Shown one piece after another: positions 1 through 64,000 of a DNA stretch of 64,000 nucleotides (within the stretch, counting starts at the first letter, position 1; each line of letters opens with the position of its first letter). The notes beneath the pieces were generated by a model that saw only the letters and a list, made by a program, of their open reading frames with translations, had not been told where the DNA came from and did no database searches. The position numbers and the translations under genes are program-made. Source of the stretch: a bacterium (GTDB lineage Bacteria > SAR324 > JACQKK01); NCBI GenBank assembly GCA_965240465.1, contig OZ251219.1, positions 736,001 to 800,000 on the forward strand, in the 5' to 3' direction.

Positions 1-1
1 T

Positions 2-442
2 AATAAATTTATTAATATAATTAAATATAAGGGAGATTCTGTTAAAATTGAAGCAAAAAATAATGATACGAACGAGAGTGTTGTTGTAAATATTGATTAT
101 AAAGAAGCTAGAGATATGATACGCAATATATCTAATATGAAAGGTCCTGATAGTGATAAAAAGTATAAAAAACAGAAATTTCAATGGGAGCAGACAAATT
201 TTAGTGAATCAAAAACAACAGGTAGTAAAGGGTCAATTGAGAAAATATGTGAAAAGCCATTACCAGTAATTTTTGATAATAATGAGCATAAAATACAAAT
301 GACCACGAGCAATGATGAGGTAGATTGGCATAAAAAATTCTACATTGTAGATGTTATATTACAAATCAGATCGGGGGAGCCTACACAATACAAAATAATT
401 AATAATTATCCAAAAGATAGCTTTCCTATTAAATTAATTTAA
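2..442 (+). CDS. Hypothetical protein, 5'-truncated by window edge, very AT-rich (probably foreign)
   Basis: Frame is open from position 2 to the TAA at 440-442; composition changes sharply near 450; no family recognised. Confidence 0.6.
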   Translation, partial: NKFINIIKYKGDSVKIEAKNNDTNESVVVNIDYKEARDMIRNISNMKGPDSDKKYKKQKFQWEQTNFSESKTTGSKGSIEKICEKPLPVIFDNNEHKIQMTTSNDEVDWHKKFYIVDVILQIRSGEPTQYKIINNYPKDSFPIKLI

Positions 443-461
443 TACATTATAGTCTCAGGAG

Positions 462-2324
462 TTAGCGTGCCAAGAATTTTTTACAGTTTTCAGGCGGTTG
501 ATTTTCATTTTTCATGTACTGGAAGACGATTTCTCTTAGGGTAAAGGGCAGTTGATATTGGATGGGCGGATTTTGGAGCAGAGCTCGGGTAGCTATGGTG
601 TTATGCCCTTGTCGGATGAAGTCAGTGCTCCAGACGAGGTATTTTTTACGCCAGCGGAGAGGGATTTGCGGGGTTTGCGGGGTTTGTGAGTTTTGGATGA
701 GGAGGGATTTAATGTCGCTGGTTTTGGATTTAGGTTTTTGTTGAAAGGTGAAGCCTCCTGGGTAGAGTGGAGTGAGTCCTCGGGGGCTGTAGTTATTTTT
801 CCATCGTACCATTCCAGTGAGTAGGATGGCGATTTGCTTACCTTGGGCGTGGAATTGTACTATTTGGTTGGGGTAGTAGAGCCAGCGATAGATGTGTTTT
901 CTAAGGACAGGGGTGTGTTGCTTTGGGTGGGTTTTCCATTGCTGAGCGTAGAGGATTTTAGGCAGGGGCAGCAGACTAAGTAGTGGAGCAGGAGCAGCTA
1001 TTGAGTTCAGTTGGAGGTAGTTTTTCAGGGCTTGATGCTGGAGATTACCCAGACAACGAGTAAAAGGTCGGCGTTGGCGTTTTAGGAGTTTCGGGATGAC
1101 GAAGTGCCAATCGGTAGGAGTGTTTAGACTATGTTGAGCTGCTAGGAAGCGTTTTTTGGCATAGTTCGGCAGTTGGGTTTGCTGTGGAGTAAGGGAGGGC
1201 AATAGAATTGCGGCGGCGGATATTTTAGGCGGAGTGCTGGGCGGAGTGCTGGGAGGAGTGCGTTGATTGGAGGGATTGTCGGGGTGAGATTTTAGTTTAA
1301 TACGAACGAGCATTAGTCCTCGCCCGCTGGAGCCTACTTCCAGCAGTGGAATGGGCTGAGCGGGTATTTGCCAGCGTAGTTGTTGGTAAGGAAGGGGAGC
1401 ATAAGATAGACGATGAGAACCGCCACTGAGTACGAGGTCGGGATGAGCCTCGGGAGGGAGTTTCCATTTCCAAGCGACCAAGCTGGCAGCAGCAGGCAGG
1501 GGTTGATTTTCAGTAGCAGCGCGTTCCCAGCCGTAAAAGGGGTCGGCACCGCTGTGCATAAGAGCAATGACCAGATTCACCTTTTCCACTTTCCTTAGGT
1601 GAGGCACCCAACGACGCAATCCCGCCCGAATGCTACCCATCCGCCAAGGACCTCGCCACTCGGCTGCCGAAGCTCTAAGTCCGGGCTGTCCAAAACCAAG
1701 CACTCCCACCGAGATATTACCTCTTTTAACAATCACATAAGGAGTAAATACAGGTTCTCCTTGAGGGTTCAGGGCATTGGCTGCCAGCCAAGCAAAATCG
1801 GAGGCAGAATGTGATTTTTCCAGATGTTTGGCATTCAAGTCATAGTTGCCTATCGCCATGGCATCCCAGCCGATTTGGTTCATCAGCTGGATTGCGGGCA
1901 AGTTGCCATACTTATCTGCGGGTGGTTTTTCTCGCAGAGATTCTTGTGGTAGCACGCTGGAAGATGAACCAAATAAGCTGTCCCCAGCATCTAGTAAGAT
2001 CAAGCGATGATGGCTCTGGTTCTGTATCTTTGCCAGCAAGCTTTGTAAAGGTATCCAGCCTCGCTGATGAGAATAAGTATCGGTGAGCAAGCCATTATAA
2101 TCGGCAGTGACCGCCAGCCATAAGCTTTCCTCATCGGGAGCAGCAGTACTCACCAGTTCTTTCTCAGCCGAGCCAAGCTGAGTAAATTGAAGATACCAAA
2201 CCAAACAGAACACAATAGCTACTGAGGCCATCAATAATAACAGGACTTTCCAGCCTAGTGAACTGGATAGCTGGGTAGCAATTTTCCTTGCCTGCTGGTT
2301 AGCACCTCTCATGTTGAGGGGCAT
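462..2324 (-). CDS. 5'-nucleotidase/UshA-like calcineurin-fold metallophosphoesterase with N-terminal membrane anchor (degenerate metal ligands)
   Basis: Motifs TADYNG, DAGDSLFGS, GWDAMAIGNYD, WLAAN, LMHSG, LSGGSH; hydrophobic segment near N-terminus. Confidence 0.75.
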   Translation of the reverse strand: MPLNMRGANQQARKIATQLSSSLGWKVLLLLMASVAIVFCLVWYLQFTQLGSAEKELVSTAAPDEESLWLAVTADYNGLLTDTYSHQRGWIPLQSLLAKIQNQSHHRLILLDAGDSLFGSSSSVLPQESLREKPPADKYGNLPAIQLMNQIGWDAMAIGNYDLNAKHLEKSHSASDFAWLAANALNPQGEPVFTPYVIVKRGNISVGVLGFGQPGLRASAAEWRGPWRMGSIRAGLRRWVPHLRKVEKVNLVIALMHSGADPFYGWERAATENQPLPAAASLVAWKWKLPPEAHPDLVLSGGSHRLSYAPLPYQQLRWQIPAQPIPLLEVGSSGRGLMLVRIKLKSHPDNPSNQRTPPSTPPSTPPKISAAAILLPSLTPQQTQLPNYAKKRFLAAQHSLNTPTDWHFVIPKLLKRQRRPFTRCLGNLQHQALKNYLQLNSIAAPAPLLSLLPLPKILYAQQWKTHPKQHTPVLRKHIYRWLYYPNQIVQFHAQGKQIAILLTGMVRWKNNYSPRGLTPLYPGGFTFQQKPKSKTSDIKSLLIQNSQTPQTPQIPLRWRKKYLVWSTDFIRQGHNTIATRALLQNPPIQYQLPFTLREIVFQYMKNENQPPENCKKFLAR

Positions 2325-2917
2325 CTTTTTTTCAGGGTTTGAGCCAACTGAGCTAACTGAACCGATTGAGCCTCGGAGCTGCTTTGAGTGCTTATTTTTC
2401 CTAAGAGTCGGGTTGCCATAGCTGGTTTCATGTTTTGTAAAATCTGCCCTAGTGATTCCAAGCCCAGACTAAGGGATGGTGGTTTGAGACGCTTTTTTAG
2501 GCTGCGATTGACATCTTTTAGTACCAGAGGAGATACGTGTTCCAGCGAAGCCATTCTCAGGGCTAGCTCTTGTTGTAGGGAACTAGGCATGGCTTGCAGC
2601 ACCGCGGCTGCCTGAGAGCGAGGGCGTATTTGCATTAGAACTAAGGTAGCTGCTTGAGGGTGCTCGGTACTGAGTAGCTGGGCGGTTACTGCGGCTGATA
2701 AATGATTTAAGGTTACGATTCCTCCTAGTTGGCTGAGCCGTTGCTGATAAAAATCACTCAGTACTTGGTTCACTTCAGCCCAGCTGGCATCGGCAGCCTG
2801 CTTAATGGAGCCTGCTACCTGATCTACTTGCTGAGGTTGCATGCGTGCCAACACTTGCTTAGCCCTTCTGTGACCCAGCGATAACAACAAAATAGCAGAT
2901 TTTCGTACTACTGACAT
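2309..2917 (-). CDS. FliG-like protein (N and middle domains only)
   Basis: RKSAILLLSLG, EHPQ motif, ELALRMASLEHVSP; likely start ATG 2917 rather than 2980. Confidence 0.75.
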   Translation of the reverse strand: MSVVRKSAILLLSLGHRRAKQVLARMQPQQVDQVAGSIKQAADASWAEVNQVLSDFYQQRLSQLGGIVTLNHLSAAVTAQLLSTEHPQAATLVLMQIRPRSQAAAVLQAMPSSLQQELALRMASLEHVSPLVLKDVNRSLKKRLKPPSLSLGLESLGQILQNMKPAMATRLLGKISTQSSSEAQSVQLAQLAQTLKKRCPST

Positions 2918-3106
2918 TATATCCCCAAGAAAACACCCCCATAACCCGCTTAAAGGCTTCTTATTAGGAGGTGCATGCAAAAATCGGGTCTTTTTATTTG
3001 CTCCTTAGTATCAAAAGGGGTTATCTTTGTGGTGGAGTGACTGGAGCATTACTCGGTATTACTCAGTGGTTGCTGGATACTCAAAGGATGGAGTTGTAAG
3101 GGAACG

Positions 3107-4849
3107 ATGGCATTAAATCTAAAACTTCAGCTGCGACAAAATCAGCAGTTGATCATGACCCCTCAGTTACAACAAGCGATTCGCTTGTTGCAGTTATCGC
3201 GTTTGGAATTGGAGTCATTGGTAAATCAGGCTTTGGTGGAGAATCCGGTTTTGGAGGAGGATGAAAACAGAGGCGAAGATATGGAGTCATCAGGCTTAGA
3301 TCAAGGGGAGGAGGGGGGTGAAGCGGGTAGTAGCCTAGATAGTACTGCAGATGGTGTTGCAGATGGTACTGCGGATGGTGTTGAAGATGGTACTGCGGAT
3401 GGTGTTGAAGATGGTACTGCGGATGGTGTTGAAGATGGTACTGCGGAGAATAACGTGGATGATGGCGGGGATTTGATTAGGAACGAGCAGCATGAGGAGA
3501 CTGACCGTGACTGGCAAGAGTACATAGAGAGTGGTTCGGGAGTTATTCCAGAGCGTTCAGCAGGCAAGAGCGGTGAGGAGCCTCAGTTGGAAGCGATTTT
3601 ATCTAGGGATGAGTCTTTACGGGAGCATTTGCTGTGGCAGTTAAAGATGACTTCTTGGAGTGATGCCGAACGGAAGTTAGGTAGGCAGTTGGTAGGCAAT
3701 TTGGATGAGGATGGCTATTTGGTTGTGAGTTTGGGGGAGATATTGGAGACCAATATAGCCTTGGCTGGTGAGTTTGAGGAAGAACTTAAGCAAGAGCGTT
3801 TAACCTTATCTCAGGATGGTTTAGATTTGGAGTTATTGTGGGTGAAGCATGATTCCAAGCCCGCGGGCAAGGAAGGAAATCTTAGAATTAAGCCAGCGGT
3901 TGCTTTGGCTGCTGAAGCCGTTTTGCAGCAGGTGCATCAGTGGGATCCAGTTGGTTGCGGCACTCGTAATTTGCAGGAGTGCTTAGTGGCACAGCTAAAA
4001 TCCATGGGACTGGCAACTCATCCAGCCATACATATCATACACAAAGACCTAAAACTGCTGGAACGCCGCGACCTAAATAAAATAAGCTCCCGACACAAAC
4101 TGAGCCTCGCAGATACCATCGCCGCTTGGCAATTAATAACCTCCCTGGAACCTAAACCAGGCCGCCCCTTCACCGAAAGCCGAGCGGTGAACATCATCCC
4201 CGATGTCTACCTGTTCAAAGTGAACAACCCTGTCAATGCTAGTGATGTCATCGGCAATTATAGGATCTCCCTCAATGAAAATGGCATCCCGCGTCTACGT
4301 ATCAGCGAGTATTATCGCCTGCTGTACGAAAAATCCAACGATAGTAATTCCTTGACCAACCAATATCTGCAAGAAAAAATCAAAGCTGGACAATGGCTCA
4401 TGCGTAGTATTGAACAACGACAAAAAACCATCCTTAAGGTTTCTCAAAGCATCGTTAAACACCAATATGAATTCTTTGAAAACGGCATTGATAATCTAAA
4501 ACCCCTGGTACTAAAAGATATTGCAGAAGACATCGGAGTACACGAATCAACCGTCAGTCGGATAACCACCAACAAGTACATGCACACCCCGCAAGGACTA
4601 TTTGAACTAAAGTACTTCTTCACCAGCGGAGTAGGACAAGAAGATGGAGAAATAATCTCCTCTAAAAAAATCAAGGACATGATCCTCAAACTGGTTAACA
4701 AGGAAAATCACCGCAAACCTTATACCGATATCCAAATCGCCGATATCTTGAACCAAGAATTTAAAATCAAGGTTGCTCGCCGCACGGTCGCCAAATATCG
4801 TGAAGCCCTAAATGTGCTACCTTCTAATTGCAGAAAAAAATTGTTTTAA
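3107..4849 (+). CDS. rpoN: RNA polymerase sigma-54 factor
   Basis: N-terminal MTPQLQQAIRLLQLS, HESTVSR helix-turn-helix, RpoN box ARRTVAKYRE. Confidence 0.98.
   Translation: MALNLKLQLRQNQQLIMTPQLQQAIRLLQLSRLELESLVNQALVENPVLEEDENRGEDMESSGLDQGEEGGEAGSSLDSTADGVADGTADGVEDGTADGVEDGTADGVEDGTAENNVDDGGDLIRNEQHEETDRDWQEYIESGSGVIPERSAGKSGEEPQLEAILSRDESLREHLLWQLKMTSWSDAERKLGRQLVGNLDEDGYLVVSLGEILETNIALAGEFEEELKQERLTLSQDGLDLELLWVKHDSKPAGKEGNLRIKPAVALAAEAVLQQVHQWDPVGCGTRNLQECLVAQLKSMGLATHPAIHIIHKDLKLLERRDLNKISSRHKLSLADTIAAWQLITSLEPKPGRPFTESRAVNIIPDVYLFKVNNPVNASDVIGNYRISLNENGIPRLRISEYYRLLYEKSNDSNSLTNQYLQEKIKAGQWLMRSIEQRQKTILKVSQSIVKHQYEFFENGIDNLKPLVLKDIAEDIGVHESTVSRITTNKYMHTPQGLFELKYFFTSGVGQEDGEIISSKKIKDMILKLVNKENHRKPYTDIQIADILNQEFKIKVARRTVAKYREALNVLPSNCRKKLF
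3338..3447 (+). repeat. In-frame 24-bp tandem repeat (about 4.5 copies, TADGVEDG) in RpoN acidic region II
   Basis: GTACTGCGGATGGTGTTGAAGATG repeated. Confidence 0.95.
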
Positions 4850-4864
4850 GCACGTTCTAACTCT

Positions 4865-4897
4865 TCACCAGCCGATCACCAGCCTATCACCAGCCTA
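4865..4897 (+). repeat. 11-bp tandem repeat x3 ending on the sthA start codon
   Basis: TCACCAGCC(G/T)A x3 then TG. Confidence 0.85.
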
Positions 4898-6279
4898 TGA
4901 AATCATACGACCTGATCGCAATTGGTTCAGGACCCGCCGGCGAAAGAGCAGCTATGCAAGCGAGAAAATTGGCACGCTCGGTGTTGGTGATAGAAGAAGA
5001 TTTTACCCCTGGGGGAAGTTGTACTCATCGGGGTACTATTCCCAGCAAAACCCTGCGGGAATCGGTTAAGTATCTCCAACTTCTCTGGGATCGTTCGCTA
5101 TACGGGATGTCTCTTAATATGAAGGAGCCTCTTACCATCAACCGCCTTATGCATCGCAAGAATGCTGCGGTAGCCTCTTTGGTGGAGCGACAACAAAACA
5201 ACATGCGACGCAATGAGGTGGATTATCTGCGCGGCCAAGCCTGCTTTAAAGATGAACATACCATCGCGGTTAAACTGCCCGATGGTAGTCAGGATATTGT
5301 ACGGGGTAAATGTGTTGTGATCGCCAGTGGTAGCCGACCCTTGCATCCTAAGAGAGTTGATTTCCAGCATCCTCGCATTTGCGACAGCGATAGCGTTCTA
5401 GAAATGCAACAGATTCCTAAAACCCTCACCATTTTTGGGGCTGGAGTGATTGGTTGTGAATACGCCTCCATTTTTTCGGCTATGGATGTAAAGGTGAATT
5501 TGGTCAATCCTCGGCAGGATCTGCTGGATTTTCTAGATTCAGAAATTTCTAGAACCTTGTCTTATTTAATGAGAGAATCGGGAATTCATTTGTACTTTGG
5601 GGAAGCCCTCAAAGAAGTCACCGCAGATGATGAAAAAGTACAACTAATCACCAAAACAGGCAAAACCATCAAAAGCGATTATCTGCTGATGGCTAGCGGA
5701 CGCACTGGCAATACCGAAAAACTAGGGCTGGATAAATTATCCATTGCAGTGAATAGCCGACAACAAATAATGGTCAATGAGTGCTTTCAAACCAGCGTTC
5801 CTCATATTTATGCGGTCGGGGATGTGATTGGATTTCCTGCTCTGGCGGCTACGGCTATGGATCAGGGTCGCTTTGCGGCTCTGCATGCTTTTGAGGACTC
5901 CCTAGAACCACCGAATACTAGCCTTATGCCAGCTGGTATTTATACCATTCCTGAGATTGCTACCGTGGGTGCCAGCGAAGAAGAATTATCAAAAAAGAGT
6001 GTCCCCTATCAAGTGGGAGTAGCTAACTACCGTGAAATTGCCAAATGCCAAATCTCAGGACACACCGTCGGAAAACTAAAACTGATCTTCCACCACGAAA
6101 CTTACAAATTACTGGGAGTACACATTATAGGAGAATGTGCTACCGACCTCATTCACATAGGACAGGCAGTGATGGTTTTTGGAGGTTCCATCCAATACTT
6201 TTTGGATCATACCTTCAATTATCCCACCCTCAGCGAATGTTATCGGGTAGCCACCTTTAATGGACTCAATCGTCTTTAG
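4897..6279 (+). CDS. sthA: Soluble (Si-specific) pyridine nucleotide transhydrogenase
   Basis: IGSGPAGE FAD motif, GGSCTHRGTIPSKTLRE (single Cys), GAGVIGCEYAS, C-terminal FNYPTLSECYRVATFNGLNRL. Confidence 0.95.
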   Translation: MKSYDLIAIGSGPAGERAAMQARKLARSVLVIEEDFTPGGSCTHRGTIPSKTLRESVKYLQLLWDRSLYGMSLNMKEPLTINRLMHRKNAAVASLVERQQNNMRRNEVDYLRGQACFKDEHTIAVKLPDGSQDIVRGKCVVIASGSRPLHPKRVDFQHPRICDSDSVLEMQQIPKTLTIFGAGVIGCEYASIFSAMDVKVNLVNPRQDLLDFLDSEISRTLSYLMRESGIHLYFGEALKEVTADDEKVQLITKTGKTIKSDYLLMASGRTGNTEKLGLDKLSIAVNSRQQIMVNECFQTSVPHIYAVGDVIGFPALAATAMDQGRFAALHAFEDSLEPPNTSLMPAGIYTIPEIATVGASEEELSKKSVPYQVGVANYREIAKCQISGHTVGKLKLIFHHETYKLLGVHIIGECATDLIHIGQAVMVFGGSIQYFLDHTFNYPTLSECYRVATFNGLNRL

Positions 6280-6296
6280 AAGCCTCACAGGAGCTT

Positions 6297-7001
6297 ATGA
6301 CCATCGCCATCGGAGATATCCACGGCTGCTTGCATCCTTTGAAACTTCTTATCCCCAAACTACCTCCTGCTGAGCCCTTGGTGTTCTTGGGAGATTACAT
6401 TGACCGCGGCCCTCACAGCTTTGGAGTGATTGAATTCCTCCAGCAGTTATCCCAGCAGCGTACCTGCCATTTTTTGACTGGTAATCACGAAGACCTAATG
6501 CTGAAGGTTTCTGGAGCCAGCACGGCTACCAATTGGCTGATGAACGGTGGCGATAGTACTCTTAGAAGCTATAAAACCGACCCCCTTAAGTGGTTCAGAT
6601 CTCCCGATAAATTAGCTTTTCTTAAACAGCATCGCCATTTTTTTGAGAACCTCGTGCTCAGTTATGAGGACGAACACGCCATTTATGTGCACGCGGGGAT
6701 AGACCCCTCGGTGCCATCCCTTCAGCAACAAAAAAGAGATGTCTTGCTTTGGATCAGGGAAGATTTCTTCCAGCATTTGGATTTATGGTCAGGTAAGCCG
6801 ATCATTTTTGGGCATACTCCCACTACTAACCTAGGATCTAAGCTAGGGTCTCTGTGGCGACATCCCCGAGCCATAGGAATAGACACAGGCTGTGTGTACG
6901 GAGGAGTACTCACGGCCCTCCAAGTTCCTAGCTATAAAAGCTGGCGACAGGGAGATAGCTCCATGCTGGATAGACATCGCTTGAAACAAAAAAATGGGTG
7001 A
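6297..7001 (+). CDS. PPP-family Ser/Thr protein phosphatase-like metallophosphoesterase
   Basis: GDIHG, GDYIDRG, GNHE, VHAG, FGHTP, IDTG motifs. Confidence 0.92.
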   Translation: MTIAIGDIHGCLHPLKLLIPKLPPAEPLVFLGDYIDRGPHSFGVIEFLQQLSQQRTCHFLTGNHEDLMLKVSGASTATNWLMNGGDSTLRSYKTDPLKWFRSPDKLAFLKQHRHFFENLVLSYEDEHAIYVHAGIDPSVPSLQQQKRDVLLWIREDFFQHLDLWSGKPIIFGHTPTTNLGSKLGSLWRHPRAIGIDTGCVYGGVLTALQVPSYKSWRQGDSSMLDRHRLKQKNG

Positions 7002-7093
7002 TGATAAAAGCCTGCCGATGCATAGCTTATGAAAGCCTATCAGGCACTAAGCAGCTCTATAAAAAGAAACGAAATAATCCCCCTTTACATACA

Positions 7094-7831
7094 TTATTTT
7101 TTAACGATTCCAGAGTTGTACTCAACTAGCAACTCCCAATTTATTTTTCCATCATCACAAAATTTAGAAATAAATCCTGTTAACAAATTATTTCTTATTC
7201 TTTCATAAGCCTTGTTAAATTCCTCATTCTGTTCTGTTGCTTTATATCCTAAGGGTTCTATAAACCTAGTATATAAAATGGTTTCTCCCGATATAAATTT
7301 CCAAAATTCCTGTCCGCAATATTTCAAATACGATCCTTTATCTGGTTTATTATCCTTACCATAGCAACATCCATTTATAGCAATAATATTATCGGACATA
7401 TTCCCACTACTCCTTAAAATAATCTTAGCTTTATCAAAATTTTCCTTCATCTTTTTTATCTGACTACTGTTCCCCCAATTAGGCCCCGATTTTATAGATA
7501 CTAGATAATTAACATTATCTTTAAAGAATTCTAAATCTATCCCTTCTGCACTTGATTTTTTGCCATTATAAACTTTGCTGTTTATAAAAATAGCTAATCC
7601 TTCAAGAAGATTTCCAAAAATAGTTTCTTCTTGTGAAGATAAATGGGCATCAAGTATAAATTTTACCAAATCATCTGCTAGCAAAATATTTTTACATCTA
7701 AATAGGTATGGATTTTTTCGTTTCAGTAACTTCTCTATTTTTAAAGATTGTAATTTTTTAAGCCGAGCATAATGGAATGGTACTCCTATATTTTTCTCAA
7801 TATATTCTATTATCTCATTATCCGTAATCAT
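7094..7831 (-). CDS. Type II restriction endonuclease, PmeII-like family
   Basis: KRKNPYLF, SSQEETIFGNLLE, GIDLE...SIKSGPNWGNS PD-(D/E)xK-type core; overlaps the MTase stop codon; AT-rich. Confidence 0.8.
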   Translation of the reverse strand: MITDNEIIEYIEKNIGVPFHYARLKKLQSLKIEKLLKRKNPYLFRCKNILLADDLVKFILDAHLSSQEETIFGNLLEGLAIFINSKVYNGKKSSAEGIDLEFFKDNVNYLVSIKSGPNWGNSSQIKKMKENFDKAKIILRSSGNMSDNIIAINGCCYGKDNKPDKGSYLKYCGQEFWKFISGETILYTRFIEPLGYKATEQNEEFNKAYERIRNNLLTGFISKFCDDGKINWELLVEYNSGIVKK

Positions 7832-8658
7832 TGAATTCCCAATCTATTATACATTAAGTCTATATATTCAGAATTAGTATCAATACCTATAGAGTACCGA
7901 TCTAATTTATTTGCAGCAATTAATGTTGTTCCACTACCTGCAAATGGATCAAGGACTACATCTCCGACCTCAGTGAATAGTTTTATAAACCATGTAGGTA
8001 AACTTTCTGGAAAAGTCGCACTATGTTGTTTGTTATTACATTCTGTTGATAACTTTAAAACATTAGTTGGATATACTGTGTCTTTGGAGACCCAATTAGA
8101 TATATTTTTCCCAAAACCACTACCAACTTTTGATACATCTCTAATCATATCTGTTTCGCTCAAATTTTTAAGTCTTTGTTTAGACCAACTACCAATAGGT
8201 ACTTTTACATTATCTTGAAACATTTTAAATTTTTTCTGCTTTGTAAAATGCAACAATCGCTCCCAAGAATCTCTAAATCTGTTTGGCCATTTTCCAGGGT
8301 AACAATTTTTTTTATGCCAGATATATTCTTCTGTCCATAACCACCCCTGTTTTCTCATTTCCAGTATTAATTCTAACACATAAGTATGCCGTTCTCCATT
8401 AATTGCTCTTTCTTTGATGTTTAGGATAAAAGACCCTTCTGGATTTAGCACTCTTTTAAATTCATTTGCACGTGGTAAAAACCAATCTACATAACAATCT
8501 GCGGATATACCGCCGTATGTTTTTTTTCGTTGATCTGCATATGGTGGGGATGTAATTATTAAATCTACATAATCATTTTCATACTCTTTTAGTATATTAA
8601 GGCAGTCTCCTTGTTGTATTTTAGGGTTCTTAGCTTCTTTTAAGATACAACTATTCAT
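7828..8658 (-). CDS. Beta-class N4-C/N6-A DNA methyltransferase (cognate MTase)
   Basis: TSPPY before DPFAGSGTT; coupled to the REase. Confidence 0.93.
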   Translation of the reverse strand: MNSCILKEAKNPKIQQGDCLNILKEYENDYVDLIITSPPYADQRKKTYGGISADCYVDWFLPRANEFKRVLNPEGSFILNIKERAINGERHTYVLELILEMRKQGWLWTEEYIWHKKNCYPGKWPNRFRDSWERLLHFTKQKKFKMFQDNVKVPIGSWSKQRLKNLSETDMIRDVSKVGSGFGKNISNWVSKDTVYPTNVLKLSTECNNKQHSATFPESLPTWFIKLFTEVGDVVLDPFAGSGTTLIAANKLDRYSIGIDTNSEYIDLMYNRLGIQ

Positions 8659-8976
8659 AACTATATTCTAACTTAGAATTGTCTGACTAATCAGTTTCTA
8701 GAATAATAACCTATTATCACGATTATTATACCTAGAACAAAACTAATCAATGTATTTTTGTAGATATTGTGTAGAGACATGATGATAAATACCGTATATA
8801 AAATTTAATATTTGACTATTGCTAATTCATCTGGAAACCTGTTATTAAATTCTAAAAAGTTCATACCCATACCTCCATTGATATGACCATATCGTACTCA
8901 ACCATTTAATGTACGTCAAAGGATTATTCCGAGAAGAAATACCTAAGGAGTACCCTAAGTAGCCTTATCAAAAGAA

Positions 8977-9840
8977 ATGCCTAAAAGAATCCACAATCCT
9001 GGTCTGCCCCATAAATTGACCCTGGACAATGAACCTCTGTTGGCTTTTTCCATTGCGGGATTGTCTACCTATTTGCTGGCTCCTCGTTTGAACTGTGCCT
9101 TTGATATGGGTGATTGCCTGCTAGAAGCCCTGCCTTTGGAACACATTTTCATTACCCATGCTCACGGAGACCACACTCGTTGCCTGTTACGCCACCATGC
9201 CTTGCGGCGTATGATGCACATGAAAGATGCTACTTACTATGTTCCTCAGTCCAGCCTTGCGGGATTTTTATCCCTAGCCGAAAGTTGGGAGAAGCTGGAG
9301 CGATTACCTCATCAGCCCCCAGCTTTTCAAGGACTTCAACCCGGCGATAGTATTTTGCTCCATCAACAATTGAGCGTCCAAGTTTTTGCAGTTCATCACA
9401 CTCTGCCTTCTTTGGGATACACCATATTTAACTTGAGAAAAAAACTGCAACCAGCTTATCAAGATTGTTCTTCTCAGGAATTAGCTCAGCTACGCCGTCA
9501 AGGAATAAACTTTGAAGATAAGCATCAATTTCCCAAGCTGACCTTTGTGGGAGATTGCTCAGAAGAAACCCTCTATGAGTGTCCCCAACTAGGAGATGCT
9601 AAGGTACTCTTCCTAGAACTCACCTTCTTGATGGATGATGAACTGGAACTAGCTAAAAAAAGCGGGCATCTCCATATAAATCAGCTGGCTCGCTTTCTTA
9701 AGCAATATCCCGATAAGCTAAACAATCCTCACATTGTACTGAAGCATTTTTCCATGCGATACAGCTCGCAACACGTACACCAACAATTAAAAATAAAACT
9801 ACCCTCTGCCTTCATGCAAAGAGTACATGTACTGATCTAG
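8977..9840 (+). CDS. Metallo-beta-lactamase-fold hydrolase, short RNase Z-like
   Basis: THAHGDH, FVGD, ELTF, GHLH, KHFSMRY motifs. Confidence 0.8.
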   Translation: MPKRIHNPGLPHKLTLDNEPLLAFSIAGLSTYLLAPRLNCAFDMGDCLLEALPLEHIFITHAHGDHTRCLLRHHALRRMMHMKDATYYVPQSSLAGFLSLAESWEKLERLPHQPPAFQGLQPGDSILLHQQLSVQVFAVHHTLPSLGYTIFNLRKKLQPAYQDCSSQELAQLRRQGINFEDKHQFPKLTFVGDCSEETLYECPQLGDAKVLFLELTFLMDDELELAKKSGHLHINQLARFLKQYPDKLNNPHIVLKHFSMRYSSQHVHQQLKIKLPSAFMQRVHVLI

Positions 9841-9880
9841 CTTTATAAGATGCTTTTTTAAGCAAGCAAGCACTAAATAA

Positions 9881-10978
9881 ATGGCAGCTACCAAGACTAA
9901 ATCTTCCCATTTGCTACTGCGAGCTTTGCACTCAGAGCCCACCGAACGCGCCCCAGTGTGGTTGATGCGTCAAGCTGGCCGAAGCGACCCTGAGTACCTA
10001 GCTTATCGTAGGAAGAGCGGCAAACAACTGGAGGAACTATTTGGTAGTGTTTCCGATATGGTAGCCATATCTTTACTCCCCAAAAGATTAGGAGTAGATG
10101 CCTTGATCTTGTTCCAAGACATTTTAACTCCCCTGTCTGCGATGGGATCACCTTTTATTTTTCGTCCTGGTCCGAAATTGATTTCGCCCTTCTATTTTCC
10201 TCAAGCCAAATTGCGATCCCTGAAACCCAAACGCCAGCTATCCTTTATAGGCGATGCCATCACAAAGCTAAGAGAAATCCAAGAACTTCCCTTGTTAGGA
10301 TTCGCAGGGGCACCGCTAACCCTAATCGCCTTCTTGCTGGATGAAGGCAAAAAACTAACCCGCACCCTAGCCTTAGCACGAGAATACCCCCAAAAATTTG
10401 CGGCACTCATGGAGCATCTTACCGATGCCACCATTGATTATTTGCAATTTCAAATAGAAAGCGGAGTACATGCGGTACAGCTATTTGAATCGCTAGGTCA
10501 TTTGATTCCAAAATCCGTTTATGAGGAACTAGTACAACCCAGCCATGAGCGTATTTTTAAGTCCCTGACCGCTCCGAGCATTTTGTTTGTGCGAGGTTCT
10601 CCTTGGTTGGAGGGTATGATCGCCAGTGGTGCTAATGCCTTGAGCGTAGCATCTCATGTGGACTTGGCACTCTTACAGAAGTCACTGCAGAAGTCATTGC
10701 AAAAGTCACCGCAGAAGTCACCGCAGAAGTCACCGCAGAAATCCACCCCAAAACGACTGGCGATACAAGGCAACCTAGATAACAAATTACTACGCGATGG
10801 TCCCTCGTCAGAGATTATAAAAGCCGTAAATGCTTGTTTAGAGGAAACCAATGGGCAAGGACATGTTGTTAATCTCAATCATGGGGTTTTTCAGGACACC
10901 CCATTAGAGCACATTCAAGCCTTTATAGATGCCGTCAAGCGGTGGCGTCCTGCTGGTGGTGGGGGGAGTAGTGGATGA
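9881..10978 (+). CDS. hemE: Uroporphyrinogen decarboxylase
   Basis: PVWLMRQAGR, GFAGAP, QGNLD, NLNHGV. Confidence 0.95.
   Translation: MAATKTKSSHLLLRALHSEPTERAPVWLMRQAGRSDPEYLAYRRKSGKQLEELFGSVSDMVAISLLPKRLGVDALILFQDILTPLSAMGSPFIFRPGPKLISPFYFPQAKLRSLKPKRQLSFIGDAITKLREIQELPLLGFAGAPLTLIAFLLDEGKKLTRTLALAREYPQKFAALMEHLTDATIDYLQFQIESGVHAVQLFESLGHLIPKSVYEELVQPSHERIFKSLTAPSILFVRGSPWLEGMIASGANALSVASHVDLALLQKSLQKSLQKSPQKSPQKSPQKSTPKRLAIQGNLDNKLLRDGPSSEIIKAVNACLEETNGQGHVVNLNHGVFQDTPLEHIQAFIDAVKRWRPAGGGGSSG
10676..10744 (+). repeat. In-frame 12-bp tandem repeat (about 6 copies, QKSL/QKSP) inside hemE
   Basis: CAGAAGTCAC(C/T)G repeated. Confidence 0.92.
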
Positions 10979-11021
10979 TTGCTCTGTTGGGTATGGTAGA
11001 AGTTAGAATCGCTCCTATTAT

Positions 11022-11993
11022 TTGATTATCTTTGGGGCGTCAGTAATTTTTTTTTCAAGAGATAAGTCAGTGGGTGTTAGTGGTCGGGATTATTTGGGGA
11101 GGGTTAGTTTTTCGGATATTAACCATCAAGGTTTGCTGACTTGGCGGGCTTTACTTTATTGGGGGATGTATCCTTTATTGGGGGTTCTTTCTGAGGAGGA
11201 GGTTCGTTCGGAGTTGCAGTTGATTAAGGTTGCTCCGGTGATGTGGGTAGTGCGGGCTATTTTAGGCAAGCGACCGCTAGTGGAGTGTCCTCAGGTGGAG
11301 GGGGGGGAGGTGCAGTTGGAAGGAGCATTTCAACAGCGGTTGTGGGAGGCGGATCGTCAAGTTTTGGGAGGTTCAGGTTCACAGAAGCGTTGGTGGTGGG
11401 AGGTAGGCGTCAATTTATACGGGCGTTCTGATCACCCTAATAAATCGTCCGAGCAACCTTTAACCGAGCCTCCTGTTGCCCGAGTACGCTCTTGGTTGGC
11501 TCTCACTCGCCCTTTTGGCAAAGTTGGTGAGCGTCATTTGGAGTCATTACCGGAGAGTTTATTAAAGCGATTACCTCTGCATTCTTGGATTGGTGGCTGG
11601 CCTGATTGGCGAGGGTTGTCTTTGGAGCCAGTTTGTCCTTGGCAAGAGTTATTGCGGGCTGATCCTCAGCAGTTAAGGTGGGGGCCTCAGCAAACCGATG
11701 GTCTGGGACACGTCAATATGAATGAATCTTTAGCCGCGGTAGAAGGCTATGGAACTCAGCTACTTGCTCGGAACGGAGTGCCTTTGTTTGGCATCCGACC
11801 AGCGGGTTTGCGGGCTTATTTTCGTAAGCCTTTGTTTGCAGGGGATTTAACTAAGGTGCATGGTAAGTTGTGGCGTAGGCGGAACTCCTTTATGTTTTCA
11901 GGAGGGCTTTGGGCTAGTAGCATAAAAAACGGCAGAGAGAGCATTGATGCATCGCCCGCGTTATTTTGTCGGCTACGCTGGCATTTGTTGTGA
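11022..11993 (+). CDS. Probable double hot-dog-fold (acyl-ACP thioesterase-like) protein; start uncertain
   Basis: VSFSDINHQG and TDGLGHVNMN resemble the two hot-dog thioesterase motifs; YFRKPLFAGD. Confidence 0.55.
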   Translation: MIIFGASVIFFSRDKSVGVSGRDYLGRVSFSDINHQGLLTWRALLYWGMYPLLGVLSEEEVRSELQLIKVAPVMWVVRAILGKRPLVECPQVEGGEVQLEGAFQQRLWEADRQVLGGSGSQKRWWWEVGVNLYGRSDHPNKSSEQPLTEPPVARVRSWLALTRPFGKVGERHLESLPESLLKRLPLHSWIGGWPDWRGLSLEPVCPWQELLRADPQQLRWGPQQTDGLGHVNMNESLAAVEGYGTQLLARNGVPLFGIRPAGLRAYFRKPLFAGDLTKVHGKLWRRRNSFMFSGGLWASSIKNGRESIDASPALFCRLRWHLL

Positions 11994-12020
11994 TACCAGA
12001 TACGGCACGGCTATAATTAG

Positions 12021-12126
12021 GACGGATATGGCATCAGGCGATGCAATCACATTTGGCGATGCAATCACATTTGGCGATGCAATCACATTTGGCGATGCAA
12101 TCACATCAGACGGATATGGCATCAGG
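12021..12126. repeat. 18-bp tandem repeat x4 bracketed by a different 18-bp direct repeat
   Basis: GGCGATGCAATCACATTT x3 plus variant; GACGGATATGGCATCAGG at 12021-12038 and 12109-12126. Confidence 0.93.
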
Positions 12127-12175
12127 ATACCGCGGGTACTCATTTTAGGATCATTTTATCAGCTGGAAAAACATA

Positions 12176-12472
12176 ATGCAGGCTAAGAAACTAACTCCCA
12201 CCGAGCTTCAGCAATCTTTACTAGAACTCCCAGGCTGGAAGCTAATAGATGGGAAACTACAGCAGGAATTTTGCTTCTCAGATTTTTTGGAGGCTTTTTC
12301 CTTCATGTGTCGGGTAGCCTTGCTGGCTGAGCGTTTCAACCATCACCCTGATTGGAGCAATGTGTACCAAAGGGTTCATATTTCGCTCTTTACCCATGAT
12401 TTGGGATGTTTAAGCACCAAAGATTTAGTACTAGCGCGTCATATTGATCAGGCTGCGGTTGACAAGAAATGA
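12176..12472 (+). CDS. phhB: Pterin-4a-carbinolamine dehydratase
   Basis: NHHPDWSNVY, THDLGCLSTKD. Confidence 0.93.
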   Translation: MQAKKLTPTELQQSLLELPGWKLIDGKLQQEFCFSDFLEAFSFMCRVALLAERFNHHPDWSNVYQRVHISLFTHDLGCLSTKDLVLARHIDQAAVDKK

Positions 12473-12552
12473 TGATATTTACCTTAAAAAAAGATTTTTT
12501 AGCCATATTGTGTTAGACCTATGTTCATGTGGTAGCTGATTGCTATCGTTTG

Positions 12553-12592
12553 CTCTTAGCTAGAGAATATCTAAGAGTTGAGAGCGTTTTTT
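12553..12592 (+). promoter_or_regulatory. Palindromic leader element upstream of DoxX copy 1
   Basis: CTCTTAG-N11-CTAAGAG plus T-tract; 30-bp core identical to 13146-13175 region. Confidence 0.55.
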
Positions 12593-12615
12593 GTCCCTAA
12601 CCCGGAGATTAAATT

Positions 12616-13041
12616 ATGAGTTCAATATTAACCTTTTTTCAAACCAAGTTTGATGTAGTCCTTTTGTTTCTGCGTCTAGTGCTTGGAGTTTTTCTACTAA
12701 TATCGGGATTGGGTAAGATTTCCGGCTTCGCGGTGGAGACCTTTAGGGAACTTAGTGTGTTCCTTCCCTCCATAACCGGTCCTTTTATAACCCTATTGGA
12801 GGTAGTAGGCGGCTTATTCTTAATATTTGGTTTGTTTATCCGTTATACCTCTTTGCTGTTTGTGGTTCAGTTTCTAGTGATTATTCTTTATGTGAATCTA
12901 GTAGTGCAGAAGCTCAGCCTGACTGACACGGAGTTTAGCTTGAACTTAACCATCTTAGCAGGGATTTTAGTTCTCTTATCTCAGGGTGAAGGCTCTTGTT
13001 CATTGAGTAAGGTGCTGGGTATTGATAAACGCATGCTATAG
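12616..13041 (+). CDS. DoxX family membrane protein
   Basis: LRLVLGVFL...GLGK, EVVGGLFLIFGLFIRY, G.G..SL C-terminus. Confidence 0.88.
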   Translation: MSSILTFFQTKFDVVLLFLRLVLGVFLLISGLGKISGFAVETFRELSVFLPSITGPFITLLEVVGGLFLIFGLFIRYTSLLFVVQFLVIILYVNLVVQKLSLTDTEFSLNLTILAGILVLLSQGEGSCSLSKVLGIDKRML

Positions 13042-13059
13042 ACGCTAAGGTGTTGTTTC

Positions 13060-13091
13060 ACGGGGAGGGGTTCTAAACTCCTCCTTCGTGC
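13060..13091 (+). terminator. Hairpin after DoxX copy 1, probable terminator
   Basis: CACGGGGAGGGGTT-CTA-AACTCCTCCTTCGTG imperfect inverted repeat. Confidence 0.5.
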
Positions 13092-13145
13092 ACTTTGGCT
13101 ACCAAAAAAACATCCGTTCTCATTATGCGGTGACTGTCCGCGATC

Positions 13146-13186
13146 CTCTTAGCTAGAGAATATCTAAGAGTTGAGGGCGTTTTTTT
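13146..13186 (+). promoter_or_regulatory. Second copy of the palindromic DoxX leader element
   Basis: CTCTTAGCTAGAGAATATCTAAGAGTTGAG then GGCG and T7. Confidence 0.55.
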
Positions 13187-13211
13187 GTTCCTATATGCAG
13201 GAGGTTAAATT

Positions 13212-13651
13212 ATGAATTCAATGTTAGTGCTTTTTCAAAGCAAGGTTGACCAGTTTTTTGGCTTTGTAGAAGCAAGGTTGACCTGTTTCTTTTGCTTTTG
13301 CGTCTAGTGCTGGGAACTGCATTGCTAAGGTTTGGATTGGAAAAGTCAGGAGACATAGATGGATTTCTGAAATTTCTGGTAGCACTGCTGGACATAATCG
13401 GTGGTTTGTTCCTGATATTTGGCTTATTTGTTCGTTACACTTCATTACCGCTGGCGATCCAGTTATTTGCAATACTTCTTTACGGGATCTGGGCGGTGCA
13501 AGGATACGGCGAATTGGAATTACTCAGTGTGGACTTTGTTTCTAACTTGATCTTGGCATCAGGGATATTAATTCTCTTGTCCCATGGTGGTGGTAGAATA
13601 TCACTGGAACGCCCAATAAAGCGTCTTGCATCATATATTGATGAACCATAG
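13212..13651 (+). pseudogene. DoxX paralog with a 5' frameshift (or translated from TTG 13292)
   Basis: GGAGG SD and ATG 13212 homologous to the copy 1 start; 32-bp offset duplication of AGCAAGGTTGACC shifts the frame. Confidence 0.7.
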
Positions 13652-13724
13652 GTGTAAATCTGATGGAGGCTGGTTTTTGCGTTGCTAATGGCAGCAAAAA
13701 AAGGCTCTTGCTGATTTGCAGAGG

Positions 13725-13838
13725 TGTCGTATCAAGGTATTGTCATACCAAGGTATTGTCATACCAAGGTATTGTCATACCAAGGTATTGTCATACCGAG
13801 ATATTGTCATACCAAGGTATTATACCAAGATATTGTCA
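13725..13838 (-). repeat. 16-bp tandem repeat (about 7 copies) derived from the last codons of panC
   Basis: Minus strand: TGACAATA(T/C)CTTGGTA repeated past the TAA. Confidence 0.93.
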
Positions 13839-14650
13839 ATCAATCTTACCTTGCCAAAGCGGGCTGCTAAGCTGATGAGGGTAGGGGGGCTGATTTGGAT
13901 TTGCTCTGCCAGATCTTCTGGATCGGCGAGGCTAAGGTACTCTAGCTGAGCGAGGGGTGCTTTTTTGATGACACGGAGCATTTGTCGCTTGATCTCAGAA
14001 GCGGTGCTTATTTTTTGAGCAATGGCATCGGCTCCGATTTGCAAGGCCTGATACAAACACGGAGCTTGAAGCCGAGCTGTTTTAGTAAGGAGGGCATTTC
14101 GGGAAGATAGTGCTAATCCATCGGGGTTGCGGATGGTCGGACAGATAACGACCTGACAGTCCAATAGCAGGTCTCCGACTAGGCGTTTGATGATGACACA
14201 TTGTTGGGCGTCTTTTTGTCCGAAATAGATTTTTTGGGGGAGGGTGAGGCACAGCAGCTTGGTTATCACGGTAGTTACTCCCTTAAAATGTCCTTGGCGA
14301 TGTTGTCCTTCAAGGAGAGAAGAAAGTTTTGGTAGTTCCACTATGGTTTGTGATTTGGGGGGATAGATTTCTTTTACTGCGGGTGCTAGCAGAGAATCGG
14401 CTCCATTTTCTTGGGCGAGGGCAATATCTTTTTTCATTTGTCGGGGGTAGGCTGCTAGATCAGCTGAGCGGTTAAATTGCAGCGGATTGACAAATATCCA
14501 CACCAAGGTGTGCTTATTTTCGGCTACTGAACGGCGGATGAGAGATAAATGTCCTTCGTGCAGGGCTCCCATTGTGGGGACCAATCCCAGCGGCGAGGGA
14601 ATTTCAGATTTTAGGGTGTGCCAAGCATTCAGCGAGCGTAGTTCTTTCAT
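13820..14650 (-). CDS. panC: Pantoate--beta-alanine ligase
   Basis: VPTMGALHEGH, FVNPLQF, FGQKDAQQ, GLALSSRN, RLIDN. Confidence 0.98.
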   Translation of the reverse strand: MKELRSLNAWHTLKSEIPSPLGLVPTMGALHEGHLSLIRRSVAENKHTLVWIFVNPLQFNRSADLAAYPRQMKKDIALAQENGADSLLAPAVKEIYPPKSQTIVELPKLSSLLEGQHRQGHFKGVTTVITKLLCLTLPQKIYFGQKDAQQCVIIKRLVGDLLLDCQVVICPTIRNPDGLALSSRNALLTKTARLQAPCLYQALQIGADAIAQKISTASEIKRQMLRVIKKAPLAQLEYLSLADPEDLAEQIQISPPTLISLAARFGKVRLIDNILV

Positions 14651-14745
14651 CAGCAGTTAGCGAGGGTTAGAAGGGGGGGCTTGTTTAGTAAGATGATAGT
14701 ATTTAGATTACACTGGAGAGTTGGCTAGCAGATCAAGGTACTAAA

Positions 14746-15168
14746 ATGAAGAAATTAACTCCAGCCGCGTTATTTTGTTGGTATTATTTGGCAGTAAGTC
14801 CTCAGGGTAAATATGGATTTATCAATGCTAATCAATTGTCGAAGGAATTGGGAGCCACGGTGGATGAACTCATGGCATGCCTAAAAAAAGAAGGTATCCA
14901 TCCCGATGAGGTACTTAATACCGATTTTCCAATGGCACGGCATCAAGTAGAATTACAATTGTTGGCTAATACTTCCTCTGATGGTGTCTTGGGAGAATTG
15001 TTGTCTAAGGCACAAAGAGTGTATACTGTTTGGAGTCTCCAACGTGGTCGGAAGCGCGACTGGGTGGCAGAAATTGCTCAGGAACGGGAGCAAGATAGCG
15101 AGCGTTCTCGTGAGCGTGGGCGTGAGCGTGGGCGTGAGCGTGTCAAAGCACAAAAAGTGGGGTCATAG
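14746..15168 (+). CDS. Hypothetical protein with C-terminal RGRE repeat (12-bp unit)
   Basis: ATG with upstream AAGG; protein-like composition; no family recognised. Confidence 0.7.
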   Translation: MKKLTPAALFCWYYLAVSPQGKYGFINANQLSKELGATVDELMACLKKEGIHPDEVLNTDFPMARHQVELQLLANTSSDGVLGELLSKAQRVYTVWSLQRGRKRDWVAEIAQEREQDSERSRERGRERGRERVKAQKVGS

Positions 15169-15215
15169 TTAGTAGGGCGAGGGATATTGGTATTTTTAAT
15201 GATTATTAAGTAAGG

Positions 15216-16490
15216 ATGGAAATGTTTGATTGGTTGTATTCAATATCGGCAGAGTCTTGGCTAGCTTTGGTAGCAGGGATGATAATAACAAGATTTGTGG
15301 TAGAGAGCGGGCTGGATTGGTTAAATTTGCAAAACATAAGGCAGGCCCCTGAGGTAGTGCCTGTTGGTCTTCGGGTATCGGTGGATGTTTTGAAGAAGGG
15401 TTCATCTTATCATAGCGTATTAATGCGGGTTTCTTTGTGGAGGCGGTTGGCAGCGACCCTATTTTTTGGATGGGTAGTATTTGGAGGGATTTTACCTAGT
15501 TTAGCCAGCTGGGTAGATTTGACGGGTTTAGCTGAGTCGCATCAGTTTGTTTTGTATTTTGGGGCATTGGGATTGTTATTCTTTGTATTTTCATTACCTT
15601 GGGGGTGGCACAGAACTTTTTCAGTGGAGGAACGCTTTGGCTTTAACAAACAAAAACCAGCTAGCTGGTGGCTGGATGTAGCAAAGAAATTATTGGTAGC
15701 TGCTTGTTTTGGTATCCCTTTGGCGTATGCGGCTTTTTGGTGTTTAGTGCTCAGCGAGAGCTGGTGGTGGCTGTATCTGAGTCTATTGTTTATCTTATGG
15801 GGGGCATTGGTAATGTGGTTATTCCCGACCGTGATTGTGCCCTTATTCAATCGCCTGACGCCACTGCCAGAAGGTGAATTGAGCTCTCGTTTGGAATCCT
15901 TGGCGGAACGGGAAAGATTTGCTTGTCGGGGTATATTTGTTCTGGATGCCTCCCAGCGTTCAGGACATTCCAACGCCTTTTTTGCGGGATTGTTTCAACC
16001 TCGCATCGTTTTGTTTGACACTTTGGTAGAAGAAATTTCTCCTCAGGAATGTGAAGCAGTTTTGGCACATGAGATCGGTCATTATAAGCTGGGACACATG
16101 CTCTGGAATTTGCTGGCAGCATCCATAACGCAAATAATGAGGTTCTTTGTTTTGAGCTTGATCCTGATTGCTCCTAAATGGTCAGTAGCCTTTGGATTTA
16201 ACCAACCTTCCTTAGCAGGAGAAATAGCATTGTTGCTTTTGTTGTCGGGTCCGCTGTTTTTCTTTTTATCCCCGCTAAGTGCGATGCTTTCTAGACGCTT
16301 TGAATACCAAGCCGATGCCTTTGCTTGCCGTGCCGTCGGAGAAAGCAAGCCTCTGGAAACAGCTCTGCTATCACTGAGTAAGCACAATCTAGCTAATTTT
16401 CATCCTCATCGTTTGTTCAGCATTTATCACCACAGTCATCCTACCTTGGTAGAAAGAATAGCGGCTATGGCTAAGCTGCAAAAGGTTTAG
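15216..16490 (+). CDS. M48 family (Ste24-like) membrane zinc metalloprotease
   Basis: HSNAFFAG, LAHEIGH, EYQAD, HSHPTLVERI; multiple TM segments. Confidence 0.95.
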   Translation: MEMFDWLYSISAESWLALVAGMIITRFVVESGLDWLNLQNIRQAPEVVPVGLRVSVDVLKKGSSYHSVLMRVSLWRRLAATLFFGWVVFGGILPSLASWVDLTGLAESHQFVLYFGALGLLFFVFSLPWGWHRTFSVEERFGFNKQKPASWWLDVAKKLLVAACFGIPLAYAAFWCLVLSESWWWLYLSLLFILWGALVMWLFPTVIVPLFNRLTPLPEGELSSRLESLAERERFACRGIFVLDASQRSGHSNAFFAGLFQPRIVLFDTLVEEISPQECEAVLAHEIGHYKLGHMLWNLLAASITQIMRFFVLSLILIAPKWSVAFGFNQPSLAGEIALLLLLSGPLFFFLSPLSAMLSRRFEYQADAFACRAVGESKPLETALLSLSKHNLANFHPHRLFSIYHHSHPTLVERIAAMAKLQKV

Positions 16491-16508
16491 TCCTGCGAAG
16501 GTCTGCCT

Positions 16509-17552
16509 TCAGAGGGAAAACTTGAGTTGGTTTTGGTGTAATTTGCGAGCCTCGCGGATGATATAAGCGAGCACATCAGGGGTAATTGCTTGACGAGGGT
16601 CATCCCCGATCCCTTTAAGGGGCTGGATATTTGTTTCTATTAGGAGGCCATCGGCCCCATAAGCGGTAGCTGCCATAGCCGAAAAAGGAACGTAGCTAGC
16701 GTGTCCGACTGAGTGACTGGGATCCACCACGATTGGTGCCCAGGTTTTTTCTTTTAGGATGGGCGTGATACATTCATCGGGGTGATTGCGATATCCTTCC
16801 AGAGCGGGGATTGTGCCTCTGGGGGTGAGGATCATATTGGAGCATCCTTGGGAGACGACATATTCTGCGGCTAGGATTAGTTCATCGGCTGTGCCCATGT
16901 GCATGGTACGCTTTAGGAGTACCGCGGAGTTTTTGGGGAAGGCTTTTTTTCCTACTTGCTTGAGTAGATTGTAATTAAGGGCATTGCGAGTGCCAATTTG
17001 TAATACATCTAGTTTGGCTGCCAATAATAAGTCCAGTTGTTCTACGTCCATTACTTCGGTGATGATAGGCAGCCCCGTGCGTTCTCGGGCTTCCAGCAAA
17101 ATATCCAGTGATTTGTGGTCGCCCTGGTAGGAATGAGGACTGGTTCGGGGCTTCCAGATACCTCCTCTGAGGACATCTCCCCCGGCTTCTTTGATGGCGT
17201 TGGCGGTTTCATAAAACAGGGAAGGATTTTTAGGGTCAATGGTGCAATGACCCGCAAACACTAAAAAATGTCCTTTTCCCAGAGGCTTACCTCCCACTGT
17301 GACCTGACCCTCTGCCAAAGCTGATCCTTTATCCATCAGGCGATAAGGGCTTTGAATTGTTTGCACTCGTTTTACAAAATCAAGTCCTTCTAGGCGTTTG
17401 AGCATCAGGTCATTGCGTTCATCGCCCTTGATAAGGTAAATATCTTGGGGTTCTCCAGAGACCTTTAGCAGGCTCACCTTGAATTCGTGGGCTACCTTAT
17501 AAAGCAATTTTTCTTGCTCATCGTTAAGCTTGGCTATTTTGGGAATAATCAT
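16509..17552 (-). CDS. aroF: DAHP synthase, class I-beta
   Basis: GGIWKPRTSPHSYQG, QIGTRN, VDPSHS; N-terminal regulatory domain. Confidence 0.9.
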   Translation of the reverse strand: MIIPKIAKLNDEQEKLLYKVAHEFKVSLLKVSGEPQDIYLIKGDERNDLMLKRLEGLDFVKRVQTIQSPYRLMDKGSALAEGQVTVGGKPLGKGHFLVFAGHCTIDPKNPSLFYETANAIKEAGGDVLRGGIWKPRTSPHSYQGDHKSLDILLEARERTGLPIITEVMDVEQLDLLLAAKLDVLQIGTRNALNYNLLKQVGKKAFPKNSAVLLKRTMHMGTADELILAAEYVVSQGCSNMILTPRGTIPALEGYRNHPDECITPILKEKTWAPIVVDPSHSVGHASYVPFSAMAATAYGADGLLIETNIQPLKGIGDDPRQAITPDVLAYIIREARKLHQNQLKFSL

Positions 17553-17688
17553 AGGTTGTTATGTACCTGAAAAAGCAAGCTATTGGCCTGAAATATTATT
17601 AGTGGATGCATAGGATCAAGCTGGTGAATAGAATAGATACCACTCTCAGCCTGATTTTTTCTAGTCAGAAGTAAAAAATCAAGGGAGA

Positions 17689-18336
17689 CTAGCTGGGTAT
17701 ACGGCTAAGCAAATGGCTAGCATATTTAGCCATCATGTCTACTTCTAGATTGAGTTTTTCCCCCAGTTTTTTGGTAGCCAAAGTAGTTTGCTGCTGAGTG
17801 TAGGGAGTAAGCATAAAGGAAAACCAGTACTCAGAAGTACTTTCTGGCAAGGATCCAATCGTAAGGCTGACTCCATCAACCGCGATGCTACCCTGAGGAA
17901 TCAAGTACCTAAACAGAGATTTTGGAACCGCAACCTTAAGCAGCAAAGAATCTCCTTCTGGGTGTTGTTGACGGAGTTCTCCGAGATTATCCACGTGTCC
18001 CTGTACCAAATGTCCGTGTAGTCGGTCATTCAAACAGAGCGGTCGCTCCAGATGAACTTTGTCGCCGGTAGTGAGCTCCGATAAATTAGTACGCCGCAAA
18101 GTTTCGGAACCCAAATCAAATTGTAATAGCAGTTCGCCAGCAGGGCTGGTTTCCCGATGAATGATGGTAAGGCAGACCCCTTGCACTGCCAAGCTATCGC
18201 CCAATTTGAATGACTCTAGACCCCATTCAGACCCGACAGATTTCACTGAAGGACACCCCACCCGCAGACATCCCTGCTGGGTATTAACCGAAAGAGATCT
18301 CACCACCCCCATTTTTTCTATAACACCGGTGAACAT
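17689..18336 (-). CDS. ribE: Riboflavin synthase
   Basis: MFTG start, GVCLT, GHLVQGHVD, GSIAVDGVSLT. Confidence 0.97.
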   Translation of the reverse strand: MFTGVIEKMGVVRSLSVNTQQGCLRVGCPSVKSVGSEWGLESFKLGDSLAVQGVCLTIIHRETSPAGELLLQFDLGSETLRRTNLSELTTGDKVHLERPLCLNDRLHGHLVQGHVDNLGELRQQHPEGDSLLLKVAVPKSLFRYLIPQGSIAVDGVSLTIGSLPESTSEYWFSFMLTPYTQQQTTLATKKLGEKLNLEVDMMAKYASHLLSRIPS

Positions 18337-18423
18337 CGGTGATCTACTAATTCAGCCAACAAAACACGCACGGACCCTCTTTGTCTCCTTGGTGGCTTCG
18401 TCTCTTTGGTGGGCGATGCTAAA

Positions 18424-19200
18424 TTACAGCTTGAGGAAATCACTGTGATGCTGGGGTTTTTTCTGAAGGTCAATCAAGCGTTTAATGTCGCGGTCATCAT
18501 GATTGATTACCACACCCGCATCCACGATTCCACTTTTTAGCTCTGATTTGAGAAAGCGGGAATGATGAGGCACTTTGGAAGCATCTTCGCTCAGGGTTCC
18601 AATAGCAGTTTTAGAATTGAGATAATCGGCTTTTCCATTGCAGAGGCAAAAATAATCTTTGGCATCAGCAGGGACCTTAACTGGCCTATTTTTAATATCC
18701 CGATTCATTTTATCGGGATTGCCATGAATTACCTCCCGATAGAAGACCGTGCCCTTGATTCCCAAAGTAGCCGTAGGACCTTCCACTAGGTATCGCTGCC
18801 GAGTAGGGATTACCGCCAGTATGGCTCCGCGGGTTAAGGACAATATGCCCCGTTTTTTGCCATCAATATTAAAACGCATGTCCAAGGGTCCCTTCAGCTG
18901 GACGGTGGTATTATCAGACAAGCGGAGAAAGAGTTCTCCTGCTTCTTTAGAGGTAATGCGGACTCCGCTTTTAATGACAGAACCCTTACGCAATTTTTTG
19001 AGACCCGCCCGAAATACGCCCTTGATGGAGAGCACTTCTCCCTTACCGCCGCGGGGTTTGCGTCTTAAGAGGCTTTTCCACTCAATGGCTTGAGCCGCGG
19101 CACGATTGCCCCAGCAGGCTAGGCTGGCAAAAGCACTCAGAGCTAGCGTCTTTAGCCCCAAGGAAATCACTCGGCGACGCTTAAAATTTTGCTGAATCAT
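18424..19200 (-). CDS. Exported FecR-domain-like protein with probable Tat signal
   Basis: KRRRVI followed by hydrophobic stretch and AQA; GPTATLGIKGT FecR-like motif. Confidence 0.65.
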   Translation of the reverse strand: MIQQNFKRRRVISLGLKTLALSAFASLACWGNRAAAQAIEWKSLLRRKPRGGKGEVLSIKGVFRAGLKKLRKGSVIKSGVRITSKEAGELFLRLSDNTTVQLKGPLDMRFNIDGKKRGILSLTRGAILAVIPTRQRYLVEGPTATLGIKGTVFYREVIHGNPDKMNRDIKNRPVKVPADAKDYFCLCNGKADYLNSKTAIGTLSEDASKVPHHSRFLKSELKSGIVDAGVVINHDDRDIKRLIDLQKKPQHHSDFLKL

Positions 19201-19622
19201 GCCAGACTGATTAGTTAATTTATTTTTTTGAGATGCTGTATTAATGGTTTTATTCCCTTTCGCAAGCGATGAAAAAAAATGTTCTCAGGAAACTTTTTTA
19301 CTCGGATGCCTGACACAAGTACAACAAGGTTAATTTTGGAAGATCAAAACCTACTCTATTTAATAGAGGCAAGCAATGCACGGCGCATGATAGCACTAAT
19401 ATTGCTATTAGGTAAATATTTTTTTAAGGGTGCTTTTTGCTTGCAAAAAAAGTATGGTTAGCAAGGATGATGGCACTTATCACGATCTCAGTCTTTGGCA
19501 GGTATTTGAATGAATTTGCTTTTAGGCTGCATAAGTTTATGGTGAAGTGATGTGTGTGTGGAATAGTGCGTGCGTGGGACGTATTTATCGCCTGTGGTTG
19601 TTGGCAAGAGTTTAATTCATAG

Positions 19623-20237
19623 ATGACTTATTTGCCAATGGAAACCAATAGCAAATTATCTCAAGGGGGGTTAAGTTGCGGCCATGGTAGCGTATTTCCC
19701 CCGCTTCCCCAAAAAAGATTCCCCATTATTTATGCAGATCCTCCCTGGGACTATAAAGGGCAGTTGCAACATGCAGGAAAAGGTAATGGAGACTCTGGAG
19801 GGGCAGTAAAACATTATCCCACGGTGACAGTTAAGGACTTAATGAAGCTAGCGGTTAATGAAATAGCCACCGATGATAGTTTGCTTTTTATGTGGTCAAC
19901 TTCTCCTCACTTAGACCAAGCAATAGATTTGGGACGGGCTTGGGGATTTCGGTGGGCCACGGTTGCTTTTGTTTGGAATAAGCTAAAAACTAACCCGGGT
20001 TTTTACACCCTCTCTCAATGTGAATTGTGTCTGGTTATGAAAAGAGGTAAGATTCCCCACCCCCGAGGTGCTAGGGACGTCCGACAACTAATTGAAGTGA
20101 AGAGGAACGGTCATAGTGAAAAACCCCAAGAGGCAAAGATAAGGATTGAGAACATGTTTCCCTCCCTTAAAAAAATTGAGCTTTTTGCCCGCAGCATTAG
20201 CGGTAAGAATTGGCATCACTGGGGTTTGGTTCAATGA
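19623..20237 (+). CDS. MT-A70 family N6-adenine methyltransferase (orphan)
   Basis: IIYADPPW, LFMW, WGF, HSEKP, KIELFAR. Confidence 0.9.
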   Translation: MTYLPMETNSKLSQGGLSCGHGSVFPPLPQKRFPIIYADPPWDYKGQLQHAGKGNGDSGGAVKHYPTVTVKDLMKLAVNEIATDDSLLFMWSTSPHLDQAIDLGRAWGFRWATVAFVWNKLKTNPGFYTLSQCELCLVMKRGKIPHPRGARDVRQLIEVKRNGHSEKPQEAKIRIENMFPSLKKIELFARSISGKNWHHWGLVQ

Positions 20238-20286
20238 GAGAACGCCAATGAGAGAACGCACGAGAGAACACCAATTAGAGAACATC
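20232..20286 (+). repeat. 14-bp decaying tandem repeat starting at the MT-A70 stop codon
   Basis: CAATGAGAGAACGC x2 plus two degenerate copies. Confidence 0.8.
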
Positions 20287-20388
20287 CTGAGGAAAAAGCG
20301 ACCGAATGTCTCAAAAATAGCTGCATCCTCAATGCTTGGTTTCATCAGCTAGATCCCCTCCTGCCACTCTTGGTATGAGGGGGGCGGA

Positions 20389-21261
20389 TTACTCGGGGGA
20401 TTTTTCAGAGGATTTCTCGGGGGATTTTTCTTTTTCAAGTTCTTTCACTTGGACGGTGTCAGGTTCTTCTTTTTCTACCTGAGGAGGTTCAGGTTCTTTC
20501 ACTTGGGCGGTGTCAGGTTCTTCTTTTTCTACCTGAGGAGGTTCAGGTTCTTTCACTTGGGCGGTGTCAGGTTCTTCTTTTTCTACCTGAGGAGGTTCAG
20601 GTTCTTTCACTTGGGTGGTGTCAGGCTCTTCTTTTTCTACCTGAGGAGGTTCAGGTTCTTTCACTTGGGTGGTGAAAGGTTCTTTCTTGAGTAGCTCTGG
20701 AGGGCTAGATTTACCGCCCTTTCCTTTGGCAAGCACCATGGATAGGGTACGGCGTTCTAGTTTTATTTCGCCTTCCACTGTGGCGATTTCTTCCATTTCA
20801 TGGGCAAAGCGTTCCATCAATTGTTCGCCCAGTTCGCGGTGAGTTACTTCACGTCCCCTAAATTGGACGGTGATCTTTACCTTGTCGCCTTGCTCAATGA
20901 AATGCATGGCGTGCTTGACCTTGAATTGCAGGTCGTGTTCCTCGATTTTAGGGCGGAGCTTAATTTCCTTCAGGTGGACTATTTTTTGATTTTTTTTGGC
21001 TTCGTGCTGACGCTTGCTGATCTGATATTTGAACTGTCCATAATCCATAACCCGACAAACAGGAGGATTAGCTTTGGAATCTACCTCCACCAGGTCCAAG
21101 CCAGCATTTTCTGCCAGACGCAGTGCTGAGGAAGTATCCATGGCTCCCAGCTGCTCTCCATCAGAGCTGATAACAAACACTTCAGGACTACAGATGTCTT
21201 TGTTAACCCGGTTGCGGGGTTCCTTTACCCGGGTATGAAACTGGCGAGGGGAGTATGCGAT
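20389..21261 (-). CDS. infC: Translation initiation factor IF-3 with repetitive C-terminal tail; probable ATC start
   Basis: LDLVEV, PPVCRVMDYG, LKEIKLRPKI, FRGRE; AGGA 10 nt before an in-frame ATC at 21261. Confidence 0.95.
   Translation of the reverse strand: MAYSPRQFHTRVKEPRNRVNKDICSPEVFVISSDGEQLGAMDTSSALRLAENAGLDLVEVDSKANPPVCRVMDYGQFKYQISKRQHEAKKNQKIVHLKEIKLRPKIEEHDLQFKVKHAMHFIEQGDKVKITVQFRGREVTHRELGEQLMERFAHEMEEIATVEGEIKLERRTLSMVLAKGKGGKSSPPELLKKEPFTTQVKEPEPPQVEKEEPDTTQVKEPEPPQVEKEEPDTAQVKEPEPPQVEKEEPDTAQVKEPEPPQVEKEEPDTVQVKELEKEKSPEKSSEKSPE
20434..20684 (-). repeat. In-frame 54-bp tandem repeat (4+ copies, TxQVKEPEPPQVEKEEPD)
   Basis: Direct reading of nucleotide and protein. Confidence 0.95.
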
Positions 21262-21375
21262 AGCGAAAATATCCTGGAGCTGAGATCTTAAAAAGAAGCA
21301 AGCGCGACATGTCCCCAAGTGCGACATGCCCATGTGTCAGAAAGTATCAAATATTGGGTAGGAATGTCAACTGTA

Positions 21376-22695
21376 TTAAGTAATTTTATGAGGTATCACC
21401 GAGCGAGCCCGCATGATTTCATGGAGTACTTGGGGGTGAGTTTCTAGGTTTGCCATACGCTTTAACCAGCGAGCTGCCAATTTACTCTGGCTTTGCCCCA
21501 GTGCCCAGACAGCTGCTCCTCGGATAAGGGGTTCTGACTCACTGAGTAAGAGACGGCAGAGGGTTCTCAGGGCTTGGAGAGGGGCATGGAATTCGTTTTT
21601 TTGTAGTTGATTACCCAGGGCTATGGCAGCATTACGGAGTAGTCCTCGTCTTTTTGGTCGTGCCAGTGGTGTTTGGGAGAACCTTTGCTGCCACTGAGAC
21701 TCATCTTCTGCTAGCAATTCCAGCAAATTTGGTTGGTCCTGAGAGGCAAGAGGCAGAAAATCGGGTTCAGTGGTGGTAGTGAAAGTATTATTCCAGGGAC
21801 AAACTTGCTGACAAATATCACATCCAAAGATCCAGCTATCCATAGCGGATCTCAGGTGTATGGGTAGCGGTCCTTTGTGTTCAATGGTGAGATATGAAAT
21901 ACAACGAGTAGCATCCAGGGTGCCAGAGTCGCTCAGGGCTTGAGTGGGACAGGCATCCAGGCAGGCACGACAACTACCGCAGCTATTGGCGATTGGGAGT
22001 TCTTGCATAAATTTAGCTACTGGATAATTTGGGTTCGCACTGCGGGTTAATTTTTTTACTCTGGGGAGCTGTTTCTTTGATGGCTGGTTTTTCAGGTGAT
22101 CGGGTACTGGGCAGTTGAGTAGCAATTCCGCTAAGAACCACCAGGAGCCATGGCGGTGATTGATGAGCATGGTATTTTTTCCGATCCAACCGAGTCCTGC
22201 CCTCACAGCCCATTCGCGTTCTAGCAAGGGTTTAGAGTCCACGCAAGCGACATAACGCAGTGGCGTAGCTGGTAGCAGGGAGGAGTTGGATTGTCGTTGT
22301 AGCCAGACTGCTAATTGTTCCAGCTTGTTGCCGAGGATTTGGTGATAGTCTTTTTGGTGAGCATAACGAGAAACCTGTCCGCACCCGTTTTTTTTATCAG
22401 TAGACATATGATGCCCATAGGGGTGAGCTAGTACCAGTATGGATCTTGCCCAAGGAGCAAAATGGAGGAGGTTTTTTTTCAGGTAGCTGTGCCGATGCAA
22501 ATATTGCATGCCTGCAGCATAGCCTTGTTTCAGCCAAGCCTGATAAAATTCATGGGTGCCGCTGGAGGCAACCTTCAGCCATCCTATTTCGGCAAATCCC
22601 AGTGTTTCTGTTTTTTGTTTAAGTTGCTCCCAGCTGATCTCTGCTAGGGAGGAATTCGCAGCAGGCTCGGGAGGACACATGATATTCATCATCAA
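21376..22695 (-). CDS. queG: Epoxyqueuosine reductase
   Basis: VSRYA...DYH, AGLGWIGKN, CGSCRACLDACPT, GCDICQQVCPWN, C-terminal HEAT repeats. Confidence 0.95.
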   Translation of the reverse strand: MMMNIMCPPEPAANSSLAEISWEQLKQKTETLGFAEIGWLKVASSGTHEFYQAWLKQGYAAGMQYLHRHSYLKKNLLHFAPWARSILVLAHPYGHHMSTDKKNGCGQVSRYAHQKDYHQILGNKLEQLAVWLQRQSNSSLLPATPLRYVACVDSKPLLEREWAVRAGLGWIGKNTMLINHRHGSWWFLAELLLNCPVPDHLKNQPSKKQLPRVKKLTRSANPNYPVAKFMQELPIANSCGSCRACLDACPTQALSDSGTLDATRCISYLTIEHKGPLPIHLRSAMDSWIFGCDICQQVCPWNNTFTTTTEPDFLPLASQDQPNLLELLAEDESQWQQRFSQTPLARPKRRGLLRNAAIALGNQLQKNEFHAPLQALRTLCRLLLSESEPLIRGAAVWALGQSQSKLAARWLKRMANLETHPQVLHEIMRARSVIPHKIT

Positions 22696-22700
22696 TTATT

Positions 22701-22800
22701 CTAGTCATGGCTTTCCTTAGTCATGGCTCTCCTTAGTCATGGCTCTCCTTAGTCATGGCTCTCCTTAGTCATGGCTTTCCTTAGTCATGGCTTTCCTTAG
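22701..22800 (-). repeat. 16-bp tandem repeat x6 copying the fdx 3' end including its stop codon
   Basis: Minus strand GGA(A/G)AGCCATGACTAA x6. Confidence 0.96.
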
Positions 22801-23206
22801 CCAAGTTCCTGTTCCAGGAGGGTATTTTCACTACCAGATCCTCACTGCCATTGGCTATGCATTGGCATGCCAAGCGGGATTTCATGGTCAGCCCAGGGGC
22901 TTCGTCCAGCATTTCGTCTTCTTCATCGGAAATTTCATTGCAACTATCATATCCAGATTCAATTATTACGTGACAGGTAGAACAGGCTGCAAATCCGCCA
23001 CAGGCGTGATCAATGTCAATCCCGTTTTTCATAGCCCAATCCAGCACCGATCCTGGTAGACCTTCATGGTGCTCGTTATCATCCGCGACCGGTCCAGCTG
23101 CTACGGTTTTATCCAGCGGCGAAAAGGTGAGCTTGAAATCCTGACGAGGACCTTCCACCTGAGCGTTCAAACGAGATAATGAACGGGATTTACTAACTTC
23201 TGACAT
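22781..23206 (-). CDS. fdx: ISC-type 2Fe-2S ferredoxin
   Basis: HACGGFAACSTCHV, EDEMLD, SRLACQC. Confidence 0.92.
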   Translation of the reverse strand: MSEVSKSRSLSRLNAQVEGPRQDFKLTFSPLDKTVAAGPVADDNEHHEGLPGSVLDWAMKNGIDIDHACGGFAACSTCHVIIESGYDSCNEISDEEDEMLDEAPGLTMKSRLACQCIANGSEDLVVKIPSWNRNLAKESHD

Positions 23207-23311
23207 AATGGAAATAACCTGCGGTGAACTAATAAGAAATGCTTACTCTACCAATCTATCATAACCATGAGCAATCATCAGGCGGACTGTCAATGTGAAA
23301 TACAAACACCT

Positions 23312-23758
23312 CTAGCCGAATACCAGCATCAAGATTCCGCCCAGGCTAAGTAGCAACCACAAGGGATACAAATTGGCAAGGGCACGCTTCTCTAATAGCA
23401 TGGTCAGGAACAAAACGGCAATAGATGTCGGGGCTAGCCAGTAGCGAGGCGAGAAAGATAGTAGCAATATTGGCCAGCCGATAGCGAATCCGAGTTCCAG
23501 ACAAAGGGTACGCACCCCAAAGGATACCTTGCAATAACGGCAACGACCTCTCAAATAAAGCCAAGCGAGTAGGGGTATATTATCAAACCAGGGGAGTTGT
23601 TTTTCGCATGCCAAGCAATGAGAATGAAGAGGATAAAACCAACTGATGGGCTTATCAGCAATGGTAGCTCGGGCTAGGGTCGGGCCTTGGTATCTAGGGC
23701 TGCGATCCAGGCATTGATTAAGAAAACTTCCCCAGCAGGCACCTATAATAGCCACCAA
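23312..23758 (-). CDS. Prepilin peptidase A24 N-terminal (Zn-binding) domain protein, lacking the protease domain
   Basis: GSFLN, SHCLAC, WFDNIPLLAWLYLRGRCRYC; only 148 aa. Confidence 0.8.
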   Translation of the reverse strand: MVAIIGACWGSFLNQCLDRSPRYQGPTLARATIADKPISWFYPLHSHCLACEKQLPWFDNIPLLAWLYLRGRCRYCKVSFGVRTLCLELGFAIGWPILLLSFSPRYWLAPTSIAVLFLTMLLEKRALANLYPLWLLLSLGGILMLVFG

Positions 23759-23937
23759 TAAGGGGTTTTTGATGAGAATATCTATGATGCATTCCTAAAG
23801 GGAGGGGGGAGAGGGGAGTATTATTCAATTCTGCCGATATGCTTACAGAATTTAATCAATATGGTTTTTGGTACTTAAAGCATCGGGTATATTATAAGGT
23901 GTTATTGTTTTAATAGCTTTGTATAGGGAAAATTTTA

Positions 23938-24327
23938 GTGTCTATTTTCAATCAAATCATTCAAAGGGAGGTTTCCGCGGAAATCGTACAAGAGAACGAG
24001 CAGATTATATCTTTTATGGATATTTACCCCAAGGGCATCGGACATACCCTAGTGGTACCCAAGCGGGAATGCCCTAATTTTGATGAACTTCAGCTAGCAG
24101 AGATTCATAGCCTGATAGAAGTGGTGTCTTTGGTGGCTAAGGCTCAGCAACGAGCTTTTGGCAATAGTGATTACAATTTAATTCTCAACAATGGAGCTTT
24201 GGCGAGTCAGCAAGTTTTTCACGTTCATATGCATGTGATTCCGCGTTATAAGGAGGGTCAGGCACCTTCTGGAGATATTGTTACTTTGGCAAAGCAGTTA
24301 CGCCAAGCAATCATCGCTGCCGAGTAG
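23938..24327 (+). CDS. HIT family nucleotide hydrolase
   Basis: GHTLVVPK, HVHMHVIPR. Confidence 0.95.
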   Translation: MSIFNQIIQREVSAEIVQENEQIISFMDIYPKGIGHTLVVPKRECPNFDELQLAEIHSLIEVVSLVAKAQQRAFGNSDYNLILNNGALASQQVFHVHMHVIPRYKEGQAPSGDIVTLAKQLRQAIIAAE

Positions 24328-24520
24328 CTGGGGGCAGATTTGATGCAGAGGCAAGTTCTATCCAGAGGCAGATATTAGCTGGGGGCAGATTTGATGCAGA
24401 GGCAAGTTCTATCCAGAGACAGATTTGATGCAGAGGCAGGTTCTATCCAGAGGCAAGTTTTATCCAGAGGCAAGTTTTATCCAGAGGCAAGTTTTATCCA
24501 GAGGCAAGTTTTATCCAGAG
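24325..24520. repeat. Higher-order tandem array of about 17-bp units between convergent HIT and aspC stop codons
   Basis: ATCCAGAGGCAAGTTTT, ATGCAGAGGCAAGTTCT and TAGCTGGGGGCAGATT variants. Confidence 0.92.
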
Positions 24521-25764
24521 GATTGCAAGGTGGTTTTGATGGATTCCACCACATAGTCCAAGTTTTCAGAAGTCAGTGCAGAGACATTAATTCTTCCGCT
24601 GTCTAGGAAGTACACTCCAAAGCGTTTACGCAAGGTGAGGGCGTGTTCAGGGGATAAGTTGGTGAGGGCGAACATACCCCTTTGGCGAATAATGGGAGAG
24701 AAGTCAATCTCTGAAATGGAAGAGAGGCGTTTTGCAAACAAGCCCCGCATTTTTTGAATTCGCAGCCGCATTTGGACGATTTCTGCTTCCCACTGGGTTT
24801 TTATCTTTGGGGTGTCCAGCAACAAGAGAGCGACTTGTCCTCCATGGGAGGGGGGATTGGAATAAAGAGCTCGGGCGTGAAATTTGGCTTGGCTGAGAAC
24901 CAGTCGGGCTTGCTTGGCATTCTGGCATACGATGACCAAAGCTCCAGTTCGTTCTCGGTAGATACCCATGGTTTTAGATAAGGTATAAGTGATTACAAAG
25001 TCTTGTCCGCTTTCGGCAAATATCTTAATGGCTTGCACATCTGCTACCATGCCATCACCGAAGCCTTGGTAGGCACAGTCCAACACCGCTAGGGCTCCTG
25101 TTTTAGCTAATACAGTGGTTATTCTCCGCCAGGTATCGGCGGTCATATCGATTCCGCTGGGGTTGTGGCAACAAACCTGTAGTACCACCACATCTCCCCG
25201 AGATACCTTTTGCAACTGGGCGAGCATCTCTTCTTCCCGCAGGCTGTAGGTAGATGAGTCCAGATATGGATAGTATTCCACCTTCATTCTCGCAGCTTGG
25301 AACAAACCCTTATGTCCCACCCAGCTGGGAGTACTCAGCCAGACGGTCTGGCTACCTAAGGTACGGGCTGATAAATCTGCCAACAAACGTAATGCCCCTA
25401 CTCCCCCAGTCGTGTGAAGAGATACCACCCGCTGGCTATCCAGCAGAGGATGCTCTGCTCCCAACAGAAGTTCTTGCACGTGCCGACCGTAACGGGCTTC
25501 TCCCTCAATACTTAAGTAAGACTTAGAGGTCTCTTGCTCTAGTAGCAAGGCTTCGGCTTGTTTAACGCTTTTTGGCACCGAATTAACACCAGTATCATCG
25601 GTGTATACTCCCGCGCAGAGGGTTATTTTTTCGGGACGGGGGTCGGCTCTGTATTGCTCCAGCAAACTAAAGATAGGATCCTGAGGTGCCGCAATATCAA
25701 TGGCCGATAATGGATGATTCAGATGGGCTAAAGAAACTCTGGAATCTTGATTTTGGTTCGGCAT
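24511..25764 (-). CDS. aspC: Aspartate/aromatic amino acid aminotransferase (class I)
   Basis: GVYTD, CCHNPSGID, DCAYQGFG, SKTMGIYRERTG, SGRINV. Confidence 0.9.
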   Translation of the reverse strand: MPNQNQDSRVSLAHLNHPLSAIDIAAPQDPIFSLLEQYRADPRPEKITLCAGVYTDDTGVNSVPKSVKQAEALLLEQETSKSYLSIEGEARYGRHVQELLLGAEHPLLDSQRVVSLHTTGGVGALRLLADLSARTLGSQTVWLSTPSWVGHKGLFQAARMKVEYYPYLDSSTYSLREEEMLAQLQKVSRGDVVVLQVCCHNPSGIDMTADTWRRITTVLAKTGALAVLDCAYQGFGDGMVADVQAIKIFAESGQDFVITYTLSKTMGIYRERTGALVIVCQNAKQARLVLSQAKFHARALYSNPPSHGGQVALLLLDTPKIKTQWEAEIVQMRLRIQKMRGLFAKRLSSISEIDFSPIIRQRGMFALTNLSPEHALTLRKRFGVYFLDSGRINVSALTSENLDYVVESIKTTLQSSG

Positions 25765-25873
25765 GGATTGTCCCTGGATTGATAAATTGGTACGGGGTTT
25801 GAGAAATGTATCTGAGAAATATATCTAAGAGCTGGTCGGTAGCTTTTTAAGGCTGAGAGCTAAGTTTGTGGAG

Positions 25874-26575
25874 TCATCCACGTAACTCTATCACTTTATC
25901 ACCATAACCCATAAGCAATAGTTGTGTCATGTTGCAGAATAATCCCGTTTCCAGGACTCCCATTATGGAACGCAGTTGGGCTTCGGTTTGGCTGGGAAAG
26001 GGAATGCTACCTCCCCAATTGCAATCCAGGATATAACCTCCATTATCGGTGAGCCAAGGCTGGCTACCGCGGTAGCGTAACTGAGGTTGACATCCCAATT
26101 TTTTCAAGCGTTCAGCCGTTTGCTGCCAGCCAAATGTGGCTACCTCTAAGGGTAGCAAACCCACTCCCAGTTGTTTGACCTGCTTACTGGAATCGGCAAC
26201 AATCACCAACTTATGAGAAGCCGCCGCCACCATTTTTTCCCTTAACAAGGCACCACCACCACCCTTGATTAAATTTAACTGAGGATCAAACTCATCCGTG
26301 CCATCCAAAGTGAGGTCAATTCCGCCAGCCCAAAATGCCTCTTCCATGCTCATCAGCGGAATGTTTAACTCCCCCGCCAACCGAGTAGTCTCCAAAGATG
26401 TGGAAACTCCTCGCACCCGCAACCCCCCCTCAATACGTCTCCCGAGTGCCATCAGCACTCGGGCAACCGTGCTACCACTACCCAATCCCAGTATCATGCC
26501 ATCTTCTGCTAGCTCGGCTGCTCTTTGGGCAGCCAGGGTTTTTTCCTTATCCAGCTGAGGATTGGTCTTAGTCAT
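25874..26575 (-). CDS. rpiA: Ribose-5-phosphate isomerase A
   Basis: GLGSGST, DGTDE, IKGGGGALLREK; start ATG 26575 overlaps the tatB stop. Confidence 0.97.
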   Translation of the reverse strand: MTKTNPQLDKEKTLAAQRAAELAEDGMILGLGSGSTVARVLMALGRRIEGGLRVRGVSTSLETTRLAGELNIPLMSMEEAFWAGGIDLTLDGTDEFDPQLNLIKGGGGALLREKMVAAASHKLVIVADSSKQVKQLGVGLLPLEVATFGWQQTAERLKKLGCQPQLRYRGSQPWLTDNGGYILDCNWGGSIPFPSQTEAQLRSIMGVLETGLFCNMTQLLLMGYGDKVIELRG

Positions 26576-26939
26576 TTTTCTTAATAGATTCTTTGATAGG
26601 GCTTGCTTTGATAGGGCTTGCTTTTTTAGAACGGCTCTGGCTCGCCTTGGTAGTTTTTTTAGCACTTCCCTTTGTTCTGCCCAAAACTCCGAACCGAGTC
26701 TGACTGCCCAATTTTTCTAATTCTTGTTGAACCTCTTGCTTGGTTTCTTCCAGTCCGACATCTTGTTCCAAGCGTTCTGCTTCTTGGTGCATGAGATCTC
26801 GTAACTCATTACCCGCCCGTTGTAGCTGAGCCAACATGCGACCCAGCCCTCTAGCTACCTGCGGTAGATGTCTGGGACCGATTACCACTATTGCTACCGC
26901 AGCTAGAAGTAGCAATTCTTGTATTCCTAATCCAAACAA
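26568..26939 (-). CDS. tatB: Twin-arginine translocase subunit TatB
   Basis: MFGLGIQEL...VVIGP.HLP.VAR.LG; tail with in-frame 15-bp repeat (ASPIK). Confidence 0.88.
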   Translation of the reverse strand: MFGLGIQELLLLAAVAIVVIGPRHLPQVARGLGRMLAQLQRAGNELRDLMHQEAERLEQDVGLEETKQEVQQELEKLGSQTRFGVLGRTKGSAKKTTKASQSRSKKASPIKASPIKESIKKND

Positions 26940-27067
26940 CAGCTATTTTCCCTTTAATTGACGATAGCAGGTCTAATGTATATTATGGTAGCATGAATGC
27001 AGATTCATCAGGAATGGATTTGTGATGCCTTAGCCATGCTTATAGGTTAACTGTAGGCGACGCCCCA

Positions 27068-27556
27068 GTGATAGTCATGACCCCCCCCCAGCAACCCCCA
27101 ACTCCCCCCAACCCCTCAGCCCCCGACCCTCAAACACCAGCTCTGCCAGTTTCTCAAAAAAAACCTACCACCCTTAAAAATCCTTCCTCGCAGTTAAATC
27201 AAGACCCCGAGGCACTAGCTTGCTTGGAAGTACTGTGGCAGGTAGCTCTAGAACTAAAGGCACTAAACGCGGTAGCATTTGATGTTCGCTCTCGTACTCC
27301 CTTGATGGACTATGTGCTACTGTGTAGTGGTCGTTCTTCGGCTCATGTGCGTGGCATCGGAGAAAAAATGCTTAGCTCCCTGAAAGAGGCTCGCCAGTCA
27401 TGCTGGGGAGTGGAAGGAAGGAATACGGGAAACTGGCTTTTGTTGGATTGTGGAGTGGTATTAGCTCATGTCTTTCGTCAGGAGACCCGTCAACAATACG
27501 ATTTAGACTCGCTTTTGGATCACAATCCCAAAATAAAAACTGCTGCTGAAGAATAA
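27068..27556 (+). CDS. rsfS: Ribosome silencing factor
   Basis: KA..V..DV, GRSSAHV, WLLLDCGVVLAHVF...RQQYDLD. Confidence 0.92.
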   Translation: MIVMTPPQQPPTPPNPSAPDPQTPALPVSQKKPTTLKNPSSQLNQDPEALACLEVLWQVALELKALNAVAFDVRSRTPLMDYVLLCSGRSSAHVRGIGEKMLSSLKEARQSCWGVEGRNTGNWLLLDCGVVLAHVFRQETRQQYDLDSLLDHNPKIKTAAEE

Positions 27557-27584
27557 GTACCGCAGAATAAGTACCGCAGAATAG
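27550..27584 (+). repeat. 14-bp repeat x2.5 over the rsfS stop codon
   Basis: AGAATAAGTACCGC x2 plus AGAATAG. Confidence 0.85.
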
Positions 27585-27597
27585 GCGATGCCGAGGA

Positions 27598-28647
<1,050 letters not shown>

Positions 28648-28764
28648 TTACTAATCATCAAACATTTAACGAGGCACAATAACATACATTCATAGATTAC
28701 CCTAAAAGGCTTTCTTAGTATATTCCTTCATAAAGAAAAAACAACCTACTTGCAATCATCCACC

Positions 28765-29610
28765 TTAACGACAAATACCTCGCTCGGAAGAACGAACAAA
28801 ATTTATAAAGTGCTTAGCATGCGGATCATCCCCAAACTTTTTTCCTATCTGTAGCAGAGCTTCATCAGCTTTAAGATTCTTATTAAAAAACATTTTATAA
28901 ACTTCTTGCATAATTCTCACCTGCTGGTCAGAAAAACCCGCTCGCTCCAAACCCAGCCTATTCAATCCATACAAGCGAGCCCGATTGCCTACCACAAGCA
29001 CATAGGGGGCAACATCCTGAGTCAGGACGGTTGCAACTCCTGCCATCACTAACTTGCCAATCACGCAAAACTGATGCACCATCGTGAATCCCCCCGCATA
29101 GACACCATCCTCAATCCTGACATGTCCTGCTAGTGTTGTACCATTAGCCATGGTGATATCGTTGCCCAAGACGCAATTATGGGCTACGTGGCAGTATGCC
29201 ATTATCCAATTCCTATTCCCTATCTTAGTTCTACCACCATGCTCTGGACTACCCCGATTAAGGGTCACAAACTCTCTGAAAACATTGTCATCCCCGATCT
29301 CCAAAAAGGCTTCATCTTCACGGCAATGTTTCTTGTCTTGGGGCGGCTGACCAATACTAGCGTGCGAATAAACATGATTCCTCTTCCCCATAGTCGTGTT
29401 GCTTTCTATAATCACATGAGATTGCAACTCGGTGTTCTCCCCCAGTACCACCCCATGACCAATTACACAATAAGGACCGATCACTACCCCGTCCCCCAAC
29501 TGAACACTATCATCAACTATCGCAGTAGGGTGAACCTGTGCTGCTGAGGAAACTGCTGGAGTTAATTTTGCTGGAGTTAATTTTGCTGGAAGTGGTTTTA
29601 AATTAGCCAA
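28765..29610 (-). CDS. lpxA: UDP-N-acetylglucosamine acyltransferase
   Basis: HPTAIV, hexapeptide repeats, PQDKK, HVAHNC, HQFC, SERGICR; TTG start at 29610 inferred; in-frame PAKLT duplication. Confidence 0.95.
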   Translation of the reverse strand: MANLKPLPAKLTPAKLTPAVSSAAQVHPTAIVDDSVQLGDGVVIGPYCVIGHGVVLGENTELQSHVIIESNTTMGKRNHVYSHASIGQPPQDKKHCREDEAFLEIGDDNVFREFVTLNRGSPEHGGRTKIGNRNWIMAYCHVAHNCVLGNDITMANGTTLAGHVRIEDGVYAGGFTMVHQFCVIGKLVMAGVATVLTQDVAPYVLVVGNRARLYGLNRLGLERAGFSDQQVRIMQEVYKMFFNKNLKADEALLQIGKKFGDDPHAKHFINFVRSSERGICR

Positions 29611-29699
29611 AGAACATCCATAACGAAAAATATCATACGACTCATCCCAAAAAATCCCCACCATCAGTGGTAGCACAATTTTCCACCAATGCCTAGCCC

Positions 29700-41132: not shown

Positions 41133-42031
41133 TTTTTCTCACTTAATACTTCGTTCATGGCGCCACTTCTAAAGCCGAGCAGGTCCAAGGATATGTACGT
41201 CCAGCCCAGAGAACTTAATTTTCGCTGTACCATCTGACGTTTCTCCAGTAGCAACTTGAATTCAACAGGAAGCACCTCCAAACGGGCCACTTCTCCATGA
41301 TGGCGAACTCGCAACTGGCTAAATCCTAAGGAATGTAGCCATTCTTCAGCCACTTCAATTCGTTGTAATAGCTGGGGGTTGATGGTCAGTCCGTAGGCTA
41401 CCCGACTAGCCAAGCAGGGAGTTTGTGGTTTATCGGCAATTTTCAGCTGGTAGAAATGTGCCAGAGCCCGCACTTCTTGTTTTCCTATCCCGCACTCTGC
41501 TAGGGGAGCTCGTACCATAAACTCAGCCGCTGCCCGAAGTCCAGGGCGATGTCCTCTAAGGTCATCAGCATTGGTGCCACTAAGGATCACTGCCTCCTTA
41601 GCCAACCGAGAAAGCCTAGCAAATAGGGTGCTCTTGCAAATATAACAACGATCAGCCCCATTAGCACGATAATCCGCTCGGGACATTTCCTCGGTGTGAA
41701 TAACCCGGTGGGACAGCCCCCATTGCTGTGTTAATTTGTAGCAGAGTGCTAAGTCGGAGCGTTTCAAACTGGTGGAATCAGCGGTGACTGCCAGAGCCTG
41801 CTTCCCCAGCTGACGTCCTGCGAGCCACGCCACTAAGGAGCTATCTACTCCGCCTGAAAAGGCTATCACTACCCGCTTAAAAGGAGCAAACCAAGCCTCC
41901 AACGCCAGTCGCTTGGCAGTCAAATCAGAAGACTGCGAGATGGAGGAATCAGCTGCCCGTTTAGATATCGCAACTGGGCTAATAGATTTTCCCAATTCGG
42001 GACGGAAAGTAATCGGTTTGGACATTATCAA
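41129..42031 (-). CDS. larE: LarE-family ATP-dependent sacrificial sulfur transferase
   Basis: AFSGGVDS PP-loop, RCYICK, GTNADD..GHRPG, PCLASR, RVRHH, GFRSGAMN. Confidence 0.88.
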   Translation of the reverse strand: MIMSKPITFRPELGKSISPVAISKRAADSSISQSSDLTAKRLALEAWFAPFKRVVIAFSGGVDSSLVAWLAGRQLGKQALAVTADSTSLKRSDLALCYKLTQQWGLSHRVIHTEEMSRADYRANGADRCYICKSTLFARLSRLAKEAVILSGTNADDLRGHRPGLRAAAEFMVRAPLAECGIGKQEVRALAHFYQLKIADKPQTPCLASRVAYGLTINPQLLQRIEVAEEWLHSLGFSQLRVRHHGEVARLEVLPVEFKLLLEKRQMVQRKLSSLGWTYISLDLLGFRSGAMNEVLSEKK

Positions 42032-42159
42032 CGCTGGTAGAAGAATGCATAAAAGCTCAGCTGGCTATCAGCAGAGACTACCAGATATAAGACAAATATT
42101 CACCGATCAGGGCAATCATAGTTGACAGTCTCGGAGGTAATATGTGAGAGTGCGTCTGG

Positions 42160-42231
42160 TGGCGAGTAGTGGCGAGTAGTGGCGAGTAGTGGCGAGTGGT
42201 TGCGAGTGGTGGCGAGTGGTTGCGAGTGGTG
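42160..42231. repeat. 10-bp tandem repeat x7 upstream of tRNA-Gly
   Basis: GT(G/T)GCGAGT(A/G) repeated. Confidence 0.92.
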
Positions 42232-42249
42232 ACAAATCATATTGATAAA

Positions 42250-42321
42250 GCGGGAATAGCTCAGTGGTAGAGCACAACCTTGCCAAGGTTGGGGTCGCGG
42301 GTTCAAATCCCGTTTCCCGCT
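42250..42321 (+). tRNA. tRNA-Gly (GCC)
   Basis: GCGGGAA/TTCCCGC acceptor stem, loop TTGCCAA, U discriminator. Confidence 0.97.
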
Positions 42322-42337
42322 CTTTTGCCTATTTGTG

Positions 42338-43132
42338 TTATTGAGGGGGGTGCAATTTTACCACATAAGCTTGAGCGAGTTTCGGCTCTAAAGTTGCCAG
42401 ACGGGTTTTTAGCAACTGGGCTTCGCTCTTAGCCAGCGGGAATATTCGGATCTGCTGGATGTTGGTGTTACTACTTCGGAGGGTGTGTATTTTTTCTTGC
42501 GGTACTTTAGTTGCCAATAGCTGCTGATATTTCTCCAGACAAGATTGGGACCGACAGGCAGCTACCTGCAAGGCGAAGGTATCGGTTGTGGTCAGGGTAA
42601 TTTTCCCTATTGTAGTCGGGGCAATTGTAGTCGGGGTAGCAGTAGGAGCAACCGTGTGTTCTACTGGTGAGTTTTTAGTAGCCACTGGAGCAGCTACTGG
42701 GGCAGCTACTGGGGATCTGGTAGCTCTGGGAGAATTTGTCACTGATGTCGGGGGGACCTTCAAGGTTGCCCAGCCCAATAACATTCCCAAGGCGAACAAA
42801 GCTGTCATGGCTCCTGCTGGTTTGGCGAATCTGGAGTTTATCCGAATACTAAAACCACTCGGGTGGCTTTTGGTACCCTGACTGTGAATAACTTGCAAGG
42901 GAGGAAAGGGAGGAAAGGGAGGAAATCGCTTGGCAGCCCTCTGAGGCACCAAAGCAGGAGGTTTTTCGTTTGTGGATGTCGGCGATTTTGTTCCCTCGGG
43001 CTTAGCGGATGAGTTTTTTTCCGAGCTACTGAGTTGCTCAAAGAACACATCCATGTCCACACTAGTGCCATCTGGTGGCTCAGATGGGGATGGAGACTGG
43101 TCTGGCTGCAAAAAACTATCGGGGGCTTCCAT
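42338..43132 (-). CDS. Single-pass membrane protein with P/T-rich linker and C-terminal SPOR-like domain
   Basis: TM segment [19 protein letters not shown]...IRIFP...EA...AYVVK. Confidence 0.6.
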
Positions 43133-43274
43133 GCCAAATTTCTCTTGTTAAGGGTTCGGTAAATTTAATCATTTTCCATGTTGGATAAGCAAGATCCGAG
43201 CCATGACAGCCAAACAGAAAAGCTACAGCTAGCAGCTACAGATAAAAAACTAAGCAAAGGTGTTCTGCCGTTTT

Positions 43275-43943
43275 TCAAGCTTGGTTATGGCGGACTATAT
43301 TACCCTGTGCCATATAGATGACATCTTCGGCTATGTTAGTGGCGTGGTCGGCAATGCGTTCCATGCAGCGGCAGATATTTAATTGGGAGATGAGTGTTTC
43401 CAGTTGGGAGGGGTTTTGTTGCATTTCTTGCAAGGCTTGTTCAAAGATAACCCGATTAAGATCATCTACTTCATCATCCATGATGCGTACTGCTTGGGCT
43501 TGTTGGGAGTTCATATCGGTCATGGATTGGAGGGCTTGTTCAAGCATTTGGCAGGTTTTGGTAATGATGGTGTTCAGTCCTAGGTTGACATCAGATCTAT
43601 TTTGGTTGGCGATGATGGAAACTCTTTTAGAAATGTTGACTGCTAAATCTCCGATACGTTCTAGATCATTATTGATCTTCATTATGGCTACCAGATAACG
43701 CAGGTCGCTGGCTACGGGTTGATAGAGGGCGAGTATCTTCAGGCATTCTTCTTCAATATCCACTTCCATAGCATCAATTTCTTGATCTTTGAGGATTACT
43801 TGCTGAGCTAGTTCGGCATTGAGTTCCTTAAAGGAGCTTATCGCCTGCAGTACTTGCTGGGATACTTGATTTCCCAGCTGCTGGATATTCTCACGCAGCT
43901 TATCAATTTGTCTTTGGAGACGGGGAGGAGTGTCGGTATGCAT
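43275..43943 (-). CDS. phoU: Phosphate signalling protein PhoU
   Basis: YQPVASDLR, DLERIGDLA, ERIADHATNIAE. Confidence 0.98.
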   Translation of the reverse strand: MHTDTPPRLQRQIDKLRENIQQLGNQVSQQVLQAISSFKELNAELAQQVILKDQEIDAMEVDIEEECLKILALYQPVASDLRYLVAIMKINNDLERIGDLAVNISKRVSIIANQNRSDVNLGLNTIITKTCQMLEQALQSMTDMNSQQAQAVRIMDDEVDDLNRVIFEQALQEMQQNPSQLETLISQLNICRCMERIADHATNIAEDVIYMAQGNIVRHNQA

Positions 43944-43972
43944 TTTGAGGTCTTAGTGGAGGGGGGGGGGGT

Positions 43973-44153
43973 GCGGGTATGGTGTCGGGATTGCGGGTGT
44001 TATTGCGGTGTTATTGCTGGGGGTGCGGGTATGGTGTCGGGATTGCGGGTGTTATTGCGGTGTTATTGCTGGGGGTGCGGGTATGGTGTCGGGATTGCGG
44101 GTGTTATTGCGGTGTTATTGCTGGGGGTGCGGGTATGGTGTCGGGATTGCGGG
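43973..44153. repeat. 52-bp G/T-rich perfect tandem repeat x3.5, preceded by a G11 tract (43961-43971)
   Basis: Units start at 43973, 44025, 44077, 44129; no spacers. Confidence 0.96.
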
Positions 44154-44165
44154 GGGTGGGGGGTG

Positions 44166-45044
44166 TTAGCCGAAGCGTCCAGTGATGTAGTTTTCGGTGC
44201 TAAGACACTTTGGTTGGGTGAACAGGTTTCGGGTTTTGTTGTACTCTAGCAATTTACCCAGATAAAGAAAAGCAGTGTAGTCCGATACCCGTGCGGCTTG
44301 CTGCATGTTATGGGTGACGATGATGACAGTATAGTCCTTTTTAAGTTGACTAATCAATTCTTCAATGCGGGCGGTAGCAATGGGGTCTAGAGCCGAGCAG
44401 GGTTCATCCATGAGGATTATTTCTGGGTTGATGGCGATGGCTCGGGCGATACAGAGTCTTTGCATTTGACCTCCTGAGAGTCCCAGTGCTGATTCGTGCA
44501 ATCTGGTTTTCACTTCATCCCAGAGGGCAGCCGCCCGCAGGCTTTTTTCGGCTTTTTCTTCTAAGGTTTGGCGATCATTTATTCCCGCAATGCGGAGGCC
44601 GTAAATAGTATTTTCATAGATGGACTTAGAAAAGGGATTTGATTGCTGAAAGACCATCCCTACCTTTTGTCGGAGGGCGATAACATCCAGTTCGGCTTGG
44701 TTGATATCTTGATTGTCTAGTAGGATACGTCCTTGGGTGTGGACGCTTTCCACTAGGTCGTTCATGCGATTTAAGGCTCGTAGCAGGGTGGATTTTCCAC
44801 AGCCTGAGGGTCCAATGAAAGCGGTGACCCTACCTTTGGGGATATCCATGTTGAGGTCGGAAATGGCAGGCTGCGGGCCATACGATATAGACAGGTCTTC
44901 AATTTTTAGCAGGGGTTTGGAGATCTGAATACAGAAATGTTTCGGTCTTTTGCTGTTATGGGTGGGGCTACCCGAGGACAGACTAGCAGCTGGGTACTTG
45001 GGTAGCTTAACAGCATGAGTAGGAGTTTTTTCTTCCATGGACAA
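44166..45044 (-). CDS. pstB: Phosphate ABC transporter ATP-binding protein
   Basis: [38 protein letters not shown]. Confidence 0.98.
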
Positions 45045-45120
45045 TTAAGATTAGGCGATTAGGAGATTAGGCGATTAAGATTAGGAGATTAAGATTAGGA
45101 GATTAGGCGATTAAGATTGA
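45045..45120. repeat. Mosaic 6-8 bp repeat directly upstream of the pstB start
   Basis: ATTAAG, ATTAGGCG and ATTAGGAG units. Confidence 0.85.
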
Positions 45121-45247
45121 GCAATTAAATTGGTATGCAAACAATGAATAATAGCAAGAGATTAAAAAATAGGAGGGACAAATAGAAAAAAGGGGTACTG
45201 ATCATCTGAGCAAAAACTGCCAAAAGCCTATCAGGTACTACAGCAAG

Positions 45248-46864
45248 CTAGAAGGCACTCCCTTGGTAATAGCGGCGCATGCGATTACGCAACCAGATGC
45301 CAGTCAGGCTGATAATAATGACGATAAATATCAGCAGTAAAGAGGTAAAATAGACCAAAGGTTCGGCGGCTTCGGCATTGGGAGATTGAAAGCCAAGATC
45401 AAAGATATGGAATGCCAAGCTCATGAATTTACGCTCCAGATGAATATAAGGGAAGGTAGCATCAAGAGGCAATTGAGGAGCAAGTTTAACTACTCCCGTG
45501 AGCATGAGGGGGGCAGTTTCGCCAGCAGCTCTAGCGATTGCTAGTACGAAGCCAGTTAGGATACCAGGGGTGGACATCGGTAGGACTACTCGGGTGAGGG
45601 TTTGAAAGCGGGTGGAACCCAGGGCGTAGGCTGCTTGTCGCATGCCCTTGGGAATGGAAGATAAACCCTCTTCTGTAGCTACGATGACCACTGGTACCGT
45701 CAGCAGTGCCATAGTGAGACTAGCCCAAAGAATACCTCCACTGCCAAAGGTGGGGGTAGGCAATCTTTCGGGGAAGAAGAAATGGTCCAGTCCGCCACCT
45801 ACTCCATAAATGAAGAATCCCAGCCCAAAGATGCCAAATACAATGGATGGCACCCCAGCCAGATTATACACAGCTACCCGCACCAATCGTAACAGAAATC
45901 CTTCTTTGGCGTATTCACAGAGATAAATGGCAGTTAGGACGCCCAAGGGAATACAAAATATACTCATTAAAAATACCAACAGGACAGTGCCAAAAATGGC
46001 TGGGGCAAGTCCTCCTTCGGTGTTGGCTTCGCGGGGTGAATGGGTCAGGGTGGTAGTCAGCTTCTTGAGGGATACCCATATTTTGCCGGGCAAAGACATA
46101 TCATTAGGAGCAATCACTCGTACAATGTCTATCATGGCGATCGGAATGAGCTGCCCTCGGCTATCTTGGAACAGGGCTTGATTACGCTCCAGCCGTTTCA
46201 GCTTGATTTGTAGCTGGAGTCGTTTTTGCTCAAATGTATCTGCCAGTTGCTGCTGGTGGATCTCCAAATTTTGGATGGTCTGAGCATTTTCGGTTGCATC
46301 CCGCCAGCTAAGCCGCAATGCCTTTAAGCGTAGGCGTTCTTGACGCTGTGAGATGGAACTAAGGTCGTGCTGTTGCTTCTTCAGGGTGGTGTACTGCTGG
46401 CGAACGGTTTTCAGGACAGATCGCCAAGGAATGGATAGCGTAGCTGTGGATTTTATGCTCGGGTCATGTAGCAATGCGTGGAAGCGTCCATAGAAATCCC
46501 CAAATTCTTCTCTTTCTAGTACCAGTAGTCCTCTGGGTTTGGAGTAAGAAGCTACTTTCTCAAATGAGACCCATTGAAATTCGTTGGAGAGTTCTCGGTT
46601 GCCCGTTTTCAGCTTCCAGTTGGCAGGCTGTTCCTTATTAGGAGGGACCTTCTCGCGTAGCTGTCCCCAAACAACCAGCCCTGATTTTAGTCGTAGCTCC
46701 AAAACATCTTGAGGCCACAAAAACCTGAGACCATTCACCAGCAACAATCCCATCAGTAAAAAAGCCATCAGCAAGGTGAAGCTCACTACTCCCCCAGACA
46801 GCCAGACCCACCTCTCCCCTTGAGGAACTGAACCAGCAGATAAACAGGAAACCTTCTTAAACAT
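45248..46864 (-). CDS. pstA: Phosphate ABC transporter permease PstA (long form)
   Basis: PREANTEGG..PAIFGT, NLAGVPSIVFG, ARAAGETAPL. Confidence 0.95.
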   Translation of the reverse strand: MFKKVSCLSAGSVPQGERWVWLSGGVVSFTLLMAFLLMGLLLVNGLRFLWPQDVLELRLKSGLVVWGQLREKVPPNKEQPANWKLKTGNRELSNEFQWVSFEKVASYSKPRGLLVLEREEFGDFYGRFHALLHDPSIKSTATLSIPWRSVLKTVRQQYTTLKKQQHDLSSISQRQERLRLKALRLSWRDATENAQTIQNLEIHQQQLADTFEQKRLQLQIKLKRLERNQALFQDSRGQLIPIAMIDIVRVIAPNDMSLPGKIWVSLKKLTTTLTHSPREANTEGGLAPAIFGTVLLVFLMSIFCIPLGVLTAIYLCEYAKEGFLLRLVRVAVYNLAGVPSIVFGIFGLGFFIYGVGGGLDHFFFPERLPTPTFGSGGILWASLTMALLTVPVVIVATEEGLSSIPKGMRQAAYALGSTRFQTLTRVVLPMSTPGILTGFVLAIARAAGETAPLMLTGVVKLAPQLPLDATFPYIHLERKFMSLAFHIFDLGFQSPNAEAAEPLVYFTSLLLIFIVIIISLTGIWLRNRMRRYYQGSAF

Positions 46865-46873
46865 GGATAGGTC

Positions 46874-49180
46874 TTAATGACGAGAAAATTTATAACGCAA
46901 ACGGGAACGCACCAATTCGGCTAAGGAGTTAATGATAAAGGTAGCCATAAACAACAGGGTAGCCGTTAGAAACAGGGTACGGTACAAGGTGCTATCTCGG
47001 GGTGCTTCGGGGACTTCCACCGCAATGTTGGCAGAGATGGTACGCATGCCAGTAAAAATGCTAGCATCAATAATGGGAGTATTCCCCGCCGCCATTAAGA
47101 CAATCATGGTCTCACCTACTGCTCGTCCTAGCCCCAGCATCAAAGCCGCAAAGATGCCCGCACTGGCAGCAGGTAAGATCACTCGCCACAGGGTCTGCCA
47201 GCGAGAAGCCCCCAAGGCTAAGGAAGCCGCCGTCAAGCGACGAGGTACATTGCTTAAGGCATCCTCAGAAATGCTGAAAATGCTGGGAACAACTGCAAAA
47301 CCTAAGGCAATGGCAATCACAATGGCATTGCGTTGATCGTAGTAAATATCCCAGCGCTGAAACAACCATTCAGTCAGAGGACCCTTAAGCCAAAATTTGT
47401 CTAGCAGACTGCCCAGCCAACCAGCCAAGAAAATACTCACCACTACTAGGGGTACGACTGCTAAAAATTCTCTGCTGCGGAAAAACTTCAGCCAACCCCA
47501 AGAATACGAAAACTTGTTCACCAAAGCCATTAACACTAAAATAACTACTGGTAACAAACCCAGACCAAGCAATATACTGCTGAGGCTAGTTTCCACTAAG
47601 GGTGCAAGCCAAAAGGCAGCCAAAAAACCTAAAATCACCGTTGGTACAGCATCCATCAGTTCAAAAATGGGTTTGACAATGTTTCGTAGCCGAGTTTCCA
47701 TCATTTGGCTGGCGTACATGGCACTAAACACACCCAAGGGGGCTGCAAATAGCATTCCGTAAAAAGTAGCTTTCAAGGTACCAAACACTAAGGGTATTAA
47801 GCTCAGCTTGGGTTCGGTATCTTCTGCAGTGGAGGACTGCCAGATATACTCTGGCTTTTGGTATCCCTCATAAAAAATCCGACCAAAAAAAGCTCTCAGC
47901 CCTCCTTCAGGATGGGAAGCATCCAGCTCCCAAATGCTGGCTCTCCCCTGATAATCAAGAGCAAAAATACTCTGATCCCGCAAATCTAGAGCTGCCATAG
48001 CTAAGATATCTCCAGCTTCTTTAGGACCAGACAAAGGCAAATCTGCCAAAACACGACCACTAGTATTATGACTAAAAGCCACCGTGCCATCATCTGCCAA
48101 GCTGAGCAAACTCTTAGAGCGTGAAGCAGTCACAATTTGTTGCACTGGAGCCTCGTGTGCCTGCCAAGTACGCAGAGCCGTCAATTCTGGTGTAATTGAG
48201 GACTCGCCAGAGGGAGTGGTAAAAACGGGCACTTTTATAACTAGCCAGCTACTGATGCGTCCATTTGCATGCCCTGCCAAGAGGGTATCATCACCCAGTA
48301 GCAAACTGAGGGCAGTTATCGTAGCCAGTCCACTTTGTTGACTGATGACCGCTAAAGGACCTGGGGGAGTGTCTTCATCAGCATGCCAGTAAAACAGCCG
48401 ATCCCCATAAGCCGCATAGGCATTACGCCCATCGGCACTGAGAGCCAACAAGGGAGGCTCGGTATTCTCGCCTGTATTCGTCGCGGATAAGATCCAGTCT
48501 TGATGGATGTTCTCTCCATCTCCAAACAAGCCTTCAGTTTTTCGCCAGTGTTCCAGCAGCAAGCGTCCATCGGGGAGCAGGCTAAGACGGCTATCAGATT
48601 GAGGGTTTTGTCGGAGAATTGCGTTCAGGGGCAGTCCTGAGCTAGCAGGTGAAATGGTAGATAAATTGGCAGGTGCTGATTGCTGACTAAGAATCTCCCA
48701 GTGAGGTACAATGGTGCGTTGTTGATCCTCATCAAACTGGGGCTTGACCCCGATGATTACTAAGCTGCTGGCAGCGTTTTTCCAGAACAAGCTGTAGCGA
48801 CCGTGACCGAGCGAGTGAACGTGCTTTAATTGCGAGCCTTTTCCGATGGTATTCAGGTTGTATTGGGCTTGGATTTCGCCTGAGTTTAGCTCAAAGAATT
48901 GCAGTTGGCTTTTCTGGTTGATGGTGAATCCGAGCTGTTTATATTCTCCGATCCCCAAGAGCAGTATTTTATCCTTTTTTAACGCCTGTTCCAGTGGGAG
49001 TTGCTGTACTAGCTTCAGTCTGGCGGGTGAGAACAAAGGCAAGGCTACCGTGGCTATCAAAGCCAACATGCCTAGCACGCAGACGATGACCCCAACCCCA
49101 CCCGCAGTTACTATTCCAGTTGCCAGTTTATCTAGGTACTTGGCGCGGTATTTTCGGTTGATTTTTTTACTAGCTAACAA
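46874..49180 (-). CDS. pstC: Phosphate ABC transporter permease PstC (long form with beta-propeller-like insert)
   Basis: PLVFGTLKAT, KPIFELM.AVPTV, YDQRN, GRAVGETMIVLM. Confidence 0.93.
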   Translation of the reverse strand: MLASKKINRKYRAKYLDKLATGIVTAGGVGVIVCVLGMLALIATVALPLFSPARLKLVQQLPLEQALKKDKILLLGIGEYKQLGFTINQKSQLQFFELNSGEIQAQYNLNTIGKGSQLKHVHSLGHGRYSLFWKNAASSLVIIGVKPQFDEDQQRTIVPHWEILSQQSAPANLSTISPASSGLPLNAILRQNPQSDSRLSLLPDGRLLLEHWRKTEGLFGDGENIHQDWILSATNTGENTEPPLLALSADGRNAYAAYGDRLFYWHADEDTPPGPLAVISQQSGLATITALSLLLGDDTLLAGHANGRISSWLVIKVPVFTTPSGESSITPELTALRTWQAHEAPVQQIVTASRSKSLLSLADDGTVAFSHNTSGRVLADLPLSGPKEAGDILAMAALDLRDQSIFALDYQGRASIWELDASHPEGGLRAFFGRIFYEGYQKPEYIWQSSTAEDTEPKLSLIPLVFGTLKATFYGMLFAAPLGVFSAMYASQMMETRLRNIVKPIFELMDAVPTVILGFLAAFWLAPLVETSLSSILLGLGLLPVVILVLMALVNKFSYSWGWLKFFRSREFLAVVPLVVVSIFLAGWLGSLLDKFWLKGPLTEWLFQRWDIYYDQRNAIVIAIALGFAVVPSIFSISEDALSNVPRRLTAASLALGASRWQTLWRVILPAASAGIFAALMLGLGRAVGETMIVLMAAGNTPIIDASIFTGMRTISANIAVEVPEAPRDSTLYRTLFLTATLLFMATFIINSLAELVRSRLRYKFSRH

Positions 49181-49304
49181 ATAGACATTCTTTCTTGAGA
49201 GACGCCAAGCGGTACCGTCCTACCCAAAAAAGGCAATGGGTGTATATTGGCCTTATCCATTGCTGGAAATGTTTAAGTACAAGCGGGGCTAGTAGAAGGC
49301 TCAC

Positions 49305-50330
49305 TTACAGTCCTAATTTTTTTCTTATTTTACGGGCTTCTTTATAAGGCAAGGGGAAGTAGCCATCTTTTATCACCACTTGTTGACCCTCTTTGGATAA
49401 AACCAAGTCCAAGAAATTCTTCGTTAGGGAGTCCAAGGGTTTTTTGGGCTGTTTAGCCACATAGATATACAGCAGTCTGGATAAAGGATAATTGCCATTT
49501 AAGGCAGCTTGGGGAGTAGGAGCATAAAAGCGGCCTTTTCTCTTGCCTAAAGGGACTATTCTCACGTCTGCAGTGCTGTAGCCGAAGCCACTATAACCTA
49601 TTCCAGCTACATCCCCAGCTACGCCACCGACCACCGCAGAAGATCCAGGTTGCTCCTTTACTACCGAGCGATAATCACCCCTAAACAAGGCTACCTTCTT
49701 GAAATAGTCATAAGTCCCCGAGGCAGAATTACGACCATAAAGACTAATTGCTCGCTTGGTTAAGCTCCCCTTCACTCCGACTTGCCCCCAAGTGACAATT
49801 CTCTTGGGACTACCTCCTTTGCGAGTACTGGAAAACATTGCATCCAGCTGAACTAAACTCAATCCCTGGATGGGGTTGCTTCGGTGAACATAAATCGCTA
49901 AGGCATCTACCGCGACTGGCACTTGAGTCGGCTTGTATCCATGCTTATTCTCAAAAGACTCCAGCTCTTTCAGCTTCATTGCCCGAGACATCGGACCTAG
50001 CCTAGTAACGCCCTCAGTCAGGGCGGGTGGAGCCGTGCCAGAACCCTTGCCCTCTATCTGAACATTCACATTGGGATAGTAAGAACGAAATCGCTCCGCC
50101 CACAAGGTCATTAGATTATTGAGCGTGTCGGAACCAATGCTGTTCAAATTACCGCTCACCCCAGCCTGATGCCGATATGCAGGATAGGCTTTATCCACCT
50201 TAGTCTGTGCCTGCGATGCCGATGCTGATGACAACCCCATAAATGCTACCCCCATAAATGCCACCCCTAATACCAGAAAAGCCCTAACACGAACTAGGAG
50301 CCTAATTCTGGAATCAACTAGATCTGCCAT
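49305..50330 (-). CDS. pstS: Phosphate-binding periplasmic protein
   Basis: [34 protein letters not shown]; in-frame GVAFM duplication in signal peptide. Confidence 0.96.
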
Positions 50331-50659
50331 CGCCTGTTTCCCTATTCTATGTCTTCTGATGGTGTTGCCTTATGGAATGCTCGGCTTCATAAAAACATGC
50401 CCTCATTATCTCTATCTGGATTGAAAGCATTGTCAACTATTTTCAACATTTTTGCCCATAAAAACCCATCTCAAGTAGATGAATTGCTAACTAAACAAGT
50501 ACCTGCTACAATGTGAATTGTCGCTGATTATGTGCCAATACCAGCCATGTAATGGTGGGGTAAGCGGTAGAGTAGTCTCTACAGTAGACCAGCAATCAAT
50601 AGGTGGTTGTTGTATTTGGGGGGTTGTTTTGGATACGAAAAATTGATAAGGAGAAATGA

Positions 50660-51157
50660 ATGTTATCAACAAATATTAACTCAGTAAAAAACTACTGTTC
50701 AGGGAGTACTTTTACCTATTTCCTCAATAAAAGTTGGCTGCTGGGGTTGTTTCTGGGATTGTTTCTGGTATTGGCATCGGGGGTACTCCCAGGATGCTCA
50801 GATAAAACGACTGGTGTATCGGAAGGGACCATTGATAATCCTAATATATTTACCTACGCCCCTAACCTCAGGCTAACAGGCACGGTGGGAGATGTAAGTA
50901 GCTATTACAAGGTGAAAGGTTTATCGGGAGGCACGATTTATGATATATCCATCAGTGGCTTTGATGAAAACCTTGACCTATTTGTATATGAAAATGGTTT
51001 CCAGGAAACCTCATTCTGCGAGGTAACAGGGAACGATAGAGTAAAAATCTGTCAGGTAACCTTGGCTGCAAGTAGTGAACTTGTATATTTGGAGATCAGA
51101 CCGACAGCATATCAAGATGGCACTAGATTTAGCCTATTCGTTGTAGAGAGACCATAA
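50660..51157 (+). CDS. Probable lipoprotein with PPC-like beta-sandwich domain
   Basis: Hydrophobic signal ending LPGC; NLDLFVY motif. Confidence 0.6.
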   Translation: MLSTNINSVKNYCSGSTFTYFLNKSWLLGLFLGLFLVLASGVLPGCSDKTTGVSEGTIDNPNIFTYAPNLRLTGTVGDVSSYYKVKGLSGGTIYDISISGFDENLDLFVYENGFQETSFCEVTGNDRVKICQVTLAASSELVYLEIRPTAYQDGTRFSLFVVERP

Positions 51158-51190
51158 CTAATGCTGGTTGTGATTGACTAGCTAGTGAGA

Positions 51191-51958
51191 TCAAGACGCG
51201 TTCCAGCAGATGCTAAATATCCAAGGGTGCTGCTGGAACAAGAGCCCAGTGCCAGTTACTAGCTCGGGGAGGCTACCTTGGGCTTGCCAGCGGATTTTTT
51301 GCCAGTGTTTATCGGGGGGGGACTTGGTGAGTTGAATGTTGATGTCTGGGAATTTAATCCAGGTTTGCCAGCGAGGATAAAGGGCTTTGAAGATGCTCTC
51401 CTTGGCAGAAAAATATCCTAGTAGATCTGGTAGCTGATATTCAGCCGCAGGGGGAGGAGTAGTGTCGGCAGGAGTAGTATCGGCAGGAGTAGTGTCGGCG
51501 GGGGGGGTGTGTGTGTCAGGGGTAGTCTTTAGGTGGTGGGATTCGGTAGGGGATAGGATTCGGCGTGCCAAGCGGTCGGCATCCAAGCTGGGCCTGTGAT
51601 GCTCTAAATCAACTCCGAAGGGCGAGCATTGTTTCTGCAAACCGACCACTGCTACCGCCCAACCACCAGCATGGCTGATGCTCCCTCTGACTCCCTCGGG
51701 CCAAATAGGCAAGCCTCGTTCACTGCGTCCGATGGGGTCTGGTTTTCGGTGAGGAGATAATTGGCTCAGGGCTTGATAGGCTGCTTCTCGCCCGAGTAGG
51801 AAATCTTTACGCCTTTGGGGGTGGGCTTTGGCAGGTAGAAGCAGGTCGTGAGGGAGGGGGTCGGGGATATTATAATCTGGTGAGAGCAGTACCAGTTGCA
51901 GACCCTTGGGCATTAAAGGATGCTTCAAATTTAGCAGGCGGGGCTGCAAAGCGGTCAT
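51191..51958 (-). CDS. 4'-phosphopantetheinyl transferase (EntD/Sfp-like)
   Basis: R..DFLLGR, PIWP.G.RGSISH, GVDLE, FSAKESIFKA; in-frame PADTT repeat. Confidence 0.92.
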   Translation of the reverse strand: MTALQPRLLNLKHPLMPKGLQLVLLSPDYNIPDPLPHDLLLPAKAHPQRRKDFLLGREAAYQALSQLSPHRKPDPIGRSERGLPIWPEGVRGSISHAGGWAVAVVGLQKQCSPFGVDLEHHRPSLDADRLARRILSPTESHHLKTTPDTHTPPADTTPADTTPADTTPPPAAEYQLPDLLGYFSAKESIFKALYPRWQTWIKFPDINIQLTKSPPDKHWQKIRWQAQGSLPELVTGTGLLFQQHPWIFSICWNAS

Positions 51959-52012
51959 AACATCAGAGCAGAAAAGAAGCGAGGAGGTATTTACTTGAAA
52001 GTTGCCTAGTAG

Positions 52013-52597
52013 TTATTTGTGGAGGGACTTGATGACTTTCATGTCTTTAAGGGGAGGGTACGACCAACCTAGGTCTTGGGGATCGGGGAGGTCTTGCAGG
52101 GATTGCAGATTAAAGAGGCTGAGGAATTTCTGGGAAGTTTTATAAAGGATTGGTCTACCGGGAGCGGTATCTTTGCCAGCTATTTTTATCAGATTTTTTT
52201 CCAACAGACCTCTCAGGATGTTACTTACATCTACTCCACGCATGAATTCAATTTCTGCTCTGGTGGTTGGCTGGCGGTAGGCGATCACGGCGAGTACTTC
52301 CATGGTGGGGTCTGATAGTTTAATCGGTTTTAGGGGAAGTGCCTTTTGTAGCCAAGTTTGATATTCAGACAGGGTGCGTAGTTGAAAGCGGTCGCCTAGC
52401 TGGACTACCCTAAAAGAACGCCCGGTTTTTTGATAGCTACAGTTGAGTTGCTCAGTTAGGAGCTTGATGGAGGCAGGAGGGTTGATGTCTTTTCCCAAAA
52501 TGCGAGACAGCACGGTAGCTGAGAGTGGCTCTAAACTGGAAAACAAGATGGCTTCTAACACCGAGGAAGGGTCAGGGCATTGTTTTGAATTATTCAT
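52013..52597 (-). CDS. scpB: SMC-ScpAB condensin subunit ScpB
   Basis: EAILF, EVLAVIAYRQPTTRAEIE.MRGV, PGRP.LY.T...FL..F.L..L.DLP. Confidence 0.96.
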   Translation of the reverse strand: MNNSKQCPDPSSVLEAILFSSLEPLSATVLSRILGKDINPPASIKLLTEQLNCSYQKTGRSFRVVQLGDRFQLRTLSEYQTWLQKALPLKPIKLSDPTMEVLAVIAYRQPTTRAEIEFMRGVDVSNILRGLLEKNLIKIAGKDTAPGRPILYKTSQKFLSLFNLQSLQDLPDPQDLGWSYPPLKDMKVIKSLHK

Positions 52598-52649
52598 TGA
52601 TCGCCACGCTAGGCTGGGTTTTTTATAGGGGGGTATTTTTTACGAGAAG

Positions 52650-52776
52650 CTTTGGACGGACTGCTCTTGCGGACAGCTTGGACGGGAATTTTTTACGAAC
52701 CGCTTGGACGGACAGCTTGGACGGACAGCTTGGACGGACAGCTTGGATAGACAGCTTGGATAGACAGCTTGGATAG
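52650..52776. repeat. 13-bp tandem repeat array upstream of scpB
   Basis: CTTGGACGGACAG and CTTGGATAGACAG units. Confidence 0.9.
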
Positions 52777-52823
52777 GGAATCTCCACAGGAATTTTTCTA
52801 CGGGAAGTTTCTAGCAAGAAGCT

Positions 52824-52879
52824 TTTTATTGGGGGCCTTTTATTGGGGGATTCTTATTGGGGGATTCTTATTGGGGATT
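52824..52879. repeat. About 14-bp repeat x4 starting at the lipA stop codon
   Basis: TTCTTATTGGGGGA variants. Confidence 0.82.
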
Positions 52880-53798
52880 AGTTTTTGAGAGGGGGTGTTG
52901 TTTCTCGCAGTTGCTGGAGAAGATAGAATTCGGCAGCTCGATAGGAGCTACGTACCAATGGTCCTGAAGCTACATAAGCGAAGCCCATTTGGAGTCCTTT
53001 TTCTTGTAATGATTTGAATTGGTCAGGATGAACGAAGGAGTGGACTTTTAGTTTTCGTTTGGTGGGTTGTAGATATTGTCCTATGGTGAGGAAATCTACC
53101 TCAATAGAGCGTAGGGTTTCCATGGCTTCCAAGGTTTCCGCTTCGGTTTCTCCGAGCCCTAGCATGATAGAAGATTTGGTTTTTAGTTTTGGATAGAGTT
53201 TTTTGGCGTGGGTCAAGATTTCCAGTGACTGGGCAAAGGTAGCCCGATGGTCTCTGACTACGGGAGTGAGTCTTTCGATGGTTTCTATGTTGTGGGCGAA
53301 GACGGTAGGGTGAGCTTTGAGTACGGTTTCTAGATCTGCCAAGCGTCCTTGGAAATCGGGAGTGAGTATCTCAATCAGCAGTTGGGGACTGGCTAGCTGG
53401 CAGCGTCGGATGGTTTGTGCGAAGTGCTGAGCACCTTGATCTGGGAGGTCGTCACGGTTAACGGAAGTGATTACTACATAGTCCAGTTCCAGGGCTCGGA
53501 TGGTTTCTGCTATGTTCAGGGGTTCGGCGGGATCCAGGGGCGGGGGGCAACGGGAACTGGCGACCGAACAAAAACGACAACCTCTGGTACAAGAATCTCC
53601 CATCAGCATAAAGGTAGCGGTGCCTCCGTTCCAACATTCCCCGATATTTGGGCAACGAGCTTCTTCGCAGACGGTGTGTAACCCTAAGCTACGAGCCCGC
53701 TTTAGGATCCAGTTATAGCGTTCGCCGCCGGGTACGGATACCTTCAACCAACTCGGTTTGGTATGTTTGGGCTGAGAAGTAGAAACAGAGACGGCCAT
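52878..53798 (-). CDS. lipA: Lipoyl synthase
   Basis: CEEARCPNIGEC, CTRGCRFC, GPLVRSSYRA. Confidence 0.98.
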   Translation of the reverse strand: MAVSVSTSQPKHTKPSWLKVSVPGGERYNWILKRARSLGLHTVCEEARCPNIGECWNGGTATFMLMGDSCTRGCRFCSVASSRCPPPLDPAEPLNIAETIRALELDYVVITSVNRDDLPDQGAQHFAQTIRRCQLASPQLLIEILTPDFQGRLADLETVLKAHPTVFAHNIETIERLTPVVRDHRATFAQSLEILTHAKKLYPKLKTKSSIMLGLGETEAETLEAMETLRSIEVDFLTIGQYLQPTKRKLKVHSFVHPDQFKSLQEKGLQMGFAYVASGPLVRSSYRAAEFYLLQQLRETTPPLKN

Positions 53799-53905
53799 AA
53801 CTCAAAAATTTCCTCTGATTGAAATATAGCACATCCGCTGTGAGAACAAAACAAAGCACCCCCCCCCACCGTATCAACTACTTGATAATAATACCACAGC
53901 ACAAA

Positions 53906-54676
53906 TCAGCGGACTATAATCCTCATGGACTGCAGAATGGCATCCATGTATTCTACATCCTGAAAATTAATCTTGAAAATTTCTGGAGTGCCCTTTACCC
54001 TATTGACTTGCATTGCATCTCGGTAAAGTTCGTAATCTTGAACTCTAATATAAGTCAGGTGGACGGATTTTGATTTTCCGACAAAGGTGACTCTCTTGTT
54101 GGTCAGATAAAAAGTACCGCTGGATACCTCATGCAAGAAGCCATCATCATAATAGGGGATGGTATTAATTTTGTCCACCCGCAGACGCACTAAGGAAGAA
54201 GCACTCCTAGAACCAAAGTGCCCTCCAACAAAGCCGCTATTTTTGCGAAACCGGCGCAATTGTAGCCAAGTGGCGTAACAGAAGTGGTAGCAAACTTCAC
54301 CTGGGGAGAGGTTTATATCTGCTTCTACTGGTTCGGGGGTGAATTCGCCGTAATTTTCCAGCTCCCATAAGCGGCGACCTATTTTCAGCTCGTCTTCTAA
54401 AAATGAATTGATACGCAAATTGCGTTCTAGACGCTTGAGTTCTTTTTCATCGTAGGGGCTAAAGCGGTTGGAATCGCGAATCCGCTTCAGGATTGGTTGG
54501 ATCGCTTCATCAAAATACTCACTGATCAATTCTTCTACATATTCATCTTCAATGCCCAACTCGGCCTGCATATTCTTGATATGCAGAATCTCCTCATTAG
54601 TCAAAATGCCATCGGCAAGGGCATTCATGACCTCTCTTTTTATCTCGCGTTTTTTGAAATAGTTTGAAACAGGCAT
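53906..54676 (-). CDS. Hypothetical protein: TerB-like helical N-terminus plus bacterial PH-like domain
   Basis: ALADG.LT.EE; GTFYLTNKRVTFVG. Confidence 0.6.
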   Translation of the reverse strand: MPVSNYFKKREIKREVMNALADGILTNEEILHIKNMQAELGIEDEYVEELISEYFDEAIQPILKRIRDSNRFSPYDEKELKRLERNLRINSFLEDELKIGRRLWELENYGEFTPEPVEADINLSPGEVCYHFCYATWLQLRRFRKNSGFVGGHFGSRSASSLVRLRVDKINTIPYYDDGFLHEVSSGTFYLTNKRVTFVGKSKSVHLTYIRVQDYELYRDAMQVNRVKGTPEIFKINFQDVEYMDAILQSMRIIVR

Positions 54677-55019
54677 ATCATGTTCCTCATTGATACTTTA
54701 CGGTGCAACCCTAGCATAACATTTATAAGATCAAAAGATAACGCTTATCTATTCAAGAATAATGCAAAACACAGCTCTAAGGCAGTAAAAAAGTACAATC
54801 ACTTTCTCACCACCAAACTGGATACTCTCACATCACCACAATTTTTAACAATAATCAAGGTCTAAGTGTAACATTAGATCAGCATTTTGTACCCGCAATA
54901 GGTAAATCAACACCTAAGCGATGTCGCTTGTATCATGTGACTTATGTGATTTATGAAGTTTCTCAACTAAATTATCACAGTTCCTTTGCAACCTGTTTTT
55001 GAATATCATAACAGATGAT

Positions 55020-55092
55020 GCCCATGTAGCTCAGTTGGTAGAGCAGCACATTCGTAACGTGCAGGTCGTCGGTTCAATTCCGACCGTGGGCT
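55020..55092 (+). tRNA. tRNA-Thr (CGT)
   Basis: GCCCATG/CGTGGGC acceptor stem, loop TTCGTAA. Confidence 0.93.
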
Positions 55093-55177
55093 TTCGTGTT
55101 TATCGTGCAAAGTTTATCGTGCAAAGTTTATTGCGCGAGGGCAGTCTATCTTTGGTGTGTATAGGATGTGAGAATGG

Positions 55178-55232
55178 TCATGAGCTGGGGTCATGAGCTG
55201 GGGTCATGAGCTGGAGTCATGAGCTGGAGTCA
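55178..55232 (-). repeat. 13-bp repeat x4 copying the msrB 3' end and stop codon
   Basis: Minus strand C(T/C)CCAGCTCATGA x4; adjacent 14-bp GTTTATCGTGCAAA repeat after tRNA-Thr. Confidence 0.93.
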
Positions 55233-55678
55233 AGTTTCAGGGAGGCAGAATTGATGCAATATCGTTTTCCGCTGGGGGGCGGTCCGTCAGGAAAGACGTG
55301 TCCTAAATGGGCATCACAGCGGGCACAGCAGACTTCAGTTCGCGCCATCGGTCCTGGTCCATCGCTTTTGGTGGTTAGATGATCAGGGTGGCTGGGTTCC
55401 CAAAAACTAGGCCAGCCTGTGCTGGAATCGTATTTCTTTTGAGAGCGAAATAAAGACAACCCGCAACAGATGCACTGATAATCCCCCGATTTTTTTTCCT
55501 TCCAATAAGCTCCAGTAAAAGGTCTTTCAGTACCGGCTTCTCTGGTGATGTGGTACTGTTCTTTTGTCAATTGCTGACGCCATTCTGGCTCTGTTTTTTT
55601 GACTTTAGACAATGAAGCAGGCATGTCTTTTGGATCAGACATGTTTTTTGGAGCAGGCATGTTTTTTGGAGCAGGCAT
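55217..55678 (-). CDS. msrB: Methionine-R-sulfoxide reductase
   Basis: GTERPF, CxxC, GWPSF, HLGHVF.DGP, RYCINS; N-terminal 18-bp repeat (MPAPKN). Confidence 0.98.
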   Translation of the reverse strand: MPAPKNMPAPKNMSDPKDMPASLSKVKKTEPEWRQQLTKEQYHITREAGTERPFTGAYWKEKKSGDYQCICCGLSLFRSQKKYDSSTGWPSFWEPSHPDHLTTKSDGPGPMARTEVCCARCDAHLGHVFPDGPPPSGKRYCINSASLKLDSSS

Positions 55679-55735
55679 GAAGATTCTCTTAAAAATACGG
55701 TGAATATAAAATAAGAACCAGCGGAATCATCAGAA

Positions 55736-55809
55736 TAGCAGGAGAGAGATTTGAACTCCCGACCTCACGATTATGAATCGTGCGCTCTTACCAACTGAGC
55801 TACCCTGCC
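55736..55809 (-). tRNA. Elongator tRNA-Met (CAT)
   Basis: GGCAGGG...CACGATTCATAATCGTG...TCCTGCTA. Confidence 0.9.
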
Positions 55810-55915
55810 AGATCAGCCTGGCCGCATGATAGTTCAAGTAATAGATAGTTTGCCAGTTTTAATGTGTTTCTGTCAAAAATTACAAGAATATACTCCTCAT
55901 ATTTTGCTGTAATTT

Positions 55916-56938
55916 ATGTCCTTTATCAACCCGATGCGTTTATTGGCTGTAGTAGGTCCCACCGCTAGTGGCAAGAGTCAATTGGCAGCCAGCTTGGCAG
56001 CCGACTTAAATGCAGAAGTGGTCGGCGCGGATGCGGTACAATGCTATCGTCAGGCTAAGATCGGGGCCGCTCAGCCCTCTGATGCAACTAGAGCTCGGGT
56101 GGTGCATCATTTGGTGGGTTTCTTGCCCTCGGGGACACCTTACTCGGCTGGTAAATATGCCGAACAGGCTCGGGAATTGATTATCAATCTATGCAGCAAA
56201 GGAAAAACAGTGGTCTTGTGCGGGGGATCGGGCTTATATCTGGATGCCCTACTGCGAGGGTTTTCTCCTCTGCCGAGCATACCAGCGGTTATTCGTAGTC
56301 GGGTGAGTGCAACACTTCAGCCCCTTAGCAATCAAGAGTGCCACGCACTGCTGCAAAGCAAAGACCCCGTCATAGCTCGGGTAACTAACCCTGCCGACCG
56401 TCAAAGAATAGCCCGAGCACTAGAAGTAGTCCTAGCTAGTGGAACCCCCTTAAGTGAATACCAAACCCAACCCAAAATACCTCTGCCAGCCACAATCCTA
56501 GCATTCGGCATCAGCTGGCAACGAGCAGAACTATACCAACGAATCGCCAAACGAACTCACTCCATGCTGGCAAATGGACTCCTAAAGGAAACCCGAGAAA
56601 TACTCAATAGCGGTTGCTGCCCCAGTAGTCCGCCCCTGAACGCAGTAGGATACCAACAGGCACTCAGCTGCATCAAAGGAGAACTAAACCACACCGAACT
56701 CCCAAATCTCATCATTAAGCGCACCCGTCAACTCGCCAAACGACAACTCACCTGGCTCAGACATCACGGCTTTGGAGATCCTGAAAAACCCGCTCTCTAT
56801 CAAGACCAACAGCTATCTCTATCCACTCATTGGCTACCTCCTCCACCATTTCTTGCTCCTCCACCCCAGACCCCAAAAAATAACCACTCCCTGCCCGAAA
56901 ATATTATCTCCCTAGCTCGGAAATTCTTAAAGGGCTGA
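55916..56938 (+). CDS. miaA: tRNA dimethylallyltransferase
   Basis: GPTASGKS, HHL, GGSGLY, RALEV, AVGY, AKRQLTW; stop region CTTAAAGGGCTGAT duplicated (56926-56953). Confidence 0.95.
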   Translation: MSFINPMRLLAVVGPTASGKSQLAASLAADLNAEVVGADAVQCYRQAKIGAAQPSDATRARVVHHLVGFLPSGTPYSAGKYAEQARELIINLCSKGKTVVLCGGSGLYLDALLRGFSPLPSIPAVIRSRVSATLQPLSNQECHALLQSKDPVIARVTNPADRQRIARALEVVLASGTPLSEYQTQPKIPLPATILAFGISWQRAELYQRIAKRTHSMLANGLLKETREILNSGCCPSSPPLNAVGYQQALSCIKGELNHTELPNLIIKRTRQLAKRQLTWLRHHGFGDPEKPALYQDQQLSLSTHWLPPPPFLAPPPQTPKNNHSLPENIISLARKFLKG

Positions 56939-57026
56939 TCTTAAAGGGCTGATGGCACCAGCAATCGCTATTCAGGCTTATCTCTATAAGCAGACTTAGC
57001 TAAAAGTTGCCGTCTGGAGTAGATTA

Positions 57027-57074
57027 AATTACACTGAGAATTGCACTGAGAATTGCACTGAGAATTGCACTGAG
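57027..57074 (+). repeat. 12-bp repeat x4 just before the next start codon
   Basis: AATT(A/G)CACTGAG x4. Confidence 0.92.
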
Positions 57075-57076
57075 AC

Positions 57077-57565
57077 ATGTTTCTACTCGATAACCTTGCC
57101 ATGAACAAGAATTCCTACCAAGATCCTCCCCAATCCTCGGCTGAACCCGCACCAACAACCGAAACCGTCGCTCACCCGAACGTGCAAACGATCGGTATTC
57201 AAAACTTCAGCATCTTTAGCACCTCTCAGCAACAGGGCCTGTGGAGACTCCATTTCATTTGGGGCAAAAAGGATTTTTGCCTCTTCTTGCAGCCCCAAGA
57301 AAGTGTGCGTCAAAGCAATAGCTTGGCGGTACTCGGTAACAATGATAAATTGCTCCTCACAGTCACCAGATTACAATACCTGCGTGGATTCCAGTGGTAT
57401 GACTACCACAAAGTAAGTCTCCATAACCTAGCCTATGAAGAAATTTGCTGGAAGCTGGAAGGATTAAAACACTATGTTGAACTACCCAAAGATTTCTTGG
57501 ATATGGCTATAGAACTGGCTTGTCGGGCATTTGATCTGCGTCGCATCAGTACTGATACCTCTTGA
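57077..57565 (+). CDS. Hypothetical protein
   Basis: 162-aa ORF filling the gap; no family recognised. Confidence 0.6.
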   Translation: MFLLDNLAMNKNSYQDPPQSSAEPAPTTETVAHPNVQTIGIQNFSIFSTSQQQGLWRLHFIWGKKDFCLFLQPQESVRQSNSLAVLGNNDKLLLTVTRLQYLRGFQWYDYHKVSLHNLAYEEICWKLEGLKHYVELPKDFLDMAIELACRAFDLRRISTDTS

Positions 57566-57591
57566 CTTCTTGCCTCCTCGGGTGCTATCTT
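57562..57591 (+). promoter_or_regulatory. Putative sigma-70 promoter repeated in front of each lipoprotein-array unit (also 60863-60892, 63768-63796, 63925-63953)
   Basis: TTGACT-17/18 bp-TATCTT (TACGGT, TATCTC variants). Confidence 0.6.
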
Positions 57592-57685
57592 GGGGGCTGG
57601 TACTTTCATGCATTCTAACTAGGGTTGCCCAAAACTAGGGTTGCCCAAAACGTAGGACTGCCCAAGTCCTGCAACAGGATTACCC

Positions 57686-60600
57686 ATGCAAAGATTATCA
57701 CTCCTTTCGGCTTGTATTTTCGCTCTATTTTTAGCTAGCTGCGGGGGGAGCGGGGGCGGGGGTGGAGCTATTGACACTACTGATACCGATTCCGATGGCG
57801 TCCCCGACAGCAAGGATTTGTGCAAAAATAGCCTTGAGGAGAACTTCATCAGCAGTAGCACCACCGACGCCGACAAGGACGGTTGCAAAGATGACGACCC
57901 TAACGGAGAAGACAAAGATGGTGGCACTGGTGATGACGAAGATAATGATGGCATTTTTGGCACTGACACGAATAACACTGAGCTTGATAAGTGCGAGAAC
58001 GGCGACAAAGGCTGGACGAGCATAAGCACTAGCACTGACCCTGCTGTAACTATCACCGACTACGATGGCGACGGTTGTCGGGATGCTGGCGAGGATACCG
58101 ATGACGACAATGATGGCGTGCTTGATGTTAATGATAGCTGTGACAGGGGTGTTACTGGTTGGAGGAGTGATGGTAGCACCGACCGCGATTCTGATGGCTG
58201 TAAAGATGATAATGACGAAGACCAAGATGGTGGTGATGGCAGTGATGAAGATAATGATGGCAAGGTAGGTGATGATGATAAATGTCCGCAGGGTGACACT
58301 AATTGGACGAGCGGAAGCGACACCGACTATGATTCCGATGGTTGTCGGGATGCTGGCGAGGATACCGATGACGACAATGATAGCGTGCTTGATGTTAATG
58401 ATAGCTGTGACAGGGGTGTTACTGGTTGGAGGAGTGATGGTAGCACCGACCGCGATTCTGATGGCTGTAAAGATGATAATGACGAAGACCAAGATGGTGG
58501 TGATGGCAGTGATGAAGATAATGATGGCATTTTTGGCACTGACACCAATGGCATTGAGCTTGATAAGTGCGAGAACGGCGACAAAGGCTGGACGAGCATA
58601 AGCACTAGCACTGACCCTGCTGTAACTATCACTGACCATGACAGCGATGGTTGTCGGGATGCTGGCGAGGATACCGATGACGACAATGACGGGGTAGACG
58701 ATGTTAATGCAGAGGGCGAGGAGCTAGACGAATGCCCCAGAGGCAATTTTTTCACCAGCATAAGCACTGGCGATAACACCACCGACAACGATTCTGACGG
58801 TTGCGAGGATGACAGCACTGAAGACACTGATGACGACAATGATGGCAAAGCTGATGCTGAGGATAGCTGTCCCGAAGGTAACACAGGTTGGCTCAGCACC
58901 ACTGACGCCACCACTGGCACTGACAAAGATGATGACGGTTGCCGAGATGAGGGGGGCGAGGACAAAGATGATGGTGATGGCAGTGATGAAGATAATGATG
59001 GTATTTCTGGCACTGACGCCAATAGCATTGAGCTTGATAAGTGCGAAGACGGCGACAAAGGCTGGACGAGCAATGACCAAACCGACAACGACAGCGATGG
59101 TTGTCGGGATGCTGGCGAGGATCCCGATGACGACAATGACACCATCCTAGACGTCACCGACGTGGATGACGACAACAACGGTCTAATAGAAATTGCCACT
59201 GCTGAGGAGCTAATCAACATCCGCCACGATCTGGACGGCACTCACTATAATGATGGCAGTAATTCATCTAATGCGGGCTGTCCTACTACTACCACTCCCG
59301 TAGGTTGCAAGGGCTATGAACTAGCTCAAGACATCAAATTAGCAGACCTAACTGGCTCTGACACTAAAAACTGGGATCCCGTTGCGGGGGATTTTACCGC
59401 TACCTTAGAAGGCAATGATTACATCATCACTAACCTGATCATTGCCACCGACGCTACCACCCGATACACGGGCTTTTTTGCGGTTTTGGGTGCGAATAGC
59501 ATAGTCAAAAACTTGTCCTTGGAAGGTTTAGCTACCAGTAGCTACCTTACTGGCAGTAGCCAAGCCCCCAACTATGTAGGGGGTTTAGCGGGCAGTAGTA
59601 ACGGAACAATATCCAATGTTTCTGGGCCCTCCTCGGTCTCTGCTGGCACTGGCGACTATGACTATGTAGGTGGCTTGGTAGGTTATAATACTGGCACCAT
59701 CGATAATAGCTCTGCCACTGGCTCTGCCACTGGCGGTGCTGGTGCTAATGACTCGGTGGGCGGCTTGGTAGGTTATAATACTGGCACCATCGATAATAGC
59801 TCTGCCACCGGCAATGTTAATAGCAATGGGGATGGTGACTCGGTGGGCGGCTTGGTAGGTTATAATACTGGCACCATCGGTAATAGCCATGCCACTGGCA
59901 CTGTTACTGGCGGTGCAGGTAGCGAATCTTTGGGCGGCTTGGTAGGTTATAATAAGACTGGCACCATCGGTAATAGCCATGCCACTGGCACTGTTACTGG
60001 CAATGGGGGTAGTGACGCGGTGGGCGGCTTGGTAGGTTATAATACTGGCACCATCGGAAATAGCCATGCCACTGGAAACGCCACTGCTGGTGATGGTTAT
60101 AGGACTCGAGTGGGCGGCTTAGTGGGTAATAGTACTGGTGCCCAAATCCAAAATAGCTATGCCACCGGAAACGCCACTGCTGGTGCTGGTGCTGAAGGCT
60201 TTGTAGGCGGCTTGGTGGGTTATTCTGGTAACGACAGAAAGATCCAAAATAGCTATGCTACTGGTTCTGCTGATGGCGGTGCTGGTGATGATGACAGTGT
60301 AGGTGGCTTGGTGGGATATGCTAGTTCTGGAATACTCATTAACAATTATTCCACAGGCAATGTTTATGGTGGTGCTGGTGATGATCAGGTAGGTGGTTTG
60401 CTGGGATATGCTTCTAATGTATTCATAATCAAGAACAGCTATTCATTAGGTACTGTTACTGGGGGAGCTGGTGCCGATAAAATTGGCATCTTGATGGGCG
60501 TTAGAAATATTGGGGGACAGACACTTCCAATTACTGGCAACTATTATGATATTGCTAGTGAAAAACTGGTTTCCGATGCTAATGATACCGTATTAACCCT

Positions 60601-60847
60601 TAGCGATACTGAGGCTATTGGCAAAACCCTTACCCAACTAAAAGAGCTGGATGCCCCCACCACCGCTACTGAATTTAGTACGGGCTGGGATGACTACGAC
60701 TGGGCTTTTGGTACAGACCAACAATACCCCAGCCTAAAGTCTTATCTGTACGTCCTTAATGGTAGCAGACATATCCAAATTAATGGCAAGTTACTCTGCG
60801 GGCAATTACCCGAAGCTGACTTCGTTCAGTGTACTCCTACGCCTTAG
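57686..60847 (+). CDS. Large lipoprotein: thrombospondin type-3-like Ca-binding repeats plus GLUG repeats (array copy 1)
   Basis: Lipobox LASC; DxDxDGCxD/DDDND repeats; VGGLVG...NS.ATG repeats. Confidence 0.88.
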   Translation: MQRLSLLSACIFALFLASCGGSGGGGGAIDTTDTDSDGVPDSKDLCKNSLEENFISSSTTDADKDGCKDDDPNGEDKDGGTGDDEDNDGIFGTDTNNTELDKCENGDKGWTSISTSTDPAVTITDYDGDGCRDAGEDTDDDNDGVLDVNDSCDRGVTGWRSDGSTDRDSDGCKDDNDEDQDGGDGSDEDNDGKVGDDDKCPQGDTNWTSGSDTDYDSDGCRDAGEDTDDDNDSVLDVNDSCDRGVTGWRSDGSTDRDSDGCKDDNDEDQDGGDGSDEDNDGIFGTDTNGIELDKCENGDKGWTSISTSTDPAVTITDHDSDGCRDAGEDTDDDNDGVDDVNAEGEELDECPRGNFFTSISTGDNTTDNDSDGCEDDSTEDTDDDNDGKADAEDSCPEGNTGWLSTTDATTGTDKDDDGCRDEGGEDKDDGDGSDEDNDGISGTDANSIELDKCEDGDKGWTSNDQTDNDSDGCRDAGEDPDDDNDTILDVTDVDDDNNGLIEIATAEELINIRHDLDGTHYNDGSNSSNAGCPTTTTPVGCKGYELAQDIKLADLTGSDTKNWDPVAGDFTATLEGNDYIITNLIIATDATTRYTGFFAVLGANSIVKNLSLEGLATSSYLTGSSQAPNYVGGLAGSSNGTISNVSGPSSVSAGTGDYDYVGGLVGYNTGTIDNSSATGSATGGAGANDSVGGLVGYNTGTIDNSSATGNVNSNGDGDSVGGLVGYNTGTIGNSHATGTVTGGAGSESLGGLVGYNKTGTIGNSHATGTVTGNGGSDAVGGLVGYNTGTIGNSHATGNATAGDGYRTRVGGLVGNSTGAQIQNSYATGNATAGAGAEGFVGGLVGYSGNDRKIQNSYATGSADGGAGDDDSVGGLVGYASSGILINNYSTGNVYGGAGDDQVGGLLGYASNVFIIKNSYSLGTVTGGAGADKIGILMGVRNIGGQTLPITGNYYDIASEKLVSDANDTVLTLSDTEAIGKTLTQLKELDAPTTATEFSTGWDDYDWAFGTDQQYPSLKSYLYVLNGSRHIQINGKLLCGQLPEADFVQCTPTP

Positions 60848-60932
60848 GATGGACTTTACCTCTTGACTTCTTGCCTCCTCGGGTGTTACGGTGGGGGCTG
60901 GTACTTTCACGCATTCTGACATAGAACTTTCC

Positions 60933-63752
60933 ATGAAAAGATTATCACTACTTTCGGCTTGTATTTTCGCTCTATTTTTAGCTAGCTGCGGGGGGAGCGG
61001 GGGTGGGGGGCCTGCTGATGCCGATTCCGATGGCGTCCCCGACAGCAAGGATCTGTGCAAAAATAGCCTTGACGAGAACTTCATCAGCAGTAGCACCACC
61101 GACGCCGACAAGGACGGTTGCGAGGACAGTACCGAAGACCAAGATGGTGGCACTGGTGATGACGAAGATAATGATGGCATTTTTGGCACTGACACGAATG
61201 ACACTGAGCTTGATAAGTGCGAGAACGGCGACAAAGGCTGGACGAGCATAAGCACTAGCACTGACCCTGCTGTAACTATCACCGACCATGATTCCGATGG
61301 TTGTCGGGATGATGGCGAGGATACCGATGACGACAATGATAGCGTGCTTGATATTAATGATAGCTGTCCCAGGGGTGACAAAGGTTGGACCAGCACCACT
61401 GACGCCACCACTGGCACTGACAAAGATAATGATGGTTGTCAGGATGCTAGCGAAGACCAAGATAATGGTGATGGCAGTGACGAAGATAATGATGGCATTT
61501 TTGGCACTGACACGAATGACACTGAGCTTGATAAGTGCGAGAACGGCGACAAAGGCTGGACGAGCAATGGTGACACCGACCATGATTCCGATGGTTGTCG
61601 GGATGATGGCGAGGATACCAATGACGACAATGATAGCGTGCTTGATGTTAATGATAGCTGTCCCAGGGGTGACAAAGGTTGGATCAGCACCACTGACGCC
61701 ACCACTGGCACTGACAAAGATAATGATGGTTGTCAGGATGCTAGCGAAGACCAAGATAATGGTGATGGCAGTGACGAAGATAATGATGGTATTTATGGCG
61801 ACGACCCCGCTACCAGAACTGAGCGTGATAAGTGTGAAGACGGCGACAAAGGCTGGACGAGCATAAGCACTAGCACTGACCCTGCTGTAACTATCACCGA
61901 CTACGATGGCGATGGTTGTCGGGATGCTGGCGAGGATACCGATGACGACAATGACGGGGTAGACGATGTTGATGCAGAGGGCGAGGAGCTAGACAAATGC
62001 CAAAAAGGCAATTTTTTCACCAGCGATGACACCACCGACCATGATGGCGACGGTTGCAAAGATGACGACCCTGATGGAGAAGACGATGATGACGACAATG
62101 ATGGGGTCCCCGATGTTGATCCAGACGGCGACACTACCAAAGATGACAGATGCCCAAAAGGCAAGTTATTCACCAGCATCAGCACTGGCGATAACATCAA
62201 CGACCTTGATGGCGACGGCTGCCGAGACTCAGACGAGGACAAAGATGACGATAACGACACCATCCTAGATACCGATGACGTGGATGACGACAACGATGGT
62301 CTAATAGATATTGCCACTGCTGAGGAGCTAATCAACATCCGCCGTAATTTGGAAGGCACTCATTATAATGATGGCAATAGTTCATCTAACACAGGCTGTC
62401 CCAGCACGGGTTGCAAGGGCTATGAACTAGCTCAGGACATCAGATTAGCAGATCTAACTGGCTCTGCCACTAAAAACTGGGATCCTGTTGTGGGGGATTT
62501 TACCGCTACCTTAGAAGGCAATGGCAATACCATCGGAAACCTTATCATGGCTAGTAATATCCAAACCATGGGATTTTTTGCGGTATTGGATGGGACAGTC
62601 CAAAACTTGTCCTTTGTAGAAGGTTCAGTTACCAGTACGTACAGTGGCAGTAACTCTAACCCCAGCAATATAGGGGTTCTGGTAGGCAAAAATTATGGAA
62701 CAATATCGGGTGTTTCTACGGGGATCTCGGTTGTTGCCAGCCCAGGTTCCAACTATGTGGGTGGCTTGGTGGGTTATGTTGGTACTAATGGCACCATTCA
62801 AAATAGCTATGCCACTGGCAATATTACTGGCGGTGATGGTGATGACAATGTAGGCGGCTTGGTGGGTTATGTTGGTGATAGTAGTAGTGTCATTATTCAA
62901 AATAGCTATGCCACTGGCAATATTACTGGCGGTGCTGGTGATGACCAGATAGGCGGCTTGGTGGGTTCTGTTGGTAATAGTAGTGTCATTATTCAAAATA
63001 GCTATGCCACTGGCAATATTACTGGCGGTGCTGGTAATGACAAGGTAGGCGGCTTGGTGGGTATTTTTGATGGCATCATTCAAAATGTCTATGCCACTGG
63101 CACTGCTAATGGCGGTGCTGGTGATGACCAAGTAGGCGGCTTGGTGGGTACTTTGCGTGGCACCGTCGGAAATAGCTATGCCACTGGCACCGCTAATGGC
63201 GGTGCTGATGATGACAATGTAGGCGGCTTGGTGGGATATGCTGATAATAAGTACTTTCCTGTAACCCTTCAGAACAGTTATTCCTTAGGCGATGTGAATG
63301 GGGGCGAGGGAGACGATGAAGTGGGACGCTTGCTTGGTAAAAAAGGTACTGAGACTGAGACAATTACAATTGTCAGCAACTATTACAATAGTGGTAGTAA
63401 CCTAAACTTCGTTACTGGCGAGGATACCGAACTAACCCTTCTAGGTACCGAGGCGGTTGGCAAAACCAGCGACCAGCTGAAAGCCATCAATCTGGATCCC
63501 CCCGATAATCTGGCTGCTTGCGAAGCAGCTGGGGGAACTTGGGATGGTACTGCATCATCATGTACTTCTGGTAATCTAGCTGGCTGGAACGCTTTCAACT
63601 GGGAATTCCAAGCTGGCTTCTATCCCACCCTCAAGTCTTGTGAGACTACCATTGATACCAGCACCCCCCCCGTGATCACCCAAATTGATGGCAACTTACT
63701 CTGCGGGCAATTACCCGTAGCTGACTTCGTTCAGTGTACTCCTACGCCTTAG
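60933..63752 (+). CDS. Large TSP3-repeat/GLUG lipoprotein (array copy 2)
   Basis: Near-identical signal peptide and C-terminal LLCGQLP.ADFVQCTPTP; start ATG 60933. Confidence 0.88.
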   Translation: MKRLSLLSACIFALFLASCGGSGGGGPADADSDGVPDSKDLCKNSLDENFISSSTTDADKDGCEDSTEDQDGGTGDDEDNDGIFGTDTNDTELDKCENGDKGWTSISTSTDPAVTITDHDSDGCRDDGEDTDDDNDSVLDINDSCPRGDKGWTSTTDATTGTDKDNDGCQDASEDQDNGDGSDEDNDGIFGTDTNDTELDKCENGDKGWTSNGDTDHDSDGCRDDGEDTNDDNDSVLDVNDSCPRGDKGWISTTDATTGTDKDNDGCQDASEDQDNGDGSDEDNDGIYGDDPATRTERDKCEDGDKGWTSISTSTDPAVTITDYDGDGCRDAGEDTDDDNDGVDDVDAEGEELDKCQKGNFFTSDDTTDHDGDGCKDDDPDGEDDDDDNDGVPDVDPDGDTTKDDRCPKGKLFTSISTGDNINDLDGDGCRDSDEDKDDDNDTILDTDDVDDDNDGLIDIATAEELINIRRNLEGTHYNDGNSSSNTGCPSTGCKGYELAQDIRLADLTGSATKNWDPVVGDFTATLEGNGNTIGNLIMASNIQTMGFFAVLDGTVQNLSFVEGSVTSTYSGSNSNPSNIGVLVGKNYGTISGVSTGISVVASPGSNYVGGLVGYVGTNGTIQNSYATGNITGGDGDDNVGGLVGYVGDSSSVIIQNSYATGNITGGAGDDQIGGLVGSVGNSSVIIQNSYATGNITGGAGNDKVGGLVGIFDGIIQNVYATGTANGGAGDDQVGGLVGTLRGTVGNSYATGTANGGADDDNVGGLVGYADNKYFPVTLQNSYSLGDVNGGEGDDEVGRLLGKKGTETETITIVSNYYNSGSNLNFVTGEDTELTLLGTEAVGKTSDQLKAINLDPPDNLAACEAAGGTWDGTASSCTSGNLAGWNAFNWEFQAGFYPTLKSCETTIDTSTPPVITQIDGNLLCGQLPVADFVQCTPTP

Positions 63753-63836
63753 GATGAACTTTACCTCTTGACTCTTGCATACTTGGGTACTATCTCGGGG
63801 GCTGGTGCTTTCAGGCATTCTGACATAGGACTTTCC

Positions 63837-63909
63837 GTACAAAGATTATCACTACTTTCGGCTTGTATTTTCGCTCTCCGATTTCGTTCAGTGTACTCCT
63901 ACGCCTTAG
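63837..63909 (+). pseudogene. Collapsed array copy 3: 5' signal-peptide codons fused to the final codons, ATG changed to GTA
   Basis: CAAAGATTATCACTACTTTCGGCTTGTATTTTCGCTCT joined to CCGATTTCGTTCAGTGTACTCCTACGCCTTAG. Confidence 0.88.
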
Positions 63910-63993
63910 GATGAACTTTACTTCTTGACTCTTGCCTCCTTGGGTGCTATCTTAGGGGCTGGCACTTTTACACATTCTAACATAGGACTTTTC

Positions 63994-64000
63994 ATGCAAA
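63994..64000 (+). CDS. Start of probable array copy 4 (runs off window)
   Basis: Same promoter/leader followed by ATGCAAA as in copy 1. Confidence 0.7.

Follow-up and report, generated by a model that had tools for sequence, protein, structure and literature searches.

A gene-locked sawtooth of GC skew in a SAR324 bacterium and its sister species

The strand composition of a 64,000-nt stretch of a SAR324 bacterial genome (assembly GCA_965240465.1, contig OZ251219.1, positions 736,001 to 800,000; hereafter the window) alternates at kilobase scale between G/T-rich and C/A-rich domains. The analysis revealed that, among the sampled genomes, a fall of G against C along genes in coding orientation with a return in the spacers is restricted to one genus, represented by the genome of the window (G000) and a sister species (G001), and that it persists gene by gene between these two. 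Our leading interpretation, to which we assign a probability of roughly 0.45, is that the alternation is a sawtooth locked to genes and does not mark replication switches, and that it arises from an amplified, lineage-specific and strand-asymmetric mutation pressure coupled to gene expression.

The strength of the skew was assessed at several scales. The five counts per 60 nt made by hand in the preliminary description were exact (24 G/5 C at 3721-3780, 8/18 at 4021-4080, 26/3 at 37141-37200, 3/23 at 38461-38520, and 14/4 at 39601-39660). The SD of GC skew in 500-nt windows was 0.196, whereas 100 shuffles of the window averaged 0.066 and reached 0.075 at most, and the genome-wide variance of the G-fraction at four-fold sites (per block of 60 G+C sites) was 8.6 times the binomial value. 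The skew also exceeds that of ordinary genomes: the 1-kb SD was 0.178 in G000 and 0.174 in G001, versus 0.078 in 400 kb of G008, a relative from the same family that lacks the gradient. The median 500-nt SD of 20-kb chunks of G000 was 0.175, and 20 pieces from 18 further relatives gave 0.03-0.10, with the sole exception of one 8.7-kb piece (0.136). Relatives in the same family and order have ordinary skew, and the bias is unusually strong for the sampled genomes. The genome of G000 is small, and the sampled relatives without the pattern have larger ones.

Kilobase-long contigs from two public runs, probably of the source sample, showed no differences from the assembly, and variants in the contigs of the public runs were confined almost entirely to tRNAs, rRNAs, and tandem repeats. 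The sawtooth is apparently not an assembly artefact. A third public run yielded merely short identical pieces at low depth.

GC skew was compared over 550 nt to the left and right of each of the seven positions where a C-to-G switch on the + strand had been named. Five switches were clear (2990, 10960, 39000, 50520, and 55090; values below), while that at 23790 was weak (0.03 to 0.18) and none was apparent over this distance at 43260 (0.15 to 0.17). According to the ORF map, each of the seven positions falls in a spacer, and a tRNA lies at the spacers near 39000 and 55090. The five G-to-C transitions (1550, 4000, 37950, 53550, and 56300) were all confirmed inside ORFs. The features of the window are as follows, with the skew to the left and right given for each switch.

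460..57300, no strand: gene-periodic sawtooth of GC skew with weaker TA skew, a property that is also genome-wide.
2981..3106, no strand: up-switch spacer between the divergent FliG-like (-) and rpoN (+) genes, 0.04 to 0.41.
3107..4849, + strand: rpoN, changing from G-rich to C-rich within the gene (four-fold G/C by quarter 15/5, 10/12, 14/27, 6/19; slope -0.70 per kb, p 0.001).
10979..11021, no strand: up-switch spacer between the tandem + strand genes hemE and an unknown ORF, -0.04 to 0.33.
24511..25764, - strand: aminotransferase gene, with the gradient mirrored on the other strand (+ strand G/C 33/9, 20/14, 15/18; slope -0.71 per kb, p 0.006).
36599..37528, + strand: tpiA ORF directly 3' of 16S, tRNA-Ile, and tRNA-Ala, with an extremely G/T-rich coding strand (GC4 skew +0.55, TA4 +0.58).
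38090..38869, - strand: CcsB-like membrane protein gene with an extremely G-rich coding strand (GC4 +0.72) and a C/A-rich + strand (G/C 5/34 and 4/21).
38870..39163, no strand: sharpest up-switch spacer of the window, -0.56 to 0.29, containing tRNA-Met (-, 38915-38990) and a 13/26-nt tandem repeat.
39164..42031, - strand: larE, gmk, relA/spoT-like gene row, with coding-strand skew falling steadily from about 0 in the 5' gene to about -0.8 in the 3' gene (+ strand G/C from right to left 20/20, 18/16, 24/9, 21/6, 31/4, 22/4, 18/1).
43275..50330, - strand: pstS-pstC-pstA-pstB-phoU row, with coding-strand skew from slightly positive (pstS, + strand G/C 12/17) to strongly negative (phoU, 25/3).
50331..50659, no strand: up-switch spacer between divergent genes, -0.20 to 0.21.
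54677..55216, no strand: up-switch spacer with tRNA-Thr (+, 55020-55092), -0.20 to 0.17.
55916..56938, + strand: miaA, with an internal G-to-C gradient (G/C 18/15, 11/16, 4/24).

In G000 and G001, G versus C at four-fold sites of the coding strand dropped by about 0.2 per kb from 5' to 3'. The slope was negative in 338 of 446 genes of G000 and 347 of 463 genes of G001, versus 45 of 94 in G008, which showed no gradient; at p<0.01 the ratio of negative to positive slopes was 106:6, 137:4, and 1:3, respectively. Along genes, four-fold G decreased from 0.216 to 0.151 and C increased from 0.229 to 0.307, with T and A near flat. The gradient was found in leading- and lagging-strand genes alike and spans whole genes over more than 1.5 kb, the skew at both gene ends shifting with gene length. 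Because such a gradient is its own reverse complement, genes of either direction run from G-rich to C-rich on the + strand, where the within-gene change was negative in 447/581 (G000) and 485/647 (G001) cases versus 64/138 in G008, and the spacer jump was positive in 241/331 and 248/356 cases versus 42/78. These runs and the jumps back in spacers together produce the look of an origin at every gene boundary. The preliminary description had called the domains independent of gene direction, which is true as seen on the + strand, yet gene boundaries set the phase of the sawtooth.

The sawtooth was present in all four neighbour arrangements. The reset in the spacer was 0.2-0.3 where the gap was at least 80 nt, and at overlapping genes it was 0.14 in G000 (n 71) and absent in G001 (n 104). 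The G-rich side begins in the non-coding DNA some 125 nt ahead of start codons, and the C-to-G jump was located within about 25-50 nt past stop codons. Spacer skew tracked that of the adjoining gene (r 0.41 upstream, 0.32 downstream), and an asymmetry that is oriented by the gene and common to its non-coding flanks is as in transcription-associated strand asymmetry. The C-richness of 3' ends was equal with tandem or convergent neighbours, and thus antisense transcription from neighbours is not indicated.

The largest share of the variance is a gene-specific offset atop the gradient. In 300-nt windows, leading/lagging status plus the gradient explained 13.9% of the variance and gene means 64.7%, with sampling noise amounting to 29%; a gene-based model fitted slightly better than a crude transcription-unit model. 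The skew of orthologs in G000 and G001 was correlated (r 0.63, 841 pairs), with r 0.60-0.65 whether or not leading/lagging status had changed, 0.50 when disjoint sites were taken from the two species, and 0.52 where neither neighbour was conserved (n 114). The four-fold sites shared by the two species were 36.1% identical versus 30.0% expected, which is near saturation. Slopes were conserved as well (r 0.47), being negative in both species for 230 pairs, positive in both for 26, and discordant for 93. No correlation was found with the G008 orthologs (r -0.02, n 110). Between neighbours on one strand the offset is only weakly shared: taken together r was 0.26 and 0.15, and within tight operons about 0.3, with a span of 0.15-0.32. 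The larE-gmk-relA-like and pst rows show drift. The offset was also correlated with the hydrophobicity of the G008 ortholog (r 0.32), and a residual contribution of protein type to the offset (r about 0.3) remains.

The genome-wide replication skew was a single ordinary V-shaped cumulative curve with one minimum near 610 kb, at which the lone dnaA (605074-606393) is located; G001 was likewise, and the replichore-wide bias persists beneath the sawtooth. The replication vector, the gradient, and the gene-level PC1 were near-parallel, with a cosine of about 0.94 (our own arithmetic) between the gradient/sawtooth axis and the replication-skew axis of the genome. Replication skew, gradient, and offset share one axis, on which C is lost and G is gained. 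On the amino-acid side, this axis comprises A-to-G-type shifts and G-for-A/C replacements, and relative to the G008 orthologs the skew follows gains of Gly, Val, Arg, Glu, and Asp and losses of Gln, Pro, Ile, Asn, and Thr. Every codon family varies in step with the others (r 0.57-0.68), and context-corrected skew was correlated between disjoint contexts (r 0.49-0.79). The pressure is at the nucleotide level and overrides proteins, whose composition is dragged along.

The G(/T) versus C(/A) axis is classically ascribed to asymmetric single-strand damage, and the preliminary description had read the switches as origin-like, reflecting either fixed mini-origins or local bidirectional DNA synthesis primed by R-loops or breaks every few kilobases. 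The switch polarity, the fixed positions, and this axis stand. The polarity is origin-like at 70-73% of spacers, the axis equals that of replication skew, and the effect accumulates with distance over about 1 kb. Mini-origins themselves are contradicted by the single skew minimum at the lone dnaA with its replichore-wide bias, the same in G001, and by switches that track stop codons to tens of nucleotides and fade at operon junctions. The offset stays with the gene when its neighbours change, and the genome, like its relatives, carries priA, rnhA, and rnhB. Moreover, the polarity reverses inside each gene, not being held over a replichore as at an oriC, and the switches of the window are local and away from the global minimum and dnaA. 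The 62 kb of spacers contained 9 DnaA-box-like words, no enrichment over the roughly 19 that their density across the genome predicts, and the proposed search for motifs at switch points gave no k-mer at strong-jump spacers that survived multiple-test correction (best p 4.8e-4 in 1272 tests and 3.5e-4 in 438 tests). Local origins appear very improbable. A processive deaminase, also put forward, is unlikely in its simple C-to-T version because four-fold T and A are near constant. Fixed lagging-strand priming sites (Okazaki zones), which predict that the 5' end alone varies with length in leading-strand genes and the 3' end alone in lagging-strand genes, were rejected, since both ends vary in both strand classes and G and C both change. 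Fork stalling at spacer repeats was rejected by reasoning, having the wrong sign; spacers with tandem repeats jumped no more than others (0.165 vs 0.154, p 0.58, in G000; 0.128 vs 0.183, p 0.10, in G001).

A patchwork of many recent inversions in a strongly replication-skewed genome would fit the much broken synteny with G001, in which genes of the window map to several regions, the differing leading/lagging status of 317/841 orthologs, and the mere 50.6% of genes on the leading strand. However, switches fall within intact genes, genes now on the other strand have for the most part re-equilibrated (means -0.20 vs -0.04 and -0.05 vs -0.18), and gene-specific skew is conserved at r of about 0.6 in all four classes despite near-saturated synonymous sites. 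That inversions account for every switch is contradicted by the within-gene switches and the ortholog conservation, and we consider this scenario hardly credible. That the skew simply follows from codon usage, amino-acid composition, or neighbouring bases is improbable as well. The coding strand has a C>G baseline at four-fold sites, also in G008 (-0.17), the T content of the first two codon positions and hydrophobicity are both correlated with skew (weakly in G008 too), and a context model reached r 0.76 with observed skew. Nevertheless, codon-family make-up predicts an SD of 0.06 versus 0.31 observed, the skew extends into non-coding flanks, genes presumed to be highly expressed do not stand out, and the skew of G008 orthologs is unrelated. 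Removal of previous- and next-base context lowered the per-gene SD just from 0.146 to 0.130, and nearest-neighbour context, such as a TpC-specific change, was rejected as the main cause on account of this small effect. Old inversions, nearest-neighbour context, and codon-family make-up are thus excluded as main causes.

Selection on mRNA is a possible, though rather unlikely, alternative, in which G-rich, C-poor 5' regions would resist Rho or premature termination and C-rich, G-poor 3' regions would load Rho, or the G/C imbalance would keep the RNA unstructured; the sawtooth would in that case be a signal at the level of the transcript. It would suit a conserved gene-specific offset and a pattern phased to transcript or ORF ends with the 5' leader included; rho is present, hairpin-plus-T-run terminators were not enriched in 20 kb (16 vs 21.0 +/- 4.9 expected), and a C>G bias of rut sites is described in PMC13650167 and PMC6407284. 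However, the C-richness ends 25-50 nt past the stop codon and does not extend into untranslated RNA, and a whole-gene gradient of more than 1.5 kb goes far beyond the need of a rut site, in which some 80 nt of unstructured C>G RNA free of ribosomes precede the release point. The shared axis carries replication skew, which is unexplainable by selection at the RNA level, protein composition is dragged along, and relatives with rho lack the gradient.

With regard to the expression-coupled mutation pressure that we favour, we infer both its mutational nature and its link to transcription, the latter from the geometry. Near the 5' end it would be the coding strand, and toward the 3' end the template strand, that suffers relatively more exposure or damage; R-loop-type feedback may reinforce the pressure, and its unit would be each gene and partly each transcription unit. 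By this proxy, genes presumed to be highly expressed were mid-range (tuf +0.08, rpoB +0.02, rpoC -0.02), with presumed ribosomal-protein ORFs beside tuf at -0.2 to +0.1 and groEL at -0.59. Strong promoters were rejected as sources, as the switch at the flanks of 44 tRNAs did not exceed that of ordinary spacers (+0.09 downstream, -0.055 upstream). The preliminary description had also proposed a check for dnaA, rnhA, mutS/L, ung, and priA, and a search of 12 families found no genus-specific loss of a repair or R-loop gene. In detail, rnhA, rho, mfd, mutS, fpg, and rnhB were found in 5/5 genomes, mutL and family-4 UDG in 7/7, and dnaA and priA each in 6/7, the miss being an incomplete relative; family-1 ung was not found in any of the five genomes searched. 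Only mutY was absent solely from G000 among the searched genomes, and hence the searched genes do not explain a trait common to G001.

It is conceivable, though we hold it to be quite unlikely, that each gene has a self-maintaining skew state, in which transcripts of the G-richer strand, sense or antisense, evade Rho and give rise to stable R-loops. More C would then be lost from the displaced strand, so that the imbalance would renew itself and be inherited by the locus while silent sites turn over, as a compositional memory. If true, this would explain the ortholog skew kept in saturated genomes and the proteins dragged along. Strong feedback would predict a bimodal distribution of gene skew, but the distribution was broad with one peak and no bimodality.

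Origins, inversions, and assembly errors are called from local or per-gene GC skew. The present genome shows that a gradient locked to genes can mimic an origin at the majority of gene boundaries (70-73% of spacers), and that genes with the wrong sign need not be inverted. A strand bias that reshapes proteins and persists gene by gene in two species with saturated silent sites points to a lineage change in damage, repair, or selection of DNA or RNA along expressed genes.

Among known systems, oriC/ter replication skew is similar in the C-to-G polarity of its switch and in its axis, with C lost and G gained on one strand. It differs in that the period here is one gene, not a replichore, the switches are located at ORF ends, and the pattern coexists with a normal single-origin skew. 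The non-template strand of bacteria reportedly carries an excess of G and T (Francino and Ochman; Beletskii and Bhagwat). Similarly, the asymmetry here is oriented by the gene, not the fork, its 5' parts are keto-enriched, and silent sites are hit; unlike transcription-associated asymmetry, its sign flips within the gene, its size shows no evident tie to expression as judged by proxy, its per-gene spread is about twice that of the family relative, and it shifts protein composition. No description of a bacterial 5'-to-3' G-to-C sawtooth was found in full-text searches of open-access papers. In unicellular fungi, gene 5' ends have an excess of C on the coding strand and 3' ends an excess of G (PMC3315797); opposite skew at gene ends and phasing to transcription are common to both, but those organisms are eukaryotes and the sign is reversed. 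The GC skew and R-loops of human promoters (PMC3787257) are likewise eukaryotic, unlike the bacterium here. Gene-level negative GC skew was interpreted as a sign of gene inversion in PMC6220195, and per-gene skew that disagrees with the replichore is the shared feature. Here the disagreement is kept in both species in any orientation and occurs also within genes, and therefore it is not readable as inversion history. The C>G-biased rut regions (PMC13650167 and PMC6407284) resemble the present pattern in having C-rich, G-poor RNA near gene ends, whereas the gradient reported here is of kilobase length, extends over the whole gene, and ends at the stop codon.

The source genome (SAR324; JACQKK01), designated G000, is a single contig of 1,599,138 bp with 45% G+C. 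It was compared with G001, a sister species of the same genus that is also one contig (1,724,560 bp), and with relatives from the same family and the same order. The cumulative GC skew of G000 has a single minimum at about 610 kb and a single maximum at about 1,560 kb, and the sole dnaA match lies at 605,074-606,393; the window is thus located on the replichore whose leading strand is +. Among the window's ORFs, all of an ordinary housekeeping kind, are rpoN, sthA, hemE, panC, infC, mreB, lpxA, tpiA, secG, a relA/spoT-like gene, gmk, pstSCAB-phoU, lipA, and miaA. The closest matches of LipA (54-59% identity) belong to MAGs whose labels are mixed, with several assigned to Bdellovibrionota. The feature described here is a sawtooth of skew locked to genes, together with a persistent gene-specific skew, both laid over normal single-origin replication.

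The preliminary description had reported an extreme + strand skew that reverses many times within the window. All five of its 60-nt hand counts were exact on recount, and each of the five G-to-C transitions that it named was confirmed; among the seven named C-to-G switches, five were clear, one was weak, and one was not seen at the 550-nt scale. The standard deviation (SD) of skew in 500-nt windows was 0.196 in the window vs 0.066 in shuffled sequence (100 shuffles, maximum 0.075), and the genome-wide variance of the four-fold G fraction, in blocks of 60 G+C sites, was 8.6 times the binomial value. The controls for gradient and skew were one 400-kb stretch of a family relative (G008) and short pieces of 18 relatives. 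The per-gene coding-strand SD at four-fold sites was 0.33 in G000 and G001 vs 0.16 in the G008 stretch. The median 500-nt SD of G000 was 0.175, and the values for 20 pieces of 18 further relatives were 0.03-0.10, except for one 8.7-kb piece at 0.136. Contigs from two public runs matched the window over kilobases with zero differences and ended at tandem repeats; these runs probably share the source sample with G000 and hence give no independent support. The skew is real and unusually strong, and among the sampled genomes it is limited to this genus.

In coding orientation, four-fold G decreased along genes of G000 from 0.216 to 0.151 and C increased from 0.229 to 0.307, while T and A were flat; all four bases were flat along genes of G008. 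The slope was negative in 338 of 446 genes in G000, 347 of 463 in G001, and 45 of 94 in G008, and the ratio of negative to positive slopes at p<0.01 was 106:6, 137:4, and 1:3, respectively. The median within-gene slope was -0.2 per kb, and the gradient had the same size in leading- and lagging-strand genes. The two gene ends diverged with gene length until the difference leveled off at about 0.4-0.5 above 1.6 kb, and mid-gene skew remained at the class baseline whatever the length. Because a gradient from 5' G to 3' C is its own reverse complement, the + strand passes from G to C in every gene and jumps from C to G in every spacer. Positive jumps were found in 241 of 331 spacers (G000), 248 of 356 (G001), and 42 of 78 (G008), and they occurred in tandem, divergent, and convergent gene arrangements. 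The gene-locked sawtooth reproduces the picture drawn originally, in which spacers and tRNA regions hold abrupt switches and genes reverse gradually in their interior, independent of gene direction.

The G-rich side starts some 125 nt before start codons, and the switch is positioned 25-50 nt past stop codons. The reset was 0.2-0.3 where the gap was at least 80 nt; overlapping genes showed a reset of 0.14 in G000 (n=71) and none in G001 (n=104). Within the window, the skew drifted steadily downward both along the larE-gmk-relA-like row and along the pst row. Boundary positions, resets, and drift are together suggestive of the expression unit, not of replication. The switches had previously been interpreted as many mini-origins, and this interpretation is not supported: both G000 and G001 have a single global skew minimum, at dnaA, the phase of the switches is locked to ORF ends, and no shared motif at switch points distinguishes strong-jump spacers. 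DnaA-box-like words numbered 9 in 62 kb of spacers vs about 19 expected from their genome-wide density, and spacer tandem repeats, though frequent, were not accompanied by stronger jumps. A replichore-wide bias in G fraction (0.544 vs 0.437) likewise speaks against mini-origins. Leading/lagging status moves per-gene skew by no more than about +/-0.1 to 0.13.

G000 and G001 share 943 reciprocal best hits, whose median identity at the amino-acid level is 63%. The conservation of gene-specific skew was assessed in the 841 pairs with 30 or more four-fold G+C sites in each genome. Coding-strand skew correlated between these orthologs with r 0.63; when the pairs were split into four classes by whether leading/lagging status was kept or changed, r was 0.60-0.65 in every class. 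Genes with changed status had moved most of the way to the new class mean. Identity at shared four-fold sites was 36.1% vs 30.0% expected from gene-by-family composition. The correlation was still 0.50 when disjoint sites were used in the two species (split-half reliabilities of 0.76 and 0.79), and 0.52 where neither neighbor was conserved (n=114). Together, these values show that the skew of each gene is being renewed in G000 and G001 alike and that it is no relic of inversions. A universal protein property is ruled out by the correlation of -0.02 with G008 orthologs (n=110).

All eight four-fold codon families co-varied among genes (r 0.57-0.68), and codon-family make-up alone predicted an SD of just 0.06. 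Removal of previous- and next-base context lowered the per-gene SD only from 0.146 to 0.130, and skews of disjoint context classes correlated at 0.49-0.79. The skew of a gene was common to its adjoining spacers. Two-fold codons changed in step, with G/(G+A) going from 0.445 to 0.332 and C/(C+T) rising. Relative to their G008 orthologs, high-skew genes encode more Gly, Val, Arg, Glu, and Asp and fewer Gln, Pro, Ile, Asn, and Thr, and the G-versus-C imbalance at codon positions 1+2 follows silent-site skew in G000 only. Three compositional vectors were nearly parallel (cosine of about 0.94): leading minus lagging strand, 5' minus 3' end, and the first principal component among genes. Their common axis is G up, C down, and T slightly up. 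Taken together, the codon-family, context, spacer, amino-acid, and axis results indicate a pressure that is nucleotide-level, regional, confined to one axis, and strong enough to change proteins.

An amplified, expression-coupled, strand-asymmetric mutation pressure is the best current explanation, with a probability of about 0.45. Simple cytosine deamination is unlikely, as four-fold T and A fail to follow in the way it needs. Selection on RNA composition is the main rival, second to mutation pressure, and is rather unlikely to be what shapes the skew. Leading/lagging status and the gradient account for 13.9% of the variance among 300-nt windows, gene means for 64.7%, and sampling noise for 29%. 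The offset is shared weakly by same-strand neighbors (r 0.15-0.32), takes no extreme values in genes presumed to be highly expressed, and is only modestly predicted by protein hydrophobicity of the G008 ortholog (r 0.32). A search of 12 gene families for replication, repair, or termination found no genus-specific loss. In G000, mutY was not found, its model giving only a weak match (1.9e-16, under the cut-off) at 626580-627029; the gene is present in G001 and three relatives. DnaA scored 207 and 203 bits against its family model in the two species of the genus and 307-347 bits in relatives. Outside the window, G000:C1:255696-271494 holds a full rnhA followed by four fragments of its 3' end only, about 3.1-3.5 kb apart and each broken by a stop, an arrangement suggestive of tandem units of roughly 3.3 kb. 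Likewise outside the window, a predicted selenocysteine tRNA lies at G000:C1:118512-118610.

Further features of the window are as follows.

7001-8700, low-G+C island (G+C 0.30)
29700-33925, low-G+C island (G+C 0.34-0.41)
34529-36049, 16S rRNA
36486-36559, tRNA-Ile
36566-36640, tRNA-Ala
36703-36777, 37580-37638, 39072-39145, 43967-44153, and 52652-52773, examples of tandem repeats
27081-27089, 43961-43971, and 53859-53867, examples of G/C runs
57686-60847, 60891-63752, and 63925 onward past the window, three giant paralogous ORFs in tandem (about 950-1050 aa)

Both islands carry adenine methyltransferase-like genes, one of them also a restriction-endonuclease-like gene, and they are probably acquired restriction-modification systems. 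The 16S rRNA, tRNA-Ile, and tRNA-Ala genes are followed by tpiA and secG, not by 23S rRNA (34529-37528), and the rRNA operon is therefore split. The giant ORFs had no NCBIfam match; they contain internal repeats of 87-96 nt and 294 nt and use odd codons (GC skew of +0.7 at position 1 and -0.5 at position 3, TA skew of +0.5 at position 3). The bottom of the skew ranking is occupied by similar large genes from other parts of G000. Runs of at least 8 G or C are over-represented in the window (12 matches vs 3.45 expected) and their density in spacers is about 20 times that in a sample of ORFs; spacers are also enriched in the -35-like word ACTTGACA.

Short tandem repeats, often perfect, are numerous (60 TRF rows in the window), with periods of about 8-54 nt and 2-10 copies; every array has a unit of its own, and the arrays cluster in and beside spacers. 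G000 has 609 arrays (38 per 100 kb), compared with 25 per 100 kb in G001 and 16 in G008, and the public contigs end or differ at several of them (37599/37611, 42159/42161, and 51425-51512). These repeats are reminiscent of the pervasive repeats of Borg elements (PMC9879509), a source whose relevant passages treat tandem repeats and use skew for replichores only. Full-text searches of the open-access literature returned no bacterial account of such a gradient. The closest pattern returned is a skew reported in fungi (PMC3315797) that is opposite in sign to the gradient of G000.

Follow-up and report, generated by a model that had tools for sequence, protein, structure and literature searches.

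Dense, mutually unrelated tandem repeats on a bacterial chromosome, including in its housekeeping genes

In the phase-variable contingency loci of host-adapted bacteria, tandem repeats with units of 1–8 nt shift the reading frame or promoter spacing, and such loci cluster in surface genes. The Borgs of Methanoperedens, which are linear archaeal elements, have 0.053–0.092 repeat regions/kb covering 0.58–1.02% of their bases in five rows of Table 1 of Schoelmerich et al. (2023, PMC9879509), with every genic unit divisible by three (3n) and 14–38% of intergenic units being so. In the giant viruses (Nucleocytoviricota) repeats are pervasive, novel to their region and, in genes, nearly always divisible by three, and the same source places such repeats in some bacterial genomes at a frequency ~3 to 5 times lower (PMC12660748). 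In a satellite survey of reference genomes (119 bacterial, 142 archaeal), the highest bacterial value was the 23/Mb of Burkholderia pseudomallei chromosome II and the highest archaeal value the 89/Mb of Methanosarcina vacuolata, and short-unit arrays scattered along chromosomes were ascribed to replication anomalies (Subirana and Messeguer 2019, PMC6749651). Non-coding arrays whose sequence varies by locus, with a fixed unit of 52 or 20–21 nt, are described for Bacillus and other bacteria (Subirana and Messeguer 2021, PMC8161180), and abundant intergenic direct repeats of one heptamer, TAACTGA, common to many loci, for an uncultured marine bacterium of the Beggiatoaceae (PMC4679880).

In this study, we analysed a 64,000-bp stretch of DNA (the window), which is ~4% of a contig of ~1.6 Mb from a bacterium whose relatives carry the labels SAR324, Lambdaproteobacteria or Deltaproteobacteria. 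The window carries a 16S rRNA gene and six tRNAs, its core genes lie on both strands, and the region is chromosomal. The 23S gene is absent directly after the 16S gene, and several gene remnants were seen: a FliG reduced to its N and M domains, a prepilin peptidase of which just the N-domain is present, a RelA/SpoT of 366 aa and an additional DoxX fragment.

Tandem Repeats Finder (TRF) at a score of at least 50 gave 60 rows that merged into 42 arrays (0.656/kb), together 4244 bp of the window, whereas 16 of 20 dinucleotide-preserving shuffles had no array and the other four had one each. At a score of at least 30 there were 70 arrays in the window versus 5–13 in the shuffles, and even at this score no array had a period of 1–5 bp. 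Thirty-nine of the 42 arrays have short units (9–54 bp) and span positions 1228–57665; the other three are modules of 87–294 bp within two GLUG-repeat proteins (59672–60223, 61280–61863 and 62763–63249) and are a different phenomenon. The original prediction of dense arrays was therefore borne out, although its count of about 30 was too low, and the array with which it began, at 660, is present but weak. The unit sizes it gave for ORFs (9, 12, 15, 18, 24 and 54 bp) and for intergenic arrays (10, 11, 12, 13, 14, 16, 17, 18, 24 and 52 bp) were all recovered by TRF. Copies match at 80–100% across the arrays, 11 of the 39 short-unit arrays are perfect, and some have nested or higher-order periods (17 to 51, 13 to 52 and 12 to 24 bp).

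Gene names were taken from NCBIfam matches for 56 window ORFs, with Pfam for 22 ORFs. The matches agree with the names first proposed for the 5'-nucleotidase-like gene, rpoN, hemE, infC, tatB, lpxA, pstS, the phosphopantetheinyl transferase and msrB, but not for ORF 42338–43132, which had been called SPOR-like and matched no NCBIfam or Pfam family. The arrays inside ORFs are listed here with unit length, copy number and, where applicable, match between copies.

661–686, 5'-nucleotidase-like ORF (462–2324, − strand): 9 bp × 2.9, score 45, under the score-50 set
1228–1261, same ORF: 12 bp × 2.8, 95%, residues 355–366, past the metallophosphatase-matched stretch
3224–3259, rpoN: 18 bp × 2.0, 83%, residues 40–51
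3337–3447, rpoN: 24 bp × 4.6, 96%, residues 77–114, an acidic D/G/T/A repeat preceding the conserved C-terminal stretch 270–579
10676–10753, hemE: 12 bp × 5.4, 90%, residues 266–291
15109–15142, ORF 14746–15168: 12 bp × 2.8, perfect, C-terminal tail, residues 122–133 of 140
20398–20430, infC, second array: 12 bp × 2.8, score 45
20434–20686, infC, C-terminal tail (20398–20686): 54 bp × 4.6, 96%, residues 216–300
26591–26624, tatB: 15 bp × 2.3, perfect, C-terminal tail, residues 106–117 of 123
29554–29590, lpxA: 15 bp × 2.5, perfect, N-terminal extension, residues 29–41; family match begins at residue 45
36703–36777, tpiA region: 12 bp × 6.2, perfect, between tRNA-Ala and the conserved tpiA core; may be a leader or an N-terminal extension, the family match beginning at residue 67 of the long ORF 36599–37528
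42680–42714, ORF 42338–43132: 12 bp × 2.9, 91%, residues 140–151
42897–42925, same ORF: 9 bp × 3.2, perfect, residues 70–79
46940–46979, pstC: 18 bp × 2.2, 81%, residues 734–747, hydrophobic; the weakest member
50235–50267, pstS: 15 bp × 2.2, 94%, residues 22–32, hydrophobic N-terminal segment
50741–50773, ORF 50660–51157: 12 bp × 2.8, 90%, residues 28–38, hydrophobic
51455–51499, phosphopantetheinyl transferase: 15 bp × 3.0, 93%, residues 154–168, directly after the matched stretch 33–148
55616–55679, msrB: 18 bp × 3.6, 89%, residues 1–21, the start-codon region itself being repeated in frame

The remaining arrays lie between genes or at ORF ends. Across the whole set, arrays take in start and stop codons as well as the 3' ends of genes.

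4865–4898, rpoN–sthA gap: 11 bp × 3.1, 95%, adjoins the sthA start codon
12037–12106, intergenic: 18 bp × 3.9, perfect, flanked by a longer direct repeat
13725–13838, panC (− strand): 16 bp × 7.3, 87%, from the last codons and stop into a convergent gap
18379–18412, gap between ribE and a FecR-like ORF: 17 bp × 2.0, 88%
20232–20283, MT-A70 ORF: 14 bp × 3.9, 80%, from the final 6 nt of the ORF, convergent gap
22702–22800, queG–fdx gap: 16 bp × 6.2, 97%, fills 93% of the gap and overlaps the fdx 3' end; on the − strand the unit has a Shine-Dalgarno-like motif, an ATG and a stop, as read by eye and not computed
24325–24521, convergent gap between hinT and an aminotransferase gene: 17 bp × 10.4 nested in 51 bp × 3.9, the entire gap
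27550–27583, rsfS–mreB convergent gap: 14 bp × 2.4, perfect, takes in the rsfS stop codon
36197–36280, 16S to tRNA-Ile spacer: two neighbouring arrays, 24 bp × 2.0 (perfect) and 17 bp × 2.0 (94%)
37580–37638, tpiA–secG gap: 12 bp × 4.9, 95%
39072–39191: 13 bp × 5.2 (26 bp × 2.8) and 14 bp × 3.0, the latter overlapping the 3' end of a short relA/spoT-like ORF
42157–42231, larE to tRNA-Gly gap: 10 bp × 7.5, 90%, the sole array-bearing divergent gap
43967–44153, phoU–pstB gap within the pst operon: 52 bp × 3.6, perfect, 84% of the gap
45044–45128, pstB–pstA gap: compound array with TRF rows of 6, 8, 14, 22 and 36 bp, adjoins the pstB start
52631–52876, scpB–lipA gap: 13 bp × 9.4 (52-bp higher order) and 14 bp × 3.6, jointly 69% of the gap
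55098–55232, tRNA-Thr to msrB convergent gap: 14 bp × 2.4 (perfect) and 13 bp × 4.4 (97%), the latter overlapping the msrB 3' end
56925–56953, miaA: 14 bp × 2.1, perfect, takes in the miaA stop codon
57027–57075, gap 5' of ORF 57077: 12 bp × 4.1, 97%
57617–57665, gap 5' of the first GLUG-repeat protein: 16 bp × 3.0, 90%

Arrays occupy 19.2% of the 8318 intergenic bases versus 1.9% of coding bases. Among 46 intergenic gaps of at least 40 nt, 20 contain array bases (19 if at least 10 array bases are required) and 13 are at least 40% array-covered, in keeping with the proposal that many gaps are largely filled by repeats. Array presence differs with gap orientation, an observation new to this analysis: divergent promoter gaps are nearly free of arrays (1 of 11), convergent ones are filled by them (5 of 6), and co-directional gaps stand at 13 of 29 (P = 0.016 and 0.005).

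The frame rule of the original prediction also holds. Units are divisible by three in 16 of 16 arrays inside ORFs versus four of 23 intergenic or ORF-end arrays (Fisher P = 1.5e-7), and in 11/11 versus 9/28 when the five arrays close to N-termini are counted as 5' leader instead. Among the window ORFs scanned with NCBIfam and Pfam, no recognisable gene is split into two halves by a non-3n array. In family-matched proteins, 11 of 12 arrays sit beyond the limits of the best matched stretch or on its border, that of pstC being the sole one within it. The repeat peptides are rich in P, E, K and T, and their fraction of disorder-promoting residues is 0.636 versus 0.519 in the host proteins.

The array units are unrelated to one another, with two pairs having a common 9-mer versus 1.06 expected, and the arrays are local in origin. 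A second new observation is that the units are G/T-rich on the + strand regardless of gene orientation. Their mean GC skew is +0.27 versus 0.075 ± 0.079 for a matched control (P = 0.004). The sign is the same everywhere: intergenic arrays average +0.23 (n = 23), those in + strand genes +0.45 (n = 5) and those in − strand genes +0.28 (n = 11), which indicates a process tied to the DNA strand. Likewise, 7-mers are common to 31 pairs of units on the same strand versus 12.7 expected, and to 10 on opposite strands versus 11.5 expected. The suggested tie between arrays and skew domains was not supported, since unit skew did not correlate with that of the 1.5-kb flanks (Spearman rho 0.15, P = 0.36) and the strand bias is instead uniform.

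The nearest relative found, L001, has an MreB 86% identical to that of the window, the same G+C (0.466) and a chromosome of 1.72 Mb, yet it has no array in 21 kb, where ~14 would be expected at the window's rate. L001 is not close, however, sharing eight genes at 44–86% identity, and "lineage-specific" can therefore refer only to the time after the two separated. In hemE, the array inserts 20 residues that the L001 orthologue lacks, and the window's IF-3 has 314 residues versus 178 in its nearest homologue, which is 74% identical and lacks the repeat tail of ~110 residues. Across 80 comparator loci (1.35 Mb) the mean was 0.083 arrays/kb, with one region by strict Borg criteria, although comparators that are short-read MAGs may under-represent repeats. 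Related MAG loci (L003, L006, L008, L013 and L018) have 0.19–0.37 arrays/kb, and the clade as a whole may have a milder tendency to form arrays.

By strict Borg criteria the window has 0.125 regions/kb and 1.23% of bases in repeats, at or above the published Borg values considered here, in contrast to the lower frequency cited with the giant viruses for some bacterial genomes. The likeness to Borgs extends to 3n units in all genic arrays with few between genes (17% in the window), locus-unique units, flanking partial copies, arrays starting in ORF 3' ends, disorder-type peptide inserts and absence from related genomes (PMC9879509). It fails in three respects: the repeats sit on a bacterial chromosome, alongside rRNA, tRNAs and core genes; the units are G/T-rich on one DNA strand rather than A-rich on the coding strand (A fraction 0.228 in arrays versus 0.258 in the window); and few arrays are perfect. 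The giant viruses are alike in their region-novel, frame-respecting repeats and differ as carriers (PMC12660748). The interpretation first offered is thus partly supported as a whole, and its claim that the density is unusual for bacteria is upheld by the comparators, L001 and the satellite literature. With a TRF proxy for the surveyed satellites (at least four copies, unit 10–200 nt), 17 window arrays equal 266/Mb versus 5.2/Mb in the comparators, figures that come from a 64-kb, and hence small, sample and from a detection program differing from that of the survey. The window resembles the satellite-rich prokaryotes in its scattered short-unit arrays, but these form no sequence families like the microsatellite-derived ones of Burkholderia (PMC6749651). 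Similarly, locus-specific sequences recall the Bacillus-type repeats (PMC8161180), but window units vary from 9 to 54 bp with a primary unit of 52 bp in only one array, and, unlike the Beggiatoaceae, each array has its own unit (PMC4679880).

Our preferred explanation, to which we assign a probability of roughly 0.6, is that the arrays are genuine, minisatellite-like and of recent formation, and that they arose in place along the chromosome of one bacterial lineage through a lineage-specific raised slippage rate, filtered by selection. During replication, the nascent strand would slip between short direct repeats (3–10 nt) lying 9–54 nt apart, duplicating the sequence between them, and the two-copy array would be a better slipping substrate that expands and sometimes undergoes higher-order duplication. 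Partial-copy ends fit slippage as judged from its footprints: among 28 perfect runs, 20 finish with an incomplete copy of at least 3 nt (median 5 nt), with remainders that are not clean for the runs that are pieces of longer imperfect arrays. This fit agrees with the slippage originally proposed but falls short of proof, as any duplication with breakpoints at microhomology would give identical ends. The range of matches, the 11 perfect arrays and the nested periods mark an ongoing process. The data show selection filtering the outcome: frame-shifting arrays are never seen in genes and divergent promoter gaps are nearly array-free, while in-frame arrays persist in tails and linkers, in N-terminal extensions and in hydrophobic segments resembling signals. 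Arrays of any period persist 3' of genes and in the spacers of operons, many of them having their origin in a gene's final codons and stop. The strand bias presumably reflects replication rather than transcription or coding. The root cause may be a replisome that has changed, or a change in how large slipped loops are handled; less effective removal of arrays alone is a less likely cause because L001 is similar in chromosome size and G+C but without arrays. Contingency loci likewise have slippage-prone repeats in or beside genes, but the window lacks their shortest periods, its genic units never shift the frame, its arrays avoid promoter gaps and its hosts are housekeeping genes.

An unlikely alternative, although the best of the others, is that slippage is ordinary in rate and that weak purifying selection or drift left neutral and slightly harmful duplications unpurged in a population that is small, may be host-associated or slow-growing, and has a reduced genome. 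The small contig and relative's chromosome, the gene remnants (FliG, prepilin peptidase, RelA/SpoT and DoxX), the 16S gene without a 23S after it and the density of 3n arrays in genes, ~60% of that between genes (0.30/kb coding versus 0.48/kb intergenic), accord with it. However, L001 is array-free at similar chromosome size and G+C, the perfect arrays imply high recent birth and turnover rather than slow accumulation, and selection is effective against frameshifts (0/16) and in promoter gaps.

It is rather improbable that the arrays are kept for their usefulness, as proposed for Borgs, as disordered linkers and tails or as intergenic regulatory RNAs, spacers or terminators. The P/E/K/T-rich peptides and their location in tails and linkers suit this idea, as do the enrichment of arrays 3' of genes, the in-frame repetition of the msrB start codon and the 16-bp unit upstream of queG, which by eye repeats a ribosome-binding-like motif and ATG six times. 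Nevertheless, the units agree in neither sequence nor size, no array is conserved in L001, it is not evident why a housekeeping enzyme such as HemE would need 20 extra residues, and placement at tolerant sites is expected from the selection filter alone. More doubtful still is a dedicated repeat-writing enzyme with its gene in another part of the genome; candidates would be a retroelement, an integrase-like system or a polymerase or primase of unusual type. In its favour, the strand bias suggests a directional process and the density equals that of Borgs, where PolB9 and CRISPR-like integration were raised; plain slippage already predicts the partial-copy ends, and the window ORFs scanned (56 with NCBIfam, 22 with Pfam; ~4% of the contig) include no polymerase, reverse transcriptase or integrase family. 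Finally, although the source is a single large contig from a cluster of one member, an artefact of long-read metagenome assembly or polishing is effectively ruled out by the frame rule (P = 1.5e-7), since it cannot know reading frames, would not spare promoter gaps and would not yield diverged copies with point differences, as the original prediction had argued from the frame rule and variant copies.

Local slippage at a raised rate would thus have given a bacterial chromosome dense, mutually unrelated tandem repeats, even in housekeeping genes. Such density has so far been matched only by the giant archaeal Borg elements and giant viruses, and its occurrence on a chromosome therefore provides a cellular case for studying how these repeats originate.

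Analysis of the whole window with Tandem Repeats Finder (TRF) at a score of at least 50 returned 60 rows which merged into 42 arrays occupying 4244 bp, whereas dinucleotide-preserving shuffles of the window yielded no array in 16 of 20 cases and a single array in the other four. The excess was also evident at a lower threshold (score of at least 30), with 70 arrays in the window versus 5–13 per shuffle. Two GLUG-motif proteins at 57686–63752 account for three of the 42 arrays, with long modules of 87–294 bp; these are ordinary protein-domain repeats and fall outside the finding. The remaining 39 short-unit arrays, which extend from 1228 to 57665 at a spacing of about one per 1.5 kb, have units of 9–54 bp (mode 12–17 bp) present in 2.0–10.4 copies with 80–100% matches, and 11 of them are perfect. 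TRF identified no array in the window with a period of 1–5 bp, and the arrays are therefore minisatellite-like rather than microsatellites.

The presence of a complete 16S rRNA gene, six tRNAs and numerous core genes identifies the window as bacterial chromosome. Genes named by NCBIfam include rpoN, sthA, hemE, panC, DAHP synthase, ribE, infC, queG, an ISC-type ferredoxin, rpiA, tatB, rsfS, mreB, lpxA, tpiA, secG, a relA/spoT-family gene, gmk, larE, phoU-pstBACS, scpB, lipA, msrB and miaA, and the window has a coding fraction of 83.9% and a G+C content of 0.461. The contig that encodes its IF-3 is 1,599,138 bp long; this protein is the sole member of its cluster, and the IF-3 search found no relative more than 74% identical. 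Further features of the window are as follows.

Features of the window other than the 39 short-unit arrays
2309–2980: FliG-like ORF with N and M domains only
7094–8658: low-G+C island with an EcoO109I-like endonuclease and an adenine methyltransferase
13292–13651: second, partial DoxX ORF with no match in L001, the nearest relative by MreB
19623–20237: stand-alone MT-A70 family methyltransferase ORF (204 aa), no obvious restriction partner adjoining
23312–23758: prepilin-peptidase ORF with the N-terminal domain only
29700–33925: low-G+C island with a methyltransferase and an 847-aa type III res-like enzyme
34529–36049, + strand: complete 16S rRNA gene, followed up to 37528 by tRNA-Ile and tRNA-Ala, with tpiA and secG immediately after them; the spacer between the 16S gene and tRNA-Ile has two small arrays
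39164–40264: RelA/SpoT-family ORF (366 aa) with hydrolase and synthetase domains, lacking the C-terminal regulatory part
45248–46864: PstA (538 aa), with an N-terminal extension of ~270 residues ahead of the permease domain, lacking a family match
46874–49180: PstC (768 aa), with an N-terminal extension of ~530 residues ahead of the permease domain, also lacking a family match
57686–60847 and 60891–63752: GLUG-motif proteins (1053 and 953 aa) with internal DNA repeats of 87–96, 177 and 294 bp

No match to 23S or 5S rRNA was found anywhere in the window, which suggests that the rRNA genes are not linked. The FliG-like, prepilin-peptidase, RelA/SpoT-family and partial DoxX ORFs are possibly gene remnants, which together with the ~1.6 Mb contig hint at genome reduction. 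The two GLUG-motif proteins are probably surface or adhesin-like repeat proteins that are unrelated to the short-unit arrays. The G+C content of the two restriction-modification islands falls to 0.31 and 0.38 in 2-kb windows; their use as a clock was abandoned, as the zero arrays in their 5.8 kb do not differ significantly from the ~1.8 expected at the coding rate.

The original prediction held that repeat units inside ORFs are multiples of three, and this proved to be the case without exception. All 16 short-unit arrays inside ORFs have periods divisible by three (3n), versus 4 of the 23 (17%) that are intergenic or overlap ORF ends (Fisher P = 1.5e-7). Five of the 16 are close to N-termini (those of lpxA, pstS, ORF 50660, msrB and the tpiA leader) and might represent 5' leader sequence instead of coding sequence; the rule holds if these five are moved to the non-ORF class (11/11 versus 9/28). 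It was also considered whether the rule could be circular, and this was rejected because no non-3n array divides a recognizable gene into two ORFs. Seven non-3n arrays begin in or adjoin the 3' ends of ORFs (panC, the ferredoxin gene, the relA/spoT-like gene, msrB, miaA, rsfS and the MT-A70 gene), but leave the proteins unchanged because the stop codon sits in the first unit, and none of the 16 arrays in genes is frame-shifting. Arrays with 3n units occur at 0.30/kb in coding sequence versus 0.48/kb between genes, whereas the counts of non-3n arrays are 0 and 19, respectively. The arrays are real, since an assembly artefact would ignore reading frames.

For two proteins, insertion of the repeats is directly evident. 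The hemE array encodes about five copies of a four-residue unit and appears as a clean 20-residue gap in the alignment to its L001 counterpart, the protein being otherwise 63% identical. IF-3 has 314 residues, its C-terminal domain being followed by 4.6 copies of an 18-residue unit; its nearest homologue (74% identical, 178 residues) has no such tail. Other lineages have low-complexity tails at this site, but among the nine homologues listed there are no comparable long unit repeats. Only one of the 12 arrays in family-matched proteins, a weak array (81% matches) in pstC, is inside the best matched stretch; the other 11 lie beyond this stretch or at its edge. P, E, K and T are over-represented among the 341 residues that the repeats encode, and, judged by composition and position, the peptides may be of disorder type: the fraction of disorder-promoting residues is 0.636 versus 0.519 in the host proteins and that of order-promoting residues 0.191 versus 0.347. 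Three arrays are hydrophobic and duplicate N-terminal or membrane segments.

Between genes, the arrays occupy 19.2% of bases and cover at least 40% of 13 of the 46 gaps. Their placement depends on gene orientation, as arrays were found in one of 11 divergent gaps versus five of six convergent and 13 of 29 co-directional gaps (divergent versus the rest, P = 0.016; convergent versus divergent, P = 0.005). Frameshifts and promoter disruption are purged, while in-frame insertions are widely tolerated. By eye, the array upstream of queG (22702–22800) has a 16-bp unit in which an ATG and a stop accompany a Shine-Dalgarno-like motif on the gene strand, so that the gap would hold about six tandem mini start sites, with a possible effect on the translation of queG.

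That such a density of arrays is unusual, as had been claimed from the sequence, was borne out by comparison with relatives. Among 185,579 species genomes, L001 (OZ252237.1) has the closest MreB locus (86% identical); it is a MAG chromosome from an unclassified 'bacterium', 1.72 Mb in length and with a G+C content of 0.466. Eight orthologous genes in two syntenic blocks are shared between the window and L001 at identities of only 44–86%, and L001 is therefore a relative at approximately the family level and not a sister strain. The next MreB loci (71–78%) are from MAGs labelled SAR324 cluster, Candidatus Lambdaproteobacteria, Deltaproteobacteria, Pseudomonadota or 'bacterium'. TRF identified 0.656 arrays/kb in the window versus 0.083/kb in 80 MreB-anchored loci from other genomes (1.35 Mb), 0.099/kb in the 14 of those with an MreB identity of at least 66%, and none in 21 kb of L001, where the window's rate predicts ~14. 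The comparator maximum, 0.37 arrays/kb, is from a locus of 10.7 kb. From 50 kb of E. coli K-12, TRF returned two arrays, each of them a long protein-domain repeat. Five related comparator loci (L003, L006, L008, L013 and L018) have arrays of similar style at 0.19–0.37/kb, which makes a milder repeat tendency in the wider clade possible. One of these, L013 (JBBCAX010000220.1, 'Deltaproteobacteria bacterium TL4'), is another repeat-prone genome (0.24 arrays/kb); its contig end (1–1045) is a compound repeat region of ~700 bp with periods of 17, 28, 44, 61, 73, 90 and 163 bp, and two more short arrays are located farther in.

The original prediction likened the arrays to those of Borgs, the giant extrachromosomal elements of Methanoperedens, and this likeness stands for most of the features compared, although not for base composition or carrier. 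Using the strict Borg criteria (perfect repeats with no mismatch, at least 50 nt and at least three units), the window has eight regions (0.125/kb, 1.23% of bases) and the 80 comparator loci have one in 1.35 Mb. Five Borg rows in Table 1 of Schoelmerich et al. (2023, PMC9879509) give 50–76 regions per 0.66–1.09 Mb (0.053–0.092/kb, 0.58–1.02% of the genome), and that source describes all genic units as 3n versus only 14–38% of intergenic units. The window resembles Borgs in density, in the 3n rule (16/16 versus 17%), in having units unique to each locus, in partial copies at array ends, which correspond to the 'flanking partial repeats' described for Borgs, and in having repeats with no counterpart in relatives (zero arrays in 21 kb of L001, the hemE insertion and the IF-3 tail). 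Unlike in Borgs, there is no A-enrichment on the gene-carrying strand, the units instead being G/T-rich on the + strand, and the carrier is a bacterial chromosome (16S, six tRNAs, rpoN, infC, mreB, lpxA and the pst operon), not a giant linear Methanoperedens element.

A TRF proxy for satellites as defined by Subirana and Messeguer (PMC6749651; at least four copies, units of 10–200 nt) gave 17 arrays in the window, 15 of them short-unit, or 266/Mb versus 5.2/Mb in the 80 loci; the maxima in their survey are 23/Mb for bacteria and 89/Mb for archaea. In these comparisons the programs used for detection were not identical, the sample was small (64 kb), and MAGs built from short reads may be missing repeats. 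The window's range of unit sizes (9–54 bp) also sets it apart from the constant-size 52 and 20–21 nt repeats of bacteria, which have one or two unit sizes per genome. Pervasive locus-unique arrays, the 3n rule and disorder-type inserts are already known from Borgs and giant viruses (PMC9879509, PMC12660748), and other types of tandem repeat are known to be abundant in some bacteria (PMC6749651, PMC8161180); the Borg and giant-virus papers describe such repeats as virtually absent from the Borg host archaeon and several-fold rarer in bacteria. In the literature searched, no report was found of tandem repeats at the density of Borgs in SAR324-related bacteria or in any bacterial chromosome; a repeat database preprint tallies only repeats of at least 500 bp and is not relevant to short arrays. 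What is new relative to known systems is the carrier, the G/T strand bias, the avoidance of promoter gaps and the coexistence of old arrays with new ones.

The units are mutually unrelated and unique to each locus. Two unit pairs have a 9-mer in common (1.06 expected) and seven an 8-mer (3.7 expected), and a dispersed repeat family with one unit at many loci (REP, MITE, STRR or TAACTGA type) was rejected on this chance-level sharing. An excess of shared 7-mers was confined to the same strand (31 pairs versus 12.7 expected; 10 versus 11.5 on the opposite strand) and reflects composition, not a repeat family. A partial copy of at least 3 nt (median 5 nt) was found at the end of 20 of the 28 perfect tandem runs (at least two copies and at least 28 nt), an approximate count as some runs are pieces of longer imperfect arrays, whereas by our own estimate chance extension would produce such an end in ~6% of cases. 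TRF also revealed nested periods in several arrays (12/24, 13/26, 13/52, 17/51 and 8/14/22/36 bp). Partial-copy ends and nested periods are the footprint expected of slipped-strand mispairing between short direct repeats followed by expansion, and the head-to-tail copies, short direct repeats at array bounds and nested or expanding periods are those of slippage minisatellites (VNTRs). The polarity of perfect copies within arrays was inspected by eye, showed no consistent side and was dropped.

A further property of the units is a strand bias. Units are G- and G+T-rich, with a mean GC skew on the + strand of +0.27 (27 positive, seven zero and five negative) versus 0.075 ± 0.079 in controls matched for class (intergenic, + strand genes and − strand genes; P = 0.004). 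As the skew is positive in all three classes (intergenic, +0.23, n = 23; + strand genes, +0.45, n = 5; − strand genes, +0.28, n = 11), the bias tracks the DNA strand and not the coding strand. Over the 64 kb, the + strand is probably the leading strand, since cumulative GC skew climbs across the entire window and the 16S gene is also on the + strand. The units are not A-rich: arrays have an A content of 0.228 on the + strand, versus a + strand background of 0.258 for the window, and for arrays in ORFs the A content of the coding strand is 0.296. A G/T strand bias is not described for Borgs and is new here. The suggestion that the repeats and skew domains of the window have one cause found no support, as unit skew was not correlated with that of the 1.5-kb flanks (rho 0.15, P = 0.36).

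These results are best read as replication slippage at short direct repeats, at a rate that is raised specifically in this lineage, which would give loops of 9–54 nt, then expansion and then selection. Work on misalignment at repeats from the Lovett laboratory reportedly places loops of this size beyond the range of mismatch repair, and in E. coli such loops are said to be limited by single-strand exonucleases and replisome integrity, which makes these functions the first candidates. The main rival is weak selection in a reduced genome, as suggested by the possible gene remnants and unlinked 16S gene; however, L001 is of similar size and has no arrays, and many of the window's arrays are perfect and therefore recent. 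Adaptive maintenance of the arrays is less likely. A dedicated repeat-writing enzyme is also less likely, and no polymerase, reverse transcriptase or integrase families were found among the window's ORFs (56 compared with NCBIfam and 22 with Pfam, the window being ~4% of the contig). An assembly artefact is again a less likely source of arrays that obey reading frames. Phase-variable contingency loci have units of 1–8 nt that shift reading frames or promoter spacing, unlike the window with its lack of 1–5 bp periods, 0/16 frame-shifting arrays and arrays in one of 11 divergent gaps. Returning to slippage, we tentatively propose, at a probability of about 0.35, that the whole ~1.6 Mb chromosome of this SAR324-related bacterium makes repeats in the style of Borgs and giant viruses at the highest density recorded for a cellular genome, through a heritable change in the replisome or a loop-processing nuclease that handles slipped intermediates of 9–54 nt, the G/T bias being the footprint of leading/lagging asymmetry.

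The occurrence of a Borg-level density on a bacterial chromosome, where arrays lie within rpoN, infC, hemE, lpxA and the pst operon, indicates that the phenomenon is not confined to extrachromosomal and viral genomes. The window reveals the extent to which core proteins tolerate in-frame insertions, as well as the intolerance of a compact genome at reading frames and promoter gaps. In Borgs, each replichore carries genes on one strand, which precludes separating a DNA-strand bias from a coding-strand bias, whereas the two are separable in the window because it has genes on both strands. Direct comparison with the similar-sized, array-free relative is a way to find which replication or repair function is responsible, and the value of the finding is that the mechanism can be approached by comparing two cellular genomes. 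If our proposal is true, the genesis of repeats in Borgs and giant viruses would have a cellular counterpart, whose cause could be found by comparing two small genomes, the window's own and the repeat-free OZ252237.1.
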